Shown here: positions 1-64,000 of the stretch, piece by piece
Layout of the letters: each line of letters opens with the position of its first letter
How positions within the stretch are numbered: the first letter of the stretch is position 1
Source of the DNA: an uncultured Gemmatimonadales bacterium
GTDB taxonomy: Bacteria; Gemmatimonadota; Gemmatimonadetes; Palauibacterales; Palauibacteraceae
Reading direction: 5' to 3'
DNA length: 64,000 nucleotides
Assembly: GCA_963783385.1 (NCBI GenBank)
Contig: CAWANJ010000009.1
Coordinates: 448,001-512,000 of the forward strand
Position numbers and translations under genes: made by a program
Notes under the pieces: generated by a model
Told to the model about the DNA's origin: nothing
Seen by the model: only the letters and a program-made list of their open reading frames with translations
The model's database searches: none

Positions 1-304
1 GCGGCCCGCCCGTGGGAACGCCGCCGCCAGTCGTATAGGAGATCCAGGGCGTGCTCTGGTAGATGAGGGGGAGGTTCGCGGAGAGCCGAAGGCGTCCGCT
101 GCGCACGGCGAGGCCCGTGAACAGGTAGGCGGAGTTGGTCCGCTCCGTGAACAGGTACTTGCCGGTCGCGAACTGGAGAGAGCCCGAGTACGTGACCTCC
201 TGGGCGGCTGCCGGGCGCGCGGCCACGAGGAGGAGCAACGCCGCGGCGTCCCGGAGCGTGGGCCGGGGAAGGGAGCGAAGGGCGGAGACGATCCTCTGGC
301 TCAT
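1..304 (-). CDS. Secreted/outer-membrane hypothetical protein, N-terminal part (runs off the window edge)
   Basis: Manual translation from ATG 304: [64 protein letters not shown]...; signal peptide ending AAA, then beta-strand-like sequence. Confidence 0.65.
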
Positions 305-498
305 CGTTGATCGGCCGGATCGGGGGACGTGGACGAGCCCGGCATCCACGGGGCGCGCGTGCTCGACCCAAAGGTGCAATCTGGGCGTGTCGACCGCGCC
401 GATCTGTCGGGGGGCTTCCGGGTCCGACGGTGGGGAAAAGCACGGCGGAGCGTGTCGGAGTCTTCCGCCGCACGTCCGGGTGCATGAGGCTCCGTCCC

Positions 499-660
499 AT
501 GGGCGACGTGGACGTGCACGCCCTCCGGTCGCTGGACCTCGACCTGCCCACCTCGGGCTCGATCGGGTTCGAGGATCACGACATCACGGAGGCCGACGAA
601 GCCGAACTGACCCGCTTCCGGCGCGAGCACGTGGGCTTCGTGTTCCAGTTCTACGGACTA
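499..660 (+). pseudogene. Relic of a LolD/MacB-type ABC ATPase with the Walker A segment deleted and the 3' part lost
   Basis: [16 protein letters not shown]|[36 protein letters not shown] matches this family's N-terminus but jumps over the GxSGSGKST region. Confidence 0.7.
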
Positions 661-905
661 CCAGGCCGGCGTGCCGGTGCTGGAGCGCGGCCGAGCGGGC
701 GCGCCCCGGCACGGCGATCCCCTACACGGCGCGCCGGCATTCCCCCGATAGTGGGCGCGGGGGTACGCCCGGGACATTGCACGAGGACGGAGGAGGTACG
801 TCCGCACGCTTGTTCAGGGCCCGCCGGGGGCCCGTGGCCCCTGGGCCGTCGGAGCGCCGCGAGACTGCAGTCGTCGAGTCGACTCCCCGCAGCGAGGATG
901 CGACC

Positions 906-1490
906 ATGCAGACCGCTCCCGAGATCAGCTTCCGGAACGTCGAGCCCACGCCCGCCCTCCGGGCCCAGATCGACGAGGAGATCGGACGGCTCGAGCGCTT
1001 CTTCGACGGGATCACCAGCTGCCACGTCATGGTGGAGGTGCCCCATCCCCGGCACAGGGAGGGCAACCTCTATCACGTCCGGGTCGAGGTGCGGGTGCCG
1101 GGCACCGAGCTGGTCGTGAGCCGCCAGCCGCCGACCCAGGAGCAGCGCGAAGAGCTGCGGGTCGCCGTGACCGAGGCCTTCGACTCCATGGCACGGCAGA
1201 TCGAGGACTACGTCCGCAAGCTCCGGGGCCAGGTCAAGACGCGGGAGGAGCTTCCCCATGGCCGCGTCGTGCGCCTGTTCGCCTACGAGGGCTACGGGTT
1301 TATCGAGACCCCCGACGGGGACGAGTACTACTTTCATCGGAACAGCGTGCTGGGCGGCGACTTCGACCGCATGGAGATCGGCAGCCCGGTGCGGTTCTCG
1401 GTGGAGGAGGGGCTGGAGGGTCCCCAGGCGAGCACCGTCCGCCTGCAGGGCGGTCGAGCCGTACCGGCGGGTGAGGGCCCCCTGGAGTGA
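906..1490 (+). CDS. HPF/RaiA ribosome-associated protein fused to a C-terminal cold-shock domain
   Basis: [35 protein letters not shown]...AFDSMARQI, then CSD motifs [10 protein letters not shown] and YYFHRNSV. Confidence 0.9.
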
Positions 1491-1556
1491 CGCTCGGACG
1501 GCCGTCGCCGGCCCGTCGACCGGCGGAGCGATCCCCGAGGCGGGCGCGGAGACTCG

Positions 1557-1700
1557 CTACGGACGCGTGGTGCCCCGCGACCTCCTCTCCACCTCCCAGG
1601 CTTCTTCGAGCAGGGCCCGGACCTCGTCGTCGGTGAGCTGCGGATAGTCCAGGTACCACACGCCGATGGCGAAGAAGGCGTCGGGCCGGACCGGGCTGTG
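1557..1700 (-). pseudogene. C-terminal remnant of a phosphoribosyltransferase
   Basis: Manual translation PDAFFAIGVWYLDYPQLTDDEVRALLEEA...* resembles the typical PRTase tail; no upstream body of the gene. Confidence 0.65.
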
Positions 1701-1776
1701 GGAGATTCCCCGCGGGTCCCCGACGTCCGACTGGCGTCGCGCGGGCGGAACTTAGGGCGGAACTTAGAGGAACTCC
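1698..1776. promoter_or_regulatory. Putative regulator box (GTGGGAGATTCCCCGC) plus 12-bp tandem repeat (GGGCGGAACTTA x2 and a partial third copy) upstream of rtcB
   Basis: Quasi-palindrome 1698-1713; direct repeats 1743-1754 and 1755-1766. Confidence 0.45.
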
Positions 1777-1795
1777 GGGCCGATGGTGGGCGCCG

Positions 1796-3265
1796 ATGAA
1801 CGAGAATCTGGTACCCGGGACGCTGGAGCTGGAGAGGCTCGACGACCACCAATGGCTCCTGCCCCGCCGGGGGGCCATGCGGGTCGACGGGATCGTCTAC
1901 GCGGACGATCGTCTCATCGAGGACGTCCGACACGACGAGTCCCTCCGTCAGGTGGCCAACGTCGCGTGCCTCCCGGGAATCGTCGGCCGTTCCATTGGCA
2001 TGCCGGACATCCACTGGGGCTACGGCTTTCCGATCGGGGGCGTGGCGGCCTTCGACCCGGACGAAGGCGGGGTCGTGAGCCCGGGCGGCGTCGGCTACGA
2101 CATCAACTGCGGGGTCCGCCTCCTGCGCTCCGACCTCTCCGAGGCCGACCTCCGCCCACGGCTCGAGCCCCTCATGAACCAGGTCATGCGGGACGTTCCC
2201 TCGGGGGTCGGCTCCCACCACCGCGGCGGCGGGCTGCCCGTCGAGGAGCTGCGGTCCGTCCTCACCGGCGGGGTCCCGTGGGCGGTGGCGTCCCGGGGCT
2301 GGGGCGTGCCGGCCGACGTGGCCCGGATCGAGAGCGGCGGCGTGCTCCCGGGGGCCGATCCGGGCAGGGTGAGCGCCCGGGCCCTGGACCGCGGCCGCGA
2401 CCAGCTCGGGAGCGTCGGCTCGGGGAACCACTTCATCGAGGTGGGCTACGTCGACCGGCTGTTCGATGAGCCCGCGGCGGCCGCCCTCGGGCTGGAGATG
2501 GGGACGGTCACGGTGCTCATCCACTCGGGCTCCCGGGGGCTGGGCCACCAGGTGTGCACCGACTACCTGGAGGTGATGCTGGACGCGGCCGGGGACCACG
2601 GCATCCGGCTCCCCGACCGGCAGCTGACCTGCGCGCCGCTCGACTCGCCCGAGGCCCGGGACTACCTGGCCGCCATGGCGGCGGCGGCCAACTTCGCCTT
2701 CGTGAACCGGCAGCGCATGGCCCACCTGGTCCGGGGCGCGTTCGAGCGTGTGTTCGAGCGGCCCTGGGAGGCGCTGGGCCTGGGGCTCGTCTACGACGTG
2801 GCCCACAACAACGCCAAGTGGGAGACGCACGTCGTCGAGGGTCGCGAGCGGCGGCTGTGCGTGCACCGGAAGGGGGCGACCCGGGCCTTTCCCCCGGGCC
2901 ACCCGGAGCTGGATCCCACCTTCGCCGGAATAGGACAACCTGTCCTAATTCCGGGCGACATGGGCCGCTACTCCTACGTGCTGGTCGGCACCCGGCAGGC
3001 GTTCGAGGAGACGTTTGGTTCGTGCTGCCACGGCGCCGGCCGCCGGATGAGCCGGACGCAGGCCCGCAAGGTCGCGGGGGGACGGGCGCTCAGGCGGGAG
3101 TTCCGCGAGCGGGGCATCGTGGTGCGGGCGGCGTCGCGGGCGACGATCGCCGAGGAGCTTCCGGAAGCGTACAAGGACGTGGCCGACGTGGTCGACGTCG
3201 TCCACCGGGCGGGCATCGGGCGCAAGGTGGCTCGCCTCCGGCCGATGGGCGTGCTCAAGGGTTGA
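1796..3265 (+). CDS. rtcB: RtcB 3'-phosphate/5'-OH RNA ligase (long, archaeal-like type)
   Basis: Motifs MPDIHWGYGFPIGG, VGYDINCG, GSGNHF, IHSGSRG, YDVAHN, HRKGAT, PGDMG, CHGAGR, EELPEAYKD. Confidence 0.97.
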   Translation: MNENLVPGTLELERLDDHQWLLPRRGAMRVDGIVYADDRLIEDVRHDESLRQVANVACLPGIVGRSIGMPDIHWGYGFPIGGVAAFDPDEGGVVSPGGVGYDINCGVRLLRSDLSEADLRPRLEPLMNQVMRDVPSGVGSHHRGGGLPVEELRSVLTGGVPWAVASRGWGVPADVARIESGGVLPGADPGRVSARALDRGRDQLGSVGSGNHFIEVGYVDRLFDEPAAAALGLEMGTVTVLIHSGSRGLGHQVCTDYLEVMLDAAGDHGIRLPDRQLTCAPLDSPEARDYLAAMAAAANFAFVNRQRMAHLVRGAFERVFERPWEALGLGLVYDVAHNNAKWETHVVEGRERRLCVHRKGATRAFPPGHPELDPTFAGIGQPVLIPGDMGRYSYVLVGTRQAFEETFGSCCHGAGRRMSRTQARKVAGGRALRREFRERGIVVRAASRATIAEELPEAYKDVADVVDVVHRAGIGRKVARLRPMGVLKG

Positions 3266-3463
3266 GCCGCCGCCCGCGCCGGGAGGGTGCCCGCGCCTCC
3301 CGCCGACGGCCTCGACTACGCGGCATCGTCCGTTCGGCCTACCTCCTCTGGCCCCTTCCTCCCCACGGTGGGGAGGGGGATGGCCCTACAGACGGGGGCA
3401 CGCCCATGGATGAGCTTCCGTAATCGACTATGGACGAGACGTCCGCGGACGAAACGGAGGACC

Positions 3464-3661
3464 ATGAACGTACCTGCAATCCTGCTGAACAGCGGCTGGT
3501 TGGGGCCCGTGGCCCGGCTCGACGAAGACGACCCTCAGGGCGGTCCGCCCCATGGAGGGCCCGACGCGGACGGAGCATCCGATCCGCGCGCGCCCGACGA
3601 CCCGGAGCGGGAGCCGGAGTCCCCGCCGGTCGTCTCGGCGCCCGGCAAGCTCACCTGGTGA
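3464..3661 (+). CDS. Small acidic/proline-rich hypothetical protein
   Basis: GGAGG RBS before ATG 3464; 65 aa; no recognisable family. Confidence 0.3.
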   Translation: MNVPAILLNSGWLGPVARLDEDDPQGGPPHGGPDADGASDPRAPDDPEREPESPPVVSAPGKLTW

Positions 3662-3915
3662 GGATCGAGAGCGCCGTCCGGGCCACGGTCGGCGCGCGCC
3701 CCCTCCGGACCGCCTCCAGGAAGCTGCGCTCGAACACCAGGCGGGCCCGGCAGTCCGGGCAGCCATCCAGGTGCCGGGCCACCCGGCGCTCCCAGGCGGC
3801 CGTGAGCTCCCCGTCCAGGTAGTCGTAGAGGCGCTCGAGAACGTCCCGGCAGGTGATCCACGGTCCGGAGGGGAGGGCACCGCGCGCCCGCGCCCCCAGA
3901 CTGGCCCTGGCTCAT
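3651..3915 (-). CDS. zf-HC2 (ZAS) anti-sigma-factor-like zinc-finger protein, one frameshift near the 5' end
   Basis: Manual translation ITCRDVLERLYDYLDGEL...VARHLDGCPDCRARLVFE (HxxxCxxC); ATG 3915 is one base out of frame. Confidence 0.75.
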
Positions 3916-4111
3916 ACGAACCCCTCCGCTGACGGCGACCCGCTCCGCGGAATCCCACCCATGCCGTGGCGGGGCGCCGCCCCGGGGCCGAAGCGGTCCA
4001 CGACAGCACCCCGCCCACCACGCACACCGGTGGAACGACGAACGGGTTCGCGTGGTTCCTGGGCCCCCGTCCCCCTTTTCCGCCCGGGGACCCCGACCTA
4101 GCTTCGCCGCC

Positions 4112-7006
4112 ATGCACGAAACCACGACCCGCGCCTCCGGCGCTCCGGCCCCCGTCGCTCGCCTTCCCCTCGCCCGCACGTCGACGGTGCTCGTCGCCGT
4201 CGCCCTGACCGCGCTCGCCGCGCCGGGGCTGCCCGGCTCGGGCGGGCCCGCGCCCGGCTCGCCGCCCCTGGTCGCCCAGGAGGCGCCGTATCGAGGCCTG
4301 CCGGTCGAGGGCGGCGTGACGGAGACGGCGCTCCTCCTCCGCCAGATGGGAGGAGTGAAGCGGGTCCTGCTCATCGCCGCGCACCCGGACGACGAGGACA
4401 CGGCGCTCCTGGCGGAGCTGGCCCGGTTCGAGGGGGCCCGCGCCGCCTATCTGGCTCTCACGCGTGGCGAGGGGGGGCAGGACCTCATCGGCCCCGAGCT
4501 AGGGAAGGGGCTCGGGCTCATCCGCACCGAGGAGCTCCTGGCGGCCCGCCGGCTGGACGGGGCGGAGCAGTTCTTCTCCCGGGCGTACGACTTCGGCTTC
4601 TCCAAGACGATGGCCGAGTCCTTCGGCCACTGGCCCCGCGACACCCTGCTAAGCGACATGGTGTGGGTCATCCGCACCTTCCGGCCGCAGGTGATCGTGT
4701 CGATCTTCAGCGGCACCCCGGCCGACGGCCACGGCCAGCACCAGGTGGCCGGCGATCTCACCCCGATCGCGTTTCGGGAGGCGGCCGATTCGACGAAGTT
4801 TCCCGAGCAGCTCCGCTGGGGGGCCCGGCCGTGGCGGGCGCAGAAGCTGTACCGGCGCACGTGGCGGAGCAGCGACAGCGTGACGCTGCGGATCCCGACC
4901 GGCAACTACGACCCGGTCCTCGGCCTGTCCCCCTTCCAGCTGGCCATGTTGAGCCGGAGCCAGCACCGCTCGCAGGACATGGGGCAGCCCCGGCCGCCGG
5001 GGCCGCGCTTCACCCGTCTCATGCTCCTTCAGAACCTCACGAAGGCCGCGCCGGGCGCCGGACTCTTCGCCGGAATCGACACCACGCTCACGGGCCTGGC
5101 CGACGGCGTGGCGCCGAAGCGCCGCCAGGCGGCCGGGCGGGAGCTCGTCGCGTACCGGACGGCCGTGCAGGTGGCCCGGGACTCCCTCCGGGCCCTCGAC
5201 CCGGGCGCCGCGGTTCCACCGCTGCAGCGGGCGGTCGGGGCCATCGACTCGGCTCGCGCCATCGCGGAGGGCGCCGACCCGGCCGCGCGTGCCGCGCTCG
5301 ACCGGCAGGCCGGGCTCGCGGCCCGGGCGCTGCTGTCGGCCTCCGGGGTCACCTTCCGCTTCCGGGCCGAGGACGACCTGTGGATTCCCGGGACCACGGT
5401 CCGCGTCCACGCGGAGCTGTGGAACGGCGGGTCACGGCCCGTCCAGGCGGGCGCTCCCGAGCTGGCCCTCCCGGACGGCTGGTCGGCGCGGCTACTGCCG
5501 GCCGATAGCGTACGGGCGGCCGGCTCGCGGCGCCCGGGCTTCTTCGGGGTCGCGCCCTCGGCGGCTGGCGGGAGATCCGGCCTGCGGCTTCCGGCCGGCC
5601 GCCTGGCGCGCTGGACGTTCGACGTGCACGTGCCGGCCGACGCGCGTCCCACCGAGGAGTATTTCCTACGGCAGGACACGGTGGGCGACCTGTACCGGTG
5701 GCCCGAGGACCCGTCGCTCCGGGCTCGACCTCTGAACCCGCCCCTGGCGACCGGACGGATGTCCGTTCGCGTGGGCGACGGACAGGCGGTCTCGGCCACC
5801 GGGGAGGTGCGCTACCGCGGGGTGGACAAGGCCCGTGGCGAGTTCTGGCGTCCGGTCTACGTGGTCCCGCGCGTGTCGGTCACGGTCGAGCCGGGCGTCG
5901 TCGTGTGGCCTGCCGAGTCGGAAGGGGCCGATGGCACCGTGGACGCCGGTCGCCAGGTGACCGTGACGGTCCGGAGCGAGGCCCACGACACGCTCGACCT
6001 CGACGTCGGGCTGGACCTTCCGGGCGGCTGGACGTCGGATCCCGCCTCGACCCGGATCGTCCTGGACGAGCGCGGGGCGACCGAGAGCCGCACCTTCACG
6101 CTGCGGCCCGGCGGAGACGGGGCGCAGGGCGCGGGCGACGCGTCGGGCCAGGAGGGTCCCGATGGCTCGCGGACCTACCGGGTGACGGCGGCGGCGCGCG
6201 CGGCCGGCCGGACCGCCGCCGCGGGCCACGGGCCCTGGTCGCGGGAGCTCACCTTGCTCGGCTTCCCTCACACCGACCCGGTGCCCCTGTACCGCGACGC
6301 GAGCGTCCGGCTGGAACGCTTCCCGGTGCGCGTGGACCGGTCGCGGAAGGTCGGCTACGTGATGGGCTCGGGGGACGCGGTTCCGGACGCGATCCGGCAG
6401 CTGGGGCTGCCCGTCAGCATGATCGGCCCGGAGCAGCTCCGCTCCGGGGACCTGTCGGCCTTCGACGTGATCGTGCTCGGCGTGAGGGCGTACGAGGTGC
6501 GCAAGGATCTGCAGGCGGCCAACCAGCGCCTCCTGGACTGGGTGCGGGCCGGCGGGACGCTCATCGTCCAGTACAACAAGTACGAGTACGTCGACGGCGG
6601 CTATCCCCCGTACTCGGCCACCATGGCCCACCCCCACGACCGGGTCACCGACGAGCACGCGCCCGTCACCCTCCTGCACCCGAACTCTCCGGTGCTGAGC
6701 GAACCCAACCGCATCGGCCCCGGGGATTTCGACGGCTGGATCCAGGAGCGCGGGCTGTACTTCCTCCACAGCTGGGATGATCGCTACACGCCGCTCCTCT
6801 CCATGCACGACGCCGGAGAGGCGCCGAAGGAGGGGAGCCTGCTGGTGGCTACGCTCGGGAAGGGCGTGTACGTCTACACCGGGCTCGACTTCTTCCGGGA
6901 GCTACCGGTGGGCGTACCCGGGGCGTACCGTCTGTTCGCCAACCTCCTGTCGCTGCGGCCGGAAGCGTGGCGGCGGTGGCGGGAAGGCGCGAGCGGGGGC
7001 TCGTGA
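4112..7006 (+). CDS. Exported PIG-L/LmbE family deacetylase with NEW3-like and C-terminal GATase-like domains
   Basis: AHPDDED, LTRGEGGQ, R..ELLAAR, DFGFSK, GHGQH; N-terminal signal region. Confidence 0.9.
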   Translation: MHETTTRASGAPAPVARLPLARTSTVLVAVALTALAAPGLPGSGGPAPGSPPLVAQEAPYRGLPVEGGVTETALLLRQMGGVKRVLLIAAHPDDEDTALLAELARFEGARAAYLALTRGEGGQDLIGPELGKGLGLIRTEELLAARRLDGAEQFFSRAYDFGFSKTMAESFGHWPRDTLLSDMVWVIRTFRPQVIVSIFSGTPADGHGQHQVAGDLTPIAFREAADSTKFPEQLRWGARPWRAQKLYRRTWRSSDSVTLRIPTGNYDPVLGLSPFQLAMLSRSQHRSQDMGQPRPPGPRFTRLMLLQNLTKAAPGAGLFAGIDTTLTGLADGVAPKRRQAAGRELVAYRTAVQVARDSLRALDPGAAVPPLQRAVGAIDSARAIAEGADPAARAALDRQAGLAARALLSASGVTFRFRAEDDLWIPGTTVRVHAELWNGGSRPVQAGAPELALPDGWSARLLPADSVRAAGSRRPGFFGVAPSAAGGRSGLRLPAGRLARWTFDVHVPADARPTEEYFLRQDTVGDLYRWPEDPSLRARPLNPPLATGRMSVRVGDGQAVSATGEVRYRGVDKARGEFWRPVYVVPRVSVTVEPGVVVWPAESEGADGTVDAGRQVTVTVRSEAHDTLDLDVGLDLPGGWTSDPASTRIVLDERGATESRTFTLRPGGDGAQGAGDASGQEGPDGSRTYRVTAAARAAGRTAAAGHGPWSRELTLLGFPHTDPVPLYRDASVRLERFPVRVDRSRKVGYVMGSGDAVPDAIRQLGLPVSMIGPEQLRSGDLSAFDVIVLGVRAYEVRKDLQAANQRLLDWVRAGGTLIVQYNKYEYVDGGYPPYSATMAHPHDRVTDEHAPVTLLHPNSPVLSEPNRIGPGDFDGWIQERGLYFLHSWDDRYTPLLSMHDAGEAPKEGSLLVATLGKGVYVYTGLDFFRELPVGVPGAYRLFANLLSLRPEAWRRWREGASGGS

Positions 7007-8049
7007 CGGGTCGCCTCCGGGCCGCGGCGCTGGCGGGCCTGGCCGCCCTGTGGGGCTGCGGGGGCGGGGGCGGCCGCACCCCGCTGGTCATCTACTCGCC
7101 CCACGGCCGCGACCTGCTCGCCCACTTCGAGCAGCGCTTCGAGGCCACCCATCCCGACGTGGACGTCCAGTGGGTGGACATGGGCAGCCAGGAGGTCCTG
7201 GATCGGCTGCGCTCGGAGAAGGCCAATCCGCAGGCGGATGTGTGGTGGGGCGCCCCGACCGAGATCTTCGCGCGCGCCGCATTGGAGGGACTGCTGGCGC
7301 CGTCGCGGCCGAGCTGGGCCGATTCGGTGCCGGCCGCGGCGCGCGACTCCGCCGGCCGCTGGTACGGGACGTACCGCACACCGGAGGTCATCGCCTACAA
7401 CTCGGACGCGCTCACGCGCGCCGAGGCGCCCCAGGACTGGGACGACCTCCTCGCCCCGAAGTGGCGCGGCAAGGTGCTCATCCGGGACCCGCTCGCCTCG
7501 GGCACGATGCACGCCATCTTCGGCGCCATCATGTGGCGTGAGTACGCGCGCACGGGCGATTCGACCGCGGGCTACACGTGGCTCCTCAAGCTCGACGCCC
7601 AGACCAGCGACTACGTCCTCAATCCCACGCTGCTGTATCAGAAGCTGGCCCGGCAGGAGGGGCTGGTGACCGTGTGGGACATGCCGGACGTCGAGACGCT
7701 CAGGGCCACGACCAGCCTGCCGATCGACTACCTGATCCCGAAGAGCGGAACGCCGGTCGTCATCGACGCGATCGCGGTCGTGAAGGGTGCGAAGCACCCG
7801 GCGCTGGCGCGGGCCTTCCTGCAGTGGGCGGGGAGCCGTCCCGAGGTGCTCGAGGCGGCGCGGCGCTTCTATCGGATCCCCGTTCGCACGGACGTCCCCG
7901 ACGACTCGCTGCCGGAGTGGCTGCGGCGGACCCTCCCGGAGATTCGCCCCATGGACGTGGACAGGGCGTACGTGCAGGAGCACCTGCCGGCATGGCTCCG
8001 GCACTGGGACCGGGAGATCAGGAACCGCGGCCGCGACGAGGGCTACTGA
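7003..8049 (+). CDS. ABC transporter solute-binding lipoprotein (Fe3+/thiamine/polyamine class)
   Basis: Lipobox LWGC; VIYSPHG, EKANPQADVWWG, PQDWDDLL. Confidence 0.9.
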   Translation: MTGRLRAAALAGLAALWGCGGGGGRTPLVIYSPHGRDLLAHFEQRFEATHPDVDVQWVDMGSQEVLDRLRSEKANPQADVWWGAPTEIFARAALEGLLAPSRPSWADSVPAAARDSAGRWYGTYRTPEVIAYNSDALTRAEAPQDWDDLLAPKWRGKVLIRDPLASGTMHAIFGAIMWREYARTGDSTAGYTWLLKLDAQTSDYVLNPTLLYQKLARQEGLVTVWDMPDVETLRATTSLPIDYLIPKSGTPVVIDAIAVVKGAKHPALARAFLQWAGSRPEVLEAARRFYRIPVRTDVPDDSLPEWLRRTLPEIRPMDVDRAYVQEHLPAWLRHWDREIRNRGRDEGY

Positions 8050-8060
8050 ACGAGTCGGGC

Positions 8061-9272
8061 GTGCCCCACGGCGCGGAGCTCGAGCTCGTCCGGCTGGGCC
8101 GGACGTTCGGGTCCACGGCGGCCGTGGATGGGCTCGACCTCGAGGTCGAGCGGGGGGAGGTCCTCACCCTGCTCGGACCCAGCGGATGCGGGAAGACCAC
8201 GGCGCTGCGGCTGGTGGCGGGCTTCGAAGTGCCGGACGAGGGCAGCGTGCGCTTCCGAGGCCGGGATGTGACCGCCTGGAACCCGAGGCGCCGGGGCTTC
8301 GGAATGGTCTTCCAGAACTACGCCCTCTTCCCCCACCTGGACGTGTTCGAGAACGTGGCCTTCGGGCTGCGCTGCCGGTCGGTGGAGGACGCCGACATCC
8401 GGCGGCGCGTGGGCCGTGTCCTGGCGCTGGTGGACCTGCCCGAGCACGGGGAGCGCCCCGTGCAGCAGCTCTCGGGAGGGCAGCAGCAGCGCGTGGCCCT
8501 GGCCCGGGCCCTGGCCATCGAGCCTCCCCTCCTCCTCCTCGACGAACCGCTCTCCAACCTGGACGCCGCCCTGCGCGAGCGGACCCGGACCGAGCTCCGC
8601 CGACTCATCAAAGAGCTCGGCATCACGGCCCTGTTCGTCACCCACGACCAGGAGGAGGCCTTCGACCTCTCGGACCGGGTGGCCGTGATGCGGTCCGGGC
8701 GGCTCCGCCAGGTCGGGAAGCCGGAGGAGCTGTACGACGCCCCGGCGGACGCGTTCGTGGCCGGGTTCGTCGGCCGCGCCAATCGTCTGCCGGTCCGGCT
8801 CGAGCGGGAGGACGGAGGCGGACGCGTGGCGCGCCTGCCCGACGGGACGGTGTGGCCGCTCCCGGTGAATGCCGGGGGCCGGGAGGGAGACCGCGGGCCC
8901 GCGCCCGCGGGACCCGCGCCCGACGATGTCGGCGCCGAGCTGTGGGTACGCCCCGAGGACCTGGAGCTGCGGCCCTGGATGCCCGAGAGCGCGGGGCGGG
9001 AGGTCCTGGCCGGGCAGGTGGTGGATCGCCGCTTCCGGGGGGCGGTCACCACCTACCGGATCGACGCGGGGGAGGCGGGCGTGCTCGAGGTGAACGGGCA
9101 CAGGGATGCGGCCGCGCCGGGCGACCGGGTGGGGGTCGTCCCGGCCCGGGGAGCCGCCATGCACCTGTTCGGGGCCGGGGCGGACTCGCCCCCGGACGGG
9201 TGGCCGGACGAAGGCGGGGAGGGCGAGGGAACGGAGTCGGAGAGCGCGCGCGGCGGCCGTGGCGAGAGCTGA
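8061..9272 (+). CDS. ABC transporter ATP-binding protein (PotA/FbpC type)
   Basis: GPSGCGKT, LSGGQQQR, LLLDE, VTHDQEEA; C-terminal TOBE-like domain. Confidence 0.93.
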   Translation: MPHGAELELVRLGRTFGSTAAVDGLDLEVERGEVLTLLGPSGCGKTTALRLVAGFEVPDEGSVRFRGRDVTAWNPRRRGFGMVFQNYALFPHLDVFENVAFGLRCRSVEDADIRRRVGRVLALVDLPEHGERPVQQLSGGQQQRVALARALAIEPPLLLLDEPLSNLDAALRERTRTELRRLIKELGITALFVTHDQEEAFDLSDRVAVMRSGRLRQVGKPEELYDAPADAFVAGFVGRANRLPVRLEREDGGGRVARLPDGTVWPLPVNAGGREGDRGPAPAGPAPDDVGAELWVRPEDLELRPWMPESAGREVLAGQVVDRRFRGAVTTYRIDAGEAGVLEVNGHRDAAAPGDRVGVVPARGAAMHLFGAGADSPPDGWPDEGGEGEGTESESARGGRGES

Positions 9273-10974
9273 GGGCGGTCCGGAGGCCGGGGCGGGGGGC
9301 GCGGGCTCCCATCGTCTGACGTGGCTCCTGGCCGCGCCCGTGCTCCTCGTCCTCGTGTGGCTGGTCGTCTACCCGAACCTCGTCGTCCTGGGCCGCTCGC
9401 TGGTCGGCCCGGGCGGCTTCACGCTGTCGGCGTACCACGACTTCTTCACCACGCGGGCCGAGCTCGAGGCAGCCTGGTCCAGCCTGTGGATCAGCGCGGC
9501 CAGCGTGCTCCTGTGCGCCCTGGTCGGGGTGCCCCTCGCCTTCCTGTTCGCGCGCTACGAGTTCCCGGGACGGCGCGTGTTCGGCGCCCTGGCGGCGCTT
9601 CCCGTGCTCCTTCCGCCCCTGGTGGGCGTGATCGCCTTCCTGTTCCTGTTCGGCGGGAGCGGGATCTTCACCCGGATCGTGCAGCGGCTCCTCGGGATGT
9701 CGCGGCCCCCGTGGGAGCTCCAGGGGGCACCGGCCATCCTGCTCGTCCACGCCTACACGATGTACGTGTACTTCTACCTGTTCGTCCGCGCGGGTCTCTC
9801 CCGCCTGGACGAAGGGGCGCTGGAGGCCGCCGAGTCCCTCGGCGCCGGCCGCTGGACGACATTCCGAAGGGTGACGCTGCCGCTCCTGACGCCCTCCCTG
9901 TCGGCCGCCGCGCTCCTGGTGTTCATGACCTCCATGGCCTCCTTCTCGGCACCCTACGTGTTCGGGGGTGGCTTCCGCGTCCTGACCACGCAGATCTACG
10001 CCAGCAAGCTGAGCGGCTCCCTGCCGCTGGCCATGGTGGAGACGGTGGTCCTGGCCGGCGTGTCGCTGGCCTTCCTGTGGGTGCTCCGCAGGCTGGAACG
10101 GGGGCGGGAGGTCGCCTCGGTCGGGAAGGGCACGGCGGCCACCCGGCATCGGGTGACGTCGGCGTGGGCCCGGTGGGGCCTGGCCGCCGCGGGCGCGGGA
10201 GGCGTGACCTTCCTCCTCCTGCCGCACCTCACCCTCCTGCTGGTGTCCTTCGTCCCCCAGGGGAGCTGGACGACCCAGATCCTGCCGCACCGGTTCAACC
10301 TGGCCAGCTACGCCGGGCTGGCCGCCGACCCCGAGCTCCTGCAGCCCATCGTCAACTCGCTGGAGATGGCCGCCCTGGCCACGGCCGCCAACCTCCTGCT
10401 GTGCTTCGTGGCGGCGTGGCTGGTCGTGCGACGCCGGTTCCGGGGCCGCGGCCTGCTCCGCGTGCTCCTGGTGCTCCCGTGGGCGCTACCCGGCACCGTG
10501 ATCGCGCTGGGCCTGGCCACCACCTTCTCGGTGGACCGCCCGGCGCTGGGTCGCTTCCTCCTGGTCGGGACCTTCTGGATCCTGCCGCTCGCCTACTTCA
10601 TCCGGAACACGCCCCTGGTCGCGCAGGCGGCGGTGGCTTCCTTCCGGCAGTTCGATCCCTCCCTCGAAGACGCGGCGCGGTCGCTCGGGGCGAGCTGGGC
10701 GACGACCATGCGCCGGGTGGCGCTGCCGCTCGTTCTTCCCGGCCTGGCCGCGGGCGGCACGCTGGCGTTCGTGACGGCGCTCGGGGAGTTCGTCGCCTCC
10801 ATCCTCCTGTACACGCACTCGACCCGGCCCATCTCCATCGAGATCCTGGCGCAGCTGCGGGCGTTCGACTTCGGCAAGGCGACGGCGCTGGGGGTGGTGC
10901 TGGCCGTGCTGGTGGCGGGGGCGTTCGCAGTGGGCGGCCGCTGGCTGCAGCGCGGAGAGCTCCTGGGGGGCTGA
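9259..10974 (+). CDS. ABC transporter permease (FbpB/ThiP type, two TM modules)
   Basis: Many TM helices; two EAA loops (LEAAESLGA, LEDAARSLGA). Confidence 0.92.
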   Translation: MARAEGGPEAGAGGAGSHRLTWLLAAPVLLVLVWLVVYPNLVVLGRSLVGPGGFTLSAYHDFFTTRAELEAAWSSLWISAASVLLCALVGVPLAFLFARYEFPGRRVFGALAALPVLLPPLVGVIAFLFLFGGSGIFTRIVQRLLGMSRPPWELQGAPAILLVHAYTMYVYFYLFVRAGLSRLDEGALEAAESLGAGRWTTFRRVTLPLLTPSLSAAALLVFMTSMASFSAPYVFGGGFRVLTTQIYASKLSGSLPLAMVETVVLAGVSLAFLWVLRRLERGREVASVGKGTAATRHRVTSAWARWGLAAAGAGGVTFLLLPHLTLLLVSFVPQGSWTTQILPHRFNLASYAGLAADPELLQPIVNSLEMAALATAANLLLCFVAAWLVVRRRFRGRGLLRVLLVLPWALPGTVIALGLATTFSVDRPALGRFLLVGTFWILPLAYFIRNTPLVAQAAVASFRQFDPSLEDAARSLGASWATTMRRVALPLVLPGLAAGGTLAFVTALGEFVASILLYTHSTRPISIEILAQLRAFDFGKATALGVVLAVLVAGAFAVGGRWLQRGELLGG

Positions 10975-10977
10975 GAG

Positions 10978-11025
10978 GTCCGACTACAGTCGTGGTCGCA
11001 TCGGGATGTCCGACTACAGCTGTAG
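10978..11025. promoter_or_regulatory. Direct repeat GTCCGACTACAG x2 with overlapping palindrome CTACAGCTGTAG
   Basis: Copies at 10978-10989 and 11008-11019; palindrome 11014-11025; intergenic, upstream of 11114. Confidence 0.45.
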
Positions 11026-11113
11026 GTCTTGCCACGCGGGTTCGACCCCGTAGAATGGACCCGAGGCCTTCCATCGGAGGGCGCCACTGCGTCCGTCCAG
11101 AGGAGGGTGTCGA

Positions 11114-11959
11114 ATGCTGTATGGCTTCATGACCACGGCCGTCCTGACCGCGATGGCGGTCGGCGCGGGCGCTCCCGCCGTCGCTCCCGTCGCGACCGCC
11201 GGGGCGGACTCCGCCCCGGCCGAGCACGTCACGATCGTGGCGACCGACTACGCGTTCCAGGCGCCGGACTCGATTCCGGCGGGCGTTGTGAATATCCATC
11301 TCGTGGACCACGGCCAGGCGCCCCACCAGGCGTGGCTGATACGGCTCGCGGATGGGAAGACCCCGAAGGACGCCCTGGGGGCGCTCTCGAAGGGCCAGAT
11401 GCCGCCGTGGATGGTGAGCCTGGGCGGTCCCAACGCGGCCATGCCGGGCGGAGAGGCGGACGGCACGCTGCTCCTCGCTCCGGGCTCCTACATGATCGTG
11501 TGTCTGATCCCGAACGCCAAGGGCGTGGTGCACGTGGCCCTGGGCATGTCGCGGGCGCTGCGGGTGACGGGGCCCGAGGCCTCGGCGTCCGTGGCGCTGC
11601 CGGCCGCGGACGACACGATCGGGCTCACGAACTACGCCTTCCTGCCCTCGCATCCTCTGACGGCGGGGCACCATCACCTGCTGATCGTCAACCGGGCCGA
11701 CCAGCTCCACGAGGCCGTGTTCGTGCGACTGGCTCCCGGCAAGACGCCGGCCGACTTCACGGCCTGGGTCGACAAGCAGGCCGGGCCTCCTCCGGGTGCC
11801 CTGGTGGGCGGGAGCGCGGGCCTGTCTCCCGGGCGCGAGGCCGAGGCCGAGGTCGATCTGACGCCGGGACGCTACGGACTCATCTGCTTCGTCCCCGACA
11901 GGAAGGACGGCAAGCCGCACTTCATGCACGGGATGATGACGGAGCTGACGATCCACTGA
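11114..11959 (+). CDS. Exported protein with two tandem cupredoxin-like domains
   Basis: Signal peptide; two repeats, each with a His and a C-x-[IV]-P...H-xxx-GM motif (CLIPNAKGVVHVALGM; CFVPDRKDGKPHFMHGM). Confidence 0.7.
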   Translation: MLYGFMTTAVLTAMAVGAGAPAVAPVATAGADSAPAEHVTIVATDYAFQAPDSIPAGVVNIHLVDHGQAPHQAWLIRLADGKTPKDALGALSKGQMPPWMVSLGGPNAAMPGGEADGTLLLAPGSYMIVCLIPNAKGVVHVALGMSRALRVTGPEASASVALPAADDTIGLTNYAFLPSHPLTAGHHHLLIVNRADQLHEAVFVRLAPGKTPADFTAWVDKQAGPPPGALVGGSAGLSPGREAEAEVDLTPGRYGLICFVPDRKDGKPHFMHGMMTELTIH

Positions 11960-12050
11960 GGTCGCGCCACGGCGCGACTTCCGGGTTCGATCGCTCCTCG
12001 GAGGGCCCGGAGACGGGCCGGCGGACCGGGTTCCGGTCCGCCGGCGTTCC

Positions 12051-12515
12051 CTACATCCCGCTCCCGCCGGGAGCCGGCGACTCGTGGTAGGCGGCGCTCA
12101 TCCACGTGCCGTTCTTCTGCACGTAGACGGAGCTGACGAGGACCGAAGCCGGCCTCTTCTGGCCGTCACAGGTGGCGTCCTGCGCGGCCTTGTACGTCAG
12201 TATGGCGACGCCGGCCGCCACCTCGCGCGCCGCCCAGTCGGACATGGAGAAGCTCTTGACGTCACACGGGTGATCCTTGAGCCCGGTGAGGTAGGCCGCC
12301 TTGCCGACCGTGAGGCCCCCCTCGTCGATATTGACGACGTTGTCCAGCAGGTGCTTCTGGAATGGGGCCGGATCGTGAGCCTGCCAGCCCTTCCACAGGG
12401 TCTGCTCGATCGTGGACAGGGTGGTGACCAGCTTCTGCTGCGCGGCGACCGGGGCGGGCACGGTCATGGCCAGGGCGCAGGCGAGGAGGACAGGGGTGAG
12501 GATGCGTGCTCGCAT
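12051..12515 (-). CDS. Exported NTF2-like (DUF4440) protein
   Basis: Signal peptide; SSVYVQKNGTWMSAAYHES C-terminus typical of this family. Confidence 0.8.
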   Translation of the reverse strand: MRARILTPVLLACALAMTVPAPVAAQQKLVTTLSTIEQTLWKGWQAHDPAPFQKHLLDNVVNIDEGGLTVGKAAYLTGLKDHPCDVKSFSMSDWAAREVAAGVAILTYKAAQDATCDGQKRPASVLVSSVYVQKNGTWMSAAYHESPAPGGSGM

Positions 12516-12738
12516 GGCGGCTCCAGGGGCAAGGGGTGAGAGGGACGCCAGGGACAGCGGCAAATTTAGGTTCTGCAAATCATCGGCCAGGGCTCCGGGC
12601 CGCCGGAGTGTCCGGCCTTCCTGGCCGCGGCCTTCGTCCCGCCGTCCCTTGCGTGGCTCCCGCCGGCCGAGCAAGGTGCGCCGTGCGGATCCACCGGTCC
12701 GCGCCGCAACCACCCACCGGAACAGGGAGGACCACGCC

Positions 12739-15700
12739 ATGCCGCTTCTCGCCTCGCGTCCCGGGACGGGCGCCGGTTCTCTCGGGCGCGCGTCCCGCGC
12801 TCCCGTGCAGCTCGTTCTCATCGGCTCGCTCCTTGTGGTCTGCTGTCTCGCGGCCCTGACCGCGGTCCCGGCCGGAGCCCAGGACCCGGACGCCGTGCTC
12901 GCGCCCGTCCTGGCGCCGGTACCCCCGGCCGCGGACACGGGCTTCCTGCACGGCCTCCGGTGGCGCGAGCTCGGGCCGGACGGCAACCGGGCCAGCGCGG
13001 TGGTGGGCGAGCCCGGGAATCCGCTGGTCGCCTACGTGGGCGCGGCTTCCGGCGGCGTGTGGAAGACCGAGGACGGTGGCTCCAGCTGGCGGCCGGTGTT
13101 CGACGACGAGCCCGCGCAGTCCATCGGGGCGCTGGCCATCGCGCCCTCGGCCCACAACGAGGTATGGGCCGGCACGGGGGAAACCTTCTACATCCGCCTG
13201 GCCACCGCCCTCGGGGACGGTGTCTACCTGTCCACCGACGCGGGCAAGACGTGGAAGAACGTGGGCCTGGGGAAGACGGGTCGCATAGGGCGCATCATCG
13301 TGGACCCCCGCGACCCCGACGTGGTCTACGTGTGCGCCATGGGCAACGGGTACGCGCCCCAGGCGGAGCGGGGCGTGTTCCGGACGCGCGATCGCGGACG
13401 GAGCTGGGAGAAGGTGCTGTTCGTGAACGACAGCACCGGTTGCTCCGACCTGGCGATCGACCCGAAGGACCCCGGCACCCTGTTCGCCGGCCTGTGGCAG
13501 GTCCAGATCCACACCTGGGACCTGCACAGCGGAGGACGGGGGAGCGGCGTGTACGTGACGCACGACGGCGGCGACCACTGGACGGAGGTCGCCGGACACG
13601 GTTTCCCCTCGGACACCGCGACCCTGGGCAAGATCTCCGTGGCGGTGGCCCCGTCGGATCCGGACCGGGTGTACGCGCTGGTCCAGGCCGGCGATCCGGC
13701 CCTGTACCGATCCGAGGACGGGGGGACGAGCTGGAGGCTGGTGAGCCACGACCACAGCATGGCGGAGCGTGGACCCTACTACACGCGGCTGCGCGTGTCG
13801 CCGTCCGATCCGGACCGACTGTACTTCGCCTCGGTTCGGTTCGGGATGTCGCGGGACGGCGGGGAGACGCTGGCCGAGCACCCGCCCCAGGGCGGCGGCG
13901 ACAACCACGACATTCTGGATCGACCCCACGAACGCCGACCGCTACATGGTGGCCCACGACGGCGGCGCCAGCATCACGCTGGACGGCGGCAAGAGCTTCC
14001 AGCGTGTCGTCCTCCCCATCGCCCAGATGTACCACGTCTACACGGACGACCGGGTGCCCTACTTCGTGTACGGGAACCGGCAGGACGGCTACTCCTACCG
14101 CGGCCCCAGTCGCACCCCGGGTGGTTTCTCGATCCCGATCGGCGCGTGGACGGCCGTGGGGGGCTGCGAGAGCGGCTTCGCGGTGCCCGACACGGTCTCG
14201 AACGACGTGGTGTGGTCGGGGTGCTACGACGGGCAGCTGGGCCGGACGGTGATCTCGACCGGCCACGAGCGCGACGTGACCGTGTGGCCCGAGGCCGGGT
14301 ACGGGGTGCCGCCGAAGGACAAGAAGTACCGGTGGAACTGGACTTTCCCGATCGCGATCTCCCCGCACGACCCGAACCGGGTGTACGTGGGGAGCCAGGT
14401 CGTGCACATGACCACGGACGGCGGCCACAGCTGGAAGGTCATCAGCCCCGACCTCACCCGCGACGACACGGCGCGGGAGGGCAGCTCGGGGGGCACCAGC
14501 ATCGACAACCTGAACACGTTCAGCGCCGCCACGCTCTCCTCGATCGCGGAGTCGCCGGTGAAGGCCGGCGTCCTGTGGACGGGGAGCTACGACGGGCTCG
14601 TGCACGTGAGCCGGGACGGCGGGGCGAACTGGACCGACGTCACGGGCAACATCCCGGGCCTCCCGGCGTGGGGCAGGGTCAGCAACGTGGAGCCCTCCCA
14701 TTTCGAGGCCGGCACGGCCTACGTGGCCGTGGACCTCCAGGAGCAGGGTGACTTCGCGCCCTACGTGTACGTGACCCGCGACTACGGGGCGCACTGGAAG
14801 CGCATCGACGCGGGACTGCCGCGCACGGAGCTGAGCGCCGTGCACGTGGTGCGAGAGGACCCCTCGCAGCCCGGACTCCTGTTCGTGGGGACCGAGAACG
14901 GCGTGTGGACGAGCCCGGACGACGGCGGCCACTGGCGCTCGCTACAGACGAACCTGCCGCACGCCCCGGCCTTCTGGCTCACCGTGCAGCCCCACTTCCA
15001 CGACCTGGCGGTGGCCACCTACGGCCGCGGCATCTGGATCCTGGACGACATCACCCCCCTCGAGCGGATGGCCGCCGCGGGCGCGGGCGCGGCGGACAGC
15101 GTCGCCTTCTTCGCTCCCCGCAAGGCCTATCGATTCCGACCCGTGCAGACGCGACATTCCACGCCGGGCCACGTGCAGGGGAGGAACCCTCCGAACGGCG
15201 TCGCGCTCAGCTACGTGCTCCCCGCGAAGGTGTCCTCGCCGGCCCGGCTGGTCGTGCTGGACGCGAAGGGCGACACGGTGCGTACGCTGAGAGGGGAGGG
15301 CGACGCGGGGCTCGACCGCTCCTGGTGGAACCTCCGGTACGAGGACGTGCGGCGGCCGAAGCTCAGGACACCGCCGCCCGACGCGCCGTGGGTGCCGCTC
15401 GGAGAGGATGGGACGCGTTCGGTCGTGCCCTGGGACCTGGATCTGAGCCGGCGCGGACCGGTGGCGCCCCCGGGGACCTACACGGTGAGGCTGTCCGTGT
15501 CCGGTAAGACCCTCTCGCGCGAGGTCGAGGTCCTCAAGGACCCGAGCACGTCGGGGACGGCGCCGGACATCCGGGCCCAGACCGAACTCGCGCTGAGCAT
15601 TCGGGACGACATGGACACGACGGCGGTCATGATCGACCGGCTCGAGTGGCTCCGGAAGCAGCTCGAGGACCTGTCGGACCTGCTGGCGAGCCAGGCCCAC

Positions 15701-16078
15701 CGGGGAGCCCGGGCGTCGACCTCCGACCCGGGCGACCTGAGGAAGCGGGTCGATGCCGCGCGCGACTCGGCGACCGCGGTGGAGGGACGCCTGTTCGACA
15801 TCCACCTGACCGGGGCGCGCGAGGACGCCTTCCGGCACCCGAACCGGTTGTGGAGCCGGTACGCCTCGCTCCTGTCCGACGTGGCCGAGGAGTCCTCGGA
15901 CTTCCCGCCGACCGATCAGCAGCGCCAGGTGTTCGGCCTGCTGCACGGGCGCCTGGGCGAGGCGCGGGCGGCCTACGACGACCTCGTCACCCGGATCGTG
16001 CCGGCCCTCCGCGAAGCCCTCCGCAAGGCGGACCTCCCGTTCGTGCTCCCGGCCGGCCCGGCCGATTCCGGGAGCTGA
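12739..16078 (+). CDS. BNR/VPS10 (sortilin-like) repeat glycosyl hydrolase, one frameshift at ~13913
   Basis: Many SxDGGxxW Asp-boxes; GGDNHD|IWIDP is split between ORFs 12412-14751 and 13769-16078 by one extra T. Confidence 0.88.
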
Positions 16079-16321
16079 CGCCGGCGACCGACGGGACGGT
16101 GCGGGGACCGGTCGGCGCCGGAGCCTTCCCCACGCGGAAAGGCGGGACCCTCCCGACAGACACGCGGAGCCATCCTGCCCATCCTACAGGAAACCCGCAT
16201 TCGCACAGCCAGGCAGGGCGCGGCGTTACGGGCGTGTTACGCCCCGGGTGCCCCGCGGTGACGCGGTCCCCGCATCCTTCGGCGAGTCAGAGGCCGAACG
16301 CGAGATACGGAGGAGGCCGCC

Positions 16322-16570
16322 TTGTACACGCTGATCCGCGATCCCGATGGGACCGTGACTCTGCGCACCCACGTAGACCCGGGAGAGCTCCCGGCCCTGG
16401 AGGCGCGGCGGCTCCTGCGCGCGCTTCGCCCGGTGCTCGAAGTCCTGCGAGAGCGCTCGCGAGCGGATCACCCCGCTTCCGGCGGTCCCGGCCCCCGGGA
16501 TACGCGAGCCGCATCGACCGGGGCTCCCGCGCCCCTCCCCCGCCGACCGGGGTTCGTCCCGGTCGGCTGA
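16322..16570 (+). CDS. Hypothetical protein
   Basis: GGAGGAGG RBS then TTG start; 82 aa. Confidence 0.45.
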   Translation: MYTLIRDPDGTVTLRTHVDPGELPALEARRLLRALRPVLEVLRERSRADHPASGGPGPRDTRAASTGAPAPLPRRPGFVPVG

Positions 16571-16591
16571 CCTTCGCTCCGAGGGGGACCC

Positions 16592-17545
16592 GTGGACGGA
16601 ATCGTCGATCGAGGTCCGGAGTGCATCGGAGTCGCCATCGACCCGGGCAAACCGTGCGAGCTGGCGCTCCGCTACGCTTCCTTCCTGGCGGCCTGGCACG
16701 GCGCCGAACTCGTTCTCCTCACCGCCGGCCCCGTCGAAGGCGCCGGAGCCGCCGCGCTCGGCGAGGCGGCCGGCCGACTCGCCGAGCTGGCCGCGGGCCT
16801 GGAGCCCGAGCCCGGCTGGCGACCCGGGGCGACGGCCTACCGGCTTCGACCCTTCGGAGTTGACCCCGGCCGAAGACAGCCGCGCACCACGGAGCTCCCG
16901 GCGCGCGCGCCCGCGGCCGAAGCGCTCCGGGCGGCCGCGCGGAACGAGGACGTGGATCTCCTGGTGGTCCCGCGGGGGGTGTGCTGGGCGGGTGCGCTGT
17001 ACCCGCTCGAATCGATCGCGGAACGGCTCGCGCTCGGCACCTCGGTGCCCGTACTCGCCGTGCCCGAGACCGGGTCGCCGGGCGTCGTGGCGCCGCGGCC
17101 GACGATCGTGGTCCCGGCTCTCTCGGCCGAGAACGCGCCGGCGTGTCTGAGCTGGGCCTTCTCCTTCTCGGACCGACTCGAGGGCCGGGTGGCGGTGGTG
17201 CCGGCGGGCGGGGATGCAGCCGCGGCTCTCGAGCGACTGCGTCGCGCCCTCGGCCGCATCCGGACGGATCTCGTGGTGACGACGGCCGAGGAGCGCGACG
17301 TCGCGGGTGCGCGGAGGCTGTCCCACGTGGTGGCCGGCCTGCTGCGCACCGCTCCCTGTCCGGTCCTCGTCTTGCCGCCGGGCTACCGCGCCGCCCCGCC
17401 GGAGCCGGTGGCTGACAGGACCTGTCCGCCCCTCCGGAGACCGCGCTCCACGGGTGCGGGGAGTTCCCCCACATCCGTCCGGTGGCACCTCCGTACGTCC
17501 CGGGTCGAGCGACGTCCGACAGACGGGCGGATGGCAGGGCGCTAG
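16592..17545 (+). CDS. Divergent tandem universal stress protein
   Basis: DVDLLVV, ESIAERL...VPVLAVP; DLVV...SHVVAGLLRTAPCPVLVLP. Confidence 0.65.
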   Translation: MDGIVDRGPECIGVAIDPGKPCELALRYASFLAAWHGAELVLLTAGPVEGAGAAALGEAAGRLAELAAGLEPEPGWRPGATAYRLRPFGVDPGRRQPRTTELPARAPAAEALRAAARNEDVDLLVVPRGVCWAGALYPLESIAERLALGTSVPVLAVPETGSPGVVAPRPTIVVPALSAENAPACLSWAFSFSDRLEGRVAVVPAGGDAAAALERLRRALGRIRTDLVVTTAEERDVAGARRLSHVVAGLLRTAPCPVLVLPPGYRAAPPEPVADRTCPPLRRPRSTGAGSSPTSVRWHLRTSRVERRPTDGRMAGR

Positions 17546-17586
17546 GGTGAAGGGGTGACCCGAGGACCTCCACGCGAGGGATCGCC

Positions 17587-18135
17587 ATGCGCCTCTCCTA
17601 CCAGACCGTTTCCGAAATCATGCAGACCAATGTGACGACCGTGGATGCGGGCGCCAGCGTCCGGTCGCTGGTCCGGCTTCTGACCGAGAAGGAGATCAGC
17701 GGCGCGCCGGTCGTGGACGCGGAAGGGCGCGTCGTCGGCGTCGTCTCCGCCAGCGACGTGCTCCGGGCCGCGGCCACGGAGCCGCGCCGGGAAGCGGCGT
17801 CGACCGCGACTTCGGGGGACACGGCCGCGGAGCCCGAGCCGGTGGAGGGCTACTACGAGGACCCGGGCGGGCCACATCGGCACTACGAGCCGCTGGTACT
17901 GTCCCTGGTCCCGCCCGACTGGCTGGACACCCGGCGCGTCGGCGACATCATGACGCGCACCCTCCACGCCGTGAGGCCCAAGACGACGCTGGACAACCTG
18001 GCCCGGCTCTTTCTGCGGACCGGGATCCACCGGGCCCTGGTCATGGAAGAGGGGGCCCTGGTCGGGCTCGTCACGACCTTCGACGTGCTGCGCTGTCTGG
18101 TGGGCCGCTCCGAGATCTTCCAGCGGACCTTCTGA
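17587..18135 (+). CDS. CBS-domain protein
   Basis: VSEIMQT, ISGAPVVD...VGVVSASD, VGDIMTR, LVGLVTTFD. Confidence 0.9.
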   Translation: MRLSYQTVSEIMQTNVTTVDAGASVRSLVRLLTEKEISGAPVVDAEGRVVGVVSASDVLRAAATEPRREAASTATSGDTAAEPEPVEGYYEDPGGPHRHYEPLVLSLVPPDWLDTRRVGDIMTRTLHAVRPKTTLDNLARLFLRTGIHRALVMEEGALVGLVTTFDVLRCLVGRSEIFQRTF

Positions 18136-18163
18136 CCCGATCCCGCCACTCACCTCCGTCGGT

Positions 18164-18389
18164 CGCCGCGCGCCATCTTGCGGCCCCCGACCGCGGGTCC
18201 CGGCGAACCCCTCTCCGGGGCCCGCGGGACCGTGCGTCGGCCTGGTGCGACCCTACATGCCTCCGCGTCGCGCCGAGGGCGGCAGCATGCCGTTCATGCG
18301 CAGGTACAGCGACAGCCGGCTGTAGTGGTCCGCCCAGTCGGCCGCGAGGGACATCATGACGGCGCCGCGCGCCATCTTGCGGCCCCCGA
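18164..18389. repeat. 27-bp exact direct repeat (18164-18190 and 18363-18389)
   Basis: CGCCGCGCGCCATCTTGCGGCCCCCGA occurs inside the DinB CDS and again in its downstream intergenic region. Confidence 0.8.
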
Positions 18390-18813
18390 AGAAGGGCACC
18401 GGATCGGAGAGCTTCGAGTCGTCGACGCCGGCAAGCGCCGTCTGGCAGAAGTCGAACGAAGCCTGCAGCATGGACACCAGACCGTCCTTGTCGGTATCGC
18501 TGACTTCCTTGCCCTTCGGCCGCTCCACTCCGCCGATGGCCGAGCACATGTAGTCGTTGGACTGGGCCACGTGCTTGATCTCCGCCCCGTAGCTCCGGAC
18601 GGTCTTGTCCGCCTTGAAGGCGTACTTGTCGGCGGGCATGTCCTTGGCGGACTGTACCAGCCAGCCGCTGTAACGCTTCATGGTGCTCTGCAGACTTTCG
18701 GTGATCGGGTTGGAGCCGCCCTGCTGCGCCTGCGCGGGCGGAGCGAGGACGAGCGCGGCGGCAGCGCAGAGCAAGGCCGCCGGAAACAGGGCTACGCGGC
18801 GTGTGGACGCCAT
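18253..18813 (-). CDS. Exported DinB family protein
   Basis: Signal peptide; MPADKYAFK, RSYG..IKHVA, DHYSRLSLYLRMNGMLPP. Confidence 0.85.
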   Translation of the reverse strand: MASTRRVALFPAALLCAAAALVLAPPAQAQQGGSNPITESLQSTMKRYSGWLVQSAKDMPADKYAFKADKTVRSYGAEIKHVAQSNDYMCSAIGGVERPKGKEVSDTDKDGLVSMLQASFDFCQTALAGVDDSKLSDPVPFFGGRKMARGAVMMSLAADWADHYSRLSLYLRMNGMLPPSARRGGM

Positions 18814-18986
18814 GGGTGACCTCCTCGAGTTCTGTGGGATGGCGTGCGACCGACCGCAACATGAGAAGAGCCGGTCCGACCGGCAATCGAGGGCCATCTG
18901 GTACGACCCTTGATCCGAACTCGGAGGACAGGGGGCCGGCGTGCCGCCGACCCACCACGACAGCGCGTAGAACAGGGGAGGGCCGG

Positions 18987-19754
18987 GTGGGCCGAGTCGA
19001 AGGAAAAGTGGCGGTGGTCACGGGCGCCGCGCTCGGGATCGGACAGGCGACGAGTCGGCTCCTGGCCCGGGAAGGCGCCTCGGTGGCGGTCACCGATATG
19101 CTCGCCGACGAGGGGCGGCGACTGGTCGGTGCCATCGAGGAGGCAGGGGGTTCGGCGCGCTTCTGGACCCTCGACGTCACGGACGAGGAGCGGATCCGTA
19201 CCGTCCTCGACGAGGTCGCGGAGGCGTTCGGAGGCATCGACGTGCTGGTGAACAACGCCGGCATTGCCGGCGAGACCGCCCCGACCGACCGGATTTCCGT
19301 CGAGGCCTGGGACCGGGTCATGGACGTCAACGTGCGGGGCGTGTTCCTGTGCACCAAGCACGCGATCCCGCACCTGCGGCGACGGGGGGGCGGCAGCATC
19401 GTGAACCTCTCCTCCATCTTCGGCCTCGTCGGGGGCCGGGACAACCCGCCCTACTACGCATCCAAGGGCGCGGTCCGGCTCATGTCCAAGGCCGATGCTC
19501 TGCAGTACGCGGAGGAGCGTATCCGCGTGAACTCGGTCCATCCCGGCTTCATCTGGACGCCCATGGTCGAGGGGTTCCTGCGTGCCTCGGGCGACGTCGA
19601 GGAGGGTCGGCGCAGGCTCGACCGACTCCACCCCGTGGGGCACGTCGGCGAGCCGGATGACGTGGCCTACGGGATCCTCTACCTGGCCTCGGACGAGTCC
19701 CGCTTCGTGACGGGCAGCGAGCTGGTGATCGATGGGGGCTACACGGCGCGCTGA
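18987..19754 (+). CDS. SDR family oxidoreductase
   Basis: TGAALGIG, NNAG, YYASK, HPGFIWT. Confidence 0.93.
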   Translation: MGRVEGKVAVVTGAALGIGQATSRLLAREGASVAVTDMLADEGRRLVGAIEEAGGSARFWTLDVTDEERIRTVLDEVAEAFGGIDVLVNNAGIAGETAPTDRISVEAWDRVMDVNVRGVFLCTKHAIPHLRRRGGGSIVNLSSIFGLVGGRDNPPYYASKGAVRLMSKADALQYAEERIRVNSVHPGFIWTPMVEGFLRASGDVEEGRRRLDRLHPVGHVGEPDDVAYGILYLASDESRFVTGSELVIDGGYTAR

Positions 19755-19808
19755 TGGGAGCCCGGGAAGGGCGGTCGCGCAGGTCGCTCGACGAGGGAGG
19801 AGCATCGC

Positions 19809-20816
19809 ATGAAGGCCATGGTGCTGGGGCGGATCGCTCCGATCGAAGAGCGGCCGCTCGAGCTGCGAGACGTCCCCGATCCCGTGCCGGGACGGGGCGA
19901 GATCCGGGTCCGCGTGCTGGCGTGCGGGGTGTGCCGGACGGACCTCCACGTCATCGAGGGCGACCTGCCCGCGCCGGACCTTCCCCGGGTGCCCGGCCAC
20001 CAGGTCGTGGGCGTCGTCGAGGCATCGGGGCCCGATTGCAGCCGCTTCGAGGCCGGGGACCGGGTCGGGATCGCCTGGCTTCGGGAGACGTGCGGCACGT
20101 GCGAATTCTGCCGAGCCGGCCAGGAGAACCTGTGCGAGTCGTCCCTCTATACCGGCTACCACGCCGACGGCGGCTTCGCCGAGCTCGCGATCGTGCGGGA
20201 AGACTTCGCCTACCGCGTCCCCGACGCCTTCGGCGACGTGGAGGCGACCCCGCTTCTGTGCGCCGGCATCATCGGGTATCGATCCCTGAAACGGGCGCGG
20301 CTGCCCGACCGGGGACGGCTCGGCCTGTTCGGGTTCGGCTCCTCGGCCCACATCGTCATCCAGGTCGCGCGGCACCGCGGCAGCGACGTCTACGTGGCCA
20401 CGCGGGGAGAGAGCCACCGCGCGCTGGCGCGGGAGCTGGGCGCGGTCTGGACGGGCGGCGCCTACGATCCCATTCCGACCCCGGTCCATTCCGCCATCGT
20501 GTTTGCTCCGGCGGGCGAGATCGTGCCGATCGCGCTGCGCTCGCTCCGGAAGGGCGGGACGGTGTCTCTGGCGGGGATCCACATGTCCCCGATCCCGTCG
20601 ATGGAGTACGAGCCCTGCCTCTTCCACGAGAAGACGCTGCAGAGCGTGGAGGCCAACACCCGGGAGGATGGTCGGGAGCTGTTACGGGAGGCGGCCGAGA
20701 TCCCGGTGCGCGCGTCGACGACGGTGTTTCCCCTGGAGGAAGCCAACGAGGCCCTCGTGCGCCTCAAGCACGACGGCATCGACGGAAGCGCCGTCCTCCG
20801 GGTCGCCAATGCCTGA
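19809..20816 (+). CDS. Zinc-dependent alcohol dehydrogenase family protein
   Basis: CGVCRTDLH, GHQVVG, CGTCEFC...C, CAGIIG. Confidence 0.93.
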   Translation: MKAMVLGRIAPIEERPLELRDVPDPVPGRGEIRVRVLACGVCRTDLHVIEGDLPAPDLPRVPGHQVVGVVEASGPDCSRFEAGDRVGIAWLRETCGTCEFCRAGQENLCESSLYTGYHADGGFAELAIVREDFAYRVPDAFGDVEATPLLCAGIIGYRSLKRARLPDRGRLGLFGFGSSAHIVIQVARHRGSDVYVATRGESHRALARELGAVWTGGAYDPIPTPVHSAIVFAPAGEIVPIALRSLRKGGTVSLAGIHMSPIPSMEYEPCLFHEKTLQSVEANTREDGRELLREAAEIPVRASTTVFPLEEANEALVRLKHDGIDGSAVLRVANA

Positions 20817-20849
20817 GGCGCCGCAGAGCCCGGGTCCGAGCGGGGCGCC

Positions 20850-21938
20850 TCAGTCCGTGGTCGAAGGCCGCTCGGAACGGGCCGGCACGCTGACGATCAC
20901 GCGCGCGCCCGCCCCGGGACCCGACACCACGGCCAGCGATCCGCCCACGGAACGCGCGCGCTCGCGCATCCCCAGCAGGCCCAGGCCGCCGCCCCCGTTC
21001 GTGCTCTCCAGCTCCGGCTCGAAGCCCCGTCCATCGTCGACGACGTTGAGCGTCACGCTGCCATCCCCGGTCTCGAGCTCGAGCCGGATGCGGCCCGCGT
21101 CGGCGTGTCGGACGGCGTTCACGAGCGCTTCCTCGGCCACGCGGTACATCGCCAGGGCGACCTCCTGCTCGAGCTCGGGCTCCGGCCCCTTCACCTCGAA
21201 CTCCACGGGCAGGCCCGCCTGGTCCGAGACGGCCCTCGCGTGGGCTCGCAGCGCCGGAACGAGCCCGAGCTCGCCCAGCTCCGGGGGGTGGAGCCGACGC
21301 GCCAGGCGGCGGACGAGCTCGAGGCTCTCGGCCGTTTCATCGCGGAGCCGTTCGAGATGACGGGCCCCTTCCACGCATGACGGCTCGAGGTCCACGGCCT
21401 TCCGCGCCAGCTCGACCCTCAGGAGGAGCGCGGCCAGGCGCTGGGCCGTGTCGTCCTGGAGCTCGGCCGCCAGGCTGCGCCGCTCGCGCTCGGCCGCCTC
21501 GAGCACACCCACGCTGAGACGGCGGAGTACGCGCTGGCCCAGGACCAGGCGTTGGAGCATGTCGTTGAACACCTGGATGAGGCGGCGCATGCCAGGATCC
21601 GCCATCAGGGAGCGGGGCGCTCGGGCTTCCAGGTCCCCGGCGTGGACGCGCTCGGCGGTCCGCTGGAGCCCGGACAGGGGCGACAGGGCCCAGCGCACGA
21701 GGATCCAGTTGATGGGCACGCACACCGCCAGCCCCACCCCGGCGGCCAGCCCGGCCGCGAACACCGGATCATGCTGGATCCGGGCCAGGAGCACGGCGAG
21801 GAGCGCGGTTCCGGCCACGAGGGCGCCGTTGGCTCCCAGGATCTTGAACGGGAGGGGAAAGCGAAGGAGCCGCGACGTCAGCCGGCGCAGGGTGGATGGG
21901 CCCGGCTCGGCACGTTTCGAAGACAGAACTTCAGGCAT
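20850..21938 (-). CDS. Membrane HAMP/HisKA_3 sensor kinase-like protein with His-to-Gln in the H-box
   Basis: 2 TM, HAMP, ERRSLAAELQDD, EEALVNAVRHA, DDGRGF, GLGLLGMRER. Confidence 0.88.
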   Translation of the reverse strand: MPEVLSSKRAEPGPSTLRRLTSRLLRFPLPFKILGANGALVAGTALLAVLLARIQHDPVFAAGLAAGVGLAVCVPINWILVRWALSPLSGLQRTAERVHAGDLEARAPRSLMADPGMRRLIQVFNDMLQRLVLGQRVLRRLSVGVLEAAERERRSLAAELQDDTAQRLAALLLRVELARKAVDLEPSCVEGARHLERLRDETAESLELVRRLARRLHPPELGELGLVPALRAHARAVSDQAGLPVEFEVKGPEPELEQEVALAMYRVAEEALVNAVRHADAGRIRLELETGDGSVTLNVVDDGRGFEPELESTNGGGGLGLLGMRERARSVGGSLAVVSGPGAGARVIVSVPARSERPSTTD

Positions 21939-22069
21939 GCAGCCCAAGCTCGATGCCGGCGAGGGAGCGGTCTGTAAGGACAAACCGGGTCCACAATGTG
22001 GGGAGATCCCCGCCGCGTTCCGCGGCGGCCGTGGAAGCCCGGTGCCGGTCGTGCTACATTGCGTCGCCC

Positions 22070-23155
22070 ATGGCCGATACGCACGCCAGTACAGCCGACG
22101 CCGGGGCCGACGGGACGGTCCACGACAGCCTGTTCACGGCCGCGCAGTACAGGACCGTGTTCGAGGCGGCGCCCGACGGCATCATCATCGTGGATGGGCG
22201 TGGGCAGATCCGCGACGTGAACCCGAGAGCGGAGGCGCTGTTCGGGTATGCGCGCGACGAGCTGGTCGGGCAGCCGGTGGAGACGCTGGTCCCGGAAGCC
22301 GCCCGCGCCATGCACGAGCGGGACCGCGTGGCGTTCGTGGAGCAGCCGCAGGCGCGGCCGATGGGGATCGGCCTCGAGCTTCGAGGCCGGTGCAAGGACG
22401 GCGGGACGTTTCCGGTGGAGATCAGCCTCAGTCCGCTGCGCACCGCGGATGGTATCCTGGTGATCAGCATGATCCGGGACGTGACCCAGCGGCGACGCCT
22501 TCGGCAGTTCGGCTTCGGCGCCCTGCGGGCCGCGGAGGAGGAGCGGCGCCGGATCGCCCGGGAGCTTCACGACGATACGGCGCAGCGGTTGGCGGCGATC
22601 CTGCTGCGCCTGCGCCTGCTGTCCGCCGAGCGCACGGGCCCGGATCGAGACCGCCTGCTCGAGGAGATCCGGGCGGAGCTGGTCGAGGCGGCGGAGGCGG
22701 TGCGGAGGATCGCGCGCGGCCTTCGCCCCCCGGCGCTCGAGGACGTGGGAGTGGCCACCGCGATCCGGGCGCACGTGCGGACCCGTTTCTCGGAGGGGGA
22801 GCCCAGCGTGGAGATGGATCTCGCCCCGGTGGATGAGGTCCTGGAGGAAGAGGCCAAGCTCGTGTTGTATCGCATCGTGCAGGAGGCGCTCTCCAACGTG
22901 GAGCGGCACGCCGAGGCTTCGCGCGTGATCATCCGGATCAATGTCTCCGGGGACCACGTGCTGGCTGTCGTGGAGGACGACGGTCGCGGCTTCGATCCCC
23001 GGCAGCCGTCCCGCGACGACGGCCGGGGGCTGGGCTTGCTGGGCATGAGGGAGCGTGCCACCCTCGTCGGGGGGCACGTCGAGGTCGAGAGCGAGCCGGG
23101 CGCGGGAACCCGCATCCGTCTGCAGATACCGCTGTACGAGGGAGGAGCCACGTGA
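22070..23155 (+). CDS. Cytoplasmic PAS-domain HisKA_3 sensor kinase
   Basis: PAS (NPRAEALFGY...KDGGTFPVEISLS), ERRRIARELHDD, QEALSNVERHA, DDGRGF. Confidence 0.93.
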   Translation: MADTHASTADAGADGTVHDSLFTAAQYRTVFEAAPDGIIIVDGRGQIRDVNPRAEALFGYARDELVGQPVETLVPEAARAMHERDRVAFVEQPQARPMGIGLELRGRCKDGGTFPVEISLSPLRTADGILVISMIRDVTQRRRLRQFGFGALRAAEEERRRIARELHDDTAQRLAAILLRLRLLSAERTGPDRDRLLEEIRAELVEAAEAVRRIARGLRPPALEDVGVATAIRAHVRTRFSEGEPSVEMDLAPVDEVLEEEAKLVLYRIVQEALSNVERHAEASRVIIRINVSGDHVLAVVEDDGRGFDPRQPSRDDGRGLGLLGMRERATLVGGHVEVESEPGAGTRIRLQIPLYEGGAT

Positions 23156-23808
23156 GCCAGGCCATCACCGTGCTGCTGGCGGACGATCACGCGATGTTCA
23201 GGTCGGGCCTGAAGGCGCTCCTCGAGGGTGAGGCTTCCATCGAGGTGATCGGCGAGGCCGCCACCGGCGACGAGGCCGTCGACCAGGCGCGGCGGCTGCG
23301 GCCGCAGGTCGTGGTCATGGACCTGTCAATGCCGGGTTCGGACGGCCTGGAGGCCACGCGCCGCATCACCGCGCTGGAGCTGGACACCAACGTGCTCGTC
23401 CTCACCGTGCACGCCGAGGAGGAGTACCTGGTGCCCGTCGTGCAGGCGGGCGCCAGCGGCTACCTCACCAAGACGAGCGCGGACCGTGACCTCGTGGAGG
23501 CCATCCGGGTCGTGGCCCGCGGCGAGGTCTACCTGCCGCCCCAGGCCACGAAGCTGCTGCTCCAGGAGTACAAGGCGGCCGAGGCCGACGAGGACACGAG
23601 CAAGCTGCAGCAGCTCAGTTCCCGTGAGCAGGAGGTCCTGGCGCTGACCGCGGAGGGCTTCAGCTCGCGCGAGATCGGCAAGAAGCTGTTCATCTCGCCG
23701 AAGACGGTGGACACCTACCGGTCCCGGATCATGAAGAAGCTGGGGCTGGACCACCGCTCCGAGCTCGTCCGCTTCGCCCTCCGGGTCGGTCTCCTCAAGG
23801 AGGTGTAG
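23152..23808 (+). CDS. NarL/FixJ family response regulator
   Basis: LADDH, VMDLSMP, LSSREQEVL...SPKTVDTYR (LuxR HTH). Confidence 0.95.
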   Translation: MSQAITVLLADDHAMFRSGLKALLEGEASIEVIGEAATGDEAVDQARRLRPQVVVMDLSMPGSDGLEATRRITALELDTNVLVLTVHAEEEYLVPVVQAGASGYLTKTSADRDLVEAIRVVARGEVYLPPQATKLLLQEYKAAEADEDTSKLQQLSSREQEVLALTAEGFSSREIGKKLFISPKTVDTYRSRIMKKLGLDHRSELVRFALRVGLLKEV

Positions 23809-23908
23809 GCCGCGTCACCGGGACGCTCGGACGTGGAGGCCTGGAGGCCGCCGCGGCGGGTCTCGGACTGCGCCGCCTGGCCACGTACACGGAACCTCGG
23901 AGCTGACC

Positions 23909-24853
23909 ATGCTCGCGATCCGACACGTTCTCTACCCCACCGACTTCTCGGAGTCGGCCGTCGCCGCCCTCCCGCTGGCCGCACGACTCGCCCGGGCGCA
24001 CGGAGCCGATCTCCACGCCCTTCACGCCCTCGTGCTCCACGCCGCCAATGCGGTCGAGGCCGACAAGCTCTTCCCCAAGATGGAGGATGCCGTCGGCGAG
24101 CTGGACCGTTGGGCGGAAAGCCGCATGGAGGCCCACCTGGGCAAGCACGACGTCAGCGACCTCGTGGTGCACGAGGCCCGGGAGCGGGGCTTCTCGGCGG
24201 GCGCCGTGATCCTCGAGTACGCCGAGGCGTTCGACATCGACCTCATCGTCATGGGTACGCACGGGCGCCGCGGCCTCCGGCACCTGCTGATGGGGAGCAT
24301 CGCCGAGGAGGTGGTGCGGCGCTCGTCCTGCCCGGTGATCACGGTCCGGGAGCGGCCCCGGCTCGCCGACGCGCCGTGGCCCTCCCACCTGGTGGCACCG
24401 GTCGACTTCTCCGAGGCTTCCGACCTCGCCCTCGCCTACGTGAGGGAGCTCGCCGCCTCGAGCGGCGCCAGCGTCGACCTCGTGCACGTCATCGAGCCGG
24501 TGACCGTGCCGGACCCCTACATTACGGGCACGGCGGGCTTCGCGTTCGACGTCGAGGCGGTGCGCTCCAACGTGCAGGATGCGCTGGAGGAACGTGCCGC
24601 CTCGGTCCTCGGCGAGGACGTCCCGTGCGGGATCCACATCGACGTGGGGCGCCCGGCCGCGATGATCTCCGCCTTCGCCGAGGAGCGGGGGGCCGACCTG
24701 GTGGTGATGGCCAGCCACGGCCGAACCGGCCTGGAGCGCGCGCTGATCGGCAGCGTGGCGAGCGGCGTGATCCGGCGGGCCTCACCCCCCGTGATGATCG
24801 TCAAGCCATCTGGGCGTCAGCTCTTACCGTCTTCGACCTCCGAAACCACTTGA
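23909..24853 (+). CDS. Tandem universal stress protein
   Basis: PTDFS...MGTHGRRG...GSIAEEVVR; PVDFS...MASHGRTG...GSVA. Confidence 0.93.
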   Translation: MLAIRHVLYPTDFSESAVAALPLAARLARAHGADLHALHALVLHAANAVEADKLFPKMEDAVGELDRWAESRMEAHLGKHDVSDLVVHEARERGFSAGAVILEYAEAFDIDLIVMGTHGRRGLRHLLMGSIAEEVVRRSSCPVITVRERPRLADAPWPSHLVAPVDFSEASDLALAYVRELAASSGASVDLVHVIEPVTVPDPYITGTAGFAFDVEAVRSNVQDALEERAASVLGEDVPCGIHIDVGRPAAMISAFAEERGADLVVMASHGRTGLERALIGSVASGVIRRASPPVMIVKPSGRQLLPSSTSETT

Positions 24854-27641
24854 GGAGCTGCCCGGCCACGGTCGGCAGGACCCCGAGCCCGAAGATCACG
24901 GCGGCATCCCCGGCCGAAGGGACCTGCAGCCTGAGGACGTCCCGGAGGCCGGGCAGGGCGAGGGCGAGGGCGAGGAGGCCCAGCGACAGGAGACCGGCCG
25001 CCACCGCGAAGCGGTTCCGGAAGAAGCCGCCACTCCCGAGGATGCCCCCCACGCTCCGCGCGTTCCCGACGTGCAGCACCTGGGCGACCGCGAGGGTCAG
25101 GAAAGCCCGGGTAACGGCGGCGGCGTGCGTCCCTCCTCCGCTCGGGTCCCAGAAGAAGGCTGCCAGGGTGGAGCCCGTGATGAGGAGGGCGTAGAGCCCC
25201 ACCGAGCGCAGCAGGTGGGCGGAGAGGATGCCGGCGTCGGGGTCCCGCGGCGGACGGCTCATGATCCCGGCCTCGGCTGGCTCGAAAGCGAGCGCCAGAG
25301 CGGGGAAGGTGTCCGTCACCAGGTTCAGCCACAGGATCTGGAGGGGCAGGAGCGGCAGCGGCGAGCCCGCGAGACTGGCCACGAGGAGGACGAGGACCTC
25401 GGCCGCGTTACAGCTGAACAGGAAGAACACGAACTTGCGGACGTTGTCGAAGATGACGCGTCCCTCTTCGACGGCCGCGGCCACGGTCCGGAACCGGTCG
25501 TCCCGCAGCACGATGCCCGCGGCCTGCTTGGCCACGTCCGTGCCGCGGCGGCCCATGGCCACGCCAATGTCGGCCCGCCGCAGGGCCGCGGCGTCGTTGA
25601 TCCCGTCCCCGAGCATGGCCACCACGTCGCCCCCGCGGCGCAGGGCTTCCACGATGCGGTACTTGTCCTCGGGGCCGATGCGACTGTACACGGCCACGTG
25701 GGGAGCGCGGCGCGCGAGCGCGTCATCGTCCAGCCGGGCCAGGTCGCGGCCGTCGAGCGTCTCCTGCCCGCCCTCCAGCATGCCGAGGTCCCGTGCCACC
25801 GCCTCGGCCGTGAGACGCTGGTCCCCGGTGAGCATGAGGGTGCGGAGACCCGCCGCCCGGAAGCGGGCGATCGTCTCCTTCACGCCGGGAGCGGGCGGGT
25901 CCACGAGCCCCACGAGCCCGAGGAAGACGAGGGGACCCGTGGAGGGCTCGGCGGGGATGCCGTCCGGGGCGGGCTGGTCTGCGCTCGTTCCGGCGGCGTC
26001 CGAGCGGCGCGGCAGATCGGGCGCCCCGCCGTGGGCGAGGGCCAGCACCCGGAGGCCACGGCGGGCCAGCTCGGCGTTAGCTGCCAGGAGACGCTCCCGG
26101 TCTGCCGCCCCAAGCGGCCGGACCCGCTCCCCGTCTCGCCAGCGATCGCACGCCTCGATCACGGACTCGGGCGCCCCCTTCACCATCACCTCTACGCCGG
26201 CTCCGTCCGTCCGGCCGCCGGCCTGGTGGAAGGTGGCCATGTAGCGGCGCTCGGAGCTGAACGGGAGCTCGGCCACGAGCGGGTGCCGGGCGCGGAGCTC
26301 CGCGGGCTCGAGCCCCGCCTTCCGGGCCGCCACCAGCAGGGCGGCCTCCGTGGGATCGCCGCGGATCGACGGTCCGTTCTCGGAGTCGACCACCTCGGCC
26401 CGGTTGACGAGGGCTCCGACGACCAGTGCGAGGCGGGCGGCCGGGTCGGCGAGCGGATCGACGGCGCGCCCCGCGGTCCGGAAGGTTCCCTCGGAAACGT
26501 ATCCCCGACCGGTGACTTCGTACTCGCGGGCGGGCGTCCACAACACCGTCTCCGTCATTTCGCCGGCGGTGAGGGTCCCGGTCTTGTCGGTGCAGACCAC
26601 GGTCGCGGCGCCGAGGGCCTCGACCGCCGGCAGCCGCCGGACGACCGCGTTGCGCGCCGCCATGCGCCGCATCCCCACGGCGAGGGCGGCGGTGGCCACG
26701 ACCGGGAGTCCCTCCGGAACGGCGGCGACCCCGAGCGCCACGCCGGCGAGCAGCATCTGGCCCAGGGGCGCGCCCTGGGCGAGGCCGATGGCGGTGACCA
26801 GGGCCGCGACGGCCAGGGTGATCCACACCATGCGCTCGCCCAGCGCGTCGAGCCGCCGCTCGAGGGGCGCTTTCTCCCGCTTGGTCTCCAGGATGAGGCG
26901 TCCGACGCGGCCGACCTGTGTCGCCTCGCCGGTGGCGGTCACCACGGCCTCTCCGCTGCCGGCCGTGACCGTCGTACCCCGGTAGACCATGTCGACCCGG
27001 TCCGGGAGAGGCGTGGTCTCGGGCAGGACCGCCTCCGCCTCCTTGTCCACCGAGGCCGACTCGCCGGTGAGGGAGGCCTCGTCCAGCTTGAGCCCCGTGA
27101 CGGCCAGGAGCCGTGCGTCGGCCGCGACGGCGTCCCCCGCCTCCAGGAGGAGGAGGTCCCCGGGCACCAGCTCGCGGGCCGGTATCGAACGCTTCTCCCC
27201 GCCTCTGCGGACCCGGGCCGAGGGGGCCTCGAGTCGCAGGAGAGCCTCCATCGCGCGCGCCGCCCGCAGCTCGGTCACCAGGCCGAGAAGCGTGTTGATG
27301 AGGAGGACCACGCCGATGGCCGCGGCGTCGAGAGCGTCGCCCAGGAGGAAGGCCGCGGCGCCGGCGGCCACCAGGAGGTAGACGACCACGCTGCGCAGCT
27401 GGTCGCCGATGATCCTCCACAGGGGCAGGGGAGGGGCCTCGAGACCGCCGTTCGGCCCGATCCGCTCGAGCCGCCGGCGCGCCTCCTCCTCGCCGAGGCC
27501 GTCCGGACCCGAGCCGAGGGCGCGGGCCACCTCGGACGCGGGCCGCGCGTGCGGCGCCGCGATCAGCAGGCGGAGGGCGGCAGGATCCGCGTGGGCCTTC
27601 CCGGCCGGCGGTGGGTCCCCGTTCGGCACGGCGGAGGTCAT
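24801..27641 (-). CDS. P-type cation-transporting ATPase (type II, CtpF/PacL-like)
   Basis: TGES, PEGL, DKTGTLT, KGAPE, TGD, GDGIND. Confidence 0.95.
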   Translation of the reverse strand: MTSAVPNGDPPPAGKAHADPAALRLLIAAPHARPASEVARALGSGPDGLGEEEARRRLERIGPNGGLEAPPLPLWRIIGDQLRSVVVYLLVAAGAAAFLLGDALDAAAIGVVLLINTLLGLVTELRAARAMEALLRLEAPSARVRRGGEKRSIPARELVPGDLLLLEAGDAVAADARLLAVTGLKLDEASLTGESASVDKEAEAVLPETTPLPDRVDMVYRGTTVTAGSGEAVVTATGEATQVGRVGRLILETKREKAPLERRLDALGERMVWITLAVAALVTAIGLAQGAPLGQMLLAGVALGVAAVPEGLPVVATAALAVGMRRMAARNAVVRRLPAVEALGAATVVCTDKTGTLTAGEMTETVLWTPAREYEVTGRGYVSEGTFRTAGRAVDPLADPAARLALVVGALVNRAEVVDSENGPSIRGDPTEAALLVAARKAGLEPAELRARHPLVAELPFSSERRYMATFHQAGGRTDGAGVEVMVKGAPESVIEACDRWRDGERVRPLGAADRERLLAANAELARRGLRVLALAHGGAPDLPRRSDAAGTSADQPAPDGIPAEPSTGPLVFLGLVGLVDPPAPGVKETIARFRAAGLRTLMLTGDQRLTAEAVARDLGMLEGGQETLDGRDLARLDDDALARRAPHVAVYSRIGPEDKYRIVEALRRGGDVVAMLGDGINDAAALRRADIGVAMGRRGTDVAKQAAGIVLRDDRFRTVAAAVEEGRVIFDNVRKFVFFLFSCNAAEVLVLLVASLAGSPLPLLPLQILWLNLVTDTFPALALAFEPAEAGIMSRPPRDPDAGILSAHLLRSVGLYALLITGSTLAAFFWDPSGGGTHAAAVTRAFLTLAVAQVLHVGNARSVGGILGSGGFFRNRFAVAAGLLSLGLLALALALPGLRDVLRLQVPSAGDAAVIFGLGVLPTVAGQLLKWFRRSKTVRADAQMA

Positions 27642-27962
27642 CTAAGCGCCCGGCGACGCGCCTCCAGCTCCCGCTCGAGGCTGTCGCACACGATCTCGCA
27701 CAGGTCGAAGACCTCGGGCTCGGCGATCGAATAGAAGCTCCGTACGCCTTCTTTCCGGCGCTCGACCATCTCGGTGGCGACGGAGCACGGCCAGGTGCTT
27801 CGACACGTTCGCCTGGCTCGTGTCGAGCGCTTCGACGAGGTCGCTCACGGCGCGCGGCCCGTCCCGGAGCTCGTTGAGGAGCCGGAGCCGGGTGGGCTCG
27901 CCGAGCACTTTGAAGCGCGCGGCGACCATGTCGAGCGTCTCTTCGCTGAACGAGCGAGCCAT
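27638..27962 (-). CDS. ArsR/SmtB family regulator, frameshift at ~27775
   Basis: FKVLGEPTRLRLL...SQANVSKHLAVL; the shifted frame continues EMVERRKEGVRSFYSIAEPEVFDLCEIVC..., with its stop overlapping the ATPase ATG. Confidence 0.85.
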
Positions 27963-27986
27963 TCCTGCCTCCGGGGCCGCACGGGG

Positions 27987-28032
27987 TTGACGTGCCGCAT
28001 GAGAACACTAGATTACCATACGGTAATATAAT
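27987..28032 (+). promoter_or_regulatory. Sigma70-like promoter (TTGACG-16-TAGATT) overlapped by inverted repeat ATTACC-N4-GGTAAT, probable ArsR operator
   Basis: AT-rich patch between divergent arsR and tolC; inverted repeat 28012-28027. Confidence 0.6.
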
Positions 28033-28098
28033 CGAAGGGACCGCCGGCGCCACTCCAGCGCCGGCACCGATCCAGGAGGAAGTGAACATGAGCGGCAC

Positions 28099-29586
28099 GT
28101 GTCGGACGTATCACTACATGTGCATACAATGATCTGCTTCCGCGCGGGACGTGGCGCGCCGCTGGTGGCGGCCCTGGTCCTCGGCCTGGCGATCGGCGCC
28201 CCGGCGGCCGTGCGGGGCGCCCCGGCGGCCGATGGGAGTCCCGAGGGCATGCGGGGTCCCGGGCCCTCCCGCCTCGATCCACCCGCGGTGGACACGGCCG
28301 CGGGCCCGGTGCTCCGCCCGCTCGGCCTCGACGAGGCTCTCGCGGAGGCGCGTCGGGGGAACCCGGATCTCCGCGAGGCCCGACTGGCGCGCGAGAGCGC
28401 GCACGCGGCCGCCCGAATGGCGGGGTCGGCCCTCCTCCCGGGCATCGAGCTCGACGTGGGGGTGCAGCGCTCCAACGACCCGGTGTTCGCGTTCGGGACC
28501 AAGCTTCGCCAGCAGCGCTTCGGCGCGGCGGACCTGGCCCTGGACGCGCTCAACCACCCCTCGGCCCTCAACGACTGGTCCACGGGCGTGGGCGTGCGCT
28601 GGAACGTGCTGGATCCGACCCTGTGGGCTCGGCGCGCCGCGGCGGGTCACGGCGCCACGGCGGTCGGCTGGCAGGCGGTGAGGGCGGGGCAGGGGGCCGA
28701 GCTCGGAACGCGGGTGCTCTACTGGCGTGCGGTCGGAGCGGCGGCCGGCGTGCGAGCGACCGCGGCGGCCGAGGCCGCCGCCCGCTCCACGGTCGAGCGG
28801 TTCCGGAAGCGCGAGGAGCGTGGGCTCCTCACCCACGCCGACGTGCTTCGCGCGGAGGCGGAGCTGGCCTCGGCGCGGGCCACCCGGGTCGAGGCGGAGC
28901 GGGGCCGCGACGACGCCCGCTCGGCGCTCGGTCTGGTCCTCGGCTGGAGCCCCGACACGGTCCCCGTTCCGTCGGACACGCTCACCGCCCCCGAGGGCGA
29001 GCCGAACCCTGGGGAGCCGGGGGCGTTCGACCCGACGGCCCGGCCGGACCTGCGGGCGAGAGCCGAGGTCGTGCAGGCCGGCCGGGCCCGGCAGGCCGCC
29101 GCGGTCGCGGCCTTCATTCCTCGCGTCGAGGCGTTCGCCGGCTACCAGCGGTACGCCGACGCTCCCTTCGGGGGGGACGGTGACGCGTGGAGCGCCGGCG
29201 TCATGCTGCGCTGGACCGTGTTCGCGGGACTGAGCCGTCCGGCGGCGCTGGACAGGGCGAGGGCCGAGCGCGAGACGGCCGAGCTGCAGTACGCTCGGGC
29301 CCGCCGCGAGGCGCGGGCCGAGGTGACGAGTGCGCGCCGGGCCGTGGACGCGGCCCTGCGCGGAGTGGAGGCCACCCGGGCGGCCCGGGAGGCGGCTACG
29401 GAAGCCAGGGACCTGATGCGCAGGCGCTTCGAGGAGGGCTTGATGAGCGCCACGGACCTGCTCGACGCGGAGGCGCGCGCCTCGGCGGCGCGGAGCCGGG
29501 CCGTCGATGCGCTGGCCGGATACCACGAGGCTCTCGCGCGACTTCGGTTCGCGCTGGGCCGGACCACGGGGGAGGAACAGCCATGA
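28099..29586 (+). CDS. TolC family outer-membrane efflux protein (start uncertain)
   Basis: LDEAL..A...NPDL; RFEEGLMSATDLLDAE; first gene of the operon. Confidence 0.88.
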   Translation: MSDVSLHVHTMICFRAGRGAPLVAALVLGLAIGAPAAVRGAPAADGSPEGMRGPGPSRLDPPAVDTAAGPVLRPLGLDEALAEARRGNPDLREARLARESAHAAARMAGSALLPGIELDVGVQRSNDPVFAFGTKLRQQRFGAADLALDALNHPSALNDWSTGVGVRWNVLDPTLWARRAAAGHGATAVGWQAVRAGQGAELGTRVLYWRAVGAAAGVRATAAAEAAARSTVERFRKREERGLLTHADVLRAEAELASARATRVEAERGRDDARSALGLVLGWSPDTVPVPSDTLTAPEGEPNPGEPGAFDPTARPDLRARAEVVQAGRARQAAAVAAFIPRVEAFAGYQRYADAPFGGDGDAWSAGVMLRWTVFAGLSRPAALDRARAERETAELQYARARREARAEVTSARRAVDAALRGVEATRAAREAATEARDLMRRRFEEGLMSATDLLDAEARASAARSRAVDALAGYHEALARLRFALGRTTGEEQP

Positions 29587-30656
29587 GGAGACTGACGGTG
29601 AGCGGGCGCGCCGCAGGGAAGGGCGCCGCGGTGGGCGCGCTGCTCCTGAGCGTCGCGTGGGCCGGCTGCGATCGCGGCGAGCCGGGCCGCGTTTCCCCGC
29701 CGGAAGGCGCGGCGGACGTGGTGACGGCGCCGGCGACGTTGGGACCGGCCACGGCCTCGTACCCGGCCACCGTCGTGTCGACGGACAAGGCGCAGCTGGC
29801 CACCCGGACGAGCGGCACCGTGCGGCGCGTGCCGGTCGACGTGGGAAGCGTCGTGCGCGCCGGGGACACCCTGGTGGTCCTCGACGGCGGCGACGTCGAG
29901 GCCAGGATCCGGAGCGCGCAGGCCGCGGCGAGCCGGGCCAGCCGCTACTACGATCGCATCGCCTCGCTGGAGAAGGATGGAGCGGCCACCGGGCAGGAGC
30001 TGGACGACGCCCGCGCCGGGATGACGATGGCCGAAGCGGGCCTCCAGGAGGCGCGGGCCCAGCGAGGCTACGTCGTCCTCCGGGCCCCGTTCGCGGGGGT
30101 GGTGGCGGCACGCGACGTGGACCCGGGCGACCTGGCCATGCCGGGTCGCCCCGTGCTGCGTCTGGTCCGTCCGGGGTCGCTCAAGGTGGTGGCGGACCTG
30201 CCGGGCGAGGTCCGCGGCGACCTGTCCAGGGGGACCGCGGTCACGTTCGTGGATCCCTCCACGGGTCGGAGCGTGGCGGGCCACGTGACCCGTGTGTCGC
30301 CGGCGCTCGAGCCGGCGAGCCGCCGGGTGCGGGTCGAGGCGCGTCCGGACGCGGGGGTGGGAGAGAGCCTTCCGGCGCCGGGCTCCTTCGTGCGGCTGGC
30401 GCTCACCCGCCCCGGCCGGAGCACGCTGTGGGTGCCGGACGACGCGATCGTTCGCCGCGGCCAGCTCGAGGGCGCGTTCGTGGTCGAGGGGGACACCCTG
30501 CGGCTGCGCTGGCTCCGGACCGGCGAGACACGGGTGGGGGCGGTCGAGGTGCTCGCGGGCCTGGAGGCCGGGACGCCCGTCGTCCGCCGTCCGGCCCCGA
30601 CACTGGAGGACGGGCAGCCGGTCGGACGTCGCAGCGCGGAGCCGTGGACGCCATGA
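29583..30656 (+). CDS. RND efflux periplasmic adaptor (MFP)
   Basis: Lipobox AGC; VDVGSVVRAGDTL, LRAPFAGVV. Confidence 0.92.
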   Translation: MRRLTVSGRAAGKGAAVGALLLSVAWAGCDRGEPGRVSPPEGAADVVTAPATLGPATASYPATVVSTDKAQLATRTSGTVRRVPVDVGSVVRAGDTLVVLDGGDVEARIRSAQAAASRASRYYDRIASLEKDGAATGQELDDARAGMTMAEAGLQEARAQRGYVVLRAPFAGVVAARDVDPGDLAMPGRPVLRLVRPGSLKVVADLPGEVRGDLSRGTAVTFVDPSTGRSVAGHVTRVSPALEPASRRVRVEARPDAGVGESLPAPGSFVRLALTRPGRSTLWVPDDAIVRRGQLEGAFVVEGDTLRLRWLRTGETRVGAVEVLAGLEAGTPVVRRPAPTLEDGQPVGRRSAEPWTP

Positions 30657-33600
30657 AGGGGGGGTTGGCCGGCCGCATCGCCGACGCGTTCCTGATGTCC
30701 AAGCTCACGCCCCTCCTCCTGGCGGCGGCGCTCGGCCTCGGGCTGTATGCGGCGTTCACGATCCCGAGCGAGGAGGAGCCCCAGATCTCGGTGCCTCTGG
30801 CGGACATCTACGTCGGGATGCCGGGAGCGAGCCCGAGCGAGGTGGACCAGCGGCTCCTCGTCCCGCTCCAGGGCGTGCTGTCCGGCATCGAGGGCGTCGA
30901 GTACGTGTACACGCACGCCCAGGAGGGCATGGGGCTCGCCACGGTGCGCTTCCAGGTGGGCCGCGACCTGCAGCGCAGCCAGGTGAAGCTGTTCGCCGAG
31001 CTGGCCCGCAACGCCGACCTCATGCCGGCCGGGTCGTCGCCGCCCCTGGTCAAGACCGTCACCATCGACGACGTGCCGTTCTTCACCCTGTCGCTTTCGG
31101 GCCCGGGTTATACGCCCTACCAGCTACGCTCTCTGGCCGAGGAGCTCCGTCCCCGTCTGCAGACGGTGTCGGACGTCCGAGACGTGACCATCTCCGGGGG
31201 CCAGCCCCGCGAGATCCGGGTCGAGCTGGACCCGGCCCGGCTGGCGGCCAATGGCCTCGATCCGGCGGCCGTGGTCGATCGGATCCGCATGGCCAACGTT
31301 CAGGTCGATGCCGGAGACTTCTCCGCCGGGGATCGCGTGGTTCACGTCCAGGCGGGGCCCTTCCTGCGTTCGGCCGAGGACGTGAGGAACGTCGTGCTCG
31401 ACGTGCGCGACGGCCGCCTGGTCCAGGTCGGCGGCGTGGCGACGGTCACGGACGGACCGGCGGAGATCCAGGATTACGCCTTCGATGCGGAGCGCGGCTC
31501 GCCGCCCGAGCCCGTCGTCACTCTGGCCGTGTCCAAGCGCCCCGGCGCCGACGCCACGCAGGTGGGGCGAGCGCTCGAGCACCGGGTGGACGAGCTCCGG
31601 GGCCGGGTGATCCCCGACGCGGTTCACGCGCGGGTCACCCGGAACTACGGAGAGACGGCGCGCGACAAGGTCTCGACCCTCAAGCTGCACCTCCTTCTGG
31701 CCATCGGCGCCGTGGGTCTCGTGGTGCTCCTGTCGATGGGTTGGCGCAGCGCTCTGGTCGTGATGACGGCGGTGCCGGTCACCTTCGCGCTCACGCTGCT
31801 CGTCTACAAGCTGTTCGGCTACACGCTGAACCGCGTGACGCTGTTCGCCCTCATCTTCGTCACGGGCATCGTGGTCGACGACTCGATCATCATCGTCGAG
31901 AACATGCACCGGCACTTCGCCATGCGGGACCGACCCCTGCGCGCGGCGGCCCGGGCCGCGGTCGACGAGGTCGGCAACCCGACGATCCTGGCCACCCTCA
32001 CCGTGATCGCGGCCGTACTGCCCATGCTGTTCGTCTCCGGCCTCATGGGACCCTACATGAGTCCCATGCCGATCGGCGCGTCCCTGGCCATGATCTTCTC
32101 CCTCATGGTCGCTCTCGTCGGCGCCCCGTGGCTGGCTTATCGACTGCTCGGGCACGAGGACTCCGCGGAGGGGCACGACGAGGTTCCGGGCGGGCCGGCG
32201 GCGGCGGTCCAGGACACCCGCATGTACGCCATCTACCGGCGCATCATGGATCCTCTCCTGGCCAGCCGCCGCCGCATCGTGCTGATGCTGGCGGGCGTGG
32301 CGGTGCTGCTCGTGGGCGCCGCCGGGCTGTTCCTGGTGCGGCTGGTGTCGGTCAAGATGCTCCCGTTCGACGACAAGAACGAGATGCAGGTCATCGTCGA
32401 CATGCCGGAGGGCACCACGCTGGAGACCACGACGGCGCTGGCGGACCGTCTCCAGCGGATCACGCTGACCGTCCCCGAGGTCCAGGACGTCCAGACCTAC
32501 GCGGGAACGGCCGCCCCCTTCAACTTCAACGGACTCATCCGTCACTACTACCTGCGGCGCGGGCCCACGGTGGCCGACCTCCAGGTGAACCTGGTGGACA
32601 AGTCGAAGCGGAGCGCCGAGAGCCACGACATCGCCCTGCGGCTGCGCCCGCTCGTGGACAGCGTGGCCGCGGCGTCGGGGACCGGCGCGCGGGTCAAGGT
32701 CGTCGAGGTCCCACCCGGTCCTCCCGTCCTCTCGACGCTGGTCGCGGAGGTGTACGGCGAGGATTCGGGCGAGCAGGTGGCGGTGGCCCGCCAGGTCCGC
32801 GAGCTGTTCGAGAAGCACCCGTCGGTCGTCGACGTGGACTGGTCGCTGCGCGCGCCGCAACGCGAGATCCGCTTCGACGTGGACGGCGAGAAGGCGGCCC
32901 TGAGCGGGGTGGCTCGCGGCAGCGTGGCCCGGGATCTCCGCATCGCCCTGTCCGGCGAGCAGGCGACCCGGATCTCCGCGCCCGAATCGCGCGACCCGGT
33001 CCCGGTGCAGGTGCAGGTGGAGGAATCGGCCCGCTCCGGACTCGACCGCCTCACGGGACTGCACATCGCCTCCCGGTCGGGCACCGTGGTGCCGCTCGGG
33101 GAGCTGGTCCGCACCCGCGAGACGACCACGCCGCAGGTGATCGACCGCAAGAACGGACAGCGGGTGGTGTACGTGACGGCCGACGTGGCGGGCGCCGAGG
33201 AGAGCCCGGTCTACGCCATCCTCGACCTCCGAAAGCAGGTCGAGAAGATCCGGCTCCCCTCGGGGGCGCACCTGGGTCAGCTGTACACGCGCGGTCCGCG
33301 CAACGTCGAGCAGCCCGTGGTGAAGTGGGACGGGGAGTGGCAGATCACCTACGAGGTGTTCCGTGACCTCGGGGTGGCCTTCGCGGGCGCCCTCGTGCTG
33401 ATCTATCTGCTGATCGTGGCGTGGTTCGGCTCTCTGACCACGCCGCTGATCATGATGGTGGCCATCCCGCTGACCCTGATCGGCATCGCACCGGGCCACG
33501 TGCTGTTCGGGGCGTTCTTCACGGCCACCTCGATGATCGGCATGATCGCGCTGGCCGGCATCATGGTGCGCAACGGGATCCTGCTGATCGACTACCTGGA

Positions 33601-33856
33601 GGCACGAACCGCGGCGGGCGTCCCGCTCCGCGAGGCGATCGTCGAGGCGGGCGCGGTGCGCACGCGTCCCATCGTGCTCACGGCGGCCACGGTGGTGATC
33701 GGGGCCATCGTGATCCTGTTCGATCCGATCTTCCAGGGCCTCGCCGTGGCCCTGATCGCCGGCGCGGTGGCCTCGACCCTCCTCACGCTCGTGGTCGTGC
33801 CGGGCATCTACTATCTCATGCGCCGCTCCGACGAGAGCGGGGAGGAGACCGCGTGA
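30653..33856 (+). CDS. RND efflux permease (AcrB/CusA superfamily)
   Basis: EEEPQISVP, GIVVDDSIIIVEN, GIMVRNGILL, RTRPIVLT. Confidence 0.95.
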   Translation: MKGGLAGRIADAFLMSKLTPLLLAAALGLGLYAAFTIPSEEEPQISVPLADIYVGMPGASPSEVDQRLLVPLQGVLSGIEGVEYVYTHAQEGMGLATVRFQVGRDLQRSQVKLFAELARNADLMPAGSSPPLVKTVTIDDVPFFTLSLSGPGYTPYQLRSLAEELRPRLQTVSDVRDVTISGGQPREIRVELDPARLAANGLDPAAVVDRIRMANVQVDAGDFSAGDRVVHVQAGPFLRSAEDVRNVVLDVRDGRLVQVGGVATVTDGPAEIQDYAFDAERGSPPEPVVTLAVSKRPGADATQVGRALEHRVDELRGRVIPDAVHARVTRNYGETARDKVSTLKLHLLLAIGAVGLVVLLSMGWRSALVVMTAVPVTFALTLLVYKLFGYTLNRVTLFALIFVTGIVVDDSIIIVENMHRHFAMRDRPLRAAARAAVDEVGNPTILATLTVIAAVLPMLFVSGLMGPYMSPMPIGASLAMIFSLMVALVGAPWLAYRLLGHEDSAEGHDEVPGGPAAAVQDTRMYAIYRRIMDPLLASRRRIVLMLAGVAVLLVGAAGLFLVRLVSVKMLPFDDKNEMQVIVDMPEGTTLETTTALADRLQRITLTVPEVQDVQTYAGTAAPFNFNGLIRHYYLRRGPTVADLQVNLVDKSKRSAESHDIALRLRPLVDSVAAASGTGARVKVVEVPPGPPVLSTLVAEVYGEDSGEQVAVARQVRELFEKHPSVVDVDWSLRAPQREIRFDVDGEKAALSGVARGSVARDLRIALSGEQATRISAPESRDPVPVQVQVEESARSGLDRLTGLHIASRSGTVVPLGELVRTRETTTPQVIDRKNGQRVVYVTADVAGAEESPVYAILDLRKQVEKIRLPSGAHLGQLYTRGPRNVEQPVVKWDGEWQITYEVFRDLGVAFAGALVLIYLLIVAWFGSLTTPLIMMVAIPLTLIGIAPGHVLFGAFFTATSMIGMIALAGIMVRNGILLIDYLEARTAAGVPLREAIVEAGAVRTRPIVLTAATVVIGAIVILFDPIFQGLAVALIAGAVASTLLTLVVVPGIYYLMRRSDESGEETA

Positions 33857-34176
33857 AGCTCATCGTGTTACTGTACCTGGAAGACGACGAGGCCTGCGTG
33901 AACGACCTGCTCGGGCGGCACGATGTGGCCGTGTTCAGCCGAACCTCCGTGGAGGGGATCGGGCCGGGGGCCCCGGGCTGGTACGGCACCGCGGCACCGT
34001 ATCGCTCCCGCATGGTGATCGCACTGGTCGAGCCCGACCTTGCACGGGAGATCCTCGAGGCGGTCGAGCGCGGTACGGGGCTCCAGGACTCCCGCCACCC
34101 CATTCACGGTCTGCAGCTCGACGTGGAGCGCCAGGCGGTGTGCGGGGGTGGCGCAGGTGAGGCGGAGGGAAGCTGA
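33853..34176 (+). CDS. P-II-like small protein
   Basis: MKLIVLLY...FSRTSVEGIG...SRMVIALVE; ~107 aa, coupled to the RND gene. Confidence 0.55.
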   Translation: MKLIVLLYLEDDEACVNDLLGRHDVAVFSRTSVEGIGPGAPGWYGTAAPYRSRMVIALVEPDLAREILEAVERGTGLQDSRHPIHGLQLDVERQAVCGGGAGEAEGS

Positions 34177-34234
34177 GGGTTCGAGCCGACGGAGGTCTCA
34201 TCCACGAAGCCGCTCCGCGCGGCAGGGGGAGCTC

Positions 34235-34447
34235 ATGACGATGGAACGCAAGATCCGGCTGATCGCCGGGACCTTCATCCTGGCCAGCCTGGCGCTGGGC
34301 TGGTGGGTGAGTCCGTGGTGGTTCCTGTTCACGGCCTTCGTGGGCGTGAACCTCGTCCAGTCTTCCATGACGAAGTGGTGCCTCATGGAGGACATCCTGC
34401 GCTGGACCGGACTCCACAGGGAGGGGCCGGCGGCCGCCGGTCGCTGA
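34235..34447 (+). CDS. DUF2892 / YgaP-like membrane protein
   Basis: ERKIRLIAG...FVGVNLVQSSMTKWCLM. Confidence 0.88.
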   Translation: MTMERKIRLIAGTFILASLALGWWVSPWWFLFTAFVGVNLVQSSMTKWCLMEDILRWTGLHREGPAAAGR

Positions 34448-34631
34448 AGCCCGCCGCCCCCGGCTCCCGGGGCCCATCGCGGGGCTCCGGGAGATCTCCC
34501 CACACCCGCCGCTTCCTTCTCCCGACGCGCGTCTCAACGCGCCCCCTACAGCCCGGTCGATAGAGTCGTCCTAGCATTCCGGTGCGCCCGCCACGGACGG
34601 GCCTCACGGCAGCCTCGACCCCGGACACCGC

Positions 34632-35132
34632 ATGAGAACGCTCTACCTCCTGAACGTGAGCCTCCACGTGCTGGCCGCGATGCTGTGGCTGGGCGGCATG
34701 TTCTTCCTGGCGGTGGTTGGAGGGCCCGCCCTCAGGAGGATCGACGACCCGGTCCTCCGGGGCCGCCTGTTCGCGGATATCGGTAGGGCCTTTCGCCGGA
34801 CCGGATGGTGGTCCATCCTCGTCATCGTCGTCACGGGGATCGGGAACCTGGGCTTCCGGGGCGTGCTGTCGAACGGGGCGATCGTGTCCCGCGCCTTCTG
34901 GGCGAGCCCTTTCGGTTATACGCTGGCCGCCAAGCTGGTCGCGGTGGCCGCCATGCTGGGCGTCAGCGCGGTGCACGACTTCGTGATCGGGCCGGCCGCC
35001 AGCCGCGCGGCGCGGGACCGGTCGCCGCGGGCCGCGACGCTGCGCTCGCGGGCGGCGTGGCTGGCGCGGATCAATGCGGGGCTCGGCGTGGCCGTGGTCT
35101 TGCTGGCGGTACGGCTGGCGAGAGGCGGCTGA
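34632..35132 (+). CDS. CopD-like/DUF4149 membrane protein
   Basis: LHVLAAMLWLGGMFF, KL.......SAVHDFVIGP; 4 TM. Confidence 0.75.
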   Translation: MRTLYLLNVSLHVLAAMLWLGGMFFLAVVGGPALRRIDDPVLRGRLFADIGRAFRRTGWWSILVIVVTGIGNLGFRGVLSNGAIVSRAFWASPFGYTLAAKLVAVAAMLGVSAVHDFVIGPAASRAARDRSPRAATLRSRAAWLARINAGLGVAVVLLAVRLARGG

Positions 35133-35206
35133 GGGTCCTCCCGGGCCGATCGCGCGTTCGACGCGGCACCCGGGCGGACGGGTCACACAGAGGGAGAGAG
35201 GGAACC

Positions 35207-38026
35207 ATGAGCAAGCGGTCGGCCGCGGGCGCAGGGCCCGCCAGCCTGGACAGCTTCGGAGCCCGCGCCACGCTGAAGATCGAGGGCGAGGGGGTCACCT
35301 ACTACGACCTGCGCGCGCTCGAGCGCGCGGGCATCGCGCGCATCTCCCGCCTGCCTTATTCGATCCGGATCCTGCTCGAGAACCTCCTCCGGCACGAGGA
35401 CGGCGACACGGTCACGGCCGATGACATCCGCGCCGTGGCCACGTGGCCGGACCGCGGCGACGAGGAGCGGGAGATCGCGTTTCGGCCCGCACGCGTCCTC
35501 CTCCAGGACTTCACGGGAGTCCCCGCCGTCGTGGACCTCGCCGCCATGCGGGACGCCATGGCGGACCTGGGGGGCGCCGCGGGCCGCATCAACCCTCTCC
35601 TTCCCTCCGAGCTGGTCATCGACCACTCCGTGCAGGTCGATTCGTTCGGCCGGCCGACGTCCTTCCAGATCAACGCCGAGAAGGAGTTCGAGCGGAACCG
35701 CGAGCGCTACGCCTTCCTGCGCTGGGGCCAGCACGCCTTCGAGAACTTCCGCGTCGTGCCACCGGACACCGGGATCGTCCACCAGGTGAACCTCGAGTAC
35801 CTGGCCCGCGTCGTGTTCGGGATCGGGGACGGCCCCGGGAGGCTGGCCTACCCGGACACCCTGGTGGGCACCGACAGCCACACGACCATGATCAACGGCC
35901 TGGGCGTGCTGGGCTGGGGAGTGGGCGGGATCGAGGCCGAGGCCGCGATGCTCGGCCAGCCCATCAGCCTCCTGTTGCCCGACGTCGTCGGATTTCGTCT
36001 CAGGGGCCATCTCGCCGAAGGCGCCACCGCGACGGACCTCGTGCTCCGGGTGACCGAGATGCTGCGCGAGAAGGGCGTGGTCGGGAAGTTCGTCGAGTTC
36101 TTCGGCCCGGGGCTCGAGACCCTGTCGCTGGCCGACCGGGCCACCCTCGGCAACATGGCTCCCGAGTACGGAGCCACTTGCGCCCTCTCGCCCGTCGACC
36201 GGGAGACGCTCGCCTATCTGGAGTTCACGGCGCGCCCGGAGCGGCGGGTGGCCCTCGTCGAAGCCTATGCCCGAGCGCAGGGGCTCTTCCACGAGCCCGA
36301 CGGAGAGGAGGCTGAGTACACGGACACGCTGGAGCTGGATCTCGGCACGGTCGAGCCCAGCCTGGCCGGTCCGCGGCTGCCCCAGGAGCGTATCCCCCTG
36401 TCGACCGCCGGGGAGGCGTTCGAGCGGGCCCTGGAGGGGCTGACGCCCGAGTCCGCCGAGGCGCACGAGACGCCCGTGTCGTCGTGGGAGTGGGAGGGCG
36501 GCGACGGGCAGCGCGGCGCGGCGGCCACCGCCACGCACCGGGGCGTCCGGGTCCAGATGGACACGAACGGCGGGACGCAGAGCTTCGAGCTGCGGGACGG
36601 GGCCGTCGTGATCGCCGCCATCACGAGCTGCACGAACACGTCCAACCCCTCCGTCATGGTCGGAGCCGGCCTCCTGGCCCGGAACGCGGTGCGGCGCGGA
36701 CTCCGGCGGCGGCCCTGGGTGAAGACGAGCCTGGCGCCAGGATCCAAGGTCGTGACCGAGTACCTGGAGGAGGCGGACCTGATGCGCCCCCTCGAGGACC
36801 TGGGGTTCAACCTGGTGGGGTACGGGTGCACGACCTGCATCGGCAACAGCGGGCCGCTCCCGCCGGAGATCAGCGAGGCCGTGCGCGAGCACGGGCTGGT
36901 GGTGTGCGCGGTTCTGTCCGGGAACCGGAACTTCGAGGGTCGGATCAACCCGGACACGCGGGCCAACTACCTGGCGTCGCCGCCCCTGGTGGTGGCCTAC
37001 GCGCTCGCCGGGCGCATGGACCTGGACCTGACCCGGGACCCGCTCGGGGAGGACGAGGCGGGCGAGCCCGTATACCTGCGGGACATCTGGCCCACGCAGG
37101 AGGAGATCCGGGAGACCATCCGCGCCGCGGTCCGCAGCGACATGTTCCGGGAGAGCTACTCGGATGTGTTCGCCGGAACCGACGCGTGGCGAAAGCTGGA
37201 GGTGCCCGAGGGCGAGCGCTTCGCGTGGGACCCCGACTCCACCTACGTGCGTCAGCCCCCCTTCTTCTTGGGGCTGCCCCCGGAGCCTCCCGAGCCCGCC
37301 GACCTGATCGGCCTGCGTGCGCTGGCCGTGGTGGGCGACTCCGTGACCACGGACCACATCTCGCCGGCCGGCGCCATCGCCAAGGACTCACCGGCCGCCG
37401 ATTACCTGCGCGAGCACGGCGTGCCACTGGCGGAGTTCAACTCGTACGGCTCCCGCCGTGGGAACCACGAAGTCATGATGCGGGGCACCTTCGCCAACAT
37501 CCGGCTCCGCAACCTCATGGTCCCCGGCGTGGAGGGCGGCTGGACCGTGCACGTTCCGAGCGGGGAGCGCATGACGATCTTCGAGGCCTCGGAGCGCTAC
37601 CGCGAGGAAGGCGTGCCCCTGCTGGTGATCGCGGGCGAGCAGTACGGAACCGGCTCCAGCCGCGACTGGGCCGCCAAGGGGCCCGCGCTCCTGGGGGTCC
37701 GGGCGGTGATCGCGCGCAGCTACGAGCGCATCCACCGCAGCAACCTGATCGGCATGGGAGTTCTCCCCATGCAGTTCCTGCCCGGAGAGGGGGCCGAGTC
37801 ACTGGGCCTCGATGGCACGGAGCGCTTCGAGGTGCACGGAATCGAGGGCGGCGTGGAGCCGGGAGCGAGGCTGACCGTGCGGGCGGAGCGGGAGGGCGGT
37901 GACACGACGGAGTTCGAGGCCATCGTGCGGCTCGACACGCGCGTCGAGGTCCAGTACTGGCGCCACGGCGGCATCCTGCAGATGGTGCTGCGGCGGCTGG
38001 TCCGGGGTGACGCCCCCGCGGAGTGA
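35207..38026 (+). CDS. acnA: Aconitate hydratase A
   Basis: LPYSIRILLENLLR, QDFTGVP, DHSVQ, GTDSHT, TSCTNTSNP, GCTTCIGNSG, GSSRDWAAKG. Confidence 0.97.
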   Translation: MSKRSAAGAGPASLDSFGARATLKIEGEGVTYYDLRALERAGIARISRLPYSIRILLENLLRHEDGDTVTADDIRAVATWPDRGDEEREIAFRPARVLLQDFTGVPAVVDLAAMRDAMADLGGAAGRINPLLPSELVIDHSVQVDSFGRPTSFQINAEKEFERNRERYAFLRWGQHAFENFRVVPPDTGIVHQVNLEYLARVVFGIGDGPGRLAYPDTLVGTDSHTTMINGLGVLGWGVGGIEAEAAMLGQPISLLLPDVVGFRLRGHLAEGATATDLVLRVTEMLREKGVVGKFVEFFGPGLETLSLADRATLGNMAPEYGATCALSPVDRETLAYLEFTARPERRVALVEAYARAQGLFHEPDGEEAEYTDTLELDLGTVEPSLAGPRLPQERIPLSTAGEAFERALEGLTPESAEAHETPVSSWEWEGGDGQRGAAATATHRGVRVQMDTNGGTQSFELRDGAVVIAAITSCTNTSNPSVMVGAGLLARNAVRRGLRRRPWVKTSLAPGSKVVTEYLEEADLMRPLEDLGFNLVGYGCTTCIGNSGPLPPEISEAVREHGLVVCAVLSGNRNFEGRINPDTRANYLASPPLVVAYALAGRMDLDLTRDPLGEDEAGEPVYLRDIWPTQEEIRETIRAAVRSDMFRESYSDVFAGTDAWRKLEVPEGERFAWDPDSTYVRQPPFFLGLPPEPPEPADLIGLRALAVVGDSVTTDHISPAGAIAKDSPAADYLREHGVPLAEFNSYGSRRGNHEVMMRGTFANIRLRNLMVPGVEGGWTVHVPSGERMTIFEASERYREEGVPLLVIAGEQYGTGSSRDWAAKGPALLGVRAVIARSYERIHRSNLIGMGVLPMQFLPGEGAESLGLDGTERFEVHGIEGGVEPGARLTVRAEREGGDTTEFEAIVRLDTRVEVQYWRHGGILQMVLRRLVRGDAPAE

Positions 38027-38241
38027 CGCCCCCCGGGGGCCCCGTGGGAATCCATCGTTTCCCGCGGGCGCGACGGGACGCCGGCCCATGCGAGCTCCTA
38101 GCAGAACCCTCGGGATTTTCGGCGCCCTGGCGGTCGCGAGGGTCGGCTGCGCGTCACCGTGTACGGCAGCCGCCGCGCCCCGACCGTGATCCGGATCTTC
38201 GACGTGGTGACGGGGCGTCTGCTCGAGGAGGAGACCCCGGG

Positions 38242-39078
38242 CTAGCCCGTCGGACCTCGCACCAGTTCCTTCAGGCCGGCCGCGTCCAGCCGCCGGCCCA
38301 CGTAGAAGGGCCCGAAGTCGGCGTATTCGGCGCTGACCTCATCGAACCGCATCTCGGTGACCAGGTGCTTGAAGTCCACCGGGTCGCCGGCGAACAGGGT
38401 GACGCCCCACTCCCAGTCATCCAGCCCCGTGGAACCGCTGATCACCTGGGACACGCGGCCGGCGTAGAGTCGGCCCGTCCCCCCGTGGTCGACCATCATG
38501 TCGTTGCGTGCCTCGAGGCCCAGACCGTACCAGTTCTGTCCGGGTGCCCGTCGCTTGTCCATCGGGTAGAAGCATAGGTAGGGCATCTCCTCGGGCTGAC
38601 TCGGATACAGCCGACCCCGGACGTACCCCTTGTCGCGCTCGGCCTGCACGGCGGCGTGCAGGCGGGCGCGGCCCTCCTGGCCTGCCGGGTCGACGCCCTC
38701 CTCCCTGAGCCTCTCCACCGTCTGGGTCGTGAGTCGGTAGAAGCCGAGCTCGACCACCGAAAGGAATTCGTAGACGGGGTCCAGCGCGTTGGCCAGGTCG
38801 GTCCACGCCACCGCATCCTCGGCGGCGGCGAGACCCTCGAGATCCGAGCGGAAGTGCAGGAGGTGGAGGTCGGCGCCGCCCCCGACGATGCGGTAGGCGC
38901 CCGACCAGCCGTCTTCGCCCAGGTCCTCCCAGTGCGACAGGAGCTCGGACAGCTCGTCGGCCAGGTGGGCACGGTCGGCAGGGGACACGGACTTCAGGGC
39001 GGGCCACGCGACCCGGAAGAACTGATGGAGGACGTACCAGCCCTCCAGCGTGAGCGGCGCGATCTGGGTACCCGGCAT
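38242..39078 (-). CDS. hemQ: Coproheme decarboxylase (HemQ/ChdC, chlorite-dismutase-like)
   Basis: TLEGWYVLHQF, FYPMDKRR, NWY.L...R..MM.DHG..GR.Y, GLDDWEWGVTLF, EMRFDEVSA. Confidence 0.88.
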   Translation of the reverse strand: MPGTQIAPLTLEGWYVLHQFFRVAWPALKSVSPADRAHLADELSELLSHWEDLGEDGWSGAYRIVGGGADLHLLHFRSDLEGLAAAEDAVAWTDLANALDPVYEFLSVVELGFYRLTTQTVERLREEGVDPAGQEGRARLHAAVQAERDKGYVRGRLYPSQPEEMPYLCFYPMDKRRAPGQNWYGLGLEARNDMMVDHGGTGRLYAGRVSQVISGSTGLDDWEWGVTLFAGDPVDFKHLVTEMRFDEVSAEYADFGPFYVGRRLDAAGLKELVRGPTG

Positions 39079-39228
39079 GGGGCTCTCCCTGAGATGGGGC
39101 GCTCGAAGCGGTCGGGAGGAAGGTGAGGCGGAGCCGTGGGTCCGGCAACGTGGTGTGGCCGGGTGGGAGACGCGGCGGCCGAGCGGGCGGAGCGGCGAGG
39201 TTGTCCGTTCGCACGCCTCGCTGGCCGA

Positions 39229-39732
39229 TCAGATCTCCAGGAACCGGTAGACCACCACCCCGGTGTCGGGGGCGTTGTCGACGTCCACGTAGCCGGAGGC
39301 GACCATGTCCCGGAGGATCTCCTCGATCTCGGGGAAGGGGAGTCCGGTGGCCTCGACGCCCTCGGTCACGGTCAGGCAGCCGCCGTGCGTCCTCGCCGCT
39401 GACAGGAGGCGTCGCATGCGCCTCGAGGTCTTGGACTCGGGCGGGTCGGCCGGCACCACCGCAGGAGCGCGAGCCGCCGTCGATATCGGCGCGGCCGGTG
39501 GGGGCATCAAGTGAGCCCACCTCGGGTGGGGCAGGTAACCCTCGCGGACGTTGGAATCCATCACCAGGCTCTTCATCCGGAACAGATCGATGAACTGGCC
39601 GATCCCGAACAGGCCGAAGGTCAGGAGCCACAGGATGCCCGTGCCGTACTTTCCCATGTAGATCCTGTGGAGTCCCGCCAGTCCCACGAAGAACAGGCAC
39701 CACAGGGCGTACGCCGGTCCCTCCCTGTACAT
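39229..39732 (-). CDS. TM2/NINE domain membrane protein with C-terminal wHTH-like region
   Basis: AYALW...GLHRIYMGKYGTGILWLLTFGLFGIGQFIDLF. Confidence 0.85.
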   Translation of the reverse strand: MYREGPAYALWCLFFVGLAGLHRIYMGKYGTGILWLLTFGLFGIGQFIDLFRMKSLVMDSNVREGYLPHPRWAHLMPPPAAPISTAARAPAVVPADPPESKTSRRMRRLLSAARTHGGCLTVTEGVEATGLPFPEIEEILRDMVASGYVDVDNAPDTGVVVYRFLEI

Positions 39733-39835
39733 CCTCGTCCCTCCCTGTCCACGGATCACGCTCCCGGACCACCGCTCCGGGCCCCGACGCGTCTCCGTAC
39801 GTCGGCCCGGCGTCCGGAGTTTCGGCCCGGTCGCC

Positions 39836-40942
39836 TCACACCCCGGAGCGGAACAGCATCACGTCGCCGTCGTGCACCACGTAGTCCTTGCCCTCGGAGC
39901 GCACCAGCCCGCGGTCCCGGGCCTCCTTCATGGAGCCGCAGGTCACGAAGTCTTCGTAGCTCACGGTCTCCGCGCGAATGAAGCCCCGCTCGAAATCCGA
40001 GTGGATCGTGCCCGCCGCCTGTGGGGCCGTCGCCCCGATCGGCACGGTCCAGGCCCGCACCTCCTTCTCTCCCGCCGTGAAGAAGGTATGGAGGCCGAGG
40101 AGCCGGTAGCCGGCCCGCACCAGCCGGTCCAGCCCGCTGCTCTCCATGCCCAGAGCCGCCAGGTACTCCTCGCGCTCGTCGGGGGGGAGCTGCGCCACCT
40201 CCGCCTCCAGCCGGGCGCACAGCGCGAGGACGCGCGCGGCGGGCTCCCGCTCGGCGACGTAGTCCCGTAGGCGCTCGAGCCCCGGCGCTTGTCCGCCGCC
40301 CATCGCTTCCTCCCCGACGTTCGCCACGAACAGGGTGGGCTTCAGCGTGAGCAGTCCGAAGCCCCGAAGCAGGTCGCGCTCCTCTTCCGTCAGGGGCTCG
40401 CGGCGGAGCGGCTCGCCAGCCGCCAGGCGGGCCTCGAGGAGCCGGAGCAGCGCGAGCTCTTCGGCCGCGCCCTTCTCGCCCGAGCGCGCCTTCTTCTCCA
40501 CCTTCTCCAGCCGCCGCGATACCGCCTCCAGGTCCGCCAGGGCCAGCTCGGTCTCGATGATCTCGAGGTCGTGCACGGGGTCGGCGCGCGCCTCCACACG
40601 GGCCACGCGCTCGTCCTCGAAGCAGCGCACCACGTGGGCGATGGCGTCCACTTCGCGGATGTGCTGCAGGAAGCGGTTGCCCAGTCCCTCCCCGCGGGAG
40701 GCCCCCTCTACGAGCCCGGCGATGTCGACGAACTCGACCACGGCCGGCGTGACCTTCCGGGGCTGCACGAGGCGGGCGAGCACGTGGAGCCGGGCGTCGG
40801 GGACCTCGATGACGCCGACGTTGGGGTCGATCGTGCAGAAGGGGTAGTTCTCGGCCGGGACCGAGACGGCGGTCAGGGCCTGGAACAGGGTCGACTTGCC
40901 CACGTTGGGCAGGCCGACAATGCCTACGGATAGCTTGGACAT
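39836..40942 (-). CDS. ychF: Ribosome-binding ATPase YchF
   Basis: GIVGLPNVGKSTLF, NYPFCTIDPN, DIAGLV.GAS.GEGLGN.FL, EGKDYVVHDGD. Confidence 0.97.
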   Translation of the reverse strand: MSKLSVGIVGLPNVGKSTLFQALTAVSVPAENYPFCTIDPNVGVIEVPDARLHVLARLVQPRKVTPAVVEFVDIAGLVEGASRGEGLGNRFLQHIREVDAIAHVVRCFEDERVARVEARADPVHDLEIIETELALADLEAVSRRLEKVEKKARSGEKGAAEELALLRLLEARLAAGEPLRREPLTEEERDLLRGFGLLTLKPTLFVANVGEEAMGGGQAPGLERLRDYVAEREPAARVLALCARLEAEVAQLPPDEREEYLAALGMESSGLDRLVRAGYRLLGLHTFFTAGEKEVRAWTVPIGATAPQAAGTIHSDFERGFIRAETVSYEDFVTCGSMKEARDRGLVRSEGKDYVVHDGDVMLFRSGV

Positions 40943-41103
40943 GGACTCGGGGGTTCGGGGCTCCTGTCGCCGCCGGCGGACCCGGCGCGCGTCGATGCGG
41001 GTACGTTGACCCCGGCGGGCGCCCGCGTGTTCCGGCGAGCTTTGCCGGGACCGCCCGGGCGCGTACATTTGCGGCCGCGTCGGGCGAGTCCCGATGGCAG
41101 CGT

Positions 41104-41178
41104 GGTGGGCGTAGCTCAGCTGGTTAGAGCGCCAGGTTGTGGCCCTGGAGGCCGCGGGTTCGAATCCCGTCGCTCACC
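41104..41178 (+). tRNA. tRNA-His (GTG), with G-1; integration site
   Basis: Acceptor GTGGGCG/CGCTCAC, D-arm GCTC/GAGC, anticodon arm CCAGG-TTGTGGC-CCTGG, T-loop TTCGAAT. Confidence 0.97.
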
Positions 41179-41180
41179 CT
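41137..41180 (+). repeat. attL core (44 bp, 3' half of tRNA-His)
   Basis: Identical to 59639-59682. Confidence 0.95.
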
Positions 41181-41183
41181 CTC

Positions 41184-41260
41184 TAAGTCACTGATTGTCA
41201 GTGACTTCCGGTTCACCGTCACCAGGCCGCCCAGCCTCACGGTGACAGTGGCGGTGACAA
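41184..41260. promoter_or_regulatory. att arm: IHF-like site/inverted repeat and putative integrase arm-type repeats
   Basis: AAGTCACTGA-N3-TCAGTGACTT (41185-41207); reverse complement of 41184-41196 fits WATCARnnnnTTR; CGGTGACAR at 41240 and 41252. Confidence 0.65.
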
Positions 41261-41284
41261 GCCGCGACCGGGAGAGGGGCTCGG

Positions 41285-42533
41285 ATGCTTGCCGAACGGC
41301 TCTACGAGATCGTCCAGGATACGCTCGCCTACGCCCGAAGATCTGACCTCGCCGACGCCCTATCGGCGCTCGCCAAGGCCACCAGGGATCGAGAGCAAGG
41401 TAGGGCCACCCCAGCAACACCGCCCCCGAATCAGCCTCCCCAGCCGAACCAGAGACGCCAAGAACCGACCGGCCCCAGTGCGGAGCAGCGCTTCCGATCG
41501 GCCCTCGACCACCTGAGCATCGCCCTCACCTCATCGGACGGGATCAATCGACTGGCCCCCTCCGATGCGAATATCCTAAAAGGCGATCGGCGGATGGGAG
41601 TTGACCGGAAAGCGACTCTGGGACCGAATCGAAAGGCGCTTGAACGTCCCGCTTTCGATGAGTCCTCGGCCTCCGACTTACTGGATCGCCTATCTGCCGG
41701 AGGTTCCAGAACAGTTCGTCGAAGCTCTGGAGGGTCTGGCGGAGAGCTTTCGAGTGCTGGGCCTGCATGGCATGGGTCTGCCGGGTGAAGCCCGCAGAGA
41801 TCGGCGTCATTTTCCCGGCCGGAGTTGAGGAGCGAAGCTTCAAGACAACCTCACGATCGGAGCTCGCTGACTTCAACTTAGCCCTCAGGGTGGTGCAGGA
41901 CGGCGGCTGGAAGACCACCCGGCGACATTCGAGTACGATCCCTGTCGAGTGGGAGCTGGTATCCTCGCGCTTCTGGGGAAGCTGGCGGTGGCTCGGGTGT
42001 TTTTGGCCTGCATCGAGGGGGGCGCTTGGCATTATCGATAAGGGGATGAGCATCGGTGCTCGCTATCGTGAACTCCGTGAGGCGGGCGCCCCGAAGAAAT
42101 CTCAGACGACCATATCAACCAGATGGTCGCCGTGGCTATGCGTCAGGAACGGGAGAGAGTTAAGGATGAGATCCTCGAGAGCGACGACGATCCGCGTCCT
42201 CGCGACCACGAAGTAGCGAACCACCTCGGCAGGGCGTTGGATTACTTCGTCCGCAAGATTAACGAAGGGGTGGTCTTTGAGGTCCGGGCTCTGCCACCGG
42301 CCGCCGGCGACGAGGGACTGGATGAGGAGTCCCGAGAATCCCTCGACCGGCTGTACAGTTTCGGCGGCGTAATGGCGGAGGACCATCCACGCCGTCACCT
42401 CCCGCATGAGGCCCTTCGGCTCGCTCGAGGCTATGAAGAAGACGAGCAAGAGGAAGGCGAGGCGGCCGGCGAGCGGGCCGATTACGGAGGACAGCCAAAT
42501 AGCGACGATGCCGCCGCCAAGAACCGGGACTAG
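41285..42533 (+). CDS. Cargo hypothetical protein (~400 aa), broken by several frameshifts
   Basis: Consecutive overlapping ORFs 41285-41788, 41601-41828, 41767-42216 and 42123-42533 read as one protein; lower GC than neighbours. Confidence 0.6.
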
Positions 42534-42534
42534 G

Positions 42535-43803
42535 CTAGGGGGCGATCAGGGCGGTGAGCCGCTCGCCGAGCTCCTTCCGGTAGTCCTCCACCCGGAACGC
42601 AACCTCCGGCCGCCGGTCGGGCCGCTGGGCCAGGTGCCCGTAACGCTCCTCGATCAGCCGCGTGGAGCTGTGCCCGAGCTCCCGGGCGACGGTGTAGAGG
42701 CTCACCGGCACCGGGACCTCCTGCGACTCCCCATCCGGACCCGGCCGCTTCACGACGTCGTAGGTCTGGATCCGCGCGGCCGTGTACGTGTGCCGGAGCA
42801 TGTGCCAGCGGATCCGCCCCTCGAGAAACCCCGCCCGCTTTCCGATCGTGTCGAGCTGCCGGCGGCACTCGCGGAGCATCTTCCCTGAGCGCGGGGAGGG
42901 AAAGAGGAGGCCGTCCTTCGGGCCGCTCCCCATGAACACGTAGGCCTGGAGGATCTCCCGGAGCTGGGGCCAGAGGGGGACCGTCCGCCTCGACCGCTTC
43001 GTCTTGAGCCCCCTGAATGCGTTCGGACGCACCCTGAGGAGCCCGGCGTCGAAGGAGAGGTCCTCCACCGTCAGGCCGAGGAGCTCGGACTTCCTGAGGC
43101 CCGTCAGAAGCGCCGTGGCGATCATCTCGTACATGGCCTCGTTCCCCCGGGCGGTGTCCGGCGGTGAGTAGAGCCGGGCCGACTCGAGGAGGAGGGCCGC
43201 CTCGGCCGGCTCCAGCCAGTCCTCTCGCTCCTTCCGCTCCGGCACCGGCTTGTCCAGGAGCGCCGCTACGGGGTTGTAGCCCGGAGGGACGACCTCCTCC
43301 TGCTGGGCGCGGCGGTAGAGGTTGGAGAGGCTGTTCAGGTGGTCCCGAACGGTCTTCTCGGAGAGCGTGCCGCCACGGCCGTTGTCGGTCTTCCGGAGGA
43401 CCGCGATCCACTGGCGCATGTCGGACGGCCGGATCGTCGTGAGCTCGCGGTCCTTCCCGAAGAACTCCACGGCCCGGGCGAGCTGATTCTCGACCGCCAC
43501 GAGCCACTTCGGGGACACGCCGGCCCGCTTCTTCGCCTTCATGTGCTCGGAGCCGAAGGCCTCGAGGCCCTCCACGCGCCGCACGCCCGTCACGACGCGC
43601 CGCTGGCGAAGCTCCTGGAGCTCCTGGAGGCGCTTGGCCGCCAGGGACTCGGCGATCGCCGGGTCCGTAGTGGCCCGCTTCGCCCCGTCGGGGATCAGCG
43701 CCTCCCGGCCGCCGCCCTCGGCGGCGTAGTCCCGAAAGTCCGCGTAGTAGCGGTCCTCGCCGCCGCGATTCCGCGTGTAGAGCCTGCCTCCGTTCTTTGC
43801 CAT
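42535..43803 (-). CDS. Tyrosine recombinase/integrase
   Basis: Catalytic set TGLRKSEL, KTKRSRR, WHMLRHT, ELGHSS, ERYGH; strong RBS. Confidence 0.95.
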   Translation of the reverse strand: MAKNGGRLYTRNRGGEDRYYADFRDYAAEGGGREALIPDGAKRATTDPAIAESLAAKRLQELQELRQRRVVTGVRRVEGLEAFGSEHMKAKKRAGVSPKWLVAVENQLARAVEFFGKDRELTTIRPSDMRQWIAVLRKTDNGRGGTLSEKTVRDHLNSLSNLYRRAQQEEVVPPGYNPVAALLDKPVPERKEREDWLEPAEAALLLESARLYSPPDTARGNEAMYEMIATALLTGLRKSELLGLTVEDLSFDAGLLRVRPNAFRGLKTKRSRRTVPLWPQLREILQAYVFMGSGPKDGLLFPSPRSGKMLRECRRQLDTIGKRAGFLEGRIRWHMLRHTYTAARIQTYDVVKRPGPDGESQEVPVPVSLYTVARELGHSSTRLIEERYGHLAQRPDRRPEVAFRVEDYRKELGERLTALIAP

Positions 43804-43812
43804 GTCTCCTCC

Positions 43813-44115
43813 TCAGCCGCTTCCGTCCCGCCGTGCCGGGTCGAGCTCTGTCCCGTGCAGGTTGGCTCGCTGCCACTCGGCCAGGAGCTCCTGCCATGCG
43901 TCCTCGACCCAAGTGCCGTCGGGGACCTCCATGACCTCCGCCGCGCCGCCGGTAGGGTCGGGCGTCACGACCAGCCGACAGGCCGGATGTCCGGTCGTGC
44001 TGTGAATCTCCTTCTGTGGGCCGCCCAAGCGCGCGAAGATCATGTAGGTCCCGCAGCACGGACACCGGACACGCACCAGGCGATCGTGAGGTCCGGCGGG
44101 GCCGGACCCTGTCAC
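43813..44115 (-). CDS. Small Cys-rich (zinc-ribbon-like) hypothetical protein
   Basis: GTG overlapping the upstream stop; VRCPCCGT...HPAC. Confidence 0.55.
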   Translation of the reverse strand: MTGSGPAGPHDRLVRVRCPCCGTYMIFARLGGPQKEIHSTTGHPACRLVVTPDPTGGAAEVMEVPDGTWVEDAWQELLAEWQRANLHGTELDPARRDGSG

Positions 44116-44344
44116 GTCGGGCCGCCCTCGAGCTCGGCCGCGAGGCCGCACAGCTGGCCCCCCCGGCGACGGGCCACACGCGCTGCGGCCGCCTGCCAGC
44201 CCTCCGGCGGAGAGCGGTGCCCGATGCGCTCGGATCGAGGCGCGCCTGGTAAAGAAGGGCGGCGCTCACGCCGAGCTCCTCGGCGATCTCATCCAGGCGG
44301 CATCCCGCCGCGAGGAGCCGATCGGTGACTTGCTTGAAGTCCAT
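44112..44344 (-). CDS. Small HTH repressor-like protein, one frameshift at ~44220
   Basis: MDFKQVTDRLLAAGCRLDEIAEELGVSAALLYQARLDP, continuing RSPPEGWQAAAARVARRRGGQLCGLAAELEG in the shifted frame. Confidence 0.7.
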
Positions 44345-44359
44345 GCGTAAAACTCGACC

Positions 44360-44404
44360 TTGACAGGAGCGGTGTCAATAGGCAATTTGACAGCGTGAGG
44401 TCAA
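44360..44404. promoter_or_regulatory. Divergent switch with two TTGAC...GTCAA palindromes
   Basis: TTGACA-N7-TGTCAA (44360-44378) and TTGAC-N8-GTCAA (44387-44404). Confidence 0.7.
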
Positions 44405-44451
44405 CGTAGCCCGGCCGCGGGGCCGGGTCCACCCCGAACGAGGAGCGCCAC

Positions 44452-44787
44452 ATGCCGCCGGCAACACTGGATCGACCCGAGACGAAGGCGCCCGACACCG
44501 TCGCCGATCGCACCTGCCTGGGGATCCCGATCCTCTCGGAGACGTTCAGGGAGACCTACTACGACGCCATCAAGGCGGACCCGGGGAGGGTCGGAAAGCT
44601 GGAGGCGATCGCCGATATGATGCAGGAGCTCCTCTGGAGCGAGTCGGAGGGACTGGAGTCCGGCCATCCGGCCATGCGTCCATTCGAGAACGCGATCGAC
44701 GCCACCAGCGAACTCAAGGACGCGCTCACCAGGGCTCGCGCGGCGCTCCTGGATCTCCAGGGGCCGGACGCGAACGCACAGAGCTAG
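44452..44787 (+). CDS. Hypothetical helical protein, first gene of the rightward arm
   Basis: GAGGAG RBS; 111 aa; good codon usage. Confidence 0.7.
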   Translation: MPPATLDRPETKAPDTVADRTCLGIPILSETFRETYYDAIKADPGRVGKLEAIADMMQELLWSESEGLESGHPAMRPFENAIDATSELKDALTRARAALLDLQGPDANAQS

Positions 44788-44916
44788 GGGAGGCCTCGGG
44801 CCGCAGGGTTCACGCATGGAGCCCTGCGGCCGGTCCAGGTGTCCAGCCCTGCTTCGCACCACCGGGAGAGCCTCGCAGCTCGGCACTGAGCTGGAATTGA
44901 ATTTCGCGCCAAGCTG

Positions 44917-45040
44917 TTGACAGGGGGCTACCGGTGGACTAGCCTTATAAGACGCGGCCGGAGGGCCGCCGGGGCACGGCCCCCGATACAGCAGCAAAAT
45001 CGCCGCGGGGCGGACCCATCGAGCGCTACCGCCCCTTTTT
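44917..45040 (+). promoter_or_regulatory. Promoter (TTGACA-17-TAGCCT), structured leader and terminator-like hairpin
   Basis: Hairpins 44954-44969 and 44970-44985; GGGGCGG...CCGCCCC-TTTTT at 45007-45040. Confidence 0.55.
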
Positions 45041-45058
45041 GCATCGCAGGAGGTTCGA

Positions 45059-45240
45059 ATGTCACGCCGCCGCGGCCAGCCGTTCTCCATGTGGCTGAGA
45101 GACGATGAGCGCGAGCGGCTAGAGCCGCGGCCCAGCGGGTCAGTGGCTCCGCCGGATCGCTCGCCCGCCGCGGCGCCCTGGGGCTCGCGGGTCAGCTTCT
45201 AGGGGACGCCCCCGCACCCAACTCGACGCCGCGCGCATGC
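45059..45240 (+). CDS. Probable ribbon-helix-helix regulator (frameshifted, end uncertain)
   Basis: AGGAGG RBS; MSRRRGQPFSMWLRDDERERLE... beta-alpha pattern. Confidence 0.4.
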
Positions 45241-45642
45241 GACGAGGTCGAGCGGTAGTGCCGGTGAGGCGGCGCTCGACTTCGGCAACTGGAGGACGGC
45301 CTCCCAGCAGCACCGAGGTGGCCAGCCATGTCTCGACGCAAGCCGCTGTACCGACCGCGACGCGGGCGCTTCCTAACGGCCGCCGAGAACTCGCATCTCG
45401 CGCACGGGATCATGGCCGTCCAATGGGTGGCGAGCGCGTGTTCGCGGCCGACCGCTGCTCGAGCCTGGTCGAACGCGGTCCGGGCATCCGGGAGGACGCG
45501 GGACTCGGACTGCGCCGGCGAACGTGAGAGGCACCGGGGCCGGTCGACGGGGCCGGTGGCGTGACGGCCGACCTACGGCGGTCGAAGCGCCCGCGGGGTG
45601 GTGGCCGCGCCCGGTCGCCCTACTCACGGACCTCTCGGTCCA

Positions 45643-46023
45643 ATGACGCCGGCGTTCCCGAGCCGCCGCTTCGTGGACCTGCTCCGCGAGCTCTACTGGC
45701 TGGGCGACGCGCCGCCGCCGGCCGCGCCGCCTGGCTGGAACGAGGCCGCCGAGCTTCAGGATCTCCGGGCCGCCTGGCGGAACCTTGGTCGAGATGCCGA
45801 GCGCGTCGAGCGCGCCATGCGCGGCTTCCGCGCCCTCGCCGATCGCGGAGAGCTGCCGGGCACCGCGGCGGGCGAGGCCTTCACGGGCGCGCTCCTCAAG
45901 CGCCTGCGGGGCGAAGGCTTCTGGGAACGGGCGGAGCGGGCCGGCCAGGTGTTCGAGCCGGGGCCGCCAGCGAAGGAGCGGCGCCCCCGGACCTGGTCGG
46001 CACGCTCGCCGGTCGGATCGGCC
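45643..46023 (+). CDS. Hypothetical protein, in frame with the DnaB N-terminus (fusion or frameshift artefact)
   Basis: MTPAFPSRRFVDLLRELYW...; part of ORF 45598-46902. Confidence 0.45.
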
Positions 46024-47396
46024 ATGGCTAGCGCGGTCGCCGCGGTCCCGAACTCGGAGCTCGCGGAGCGGGCCGTCCTCGGCGCGTTGATCCTCGATCC
46101 GGAGCGCGCGGACGATCTTCTCGCCGAACTCCGGCCGGAGGACTTCCTCGATCCCGGGCGCCGGGCCGTGTTCGAGGCCTCAAGGTCGCTCTACCGGGAT
46201 GCGCGGACGATCTCGGCGGAGCTCCTCCACGAGCGACTCCTGGCCGACGGCGAACTCGAGCGCGCCGGGGGCGCGAGGGGGCTCGCTGGCCTCCTCGAGA
46301 CCGACGTCGCCGGAAAGCAGGCGCTCGAGCTCGCACGCGAGCTGAGGGGCCACCGGATCCGCCGCGAGCTGCTCCGGGCCGCTGGCGACGTCGCAGCCAT
46401 GGCCCGCCGCCTGGACGTGCCGGCCGGCGAGCTGGCGGGCCGCGCCGAGTCGCGGATCCTCGAAGCTGCCGGCGCCGACGTGCACCAGGACAATGGCCTC
46501 GCGATCGGGGCCGCGGCGCTCCAGGCGCTCGAGAGGATCGAGCGCGTCCGGGAGAAGGGCGGTGCGATGGGGCTTCCCACCGGCCTCGGGGCTCGACCGG
46601 CTCACGGGCGGGCTCCGGGCGGGCCAGCTCTGGATCGGCGGCGGGGACACGAGCTCGGGGAAGACCTCGCTCGCCGTCGGCATCGCCCGGCACCTCGCGC
46701 TCGCCGAGGCCCAGCGGGTCGTGTTCTACAGCTTCGAGATGGGCGGGACGGACATCGGGGAGCGCGTCCTCCTCCAGGAGGCCGGGATCGGACTCGCCCG
46801 GGCGAAGCGCCGGGACCTCGGGCAGGCCGACATCGAAAGCTCCACAGGGCGGCCGCGCGGCTGCAGCGCGCCCGCTCAAGATCGTTCCCGCCTCCGACCT
46901 GAGCGCCACGGAGCTTCGTGCCCGCGCCCGCCGCGAGGTGCGCCGGGGCGGCGCCCGGCTCCTCGTTGTCGACTACCTCCAGCTCGTCCCGGGAGGCGGC
47001 GGCGAGACCCGCGAGCAGGAGGTCTCGGGCGTCACGCGGGAGCTCGGCCGCATGGCGCGCGAGCTCGAGGTCCCCGTCCTCGCCCTGGCCCAGATCAACC
47101 GCTCGCACGCCTTCCGCTCGGGCGACCACCGGCCCCAGCTCTCCGATCTCCGCGAGTCGGGAGCGATCGAGCAGAACGCCGACGTCGTCCTGTTCGTCTA
47201 CCGGCCGGGCCGCTACCGGGACCCCACCGAGCCCGAATACCGGAAGGAGCGGGAGGAGGCGGAACTCATCGTCGCCAAGCAGCGCCAGGGACCGCTCGGG
47301 ACGGTGCGCTGCCGCTTCCGCGGTGAGCTCTACCGCTTCGAGGAGCTCCTGCCGGACGAGCAGGCTTCCTACAGCCGCGGAAGGGTTCGCACATGA
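46024..47396 (+). CDS. DnaB-like replicative helicase, frameshifts at ~46590 and ~46850-46880
   Basis: AERAVLGALI, GLPTG, GGDTSSGKTS, YSFEM, VVDYLQL, LAQINR, RPQLSDLRESGAIEQNAD, IVAKQRQGPLG. Confidence 0.9.
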
Positions 47397-47662
47397 GCGC
47401 GCCGAGGCCGGAAGTCGTGACGATCCGCCGATGGGCGCTCGCGCTCCCGGGCGGCCGGTCGCTCGTGGTCCGGTCATTGGATGATGCCGAAGGACGGACG
47501 CGCACCGTCTGGCTCGGTCTCGGCTGGTCGGAGGACCGGGAAGCTCCCATCTCCACAGAGGGCGGCGTCGCCGTTCCCGGGGACGTGGTGCCCGGGCTGG
47601 TCGGATCCTGGAGGCACTCTCATGAGTCCGGCCAATGCCCGGCTCGGTCCTCCGGGGGCTGA
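47393..47662 (+). CDS. Hypothetical protein
   Basis: ATGA-coupled to the DnaB-like gene; beta-rich, 89 aa. Confidence 0.5.
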   Translation: MSAPRPEVVTIRRWALALPGGRSLVVRSLDDAEGRTRTVWLGLGWSEDREAPISTEGGVAVPGDVVPGLVGSWRHSHESGQCPARSSGG

Positions 47663-47730
47663 TCGAGATCCTCCGGGCCGTCGAAGCCCGGGGGGACCAG
47701 GCATGAGGCGCTCCCGGCCCCCCGATTCGT

Positions 47731-47900
47731 TTGCAGACGTCTGCAACGCCAGGCATGCGGCCATGCGTCGCGGACGCATTCCCCGACCGACCATCCGAGC
47801 CGGGGCCGGCGGCGACGCCGGTGCGGGCGCGCGGCGTTTCACCTCCTCCGCCGCCCCCGGGGGCCGCATCCCCCGCCCGGTCTCCTCTTCGCTCATGCGG
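47731..47900 (+). ncRNA. Candidate structured RNA/regulatory region with GNRA hairpin and anti-SD loop
   Basis: 16-bp palindrome 47731-47746; hairpin 47763-47779; outer stem 47800-05/47855-60 enclosing a GCGA-tetraloop hairpin and a hairpin with loop TTTCACCTCCTC. Confidence 0.5.
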
Positions 47901-47910
47901 GAGCGACGCG

Positions 47911-48945
47911 GTGTCCGGACCGACTGATGCCTACGCCCGGCTCGCCGACGCCGCCGTCCGCGAGGGCCGCCTCGAGGAGCTCGACCAGCTTGTGCGGGCG
48001 ATCGACCCCGCCTTGGCCCGCCGACTCCAGTCAGCGCTCACCAACGGCCTCAAGGAGCGCAATGCCGAGGAAGCCCGCGGCGACGACGGCCCCCAGATCG
48101 TCCGCCTGGCCGAGATCCTCGCGCGCCCCGATCTCCTCGAGCCGCCGCGGACCGTGGTCCCCCGGCTCGCCTGGTCGGGCCGCGTCACGCTCCTGGCCGG
48201 CCGCGAGAAGGTCGGCAAGTCCACCCTCGCCGCCGGCGCCGAGGCGGCGGTCTCGGCGGGCGCCGGGCTCTTCGGGGCCTCGACGCCCTGCGGGCCGGTC
48301 CTTCTCCTCGCGCTCGAGGAGCACATGGGCGACGTGGCCCGCCGGCTCCAGGCCTTCCGCGCCGACCCCGAGCGCGTCTGGGTCCTCGACCGGATCGAGG
48401 AGCCGCTGGCCGACCTCGCCGGCGCCGTCCAACACGTCGGCCCGGCCCTGGTCGTGGTGGACACCCTCGCGGCCTTCACCGCGCCGCTCGGCCTCGAGCC
48501 GGGCAGCTCGACCGACTGGACCCCGGTCATGGCCGGGATCGCCCGGGTGGCCCGCGACACGGAGACGGCGATCGTGCTTCTCCACCACGCCTCGAAGGCG
48601 GACGGCTCCTACCGGGACTCCACCGCGATCGGCGCGGGGGTCGACGTGATCCTCGAAGCGAAGCGCGGCACCGAGGAGACGGTGCAGGTGAAGGCCCGCG
48701 GCCGGTTCCCCGTCGAGGACTTCACGGTCCGGCTGCTGGGGAGCCCGGCACGGCCCCGGCTCGCCCTGGCCGCCGGGGAGCTCGGCCTCGACGCCCGCGT
48801 GCTGTTCTACGTCGACCGGAACCCGGGGGCCTCGAAGCGGGCGGTCTGCGGGGGGGTCGAGGGCAGGGCGCAGGACATTCTCAACACCGTCGATCAGCTG
48901 CTGGGGCGAGGCCTCGTGGAGGACCGCGGCGACGGACGCGGCTGA
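47911..48945 (+). CDS. AAA_25 / RepA-like (RecA-fold) ATPase-helicase
   Basis: AGREKVGKST, LALEE, LVVVDT, LLHHASK, RDSTAI; possible C-terminal wHTH. Confidence 0.85.
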   Translation: MSGPTDAYARLADAAVREGRLEELDQLVRAIDPALARRLQSALTNGLKERNAEEARGDDGPQIVRLAEILARPDLLEPPRTVVPRLAWSGRVTLLAGREKVGKSTLAAGAEAAVSAGAGLFGASTPCGPVLLLALEEHMGDVARRLQAFRADPERVWVLDRIEEPLADLAGAVQHVGPALVVVDTLAAFTAPLGLEPGSSTDWTPVMAGIARVARDTETAIVLLHHASKADGSYRDSTAIGAGVDVILEAKRGTEETVQVKARGRFPVEDFTVRLLGSPARPRLALAAGELGLDARVLFYVDRNPGASKRAVCGGVEGRAQDILNTVDQLLGRGLVEDRGDGRG

Positions 48946-48974
48946 GCGCTGCACTCGACCGCTCAAAGCACAGG

Positions 48975-49089
48975 CGGAAACGGGGCGGAAGCACCCGGAA
49001 ACGGTTCCGGAAACGCTAGCACGGGCAGGGGAGGGGAGAGCGTTTCCCGAGGGGGGCACACCCCTGAAAGGGGTGCCCCCTCGGAAACG
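48975..49089. repeat. Iteron-like CGGAAACG repeats plus long hairpin; putative replication origin
   Basis: Copies at 48975, 48996, 49008 and 49082, inverted copy at 49041; hairpin 49041-49089. Confidence 0.65.
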
Positions 49090-49228
49090 CCCCCCGAGCC
49101 CGTGAGAGCGGGAAGCGACCGTCCGAGAGGCCCTGGAGAACTTCCCGTGAGCGGCCGGAGCAGGGGGGCGAGACCCCATCGACAGGCCGCAAAACGGGCC
49201 GCCGGATCGCTCCAGCCCGGTAGGTGCA

Positions 49229-49252
49229 CTGTCACCGCAGCTGTCACCGCAG
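49229..49252 (-). repeat. Tandem 12-bp repeat CTGTCACCGCAG x2 matching the att-arm motif
   Basis: Reverse complement contains CGGTGACAG with 12-bp period, as at both element ends. Confidence 0.75.
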
Positions 49253-49346
49253 GCCGTAAGTCGTTGTCGGGCATGGACCGAACGGCAGGCTGCACGCCCA
49301 ACGACCGGAGGCGGCCGGTAGGCGTAACTAGGCGTGAGGCAAGCAC

Positions 49347-49715
49347 ATGAGTCTTGAGGAGCGCCTAGCACGCATGATCGAGCCGCTCCCGGACGGGGCC
49401 AGCGTGCTGCTGCCGGTCGAGACCGTGCGCCGCTGGCTCGAGCTCGAAGGGCAGGGCGCGGGCTCCCGGCCGCTCTCGGATCTCACGATCGCGGACGTCG
49501 CCGAAGAGCTCGATCGCTCGCCCTCGACGGTGCGCGGATGGCTGATCGCCGGTGACATCCCGGAGGCCTACAAGCTCCAGGGCCGGGAGTGGCGCATCCC
49601 CCGCGGTGCGCTCCGGGCCTTCCTGGACGGCCAGGCGAACGGCGACGGCGGGGTGAGGCGGGGTACCGGCCGGCGATCGAGCGCGAAGCTCTCGGATTGG
49701 AGGAGGCAGGCGTGA
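49347..49715 (+). CDS. Excisionase/AlpA-like HTH protein
   Basis: LTIADVAEELDRSPSTVRGWLIAGDIPEAYKLQGREWRIPRGALRAFL. Confidence 0.85.
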   Translation: MSLEERLARMIEPLPDGASVLLPVETVRRWLELEGQGAGSRPLSDLTIADVAEELDRSPSTVRGWLIAGDIPEAYKLQGREWRIPRGALRAFLDGQANGDGGVRRGTGRRSSAKLSDWRRQA

Positions 49716-50134
49716 GCGACCACAAGCGGTGCAGGGCGATCACCGAAGGCGGCACGCGGTGCAAGATCCAGAACAGCCTCTCCGAGGACGGGCTGTGCCT
49801 CTGGCACGACCCCGAGCGCGCCGAGGAGGCGGCCCGTGCCCGCCGCCGCGGCGGGCGGAATGGCGGCCGCGTGCCGAAGATCCGGACGGCCGGCATGGAC
49901 GAGGTCCCCGATCCGCCCCAGAGCGTCGAGGACGTGGTGGCCTGGACGAGCTGGGCTACCTGGGCGGTCGCCACGGGCAAGATCGACAGCCGCACGGCCC
50001 ATGAGATCGGCTACCTCGCCCGGGCGCTCCACGCCGGACTCGAGAAGGTGGATCTCAGCGAGGAGGTCGAGGAGCTCCGGGCGATGATCGAACGCCTGCA
50101 GGCCGGCGGCTCCGCGTCGAGGGCGGCTCTGTGA
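49712..50134 (+). CDS. Probable terminase small subunit-like protein with N-terminal CCCH zinc finger
   Basis: RCRAITEGGTRC...GLCLWH; C-terminal coiled coil; coupled directly upstream of TerL. Confidence 0.6.
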   Translation: MSDHKRCRAITEGGTRCKIQNSLSEDGLCLWHDPERAEEAARARRRGGRNGGRVPKIRTAGMDEVPDPPQSVEDVVAWTSWATWAVATGKIDSRTAHEIGYLARALHAGLEKVDLSEEVEELRAMIERLQAGGSASRAAL

Positions 50135-51708
50135 CGCTCGCCACCGACCTCCGGCGGCTGCGGGAGGACGTCGGCGAGCTCCTCGCCCGGCACGATCGGG
50201 CGCAGGACATCTCCGAGTTCGAGGCCTACGCCGAGGACCCGATCGGCTTCGTCCGCGACGTGCTCGGCGACACCGACCCCGGCCCCTGGTGGCGGCAGGT
50301 GGAGATCGCCGAGGCTGTCCGGGATCACCCCCTGGTCGCGGTGCGCTCGAACAACTCGGCCGGCAAGGACTGGCTCGCGGCGCGTCTGGCGCTGTGGTGG
50401 GTCTACGCCCGCGGCGGGCTCGCCCTCGTCACCGGCCCCACTGAGCGTCAGGTCGTCGAGGTGGTCATGGGGCAGGTGGCCCGCGCCTTCCGCCGGGCGA
50501 GCTCGCTCCCCGGCGACCTGTACCGCTCGGCGCTCCGGGTCGGCGAGACGGAGGAGGCCGGGATCCTGGCCTTCACGTCGACCGAGGCCTCGAGGCTGAC
50601 GGGGTTCCATGCCGGGCGCGTGTTCTGTGTGCTCACCGAGGCGCAGGCGGTCGAGGATTTCGCCTGGGAGGGGCTCCTGGCCTGCGCGACGGGACCGGAG
50701 GACCGGCTCCTGGCGGTCGGCAACCCGGTGGCCCCCGACGGGCGGTTCTACCGGGCCTCCCGGGCCGGGACGTGGAAGGCGATCCGGGTCTCCGCGAAGG
50801 AGCACCCGAACGTCGTCGAGGGCCGGATGGTGATCCCCGGCGGCGTGTCCCGGGCCTTCGTGGAGCGGATCGCCTCGGAGTACGGGGCGTCGAGCGGCGT
50901 CTACAGGTCCCGCGTCCTCGGCGAGTTCCCCGACCAGGGAGAGGACGCGCTCTGCGCGCTCGAGTGGGTCGTCTCCGCGGCCGAGCGCTGGCAGGACGAG
51001 GAAGAGCACGAGGACCGCCGGCCCCGGGGCCTGCCGATCGTGGCGATCGACCCGGCGCGGTTCGGGCCGGACCAGACCGTCGCAGCCGTCATGCGCGGGA
51101 GCCGCGTCGTCCGGATCCTCGCCTGGCGGGGCGCCTCGACCATGGAGTCCGTCGGCCGGGTCGCGGAGCTGCTCCGCGAGGAGGGCATCCGGCCGAAGCC
51201 CAAGGCCCAGCGCTCGGCGCCCGGCGGCTTCGACGCCTACGGCCGGCCCACGAAGTTCGCGCTGCCCGCGGCGCCCCCGGAAGAGACCGGCCGGATCGTG
51301 GTGGACGAGATCGGCGTCGGGGGCGGCATCGTGGACCGGCTCCGGGAGCGGGGCTTCGAGGTCACGAGCTTCAACGGCGGCGGCCGGCCGCGGGGAAAGG
51401 GCCGGGAGCGGCACCTGAACCTTCGGGCGCAGGGCTACTGGACGCTCCGCCGCGCGCTCGAGCGGGGTGAGATCTCGCTCCCCCCGGACGACGACCTCCG
51501 CCAGGAGCTCGTGTCCATGCGCTGGGGGCCGACCTCCTCCGGCCAGATCCAGATCGAAGCGAAGACCGAACTCAGGGCGCGGCTCGGGCGGAGCCCGGAC
51601 AAGGCCGACGCCGTCTCCATGGCCGTGCTCGAGTGGGCGCGGCTCCGGGCCAGGGCCGCGCGGGACCCGATCGCGCCGAGCCTATCGTTCACTGACACCA
51701 GCATGTGA
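50131..51708 (+). CDS. Terminase large subunit
   Basis: YAEDPIGFVRDVLG, RSNNSAGKD, GNP, RVLGEFP; nuclease motifs IDPARFGPD, VDEIGVGGG, RLGRSPDKADA. Confidence 0.9.
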   Translation: MTLATDLRRLREDVGELLARHDRAQDISEFEAYAEDPIGFVRDVLGDTDPGPWWRQVEIAEAVRDHPLVAVRSNNSAGKDWLAARLALWWVYARGGLALVTGPTERQVVEVVMGQVARAFRRASSLPGDLYRSALRVGETEEAGILAFTSTEASRLTGFHAGRVFCVLTEAQAVEDFAWEGLLACATGPEDRLLAVGNPVAPDGRFYRASRAGTWKAIRVSAKEHPNVVEGRMVIPGGVSRAFVERIASEYGASSGVYRSRVLGEFPDQGEDALCALEWVVSAAERWQDEEEHEDRRPRGLPIVAIDPARFGPDQTVAAVMRGSRVVRILAWRGASTMESVGRVAELLREEGIRPKPKAQRSAPGGFDAYGRPTKFALPAAPPEETGRIVVDEIGVGGGIVDRLRERGFEVTSFNGGGRPRGKGRERHLNLRAQGYWTLRRALERGEISLPPDDDLRQELVSMRWGPTSSGQIQIEAKTELRARLGRSPDKADAVSMAVLEWARLRARAARDPIAPSLSFTDTSM

Positions 51709-51715
51709 GGGCGCC

Positions 51716-52396
51716 ATGACCGCCGTACTCGCCGCATCGATCGAAGACGTCGAGGGCCGCTGCGCCGAGCTCCAGGGGCGCCGGGACGGGCTCCGCGAAG
51801 AGCTCGCCGGCGCGCGGAAGGACGTCGCGGCCGCCCGGGAGGCGCGGGCCGCCGGGACGGGCTCGACCGAGGCCCTCGCCGGGGCGCACAGCCGCGCCGA
51901 GGCGCTCGCCGCCGCGCTCGGGGAAGCGGAGGAGCAGCTGACCGCGGCCCATGCCGAGCTCGCCGACCTCCGGCGGGAATCGGGCCAGGGGGCCAGCCGC
52001 CGCCGCCTCGCCGAGCTGGCCGGCCAGGCGGAGACGCTCTTCGAGGAGTGGTCGGAGGCCTACCGGGCCTTCGGGGCGGCCCTCTCCCGGCTTCCGCGGC
52101 GGATCCTCGACCTCGAGGCGGAGCTCGCGGACCTCCAGCGGGAGTTCACCGAGCGGGCGGAGGCGCTGTGGCCGGGATTCCGCCGGGGCGCGGCCGGAAG
52201 CGTGGACCTCGAGGGCCTCGAGCTCGGGCCGCTCGCCGGCTACCGCGAGCCCGGGATGAACCTCGCCCGGCCGTGGGTCCGCGGCGACACCTCGGAGCTC
52301 GGGCGGCTCGCCCGCCGGCCCGAGCGGCCGGACCTCGGCGCCGTGGACAAGCCGGCGCAGGAGCTCATCGCGATCGAGCGCGAGCGGCGGGCGTAG
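51716..52396 (+). CDS. Coiled-coil hypothetical protein
   Basis: 226 aa, Ala/Glu/Arg/Leu heptads over ~150 aa. Confidence 0.7.
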   Translation: MTAVLAASIEDVEGRCAELQGRRDGLREELAGARKDVAAAREARAAGTGSTEALAGAHSRAEALAAALGEAEEQLTAAHAELADLRRESGQGASRRRLAELAGQAETLFEEWSEAYRAFGAALSRLPRRILDLEAELADLQREFTERAEALWPGFRRGAAGSVDLEGLELGPLAGYREPGMNLARPWVRGDTSELGRLARRPERPDLGAVDKPAQELIAIERERRA

Positions 52397-52415
52397 CCCC
52401 CGAAGGAGGAACGGC

Positions 52416-52799
52416 ATGACTCTCAGCGCACAGCAACTCGACGACCTGCTCGAGCTCCGCTCCCGGCTGATCGAGGGCGGGCTCGACCCGGCGACGGCCC
52501 ACCGGAAGACCGTAGAGGCCGGCCGCCGGCTCGGCACGGGCGGGGCTGCGGTGGACGCGGTGGCCCGGGAGATCCTGGAGGGCGAGGGGGGCCGGCGGCG
52601 GCCGCGGACGGAGGACGTCCGGACCCTCGTGGGCGCCCTCAAGGACTGGGGCCTCAGTGACGACGACGCGCTCGAGGCGGCGATGTCGAACGCCCACCGG
52701 CTCGAGCGCCGGGAGGCCACGGCCGTGGCCCGCGACCTGGTCATCGCCCGGGCGGCCGACCGCAAGCGGGAGGAGGGAAACTACGGTGACCAGTTCTAG
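52416..52799 (+). CDS. Hypothetical helical protein
   Basis: AAGGAGG RBS; two similar halves ending VAREI / VARDL. Confidence 0.7.
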   Translation: MTLSAQQLDDLLELRSRLIEGGLDPATAHRKTVEAGRRLGTGGAAVDAVAREILEGEGGRRRPRTEDVRTLVGALKDWGLSDDDALEAAMSNAHRLERREATAVARDLVIARAADRKREEGNYGDQF

Positions 52800-53094
52800 G
52801 CGGGACGGGCCGGTCCGCCGGCTCTTCCGCGAGCTCGGGGTCCTCCGGGCGCTGGTCTCCGGCAAGGCCCCCGACCCGGACTCGCCTGGCTACGCGGCGG
52901 CCGGTCGGGTCATGGCGACGCAGGCCGGTCGGGTCTGGCAGGTCCGCTACATCGCCTGGCACATGCGGCGGCCGTGGTGCTGGATCCCGGAGGGCTGGGA
53001 CATGGCCACCTTCTGGGCGCTCCACGGCGGGCCGCCGGGGCTCTGGCGAGCGATCCAGGCCGAGCACCGCCGGCGCCAGGCGCCGCTCAACTGA
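52786..53094 (+). CDS. Trp-rich hypothetical protein
   Basis: GGAGG RBS, GTG start overlapping the upstream gene. Confidence 0.6.
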   Translation: MTSSRRDGPVRRLFRELGVLRALVSGKAPDPDSPGYAAAGRVMATQAGRVWQVRYIAWHMRRPWCWIPEGWDMATFWALHGGPPGLWRAIQAEHRRRQAPLN

Positions 53095-53109
53095 ACCGAG
53101 GGGGCGGAG

Positions 53110-53291
53110 ATGGGGGACCCAAGGGCCGGCCGGGGGGAGTGTGAGGCCTGCGGCGAGGAGCTCGGACGCCGCGGCGGCCGCGTCTGCGAGCTCTGCAGGG
53201 TCAAGGGCCGCTCTGCGAGGAGTGCTGGGTCGAGGACGGCCACCAGGCCCACGCCGACCAGGCGCTCGACCTGTCGGGAGACCATCAATGA
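53110..53291 (+). CDS. Small multi-CxxC zinc-finger protein (one frameshift)
   Basis: CEAC, CELC, then CEEC...H..H in the shifted frame; stop overlaps ATG 53288. Confidence 0.55.
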
Positions 53292-54082
53292 GCACGCGGC
53301 GGCTGCTCTTCCTCGACCTCGAGACGACGGGGCACGGGGGAGCCGGATCCGGACCGCGACTGGATCGTGGAGTTCGCGTTCCAGCGCCTTGACCCGGAGC
53401 TCGGGCGGGCTCGAGCGGTGGGCGGAGCGGGTGAACCCCGGCGAGCCGATCCCGCGGACGGACCGAGGTGCACGGGATCTCTGACGCTGACGTCGCCGGC
53501 GCGCCTCCCTTCGCGGCCTTCGCGCCTGGGGTCCAGGGCCTGGTCGAGGGCTCGCTCCTCGTGGGCTACGGGAGCCGGCGTTACGACGTCCCGATCCTCG
53601 ACCGGGAGCTCCGCGCTGCGGACGAAGCCGGGCTCGAGCGGGACGCTTCGGGCGCGTTCATCGTCCACCCGGAGATCGACCTCTACCTCGCGTGGCAGCT
53701 CCACGAGCCGCGCGACCTGGCGACGGCGGCCCGGCGCTTCGCCGGCCGGGAGCTGGGGAACGACGCACATGGCGCCGAAGCGGACGCGGGCGTGCTCCGC
53801 GAGGTGCTCCGCGGCATGACCGAGAGCTTCGGTCTCCCCGGAGCGGACCGGCCCTCGGAGCTGGCCGCGGCTTGCCTCCAGCCCGGCGCCATGGACCGCG
53901 CCGGCTGCTTCCGCCGGCGCGAGGACGGTGTGGTCGTGTTCGACTTCTCGAAGAACCGCGGCAGGCCCGTCCGGGAGGAGCCGGGCATGCTCGAATGGAT
54001 GCTCAGGAACGACTTCCCGGCCGAGACCCGGCTCCTCGCGGATCGGCTTCTACGGGACGCTACTGGCGGCGGGGAGGACTGA
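53288..54082 (+). CDS. DEDDh 3'-5' exonuclease (DnaQ/ExoX-like), frameshifted near the 5' end
   Basis: FLDLETTG, VNPGEPIP, VHGISD, YDVPIL, AHGAEAD. Confidence 0.88.
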
Positions 54083-54085
54083 GCC

Positions 54086-54616
54086 ATGGCTGCGGACGAG
54101 GGCGGCGTGCGGTACGTGGACCTCTCGAGGCCCTGGCTCGGCCGCTTCTCCGTCATGGTGCTCGAGCCGCTGGTCGAGGCGGCCGCGCGCATCGTCCGCG
54201 ACAAGATCATCGAGGTCATGGAGGCGTCCACCCCCTCGGGCAAGCGCTACCCATCCCGTCCACCATCGCGCCCCGCAAGCGCTACAACCCGGAGACGGGC
54301 CAGTGGGAGGAGCTCCCCGGGCAAGTTCTACACGGCCTCCGCGCCGGACGAGCCCCCCGCGATCCGCACCGGCGGCTACCGGGACGCCTGGCTGGCCTCG
54401 GGCGCCTTCGAGGCGCGAGACGGTCATGGCGTGATGGCCGTCGTCTACAACTCGATCTACGTGGGGAAGGGCCGCGTCCCGCTCTGGGACATCCTCCAGC
54501 GGGGGCGGAAGGACGGCACGCTCCAGCCCCGGCCACACATCGACAAGGCGCTCGAGCTCGCGCGGCCCGAGATCGAGGCCCTGATCCGCGGCTTCTCCGG
54601 GCGCGGGGGCCTGTGA
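54086..54616 (+). CDS. HK97 gp10-like phage tail-completion/morphogenesis protein
   Basis: TASAPDEPPAIRTGGYRD...LQPRPHIDKALE resembles this family. Confidence 0.65.
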   Translation: MAADEGGVRYVDLSRPWLGRFSVMVLEPLVEAAARIVRDKIIEVMEASTPSGKRYPSRPPSRPASATTRRRASGRSSPGKFYTASAPDEPPAIRTGGYRDAWLASGAFEARDGHGVMAVVYNSIYVGKGRVPLWDILQRGRKDGTLQPRPHIDKALELARPEIEALIRGFSGRGGL

Positions 54617-54710
54617 GCCGCCGGAACGGCCGGCCGGCTGAGGCGGCCGTCACGGCCCGCGAGGCCCGAGGGGGCACAAAGACCGGCCGGAGCCCGCCCC
54701 GGACGACTCA

Positions 54711-54951
54711 ATGCGTGCGGACGCACTTTCCGGCGATTCGGGAGGGGGCGGCGCGCACTGCGAGTGGTGCGGCAACCGATGGAGCCAAAACGCCGTGGCA
54801 GCGGTTCGACACGACGCGCTGCAGGAGGGAGGCCCACCGGGCGGCGCGAGGCGAGAAGATTGAGACCGCGGTTCGCGAGGCGCTGGACCGCGCGCGGCAG
54901 GACATCATGGACGCGCTCAGGGAAGCGCTCGAGGACGCGGGGCTCCGCTGA
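54711..54951 (+). CDS. Small hypothetical protein (CxxC plus C-terminal helix), probably frameshifted
   Basis: HCEWCG..., then TRCRREAHRAARGEKIETAVREALDRARQDIMDALREALEDAGLR*. Confidence 0.4.
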
Positions 54952-54983
54952 GCGGGCGGAGCCGGAGCAGATAGGAGGCAGGG

Positions 54984-57900
54984 ATGCCGAACGAAAGCGG
55001 TGCACCGCCGGTCGGCGAAGCGGCGGTCGAGTTCTCGCCGAGCACGGGGCAACTCGAGGCGGACATCAACACGAAGGTTCGCCAGGCGTCGGAGGCTGGC
55101 GGGAAGAGGGCGGGCAAGGCTTTCAGTCGGGGCTTCCGGGACACCTCGAAGCCACCGGGCAGCAGGCGGCCGACGCGATCGTGGCTGACGTCAAGCGGCG
55201 CTTCGACGAGCGCTGGCCGAGGTCCGCCACGCGTTCGCCGCCGGCCTCATCAACCGCCAGGAGTTCGAGAAGGCGGGCCGCACGGCCGCCGAGGACTTCA
55301 ACAAGGCGCTCCTGAACTCCATCCGCCGCCTCGAGGAGCGGGACAGATCACGCCGGCTGTCTTTCGGCAGCTGTCCTCTCAGATCAAGCTCGAGGGCGTC
55401 CGGGCCGGGGGACAAACGGGAGCGGGATCCAGCAGGGCCTCGGCGGCCTCACCAAGTGGCTCCGGACGGGCTTCTATGCCGGCACGGCGGGCGCGCTCCT
55501 CTACGTGGCCAGCCGCATCAAGAGCTTCTTCGCCGGCGTGGCGCGCGACGTCGAGAACACGCTGAACCTCGGCGGCCTCCAGGCCCGCCGCCAGTCCCTC
55601 GAGAGCCTCGCCGGCGCGCAGGGCCTCGACCCCGCCCGGCTCCTGGGGAGCTCCGGAAGGGGGCGCGCGGCACGCGTCCGACTTCGAGCTCATGGACCGC
55701 GCCAACAACGCCCTCCAGGCCGGCCTCAAGGGCTCGGCGGACCAGTGGGGCGAGATGGCGACGGCGGCCCGCCGGCTCGGTCAGTCGGTCGGAATCGACG
55801 CCGCGACGGCGTTCGAGCGCATGACGAACGCCATCGTCCATAACCGGCCGATCATCGCCTCGACGCTCGGCCTCGTGGTGAACTGGAAGCAGGCCTACGA
55901 CGATGCGGCCGCCGCCCAGGGGCGGACGGCCAACAGCCTGAGCGCCACCGAGAAGCAGCAGATCCGGCTCTACTCGACGCTCGCGGTGGCCCGGAAGCGG
56001 GTACAGGACCTCGGCGCGGACCAGCTGAACGCCGCCCAGCGCGTGGAGCAGCTCCGGAGCGCTTGGGACAATGCCAAGAACGCTATCGCGCAGGCCATCG
56101 CCACCAACCCGGGCGTCGTATCGTTCCTCGACTCCATCGCCCGGGGCGCCGAGAACGCGTCTGCGCCAATGGAGGTCCTGGTGACGAAGATTCAGGCCGC
56201 CGTGGACACCGCGCTCCAGCTCGGCAAGGGGCTCTTCCAGGGCGGCATCGCCGGCTTCCTCGCGGCCTCGGCGAGCGGTCCAGGCTACCGCGAGAACCTC
56301 CAGCGCCGTCAGCAGCAGATGGCCGTGGAGAACATCGCTACGCGAGTGACACGAACGCCCTCCTCAAGCAGCGCAACGAGCTGGAGCAGGAGGCCGTGAG
56401 CTGGCAGCGCTTCCGGGTCGACGGCGAGGTGAAGGAGGAGGACGCGATCCGGAAGGTGAAGGATCTCCACGAGCAGATCCTCGCCATCAACCAGCGCATC
56501 GCGCAGCTCCGCGCTCAGGGGGACGTCCCCGGCGGCGATCCCACCAAGATCAACCTCGCCGCCCAGGCCGCCACGGCCATGAACGACGCGCTCAAGGAGA
56601 CGGCCGGGCTCCTCGGTCAGATCGAGGGCGAGGCGGCCACCAGTACACCGGGCAGGGCCTCATCGCGCGCTTCTTCCAGCGCGCCTCCGGCCCCTCCCCG
56701 GTCGGCCCCGGCGTGTCCGGGTTCTCCCAGGGCGCCGCCGGACTCCAGGCGGCCGAGGACCTGCGCGCGAAGCTGACCGACCTTCACCACTTCATGGACA
56801 TGCTCTCGAAGGCCGAGGGCACGGCCGGCGAGAAGTCGCTGGCCCTGAACGAGCACCTGAAGGAGCTCGGCCTCACCTGGGACCAGTTCCCCGACACGCT
56901 GAAGCTCCTCGTGAACGGTCTGATCGGCGCGGGGAACGCCGCCCTCATGCTTGGCCAGGGCTCGGATCAGGCCGAACGGAGCGCCTCGAAGCTGATGGAC
57001 CCTGCGGGCATCGAACGGGCGGCCCGCGGCATCCTCTCGCTCGCCGATCGATGGGCGTCCTCGACCACAAGACGCGCCGCGCGCTGCAGGGCATGGTCGA
57101 CATCGCGGGAGGCATCAGGACCTTGCTCCAGGGGGTAAGCTCGGAAATCTCCCCTCGGTGGCCGGCGGCCATTCCAGGGCGTTTCCGGCATCATCGGCAC
57201 GGTCAGCGGCCTGTTCGGCAAGAGTCGAGAAGGACAAGGAGCGCGACCGGCTCCTCGCCGAGAACAATCAGCGGCTCACCGACCTCAGGAACGAGCTCGG
57301 CCGCCAGCTCCAGTTCCTGACCGGGATCTCCGGCGACCAGTTCTCCGCGCTCCTCAAGGTGACTCAGCAGGCGGCGGCCGACCCGAACAGCTTCCTCTCG
57401 GGCTACCACTGGGCCGACCTCAAGAAACAGCTGGAGGCGGCCGGCCTCGGCCTCTCCGACCTCCACGACGCCGCCCAGAAGCTCGGGATCACCTGGGACG
57501 ACGGCCACCTGGCCGAGAGCTTCACGGCGCTCGCCAGGGCGCTCCGCGAGCTCGACCTCAAGAAGGCGCTCGGCACCTTTCAGGGGCAGATGGGGCTCCT
57601 CCAGCACGAGTTCTCGATCTTCAACGTGACCGACCCCGTGCAGAAGCTGGAGAAGTTCCGCCAGCTCCTGCTCAGCTTCACCAGCCTGCCGGGCGGCCTC
57701 CAGCAGCAGCTCTCCGGCCTCGACCTCACCACGGCGGCCGGCCAGACCCAGCTGCAGCAGATCCTCGAGCAGCTGTTCTCGGCCTTCGCCTCCGGCCGTA
57801 TCTCCATCGCGCAGCTCCAGGGCGCCCAGGGCGGCCTGTCGGCCTCCGACTTCCAGGACCTCCTCGACCAGATGGCCCAGCTCCTCCAGCACGCGCAGGG

Positions 57901-58250
57901 CGCCTCGGGGAATGTCGGCGGCCTGCAGGTGTTCAGCGGGATCAGCGAGCTCCAGGCGAACCGCCTCCTCTCGGGCGACGATACCAAGATCGCGCTCCTC
58001 TCGAAGCTCTGAGATCAACGCGGCCGGCTTCCGCGGGCTCGGCGTCGACATCCCGAGCCCGGGCGACCTCGCGCCCCTGGCCCGGCCTGGGGGCGCGGCC
58101 TCCACGACCGTCACCTTCCAGCCCGGCTCGATCGAGATCGGCCCGATCGACCTCGCCGGCGTCTCCGACCCGAAGGCGGCCGGCCAGGCGCTCGGCGACG
58201 CCTTCGTCCGGGAGATCGACCGGCGGCTTACGCGAAGCGGGTCTCCGCCT
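54984..58250 (+). CDS. Phage tail tape-measure protein (~1,090 codons), split by many frameshifts; 3' end approximate
   Basis: AGGAGG RBS; N-terminus VGEAAVEFSPSTGQLEADI; long Ala/Gly/Leu/Gln helical runs (ORFs 55692-56399, 56713-57138, 57158-58012); TMP-like tail TTVTFQPGSIEI...DPKAAGQALGDAFVREIDRRL. Confidence 0.8.
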
Positions 58251-58683
58251 CGCGCGTCCAGGGGAGGGTCTCTGAGCGGGCTCGTGGTGGACGGGGAGGG
58301 ACTGCCATATGTCTAGTAGGCGGCCTGGACCGAGGCGCGTGGGCGCTCCTCGCCTCGGATACGATCCGGACTAGCGCCGACGGCACCCGTCAGGCGATCC
58401 TCGTCTCCTTTTCGGGCGGCGCGCTCACGCCCTGGAGCGTCCGGGCCTACGGCTCGGCCTCGGCCACCAATGGCGTGACCTACGTCACCTTCGGCTCGCC
58501 GTCGGTCACGGCCATCACCTCCTCGACGGCGAAGGTGCTCCTCCGGACCGCCGAGAGGGCGTAGGGCAGGCGGGCCAAACGGCCAGCCGCTCAGGTGGGC
58601 CATACCGCAGGGTAGGGGTAGGGCTCAACGGAGGGTCAACGGGCAGGCGGAGAGCCCATGGAGACCCCTCCTGGCCCTTCGGA

Positions 58684-59058
58684 CTACCAGCCGTCTGAGC
58701 CGACCATCCAGCCCTGACCTGTAAGCGAGTCGAGGAGCACCTGTCCCGTCTTCCTGGGCCTCCCAGCGCGGCCGGGCAGGTTGTACTTCCAGAATGCGAC
58801 GCCCGCGTCCACCTCGACCGAGTCCGGAGGTCCGAGATGGGCGAGAAGTTGGCATGCGCTCCAGTCACTCTCCGGCGCATAGTGCTGGCCCTTCGGCAGG
58901 TCCCTGTGCAGCCGGCCGTAGGCCTCCAGGACCGCGTTGTAACTGCAGCCCCACCGCGCGGCGACCTCCTGGGTGATGAGCCTCGGTCGCTGGGCGCAGC
59001 TCGCGGACAGCACCACCACCACCGCGAACAGCGCGGGTCGCAGAGCCTTGGTCGTCAT
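58684..59058 (-). CDS. Small lipoprotein (cargo)
   Basis: GGAGG RBS; MTTKALRPALFAVVVVLSASC lipobox. Confidence 0.75.
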   Translation of the reverse strand: MTTKALRPALFAVVVVLSASCAQRPRLITQEVAARWGCSYNAVLEAYGRLHRDLPKGQHYAPESDWSACQLLAHLGPPDSVEVDAGVAFWKYNLPGRAGRPRKTGQVLLDSLTGQGWMVGSDGW

Positions 59059-59116
59059 GTGCAGCCTCCCGTCGAGTCCATGCGGCGCGCTGACTCCCGC
59101 GGTGCCCGGAGCGGTT

Positions 59117-59383
59117 TCAATGCCCAGCCGCCCCCATTGCTCCGAGGAACAGGCTTCCGAAGGCGAGCCAGACAAGGAACCAGAAGATCGCGAAGAGGAT
59201 GCCGGTGGCGAGCGTGCCGAGGAGCACGCCGCCGGCAATTCTGGCGGCGGACGGTCCTGTTGCCAGGCGCAGTGCCTCGCGCCCCTCGCGGGAGTCGCTC
59301 GGGTTCGGAGCGCCGCAGCTCGGACAGTAGGGTGCGGAGCTGGCGATGTTGACCTGGCATGTGTGGCAGGCAACGAGAGGCAC
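59117..59383 (-). CDS. Zinc-ribbon membrane protein (cargo)
   Basis: GGAGG RBS; LVACHTC...YCPSCG followed by a long hydrophobic segment. Confidence 0.75.
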   Translation of the reverse strand: MPLVACHTCQVNIASSAPYCPSCGAPNPSDSREGREALRLATGPSAARIAGGVLLGTLATGILFAIFWFLVWLAFGSLFLGAMGAAGH

Positions 59384-59522
59384 GCGGACCTCCAGGTGAG
59401 GGTTCGGTCGGGGGCGCGCAGGCCTCGAATATCTCCCGGTGCGCCCGGCGCCGGCAACGCCGACCCCGCGAGCGCCCGCCTTGCAGGACAGACCTGGCCG
59501 CCCCCAGACTCCTCGGCGCAAG

Positions 59523-59552
59523 CGGTGCCAGTAGCGGTGACAAACGGTGCCG
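59523..59552 (+). repeat. Putative arm-type repeats next to attR
   Basis: CGGTGCCAG (59523), CGGTGACAA (59535), CGGTGCCG (59545). Confidence 0.65.
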
Positions 59553-59638
59553 ATTCTGGCCGACGCGGACCAACGAAGAGAAACCGAAACGCCGCGTGAA
59601 ATGTGGCTCCTGAGCGTTGACTGACGACCGGAACTAGC

Positions 59639-59682
59639 TTGTGGCCCTGGAGGCCGCGGGTTCGAATCCCGTCGCTCACCCT
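59639..59682 (+). repeat. attR core (duplicated 3' half of tRNA-His)
   Basis: 44-bp identity to 41137-41180. Confidence 0.95.
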
Positions 59683-59735
59683 GTACACGCCGCCCCCGAA
59701 TCGGGCAGGGGCGCGAGCCTCCCGGAGGCCGAACG

Positions 59736-60059
59736 GTGACCGGACCATCCACCACCCTCGACCGACTTCACCAGCGCGTGCGGACTTTCGTGGACCTGGC
59801 CGCGCGCGTCGAGGCGGCGTTCGCCACGCCGGACGATGACGCCGGCCCGGCGGCCGAGCGGGTTCGGGAGGTGCGCCGACTGGCGAGCCGGCTCGGGTCG
59901 GAGAGCCGCGAGCTCCTGGACCGCCTGACGAAACTGTGCGGCCGCTCGCGCCTGCGCGTGATGCTCGGCCTCCTGGTGACGCGCGGGCGCCAGCGCCGCG
60001 TCGCGGAGCTGGCCCGCGAGGTGGCCGCCTCGCTGTCCGAGGCGACCGGGAGCGTCTGA
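59736..60059 (+). CDS. Hypothetical helical protein
   Basis: 107-aa ORF with backbone-like codon usage. Confidence 0.55.
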   Translation: MTGPSTTLDRLHQRVRTFVDLAARVEAAFATPDDDAGPAAERVREVRRLASRLGSESRELLDRLTKLCGRSRLRVMLGLLVTRGRQRRVAELAREVAASLSEATGSV

Positions 60060-60168
60060 GCCGGCCGGGCGGGCCGCAAGAGAGGTGAGCATGGGACGCA
60101 TAGTGGACTTCCTGGGCATGACGGTGGGCGGATGGGTCGGGTGGGCGGTCGGCGACCGGCTGTCGCTG
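60005..60168 (+). repeat. 164-bp direct repeat, copy 1
   Basis: Matches 61621-61784 with two substitutions. Confidence 0.92.
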
Positions 60169-60232
60169 GCTCCGTCACGGCGGCACAAATGAACGAAGGA
60201 GCGTTGACTCACGGACGAGCTTGAGAGACGAA

Positions 60233-61501
60233 ATGCGCATCACTTATCTGCATCAATACTTCAATACGCACTCGATGGCGGGCGGCACACGGTCTTTCGA
60301 GATGGCGCGCAGACTCGCCGCTAAAGGTCACGATATTACGGTGATCACGGCCCGCCGCGAAGCAGACGGCGCGAAAGCTTGGGTTACGACCCAGGAGTCA
60401 GGCGTCGAAGTGCATTGGTGCGCAGTTCCCTACTCGAATCGGATGAGCTTCTCCCAACGCATGCGCGCGTTCATGCACTTTGCCTGGGCGAGTGCACATC
60501 GCGCCGCTTCGTTACCTGCCAATGTCGTCTTTGCGACGAGCACGCCCCTGACGATCGCCTTGCCCGGCATGTATGCGGCTCGTCGCCGCCATGTGCCAAT
60601 GGTGTTCGAAATCCGCGATCTTTGGCCCGACGTCCCGATCGCGATGGGCATCCTGCAGAACGGTCCCCTTTCCTGGGCTGCCCGTTTCCTGGAAGGGCGG
60701 GCGTATTCGCGCGCGGCCAAAGTCGTCGCGCTGACGCCGACAATGCGGGATTTCCTCTCGGGAAAGGGGGTGCCGCTCGAGAAGATTGCGGTCATTCCCA
60801 ACGGGGCCGATCTCGACCGGTTCGAGTCCGGTGTGTCCCGTGGACGGGAACCGGGGGAGCGCATCACGGCGGCCGATACAGACCCTCGCACTGTCCTTTA
60901 CTGTGGGAGCCTCGGACCAGCGCACGGGCCGGGTTATATCCTGCGCCTCGCCGAGGCGCTGCTGACATCGAGCCCGGACGTTCAGATACTGGTGGTCGGG
61001 GACGGCAGCCTGCGACACAGTCTGCAGAAGCAAGCCGACGCATCCGGCTGCCTTGGTCGAACCATCAAGTTTGTCGGTCAGGTGCCGGCGTCGGAGGTGC
61101 CGAAATATTATGCAAGCAGCCGAGCTTCGCTCATGACGATGGCCGACTGCGAATTGCTGTACCGTCACTCCGTTCAGAACAAGTTCTTCGACAGCCTCGC
61201 GGCAGGGAGGCCGGTGTTTTCGAACTATACGGGTTGGTCGAGCGAGGTCGCGGAGAGGCATGGCGCCGGCGAGGTTCTGCCGCGCGACGATCTGCCGGCT
61301 GCAGCGGCAGCGCTGAGCGCCAGGCTGCACGATCCCGCGTGGTTGCTGCGGGCGGGGAAGGCGGCTCGGCGGCTCGCAGAAGAAGCTTTCAGCTATGACT
61401 TGCTGGTAGACGAGCTGGAAGAGATACTGGAGTCGGCAGTTAGGGATAGGAATTTCAAGCGGCCTCCTGCCTCCGAGGCAGGCGCTTCGATGGCAGAGTA
61501 G
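60233..61501 (+). CDS. GT4 family glycosyltransferase (WbuB-like), lower GC
   Basis: MRITYLHQYF...GGTRSFEMARRL, ATSTPL, FEIRDLWP, IPNGAD, NKFFDSLAAGRPV. Confidence 0.92.
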   Translation: MRITYLHQYFNTHSMAGGTRSFEMARRLAAKGHDITVITARREADGAKAWVTTQESGVEVHWCAVPYSNRMSFSQRMRAFMHFAWASAHRAASLPANVVFATSTPLTIALPGMYAARRRHVPMVFEIRDLWPDVPIAMGILQNGPLSWAARFLEGRAYSRAAKVVALTPTMRDFLSGKGVPLEKIAVIPNGADLDRFESGVSRGREPGERITAADTDPRTVLYCGSLGPAHGPGYILRLAEALLTSSPDVQILVVGDGSLRHSLQKQADASGCLGRTIKFVGQVPASEVPKYYASSRASLMTMADCELLYRHSVQNKFFDSLAAGRPVFSNYTGWSSEVAERHGAGEVLPRDDLPAAAAALSARLHDPAWLLRAGKAARRLAEEAFSYDLLVDELEEILESAVRDRNFKRPPASEAGASMAE

Positions 61502-61620
61502 AAGGGCGTGGTCCGCTCCGGCTCGGTGGCGTTCTTCTGGACGGACTGCGCCGGTATCAACCCGCTCGACGAAGCCGACTCGTACTTGACGATTCACTAG
61601 CGGCCTAGGGGTGCTTCGGA

Positions 61621-61784
61621 GGAGCTGGCCCGCGAGGTGGCCGCCTCGCTGTCCGAGGCGACCGGGAGCGTCTGAGCCGGCCGGGCGGGCCGCAAGAGAG
61701 GTGAGCATGGGACGCATGGTGGACTTCCTGGGCGTGACGGTGGGCGGATGGGTCGGGTGGGCGGTCGGCGACCGGCTGTCGCTG
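61621..61784 (+). repeat. 164-bp direct repeat, copy 2
   Basis: Matches 60005-60168. Confidence 0.92.
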
Positions 61785-61864
61785 TTCACGGCCATCCTCC
61801 TCTCCATCGTGGGCACGGGCGTCGGGCTGTACGTGGCCGGCGCTGGCTGGGCGACTACTTCTGA
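61707..61864 (+). CDS. Small two-TM glycine-rich membrane protein (1-base frameshift near the end); truncated copy at 60091-60192
   Basis: MGRMVDFLGVTVGGWVGWAVGDRLSLFTAILLSIVGTGVGLYVA then RRWLGDYF* in the shifted frame. Confidence 0.7.
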
Positions 61865-61957
61865 GCGGCGTCCGGGCGACTTCGGCGGTGAGCCGTCGAC
61901 GCGGCCCGCGGCATCGGCCCCGGGAACGGGCCCCCCGGCCCTGCGGACCGTAGCGCG

Positions 61958-63341
61958 GTGAAGATCACCTTCCTGGGCGCGGCGGGAACGGTCACCGGAT
62001 CGCGACACCTGGTCGAGACGGAGCGGCGCCGGGTACTGGTGGACTGCGGTCTCTTCCAGGGAATCAAGGTCCTCCGGCGCCGGAACCGGACTCCTCTCCC
62101 CGTGGAGCCGGCTTCCCTGGACGCCGTACTCCTGACCCACGCGCACATCGACCACAGTGGCTACCTCCCGGCCCTGGTCCGGGATGGCTTCCAGGGGCCG
62201 ATCTACGCTTCCCCACCGACCATCGACCTGTGCGGCATCCTCCTCCCCGACGCCGGGCGGCTTCAGGAGGAGGATGCGGGTTACGCCAACCGGAAGGGCT
62301 TCAGCCGGCACCGGCCGGCCCTCCCCCTGTACACCGAGGAGGACGCCGAGCGCGTGCTCCCGAGATTCGAGGGCCTGGACCTCGAGAGCCCCATCGACCT
62401 GGACGGGTTTCGCGTCGAAGCCCGGGGGGCCGGGCACATCCTGGGGGCGTGCAGCTACCGGCTGGAGGCCGGCGGGGCGAGCGCGCTGTTCTCCGGGGAC
62501 CTCGGACGCAGCACGGATCCGATCATGCCTCCCCCATCCCCCCCGCTGGCGGCGGACCGGTTCGTGATGGAGTCGACGTACGGCGACCGGCTGCACGACG
62601 GCGGCGACCCCGTGGCGGCCGTGGGCGAAGTCCTGCTCCGTACCGCGGAGCGCGGCGGTACGCTGCTCATCCCCGCCTTCGCGGTCGGCCGCTCGCAGCT
62701 TCTCCTGTTCTGCGTGGTGGAGGCCTTCAGGAGAGGACTGGCGCCGCGTGTGCCCGTGTACATGAACAGCCCGATGGCCACGAACGTCTCGGAGCTATAC
62801 GTGCGTCACGCGGCGTGGCATCGCCTGAGCCGGCGGCAGGTGGTCGAGATGTTCCGGGAGGTGACGTTCGTGCGGGAGGTCGAGGACTCCAAGGCCCTGG
62901 TACGCAGACACGGTCCCATGGTGGTGATCTCGGCGAGTGGGATGCTCACCGGAGGACGGGTGCTACACCATTCTCAAGGTCGTCGGACCCGACCCCGCCA
63001 GTACGATCCTCCTCGTAGGCTACCAGGCGGTAGGAACCCGCGGAGCGGCCATCGAGGCGGGTGCCGAGTCGGTCAAGGTCCACGGAGAATACGTCCCCAT
63101 CCGTTGCGAGGTCGTGTCGCTGGGAATGTTCTCCGCACACGCGGACCGGGACGAGCTCATGGCGTGGCTGGCCGGCGCGCCCGAGCCACCGGCGGAAGTG
63201 TGCCTGGTCCACGGAGAGCCGGCTTCATCCGATGCGCTCCGTCTCCGCATCGAGGAGCGACTCGGGTGGCCGGCGCGCCCGGTGGAGCAGGGTGAGACGG
63301 TCGTGGTCGACCGCTCCAGGCCGTCCGGCGAAGGGGCTTGA
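61958..63341 (+). CDS. MBL-fold beta-CASP ribonuclease, frameshift at ~62970
   Basis: GAAGTVTGS, DCGLFQG, THAHIDHSG, GHILG, ESTYG, FAVGR, SGMLTGGRVLHH, FSAHAD. Confidence 0.9.
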
Positions 63342-63508
63342 CTGGCGAGGATCAAGCCTCTATTTTACGCGGCTGTTGCAGATACCGCCCTTCACGGGAC
63401 CGGAGCTGCGGCGCCCGCCCGGCCACCGAATTGACAGAGGCCACGCGGGGCGCTATAGTTAGGATCCCTCGCGCGACGGGTTTCCTTCGCGCGAGCGTTA
63501 TTTGACAA
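63338..63508 (+). promoter_or_regulatory. Tandem rRNA promoters and boxA-like element
   Basis: TTGACT-17-TATTTT (63338-63366); TTGACA-17-TATAGT (63431-63459); CGTTATTTGACAA (63496-63508). Confidence 0.8.
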
Positions 63509-63691
63509 GGAAGACGTGAGTGGCGTGTGGGACCTCTTAACGGGACGCGGGCACCACTTCCCGTGTCCCCATGAGGAATCAAAGTGGATGTATTCCGAAC
63601 GCGCCCCGGGCCTCGCGGTCCGGGACCATGCGTTCACCAGGATGAAGCGGCTCGTGCCGGTCTGACCGACGCGGACGCTCCAGACTTCTCA

Positions 63692-64000
63692 TTATTGGAG
63701 AGTTTGATCCTGGCTCAGGACGAACGCTGGCGGCGTGCTTAACACATGCAAGTCGTGCGAGAAAGCCCCTTCGGGGGTGAGTACAGCGGCGGACGGGTGA
63801 GTAACACGTGAGTGATCTGCCTGGAGGCGGGGGACAACCCAGGGAAACTTGGGCTAATACCGCATACAGCGGCGGGCTTGGACGCCCGTCGTGAAAGCTG
63901 GCCTCTCCTTGGAAGCCAGCGCCTCTGGATGAGCTCGCGGCCTATCAGCTTGTTGGTGGGGTAACGGCCTACCAAGGCGGTGACGGGTAGCTGGCGTGAG
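63692..64000 (+). rRNA. rrs: 16S rRNA, 5' part
   Basis: AGAGTTTGATCCTGGCTCAG at 63699, ACACATGCAAGTC, GGACGGGTGAGTAA, CTAATACCGCAT. Confidence 0.98.

Follow-up and report, generated by a model that had tools for sequence, protein, structure and literature searches.

What is an integrated element that carries its own large terminase (TerL) and a tape-measure-family gene (TMP), with no recognisable head genes? The question is raised by a locus in a 64,000-nt stretch of DNA from an uncultured Gemmatimonadales bacterium (contig CAWANJ010000009.1), termed the window here, whose numbering is used throughout. On balance we favour an integrative helper-dependent phage satellite, belonging to a lineage of tRNA-integrating elements 9-18 kb in size, with a private terminase as its hallmark.

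An att pair and an empty site support the initial annotation in its view of a discrete element with both ends present. The tRNA-His span 41134-41180 is repeated at 59636-59682 with a spacing of 18,502 bp; the 44-bp exact repeat first described as enclosing 18.5 kb is the last 44 nt of a 47-nt repeat (46/47 identical). In the same-genus genome G403, window 40300-41180 corresponds to C41:52687-53567, the left flank stopping at 41180, and window 59683-60168 to C41:53568-54053. The flanks directly abut on C41, so the site is empty there and the element is a true insertion, and a recent one given the empty site in a congener. Both flanks are close together on one contig in G402; the right flank was searched for in G401 and not found.

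Table 1. Features of the element and its integration target (window coordinates)
Feature	Coordinates	Strand	Evidence
tRNA-His (GTG), integration target	41105..41179	+	ARAGORN; Rfam RF00005 67.7 bits
attL, 47-nt repeat copy over tRNA-His 3' part	41134..41180		46/47 match to attR
Low-GC (62-66%) cargo	41181..42534	-	base composition, frame plot
Cargo ORFs, 169 aa and 115 aa	41544-42053, 42102-42449	-	no PHROG match
Tyrosine integrase, 422 aa, intact	42535..43803	-	PF00589 3e-15; phrog_1 2.9e-45
112-aa ORF adjoining integrase	43813..44151	-	no Pfam/PHROG match
111-aa ORF opening rightward arm	44452..44787	+	coding GC3; no Pfam/PHROG match
DnaB-type replicative helicase, frame-broken here	46024..47396	+	Pfam DnaB and DnaB_C spread over three frames
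AAA_25 (RepA/primase-helicase-type) ATPase, 404 aa, intact	47731..48945	+	PF13481 1.2e-22; phrog_906 1e-15
Intergenic stretch, candidate ori or packaging site	48946..49346		nested inverted repeats 49002-49087; 12-nt tandem duplication 49229-49252
HTH_17 (AlpA/Xis-type) DNA-binding protein, 122 aa	49347..49715	+	PF12728 3.2e-13; phrog_66 1.1e-7
F2, zinc-finger and coiled-coil small protein	49589..50134	+	end overlaps TerL start; atlas lead
Large terminase TerL, 525 aa, intact	50131..51708	+	phrog_2 3.9e-26; no Pfam match
Gene A, 226-aa coiled-coil protein	51716..52396	+	translation; Pfam coiled-coil matches all sub-threshold
Gene B, 127 aa	52416..52799	+	translation, ORF calls
Gene C, 102 aa	52786..53094	+	sibling P0286 identical at 100/102
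Cys-rich N-terminal ORF, then DEDD/DnaQ-type exonuclease	53110..54082	+	phrog_192 8e-15; RNase_T 1.3e-4, just below cut-off
176-aa virion-morphogenesis / HK97-gp10-like candidate	54086..54616	+	protein-atlas lead
Tape-measure-family gene (TMP), about 1,100 codons	54984..58316	+	phrog_1535 2.1e-6 on one fragment
Right-end cargo incl. predicted lipoprotein, 124 aa (58687-59058)	58313..59058	-	frame plot; signal-peptide-like N-terminus and Cys
attR, second 47-nt repeat copy	59636..59682		repeat match to attL; G403 right flank begins at 59683

The gene order given in the initial annotation holds for integrase, DnaB, AAA helicase, HTH, TerL, coiled-coil, exonuclease and TMP, each matched by searches or ORF calls. 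Its 'repressor' (43813-44151) has no match, and its 'origin' consists of the inverted repeats and 12-nt tandem alone. A plus-strand ORF in the left cargo (41285-41785) gave no match in Pfam and PHROG searches. The sequences of the 44452..44787 ORF and of gene A recur exactly on a second contig. The window integrase is 44% identical to that of locus L083 and 40% to that of L014; homologues of the AAA_25 ATPase are present in L014 and L203, and of the HTH_17 protein in L014 and L083.

The TerL family profile matches solved large terminases in the PDB at 4e-15 and 2e-9. An alignment of 30 homologues has 62 invariant columns, and the ATPase and nuclease parts are both conserved across the family. 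Where do the closest homologues reside? The full 40-60 kb prophages to be expected around a deletion remnant are not their setting: besides the window, a tRNA-att pair encloses TerL at 7 of 17 loci examined, in elements of 8.8 (Arg), 10.2 (Pro), 11.0 (Arg), 11.4 (Cys), 12.2 (Lys), 12.7 (Val) and 15.9 kb (Val; target tRNAs in brackets). Two further loci are ambiguous and eight lack an att pair, several of these because a contig end is near. The att-bounded relatives carry integrase and replication genes and usually a zinc-finger ORF just before TerL; no recognisable head genes were found in them. Integrase, HTH_17, F2, TerL and AAA_25 form the core common to the family, accessory content is highly variable, and TerL is the only universal gene. 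In a quick TerL tree, a 13-row clade (SH-aLRT 99) unites the window with six other att-bounded elements and includes none of seven IMG/VR contigs; the best IMG/VR TerL is 34% identical. The cargo-rich locus L002 is decaying, as judged by a TAG stop inside its TerL. Downstream of the window TerL nothing is shared with any relative. The family as a whole is therefore not characterised by a TMP or a gp10-like gene, and supplying tail length, proposed earlier as the design of the element, is at most an extra of this one member.

F2 stands immediately upstream of TerL and is kept in six elements. The label 'TerS-like' is tentative: this is a zinc-finger/coiled-coil protein (profile matches to the MCM10 zinc finger, 2.4e-4, and DUF5763, 7.8e-4, below cut-off), and a profile search for homology to TerS found none. 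F2 may nevertheless be the small terminase partner.

Could head genes be present but unrecognised? Pfam and PHROG scans of 40 ORF pieces in the window found no capsid, portal, tail-tube or lysis genes, in agreement with the first reading; the Pfam negatives for capsid and portal carry little weight, since in a positive control these models missed structural genes of related complete phages. As had also been observed, no ORF of typical portal length (>350 aa) lies between TerL and TMP; the longest there, 226 aa, is the longest unassigned ORF of the element, and no unassigned stretch is longer than 1,236 nt. A PHROG scan that pooled 72 ORFs of nine relatives returned replication, repressor and methylase functions only, among the 25 of 74 families listed, and of the ten largest ORFs in relatives two are primase/helicases and eight have no match. 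Unannotated ORFs of the relatives (276-1,072 aa) could conceal divergent structural proteins, and a 227-aa ORF in L015 resembles a head-maturation protease. Of the 264 ORFs taken at 12 viral loci whose TerLs are related, the small elements were matched only by TerL ORFs, four replication proteins and five marginal matches. Besides the element's own TerL, the 92%-complete genome has no second phrog_2 match that might represent a helper TerL. In two sequencing runs just 6-7% of the words were present, in low-depth contigs; no attP junction, circular form, coverage excess or virion evidence emerged.

Does TerL package the element at all? It is possible, though rather unlikely, that these are integrative islands, serving defence or interference or mobilised in some other way, in which a terminase-like ATPase-nuclease and its zinc-finger partner have another task, such as cutting or blocking the DNA packaging of invading phages, and no travel in capsids takes place. 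The lack of a capsid or portal gene and of a detected helper suits such a role, as do the variable accessory genes around a TerL that alone is universal and the absence of close TerL-clade members from IMG/VR; satellites and islands are described as disturbing helper packaging (PMC10085698; 10.1101/2024.04.22.590561). However, both enzymatic parts of TerL are kept across the family, its conserved place behind a small DNA-binding ORF is like that in terminase operons, and integrase, replication genes and AlpA-type regulator make up the layout described for PICIs (PMC10085698). The window member has virion-related genes too (TMP and the gp10-like lead), and self-packaging and interference are not mutually exclusive.

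The late region bears on a second alternative. A search with the TMP gave 3,415 relatives, the best being proteins of 1,097-1,427 aa; tblastn of TMP relatives yields a collinear match across the window frames, and six of eight match PHROG TMP families. For the 'gp10-like' gene the ORF stands and the label is tentative, as it comes from a protein-atlas lead on which Pfam and PHROG searches are silent. The window assembly has at least 14 frame breaks: three in DnaB (about 46588, 46837 and 46872), others in the 5' part of the exonuclease (one, at about 53455, mapped against a sibling copy), a pair of compensating indels that scrambles 54250-54321 of the gp10-like ORF, and eight mapped breaks in the TMP between 55154 and 56632, every one f to f-1, with the frame also shifting near 57.0-57.15 and 58.0 kb. 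The sibling element, 98-99% identical, lies on an 18,588-bp contig that covers at least 13.0 kb, from DnaB to the right-end lipoprotein, and probably also the 44452 ORF, making 14.6 kb; parts of the element beyond those placed there amount to about 3.9 kb more. All 14 mapped breaks are read through in the sibling. The lineage is therefore intact, and consensus errors, not decay, are the most likely source of the breaks. Its DnaB (P0281, 458 aa) is intact, its exonuclease (P0290, 217 aa) is identical to the window version at 203/204 positions, P0122 matches the gp10-like ORF apart from the scrambled stretch and three substitutions, the TMP ORF (P0283) has 693 aa, and the lipoprotein (P0288) is identical at 123/124. 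In the gp10-like ORF, short-read contigs of relatives are +1 at 54249 and -1 at 54315, and they have a matching indel at 56631. Homopolymers occur at 4 of 13 breaks, and the TMP frame is lost near 57.0 kb in both window and sibling assemblies. The breaks cluster outside the core genes, a pattern also compatible with accessory-gene decay in the window copy.

Was the element once a whole temperate phage, from which deletions removed the genes for head, tail and lysis, and is it now decaying? We consider this improbable. The many breaks in DnaB, exonuclease, gp10-like ORF and TMP would fit, the late-region bin being one of the four richest in frame transitions among the genome's 713, whereas a check of two host ORFs found them unbroken; the TMP is orphaned from tail genes, and L002 shows that such islands can decay. 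But the otherwise nearly identical sibling is intact at the 14 mapped breaks, the eight one-directional TMP breaks and the compensating pair of the gp10-like ORF are unlike neutral decay, and relatives' contigs that span the broken stretches have one gap for about every two to three mismatches. Seven other, independent elements of similarly small size, at seven tRNA loci (six tRNA species), have intact integrase and TerL, and the empty congener site makes the insertion recent. An autonomous, very small temperate virus with divergent structural proteins among the unannotated ORFs (genes A-C, small ORFs, cargo) is highly improbable: several ORFs have no family and the failure of the Pfam models on related complete phages implies low sensitivity of sequence searches for this group, but the largest unassigned ORF of the window element is a coiled coil below portal size, the ORF after TerL in a related phage has 508 aa, phage structural-region ORFs match no small element, and 8.8 kb relatives are too short for a tailed-virion module.

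How might a helper-dependent satellite of this kind operate? Excision of the 18.5 kb unit, at its 47-nt repeat, would fall to the tyrosine integrase, probably aided by the HTH_17 protein. Observed parts of this step are the repeat, the congener empty site and the sibling as an element-sized contig. DnaB and the AAA_25 helicase would replicate the DNA; F2 could bind it and bring in TerL, which would dock on procapsid portals of a co-infecting or induced phage and package the element. Heads, tail tubes and lysis would come from the helper. In the window member alone, the TMP-family and possible gp10-like genes could change tail assembly or length. Counted against the satellite are that TerL has to fit a portal, that F2 has no TerS homology, and that no helper was detected, the 92%-complete genome offering no second phrog_2 match.

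Among known satellite classes as described in PMC10085698, none uses a TerL of its own unless it also has a portal and capsid of its own. The cfPICIs share the integrative layout, integrase, regulator, replication genes and a terL, named there as a distinguishing core gene of theirs (PMC10085698). In that account their terL comes alongside genes for capsid, head-tail adaptor and connector, and tails are all they take from a helper, whereas the elements here (8.8-18.5 kb) are mostly replication genes and cargo, and no capsid, portal, protease or adaptor was found in them. Classical PICIs and SaPIs, as described, are alike in size (median 9.5 kb, PMC10085698), integrase, AlpA-type regulator (HTH_17) and replication module, with packaging gene(s) closing the rightward operon and accessory genes at the ends; they differ in that the present elements have TerL and a zinc-finger protein, the latter not related to known TerS, plus the TMP-family gene in the window. 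The EPIP satellites of Mycolicibacterium, reported in a preprint (PMC12822802), carry a TMP, lack tail and lysis genes, and also have head-tail joining and scaffold-type genes. By that report a TMP is otherwise unreported in satellites save for a proposed TMP-like protein in PLE11, and the TMP-bearing satellites mentioned in the initial annotation are thereby corroborated. EPIPs are described with a serine integrase and TerS, no TerL being named; their particles have been isolated and their helper is known. The window element, in contrast, has a tyrosine integrase and TerL and is known from sequence alone.

VEIMEs and PICI-like tycheposons are likewise environmental, small, tRNA-associated and integrative; they have a tyrosine integrase, primase/helicase and AlpA, lack a major capsid gene and presumably hijack capsids (PMC9618062; 10.1101/2020.12.28.424599). 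VEIMEs are described with small terminase homologues and tycheposons with terS or MCP; TerL figures in neither description, although TerL-bearing members may exist, and the VEIME paper expects the large terminase from the helper (PMC9618062). Cryoconite virome scaffold ML_43_3791, a 'putative satellite phage' from the virus-size fraction, is also small, with a terminase, a tail gene and no head genes (PMC4490671); it is a table entry with the terminase subunit unspecified, and is likened by description only.

The small Gemmatimonadota elements form a previously undescribed family, set apart from the nearest candidates partly by descriptions. Its members probably travel in the particles of other phages, where a private TerL would confer a packaging specificity of their own, in competition with the helper motor.

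The element at tRNA-His is a discrete, recently inserted unit whose ends can be read from a relative. Its repeat copies are spaced 18,502 bp apart, and in G403, a genome of the same genus, the two flanks abut with zero nucleotides between them: positions 52687-53567 of contig C41 are the counterpart of window 40300-41180 (94%), and positions 53568-54053 that of window 59683-60168 (91%). A chance repeat is thus excluded, and repeat and abutting flanks together bear out the att site and the boundaries proposed in the initial annotation. In a second genome of the genus, G402, both flanks are near each other on one contig; in G401, the right flank was sought and not found. No TerL homologue was found in G401 or G403, and the TerL content of G402 is a 164-residue piece only, elsewhere in the genome. 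This C-terminal piece (contig C27:24991-25852, 47% identical), found beside several tRNA-like matches, is possibly the edge of another family element, or a remnant.

A second direct repeat, of 164 nt (60005-60168 and 61621-61784, 99%), encloses a lower-GC stretch of 1.6 kb that contains an ORF of 426 aa (60221-61501). The homology of G403 to the element's right flank ends exactly at 60168, so that 60005-61784 seems to be another insertion, distinct from the element and immediately to its right. Matches to the 426-aa ORF, ~35% identical and mostly unannotated, occur on 234 plasmid records that span many phyla, archaea among them, a distribution that is IS-like; no relative was found in the PDB.

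Features of the tRNA-His element in window coordinates, with the matches on which each assignment is based
Feature	Position	Strand	Basis or remark
tRNA-His	41105-41179		ARAGORN and Rfam
Direct repeat, 47 nt	41134-41180 (3' part of the tRNA) and 59636-59682		46/47 identical; last 44 nt exact
Tyrosine integrase	42535-43803	-	PF00589, 3e-15; phrog_1, 2.9e-45; at one end of the element
DnaB			Pfam match over three frames; frame-split in this assembly
AAA_25 helicase	47731-48945		Pfam, 1.2e-22
HTH_17 protein	49347-49715		Pfam, 3.2e-13
F2	49589-50134	+	directly upstream of TerL
TerL	50131-51708		phrog_2, 3.9e-26; no Pfam match; solved large terminases matched by the family profile (4e-15 and 2e-9)
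Coiled-coil ORF, 226 aa (gene A), then ORFs of 127 aa (gene B) and 102 aa (gene C)	after TerL
DEDD-type exonuclease			phrog_192, 8e-15
176-aa ORF, then long tape-measure-like region	54086-54616 (176-aa ORF)	+	after the exonuclease
Unannotated reverse-strand ORFs	both element ends	-	include a 124-aa lipoprotein-like ORF

The G+C content of the window is 72%, and reading frames were therefore picked by GC3. Pfam, PHROG and profile matches and translation uphold most of the gene calls first made, namely integrase, DnaB, AAA helicase, HTH protein, TerL, coiled-coil protein, exonuclease and tape measure protein (TMP). Integrase and TerL are intact, and replication genes are present. Other calls gave way. 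The ORF named a repressor has no database match, and the region named an origin shows just an inverted-repeat cluster and a 12-nt tandem. F2, once called TerS-like, is without TerS homology in Pfam or PHROGs; it carries a Cys/His motif, its profile matches the MCM10 zinc finger (2.4e-4) and nothing other, and a coiled coil is found C-terminal to the motif. The name gp10-like for the 176-aa ORF stands as a protein-atlas lead: the nearest atlas clusters are viral and labelled ‘virion morphogenesis’, with PF04883 at 15% in one and PF05069 at 10% in a second, but the ORF has no Pfam or PHROG match, even when the intact protein of a sibling copy is used. TerL is on firmer ground. The phrog_2 match spans residues 24-506, an N-terminal ASCE ATPase is joined to a C-terminal RNase-H-like nuclease whose profile matches solved terminase nuclease domains, and a GKD motif and acidic residues are invariant among homologues; in our own reading, both correspond to specific terminase motifs.

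How much of the late region is tape measure? A fragment at 55566-56396 gives a weak PHROG TMP match (2.1e-6). An HMMER search with 55677-56396 returned 3,415 relatives at E <= 0.001, and the best TMP relatives, of 1,093-1,427 aa, are matched at their residues ~230-430. Five relatives placed on the window by tblastn gave collinear alignments across different frames, e.g. residues 51-94, 215-405, 746-995 and 1042-1094 of the relative P0128 at 55201-55332 (frame 1), 55677-56255 (frame 0), 57230-58000 (frame 2) and 58122-58265 (frame 0), respectively. PHROG tape-measure families were matched by six of eight relatives scanned (1.7e-6 to 6.6e-18). Together, the collinear alignments and the matches of the relatives indicate that 54984-58316 is a single TMP-family gene of ~1,100 codons; it is frame-broken here, is collinear with relatives of 1,097-1,312 aa, and so has both the length (at least ~1,000 aa) and the homology of phage TMPs. 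Two TMP fragments compared by tblastn with 50,697 phage records gave no match, nor did 57236-58009 in a word-indexed search among longer proteins.

Are the broken frames a sign of decay? The frame plot has about a dozen switches in 53-58 kb. By number of frame transitions, the bin of this late region is among the four highest of 713 in the genome, and two apparently split host ORFs prove intact when set against relatives; the breaks are thus concentrated in the element. Genome-wide, deletion-type transitions are in modest excess (810 vs 683). Three 5-kb bins of genome G000 (C9:590000, C9:540000 and C1:60000) have 13-15 same-strand frame transitions against 12 in the element's late region, and may represent further mobile DNA or places where the assembly is poorly polished. 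In two sediment runs, 6-7% of words were recovered, on low-depth short contigs of 90-99% identical relatives. These contigs differ by +1 at 54249, -1 at 54315 and +1 at 56631, the last of which joins two fragments into a 431-codon frame. Joins listed in the same runs were set aside as not credible, with sides of 21-36 letters at 90% likeness. At a coverage too low to be informative on this point, the runs gave no spanning piece and no attP or attB junction.

An independent assembly provides a sibling copy, 98-99% identical, on a contig of 18,588 bp. Its version of the 176-aa ORF, P0122, equals that of the window save for three substitutions and the stretch 54250-54321, where P0122 reads as the window's translation from another frame. 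The contig also encodes an intact DnaB (458 aa) and a TMP ORF of 693 aa; identity with the window is 203/204 for the exonuclease, 100/102 for gene C and 123/124 for the lipoprotein. Exact-word mapping places three breaks in DnaB, one in the exonuclease, two in the 176-aa ORF and eight in the TMP gene, where all eight shift from frame f to f-1. One-directional single-base losses and a compensating pair favour consensus error over decay, and the breaks point to the former. Nor are they a property of the lineage, as is seen from the relatives' contigs, P0122 and the proteins of the sibling contig. Homopolymer runs of four or more are found at 4 of 13 breaks against a background of 0.17, which points clearly in neither direction. 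The TMP frame is lost near 57.0 kb in both assemblies. The lesson is a general one: frame-broken genes in a long-read metagenome-assembled genome resembled decay, yet an independent sibling revealed that the lineage has them intact.

The sibling contig also bears on the extent of the unit. Its counterparts cover at least 46024 to 59058, probably starting from 44452 (13.0-14.6 kb); the exact sequence of the 44452 ORF is present on a second contig. With ~3.9 kb for the remaining element parts, the sum is ~18.5 kb against the 18,588 bp of the contig, so that the element was assembled elsewhere as a unit, essentially without host flank. A flankless contig is what would be expected of an excised or circular form, or of a unit for which the population is polymorphic. 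A search for P0122 in viral and genome contig collections gave no match.

Which phage modules are missing? Among 40 ORF pieces of the window scanned with Pfam and PHROGs there was no match to capsid, portal, tail-tube or lysis proteins. Once frames are resolved, unassigned ORFs of the element are all of 226 aa or less, and the biggest unassigned stretch is 1,236 nt. The portal, major capsid, tail and lysis modules of a complete temperate tailed phage were not found within the 18.5-kb att-bounded unit. The notion that genes A-C represent one frameshifted portal was rejected, as they are delimited by proper stops and starts, 19 nt apart at one junction and overlapping by 14 nt at the other, and gene C is a call of its own in the sibling. 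In the element's own genome, PF05065, PF04860, PF10145 and PF05133 gave no match, but this weighs little given a control: among five viral records that carry related TerLs, of which three reach 90% completeness or more, PF05065 matched none and PF04860 one, below the cut-off. The two models are thus blind to the related phage group. A single distant query, the 508-aa ORF that follows TerL in phage locus L225, found no match in the own genome or the PDB.

Twelve viral loci with related TerLs supplied 264 ORFs of 150 aa or longer for a direct comparison with 12 small elements; the matches came from 13 TerL ORFs, four replication proteins and five marginal cases (E 5e-4 to 8e-3), and from nothing else. 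In a pooled scan against PHROGs, 72 ORFs (90 aa or longer) of nine relatives' loci, with TerL and integrase-family ORFs, the window and locus L002 excluded, matched 74 families; the 25 listed are primase, helicase, SSB, repressor, methyltransferase or unnamed. Per-protein scans of relatives yielded primase/helicase, replication initiator, methyltransferase, RusA, SSB and integrases, in addition to several unknowns of 276-1,072 aa; large ones are in L204 (1,072 aa), L205 (445 and 329 aa), L203 (383 aa) and L083 (347 aa). The sole head-related gene seen in any family member is in L015, a small TerL-primase-integrase element, where a 227-aa ORF (10599-11279) resembles the N-terminal (protease) part of head-maturation protease/capsid-fusion PHROGs (2e-18). 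L015 was considered as a capsid-bearing relative and dropped, since the 379-aa ORF beside the protease-like one is an integrase and the latter alone is left as head-related.

Do TerL homologues always reside in full prophages of 40-60 kb, the outcome named at the outset as speaking against a satellite? Relatives of TerL number hundreds, are 46-58% identical and come chiefly from Gemmatimonadota-type metagenomes; in a sample of 401 genomes of the phylum, 21 have a match at E <= 1e-30, the window's genome and G057 included, the latter used for this count only. Seventeen other TerL loci were inspected for tRNAs and flanking repeats, and seven instead have a clear tRNA-att pair around TerL that bounds an element of 8.8-15.9 kb: L012 (11.4 kb, tRNA-Cys), L081, which equals L082 (10.2 kb, tRNA-Pro), L083 (11.0 kb, tRNA-Arg, 45/45 repeat), L002 (15.9 kb, tRNA-Val), G156 (8.8 kb, tRNA-Arg), G294 (12.7 kb, tRNA-Val) and G301 (12.2 kb, tRNA-Lys). 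Two have short ambiguous repeats (G038 and G067, 13.8 and 10.6 kb apart). No att pair was found in eight (L014, L015, L080, G368, G316, G075, G055 and G025), and in L014, G075, G055 and G316 a contig end is 1.3-7 kb from TerL. The small architecture therefore recurs.

All-against-all comparison reveals a mosaic family in which TerL alone is universal. Its companions are integrases of two families, the AAA_25 helicase, HTH_17 and F2. The zinc-finger ORF is conserved and coupled to TerL, being directly upstream of it in six elements; no window gene downstream of TerL is common to any relative. By quick maximum-likelihood inference on 33 rows, the window's TerL falls into a clade (SH-aLRT 99) with L012, L002, L081, L083, G294, G156, the ambiguous G038 and five partial loci, and with none of the seven IMG/VR contigs; G301 is outside it, beside two further loci from Gemmatimonadota. 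Scanning IMG/VR with a profile gave 279 relatives, the best 34% identical.

Individual members have features of their own. L002 (879-16831) is a 15.9 kb island whose TerL has an in-frame TAG and whose integrase is truncated; its cargo consists of a histidine kinase, a sigma-54 response regulator, a methyltransferase, NmrA and PD40 propellers, and a second, intact integrase is found just past the tRNA. It looks like a decaying or cargo-converted family member. In L081/L082 and L002 the att repeat is on the 5' part of the tRNA (Pro and Val) and the integrase adjoins the intact tRNA, a less common layout for tRNA-targeting integrases. L080 (5132-11961) has GC-rich repeats of 26-76 nt, REP-like or terminator-like, in five to six copies between genes downstream of TerL. 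In L012 (8842-8921), two near-palindromic 28-nt repeats, 52 nt apart, are located between the primase-helicase gene and the F2-TerL pair, a placement like that of the inverted-repeat cluster at window 49002-49087, and are therefore a candidate ori or pac site.

Known satellites either use a decoy or a small terminase to redirect packaging or come with an entire head module. The hallmarks of P4 are the alpha primase-helicase and the capsid-size and regulation genes sid, psu and delta; general PHROG scans of the window ORFs gave no match of this type. With cfPICIs the element has terL in common, but the major capsid, portal and protease were not found among its 40 ORF pieces in Pfam and PHROG scans, of which the Pfam models failed the control, and a candidate for their head-tail adaptor/connector genes is the gp10-like ORF, by the atlas lead to PF04883 in 15% of one cluster. 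PICIs, in the available part of their description (PMC10085698), have an integrase at one end, as does the element. Their regulation module has an alpA, merR or stl homologue; an HTH_17 protein is present here, but it precedes the packaging genes and is not integrase-adjacent, and the integrase-proximal ORFs have no Pfam or PHROG match. As possible parts of a primase-replicase module like theirs there are DnaB and AAA_25, with no primase domain found in the window; relatives have PriCT_2 with AAA_25, or primase genes. No homologue of the PICI small terminase was found with Pfam or PHROGs, and the element departs further by having TerL and a TMP-family gene. EPIPs, as far as the available part of the preprint goes (PMC12822802), carry a TMP without tail or lysis genes, a combination likewise seen here, where no tail-tube or lysis match was found, but they have a serine integrase and TerS, where the element has a tyrosine recombinase and no TerS homologue was found; the preprint also cites a proposed TMP-like protein in PLE11. 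Available parts of other accounts describe VEIMEs without capsid genes, some with TerS, for which the authors expect a helper-supplied large terminase (PMC9618062); PICI-like tycheposons with terS or MCP (10.1101/2020.12.28.424599); Streptomyces satellites with TerS, TerL, portal and capsid genes (PMC10690885); and, in a 2015 virome table, a circular ‘putative satellite’ of 15.8 kb that encodes a terminase, a tail protein, prim-pol and an integrase (PMC4490671). The portion of the literature accessible to us describes no TerL-defined capsid-less satellite family, and none from Gemmatimonadota; supplementary tables might hold such elements.

How might such an element propagate? Int, with HTH_17, would excise it, and it would then replicate. 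F2 may recognise its DNA, which TerL would package into procapsids of a helper whose tails and lysis would also be used; the TMP would possibly affect tail assembly. Matches to phrog_2 in the genome, which is 92% complete, are confined to the element's own TerL, so that a helper would come from outside or be unrecognisable. The satellite reading of the initial annotation is strengthened at the family level by the recurrence of the small att-bounded architecture, but it is only partly supported. Its further suggestion, that tail length is supplied, has a TMP-family gene in its favour in this member only and is speculative. Tentatively, and with a chance that we place somewhat short of even, a Gemmatimonadota satellite lineage might hijack helpers at the packaging motor: a private terminase, consisting of a zinc-finger DNA-recognition subunit and TerL, would dock on a foreign portal in an element that has no capsid genes of its own and fits no described class, and the window member, by adding a tape measure, would dictate both the packaged DNA and the tail length of the helper.

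We rate the finding as a variant within phage satellites that is itself new. If the proposal is true, a TerL-only satellite raises the question of how a foreign motor recognises the portal of its helper, and would be a new way of exploiting helpers and interfering with them. Searches for satellites in soil and sediment phyla where none have been described could use the signature of the family: 9-18 kb between att sites at a tRNA gene, with an integrase, replication genes, a zinc-finger ORF and, after it, TerL.

Follow-up and report, generated by a model that had tools for sequence, protein, structure and literature searches.

The tape measure protein (TMP) of the satellite PLE11 was shown experimentally in 2026 to build chimeric tails and to evade a TMP-targeting inhibitor, and predicted tmp genes have been noted in other putative satellites (PMC12987554); this one Vibrio system is where satellite TMP function is so far known to have been demonstrated. 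EPIP satellites of Mycolicibacterium also encode a TMP, which their authors connect with altered tails (PMC12822802), and some capsid-forming PICIs are reported to carry putative tmp genes (cited in the Extended Data Fig. 10 legend of PMC12987554). We report here an 18.5 kb integrative element in a tRNA-His gene of an uncultured Gemmatimonadota bacterium that encloses a TMP locus at its right-hand end and has packaging and replication genes with no recognisable portal, capsid, tail tube or tail tip. All coordinates refer to the window, the whole 64,000-nt stretch of DNA that was analysed (contig CAWANJ010000009.1, positions 448,001 to 512,000).

The tRNA-His (GTG) gene (41105..41179, plus strand) was located with ARAGORN, and its 3' part serves as attachment site. 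A repeat search placed the left copy of a 47-nt direct repeat (attL) at 41134..41180 and the right copy (attR), which duplicates the 3' part of the tRNA gene, at 59636..59682, the two being 98% identical and 18,502 nt apart. Together with a tyrosine integrase (42535..43803, minus strand; PF00589 at 3e-15), these repeats give the locus the form of a small integrative element, a feature of satellites. Between attL and the integrase lies a lower-GC stretch (41285..42533, plus strand) with a weak GC3 signal, whose three ORFs match nothing in Pfam or PHROG and are possible cargo. Replication genes follow on the plus strand: a DnaB-like helicase (45598..47396; DnaB domains, phrog_19) that in the window is spread over three frames, with the N domain in ORF 45598-46902 and DnaB_C positions 8-91 and 128-255 in ORFs 46493-47326 and 46938-47396, respectively; an AAA_25 (RepA / primase-helicase-like) protein (47731..48945; PF13481 at 1.2e-22, phrog_906 at 1.1e-15); and an HTH_17 (excisionase/AlpA-type) DNA-binding protein (49338..49715; PF12728 at 3.4e-13).

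An intact large terminase subunit gene, TerL (50131..51708, plus strand), matches phrog_2 over residues 24-506 (3.9e-26). Immediately 5' of it is a conserved small gene (49589..50134, plus strand, start uncertain), homologues of which also precede TerL at three other loci (L053, L060, L061) and at 7 metagenome loci. Its product has a cysteine/histidine-rich N-terminus followed by long helices, and its predicted fold (pLDDT 70.6) had no Foldseek match in the PDB at E<=0.001, ribosomal proteins heading the list; because this search was uninformative, the gene stays a small-terminase candidate by position only. Downstream on the plus strand are a 226-aa coiled-coil protein of unassigned role (51716..52396; weak coiled-coil-type matches only), two small genes of 127 and 102 aa (52416..53094) that are called as genes in public records and match no family in profile searches, and a DnaQ/RNase T-type 3'-5' exonuclease (53283..54082; PF00929 and phrog_192 on ORF 53468-54082). 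The exonuclease is frame-split in the window, its Exo I-type stretch and subsequent segments falling in other frames, and the last of these breaks is read through by an ENA version, P0164. The final gene before attR (58684..59058, minus strand), recognised from minus-strand GC3 and its translation, encodes a small protein with a lipoprotein-like signal (by eye) and no family match.

The TMP gene (54984..58316, plus strand) would have ~1,100 codons if read through. Its ATG at 54984 is preceded by AGGAGG at 54973-54978, and the 3.3 kb that follow run collinear with residues 1 to 1124 of P0001, an intact homologue of 1124 aa. A preliminary description of this locus had proposed a ~3.3 kb TMP gene with a ribosome-binding site ending at 58250; the length and the site hold, the coding stretch runs on to ~58273-58316, and it lies in several frames and not in one ORF. 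That description had also named a failure to match TMP profiles as evidence against itself, and similarity to TMP families was in fact found, weak as it is in the window pieces: only 55566-56399 matches TMP profiles (best phrog_1535 at 2.1e-6), P0001 matches phrog_3779 at 1.9e-7, and Pfam and NCBIfam TMP models gave no match. Assignment as a TMP therefore rests mainly on homologues. The family comprises 5301 proteins at E<=0.001, its relatives within the class are uninterrupted frames, the longest of 1,730 aa and most of ~1,000 aa or more, and the family profile A1, from an alignment of 16 diverse sequences, matches proteins that themselves have TMP PHROG matches of 1e-37 to 1e-118.

Three relatives in prophages of the same class (L034, L030, L032) belong to head-tail modules that are complete, and two of the three match TMP PHROGs strongly (best 1.3e-118). 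These TMPs have 1121-1154 aa with a glycine-rich hydrophobic segment (by eye), are homologous to the window family in their C-terminal half, and follow genes for portal, protease/capsid, connectors, tail terminator, major tail protein and genes in chaperone position; the window TMP is instead preceded by the exonuclease, a 176-aa gene and a small basic ORF. The position behind a major tail protein and a chaperone pair with programmed frameshift, seen at L034, was not found in the window. A DNA search of 54086-58316 in 40 related genomes returned only chance-level matches of at most 121 nt, two TMP pieces had no tblastn match among records of cultured phages, and locus searches with P0001 in genome contigs and viral contigs, and with the ENA TMP pieces P0154 and P0158 in viral contigs, came back empty. 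Matches from tblastx of the TMP flanks against related loci (bit scores <=54) were disregarded as compositional noise of high-GC DNA.

The 176-aa ORF (54086..54616, plus strand, from the ORF reading) had been labelled gp10-like in the preliminary description; the ORF exists, and the label found no support from profiles. Neither the window ORF nor its intact ENA version, P0153, matches Pfam, PHROG or NCBIfam, and the search for the HK97 gp10-like neck family (PF04883) was empty throughout, at E<=1 for P0153, E<=0.01 for the window ORF and E<=0.1 for a whole-genome scan. The product is possibly a neck or tail-completion protein. Its protein-language-model neighbours, a lead only, are viral clusters (scores 0.95-0.96), one with PF04883 on 15% of its members and another named virion morphogenesis, and it carries a 'SAPGEPP...TG' motif that we take to resemble gp10-like proteins. 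A single-sequence AlphaFold2 model (mean pLDDT 48) was too poor for a fold search, and a homologue search in 400 genomes gave one marginal match. Compared with P0153, the window ORF has a compensated indel pair (~54249-54255 and 54315-54316) that garbles residues 57-77. The small basic ORF between this gene and the TMP is present as had been described (54613..54951, plus strand, its GTG overlapping the upstream stop); it has no PHROG match and is missing from one environmental variant, an X1 contig that joins 54606 to 54936 and skips 329 nt.

The earlier observation that the major tail protein, chaperone pair, Dit/Tal and fibre gene are absent was borne out, as no element ORF matched such profiles. 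The same holds for portal, protease, capsid and tail tube among all element ORFs tested, and for a tail assembly chaperone or baseplate hub among ORFs 54613-54951, 58340-58564 and the others of the element; these negatives are those of profile searches, and several small ORFs belong to no family. By these searches the element is without the genes for a complete virion, a second satellite feature. The 92%-complete genome has no match to PF05065, PF04860, PF11651, phrog_21 or phrog_29; its sole phrog_2 match is the TerL of the element itself, the TMP profile matched only in the window, and a helper phage for the element was not found.

Other Gemmatimonadota genomes contain delimited relatives that share the layout of TerL followed by TMP. 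The element of G301 (13,724 bp between perfect 39-nt repeats, tRNA-Pro) has the order integrase, AAA_25-like, small gene, TerL, TMP-like (1196 aa), RuvC and SSB, and that of G214 (7,942 bp between perfect 57-nt repeats, tRNA-Leu, host genes on both flanks) has a 1015-aa TMP-like gene directly after TerL and little else. An integrase was sought in G214 without a PHROG match, and four related integrases used as tblastn queries left only faint traces on the plus strand (E 0.002-0.13). A contig of G237 (C116), which we read as a 14,415 bp circle because its ends are identical over 141 nt, has the order integrase, AAA_25, HTH_17, small gene, TerL and TMP. Over 773 aa its TMP shares 67% identity with a TMP of equal length (776 aa) on the co-binned contig C79, a complete phage with P22-type coat (9e-92) and portal (1e-38); C79 is a candidate helper for this element, the two being linked by binning only. 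The closest TerL relatives (G017, G398 and G222; 61-63% identity) gave no match to the window TMP family among the first-search genomes, and none of 35 metagenome or viral loci (0/35) matched it.

Along the TMP gene of the window the GC3 frame shifts repeatedly, with ~14 single-base indels relative to copies that read through. Breaks are also present in DnaB (at least 2), the exonuclease (at least 3) and the 176-aa gene (2), against one found in flanking host DNA (~13912, the sole use made of a frame-change scan of the window that is crude and unreliable for minus-strand genes), where long genes are intact (1449, 1080, 1050 and 947 aa). These counts favour a decaying cryptic copy, in which the indels would be real, TMP, DnaB and exonuclease would be pseudogenes and the mini-module would have no present function, as does the finding that the copy in an 18.6 kb ENA contig (18,588 bp) has breaks of its own (TMP at ~57000-57350, the upstream part of the exonuclease, and a different C-terminal frame). 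We nevertheless consider decay unlikely, at a level that still deserves notice. The copies, 95-100% identical as proteins apart from the breaks, do not have these in common; short-read-type contigs pass every break that could be checked; TerL, the 226-aa protein and the 127-aa protein each occur with the identical sequence on 2 contigs; and GC3 is 0.9-1.0 in every piece. Nearly all window TMP breaks are read through in independent copies, on the ENA contig and on short contigs of three sediment runs: P0154 (693 aa) passes eight and P0158 (306 aa) the one at 58010, and gap-free contig pieces coincide with stretches where the window frame is continuous. The run shares (0.08-0.26) carry no habitat information beyond what the contigs show. 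Applying the differences of an X2 contig to the window yields a single open frame over 56545-57527. A TMP is expected to be one long ORF of ~700-2000 aa; an uninterrupted ORF of this kind was not seen for this element in any single record. Eleven of the 14 TMP differences are bases absent from the window, often beside short G or C runs, and missing bases beside short homopolymer runs are the usual error pattern of long-read consensus. Against X1 contigs, indels amount to ~1 per 4 substitutions, far above what is normal for coding DNA. Because independent copies read through nearly all of them, the TMP frameshifts of the window are most likely in the main assembly consensus errors, with strain-private lesions a possible contribution; the idea that they are real, which the preliminary description would have held against itself, thus meets largely, though not conclusively, contrary evidence.

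We favour, at about an even level of belief, the reading of the element as a phage satellite whose own TMP would go into hybrid tails, with a helper providing the remaining parts. When a helper tailed phage infects or is induced, the element would excise and replicate, its DNA would be packaged by its own terminase, and its TMP would replace that of the helper inside tails otherwise built by the helper, giving chimeric tails. The chimeric tails and escape proposed in the preliminary description are consistent with a delimited element, with relatives of the same layout, with the 67% match between the TMPs of the G237 element and C79 and with the PLE11 precedent; set against them are a helper search that was empty in this genome, a frame-broken window copy and a function that we infer. 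An ordinary prophage remnant, with head and tail genes deleted, TerL and TMP as leftovers and no satellite life style, seems to us improbable. Integrase and att sites persist in many cryptic prophages, neither mobilisation signs nor a helper were found in this genome, and a 15.9 kb relative in G017 has a stop within TerL and a short integrase fragment; yet four separately delimited elements (in different tRNAs or circular, two with perfect repeats) keep TerL followed by TMP with long ORFs intact, the 7.9 kb island of G214 contains little besides this pair, the tRNA-His element owns a replication module, and the ENA contig of another assembly is nearly equal in size to the distance between the repeats (18,588 bp vs 18,502 bp). 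Least credible, to the point of being very nearly dismissed, is a role outside the virion, in DNA transfer or phage interference, for a TerL-like ATPase and a long helical TMP-like protein that would not belong to a satellite. That the pair is the minimal conserved cargo in G214, that the TMP has no accompanying tail chaperone or hub and that the TMP-like protein of L053 matches no TMP PHROG would fit such a role, but the window family is related in its C-terminal region to bona fide TMPs located after major tail and chaperone genes, the G237 TMP is a full-length match to a phage TMP, and no transfer or defence family was detected among the profile matches of the element.

More broadly, and with somewhat less assurance than a balanced judgement would carry, we propose that Gemmatimonadota harbour a family of minimal (~8-18 kb) tRNA-integrating satellites whose only virion-related genes are the small-terminase candidate, TerL and the TMP, the last tracking that of the helper and giving entry to helper tails. 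In the N-terminal part of the TMP, 5% of residues differ between two copies with identical TerL, a difference that an arms race around recognition of the TMP could explain. If the proposal is true, this would be a capsid-less type of satellite that carries a packaging motor as well as a tail ruler of its own, chimeric-tail piracy would reach beyond Vibrio to an environmental phylum, and a further family without relation to the Vibrio one, in an uncultured phylum of soils and sediments, would suggest that takeover of the tail ruler is a general satellite strategy. TerL directly followed by TMP, with no portal, would then be a marker pair for finding such elements. For annotation, the locus is a caution that an apparent 'pseudogene' with more than 12 frameshifts can be a local assembly artefact in a strain-variable mobile element.

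Capsid-forming PICIs are integrated at tRNA genes or in the chromosome and have an integrase, an AlpA-type HTH protein, replication genes and packaging genes of their own, as does the tRNA-His element. They are defined by their own capsid module of portal, protease and major capsid, whereas profile searches found no such module in the element or its genome. EPIPs (~11 kb), which encode head-tail joining genes besides an integrase and a TMP, are likewise small elements, but their integrase is of the serine type and they have a small terminase and annotated scaffold and capsid genes (PMC12822802); in the tRNA-His element a tyrosine integrase accompanies TerL and replication genes, and no capsid gene was recognised. 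Like PLE11 of Vibrio cholerae, it is a small integrative element with its own TMP and without tail tube or sheath; PLEs also encode a tail assembly chaperone and in some cases a baseplate hub, neither of which was recognised beside the TMP or elsewhere in the element (PMC12987554). PLEs are not known to carry a TerL of the type found here. The host of PLEs is V. cholerae and that of the tRNA-His element an uncultured Gemmatimonadota bacterium whose genome yielded no helper. The PLE TMP is reported to be 20% identical to that of ICP1 (PMC12987554), in contrast to the 67% between the G237 element and C79, whose TMPs are equal in length, so that tail length would not change.

The element lies in a 3.54 Mb genome (9 contigs, 92% complete, about 72% G+C), and because stop codons are rare at that composition, coding frames were called from third-position G+C (GC3) as well as from ORFs. 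The 3' part of tRNA-His (41105-41179) forms the left repeat (41134-41180) and is copied in the right repeat (59636-59682); the two 47-nt repeats differ by one mismatch, and their starts are separated by 18,502 bp. Three lower-GC ORFs of no known family (41181-42535, G+C about 0.60) occupy the stretch between attL and the integrase, a position where satellites typically carry cargo or defence genes. The tyrosine integrase (42535-43803, minus strand; PF00589 at 3e-15) is followed in element order by a DnaB-like helicase, an AAA_25 protein, an HTH_17 protein, and a conserved small gene (49589-50134) directly before the large terminase subunit, TerL (50131-51708; phrog_2 at 3.9e-26). The small gene encodes a conserved Cys/His-rich motif and then long helices (alignment A3), and gave no solved-fold match in Foldseek. 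Downstream of TerL come genes for a 226-aa coiled-coil protein (51716-52396), two small proteins (52416-52799 and 52786-53094) and a DnaQ/RNase T exonuclease, then a 176-aa ORF, a small ORF (54613-54951), the tape measure protein (TMP) stretch, and, at the right end, a short ORF (58340-58564) and a lipoprotein-like gene on the minus strand. Profile searches of the element ORFs yielded zero matches to portal, capsid, protease, tail-tube, chaperone, Dit/Tal and fibre profiles, in agreement with a preliminary description that had reported no major tail protein, chaperone pair, Dit/Tal or fibre gene beside the TMP. Just outside attR, a 164-nt direct repeat (60005-60168 and 61621-61784, 99% identical) encloses a glycosyltransferase gene (60221-61501) in a region of lower G+C (0.66-0.67).

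Judged by sequence relationships, the long gene near the right end belongs to a genuine TMP family, because its relatives include both long open frames and TMPs in complete head-tail modules. Among window pieces, only 55566-56399 matched TMP PHROGs (best 2.1e-6), and a word-based search with piece 55692-56399 retrieved P0001, an intact 1124-aa homologue encoded on a 22,966 bp contig, with 59% identity over the piece. P0001 is collinear with the window from residue 1 to its end, spread over several frames (tblastn and frameshift-aware alignment), and has 5301 relatives at E<=0.001 and 63 at E<=1e-30, many of them 1,100-1,400 aa long. A profile built from 16 of these relatives (A1) detects, at E<=1e-10, 17 of the phylum's 401 genomes, the present one (G000) among them, and has no match in the 29 other genomes from the family to which G000 belongs. 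The matching open frames reach 1,730 aa, the majority being about 1,000 aa or more, and three loci are complete head-tail modules; one of these (L034) runs portal, protease, connectors, tail terminator, major tail protein and TMP, the last matching phrog_13339 at 1.3e-118. Tail length scales at ~0.15 nm per TMP residue, and the window TMP, read through at about 1,100 codons, would correspond to about 165 nm, near the about 160 nm first proposed.

In the window, GC3 indicates repeated frame changes across 54984-58316, the DnaB gene is divided among three frames, with breaks near 46500 and 46900, and the exonuclease, with an indel site at 53458, is split into an Exo I-type stretch in one frame, two segments in two others, and then ORF 53468-54082. 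Three independent comparisons inform these breaks, with an ENA contig, with sediment contigs and, for the 176-aa ORF, with its ENA counterpart. The ENA contig (18,588 bp) has near-identical genes: P0154 (693 aa) has the same start as the window TMP and is open to about 57000, and P0158 (306 aa) is open across the window break at 58010; against the window DNA, P0154 is identical at 646 of 681 codons and P0158 at 299 of 304. Alignment to the ENA proteins places single bases absent from the window at 55153, 55215, 55340, 55417, 55647, 55676, 56335, 56631 and 58228, and one surplus base at 58010. The ENA TMP is itself called in at least two pieces, leaving about 57000 to 57350 uncovered, its C-terminal frame is unlike that of the window, and the ENA exonuclease call begins internally. 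Logan contigs from three sediment runs (14, 14 and 6 pieces, 95-99% alike to the window) place indels, among 12 of 21 indel rows, at 54249, 54315, 56631, 57000-57047, 57145, 57169 and 57226. Gap-free pieces coincide with frame-continuous parts of the window (55842-56161, 55778-56024, 57340-57934, 57265-57462 and 57631-57850), and gapped pieces span mapped breaks, except piece 4 (54936-55144, 2 gaps). Applying the listed differences of a 989-nt piece produces a single open frame, 56545-57527, that aligns with P0001.

These breaks could possibly be real lesions in the window strain. From the sequence comparisons, it seems likely that most of the indels are errors of the consensus, gathered in an element that varies between strains, because copies do not share their breaks although TerL and the 226-aa and 127-aa proteins are each recorded with identical sequence on two contigs, because at 11 of the 14 TMP differences the window lacks a base, because contigs from sediment run X1 show about 1 indel per 4 substitutions (6 gaps and 26 mismatches in 1,980 nt), and because GC3 shows zero decay. 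The frameshifts of the window copy are best treated as probably artefactual. Among host genes, one extra base at about 13912, within a conserved stretch, divides a sortilin/BNR-repeat gene (12.7-16.08 kb) into ORFs 12379-14751 and 13745-16078, as would result from an assembly error or from decay to a pseudogene; this was the sole host frame break spotted in a crude scan of the window, and the remaining long host genes are intact.

Divergence also appears to be concentrated in the TMP, because its N-terminal part varies between two copies (35 of 681 residues differ between 54984-57040 and P0154) while TerL and the 226-aa and 127-aa proteins each have an identical sequence on two contigs. Positions 56990-57150 are highly variable; the ORF of the ENA copy stops here, and the majority of the 47 mismatches and 10 gaps that separate the 989-nt environmental contig from the window fall here, with the frame kept. 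In an X1 contig, only 6 different letters lie between 54606 and 54936; this variant of the element lacks the small ORF that separates the 176-aa gene from the TMP.

The 176-aa ORF (54086-54616) had been labelled gp10-like, a label that is without profile support even for P0153, its intact ENA counterpart. P0153 has the same length as the window protein and differs mainly at residues 57-77, which are encoded in the window's other frame between one missing and one extra base, both in C runs. The 176-aa protein, intact form included, gave zero matches in the profile libraries searched and one marginal match in a phylum-wide six-frame search. Its neighbours in a protein atlas are viral clusters (scores 0.95-0.96), one in which 15% of the members carry PF04883 and another named virion morphogenesis; placement near the PF04883 cluster is a lead, not family membership. 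The tail mini-module proposed for 54086-58250 is partly confirmed: its TMP family and its isolation from other recognisable tail genes hold, the gp10 label is without profile support, and the TMP is frame-broken in the window.

At E<=1e-8, TerL has matches in 31 of the phylum's 401 genomes, a count that includes G000; 4 are informative for the TMP. TerL relatives in named records are all Gemmatimonadota MAGs, one of them being the contig of G017, a genome of the same family. An element of 13,724 bp in tRNA-Pro (G301:C110, perfect 39-nt repeats) carries an integrase, an AAA_25-like gene, the small gene and TerL; three small ORFs then precede a 1196-aa TMP-like gene (3.2e-14 to the N-terminal region of A1), which is followed by RuvC and SSB. 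A 7,942-bp island in tRNA-Leu (G214, contig C2, 5411-13409; perfect 57-nt repeats) contains almost solely TerL (9683-11233) and, directly after it, a 1015-aa TMP-like gene (A1 at 5.1e-33, TMP PHROGs down to 1.2e-9), both intact; only weak traces of an integrase were found, and the neighbours are host genes for flotillin, M16 peptidase and PQQ dehydrogenase. The ends of a 14,556-bp contig (G237:C116) are identical over 141 nt, and it therefore represents a 14,415-bp circle, ordered integrase, AAA_25, HTH_17, small gene and TerL, with a TMP ORF that spans the point of circle closure (816 codons between stops, 1.7e-59 to A1). TerL and TMP matches are 5.6 and 10.6 kb apart in G333 and G163. Zero A1 matches were found in G017 (a 15.9-kb relative in tRNA-Val), G346 and 35 metagenome/viral TerL loci; in seven of the metagenome loci the small gene is retained ahead of TerL, with no large ORF following TerL. 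By gene content, the shared core is the replication genes, the small gene and TerL, and the TMP is a recurrent addition outside it, because some TerL relatives are without one.

The TMP of the G237 circle shares 67% identity over 773 residues (74% in DNA) with a 776-aa TMP of equal length on C79, a 40-kb contig that also has genes for a coat protein of the P22 type (48% identity, 9e-92) and for a portal (1e-38). The two contigs are otherwise unalike, with one 118-nt DNA match elsewhere and unmatched TerL proteins, and are a candidate satellite-helper pair connected by binning alone. Profile scans of G000 detected neither another TMP or TerL gene nor a portal or capsid gene, negatives that are weak because the C79 phage likewise went undetected with PF05065 and PF04860.

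The literature search returned no paper on phage satellites of Gemmatimonadota and none describing satellites that pair TerL with a TMP and lack capsid genes, although Extended Data Fig. 10 or the supplements of PMC12987554 may list similar elements. From its sequence, the element would be best filed among TMP-carrying phage satellites. The suggestion that its TMP would build chimeric tails or evade exclusion is plausible and has an experimental precedent in another system, PLE11 (PMC12987554). In that study (Nature 2026), PLE11 has genes for a TMP, a chaperone and a hub of its own; PLE virions contain the satellite TMP, exclude the ICP1 TMP and have tails about 10 nm shorter; and the satellite TMP in its tails allows PLE11 to evade its own TMP-targeting inhibitor, Rta. 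Putative tmp genes are also indicated in PLE-like elements and some cf-PICIs (Extended Data Fig. 10 legend), and the 11-kb EPIP satellites, which likewise carry a TMP, are reported with longer, variable tails (PMC12822802, bioRxiv 2025).
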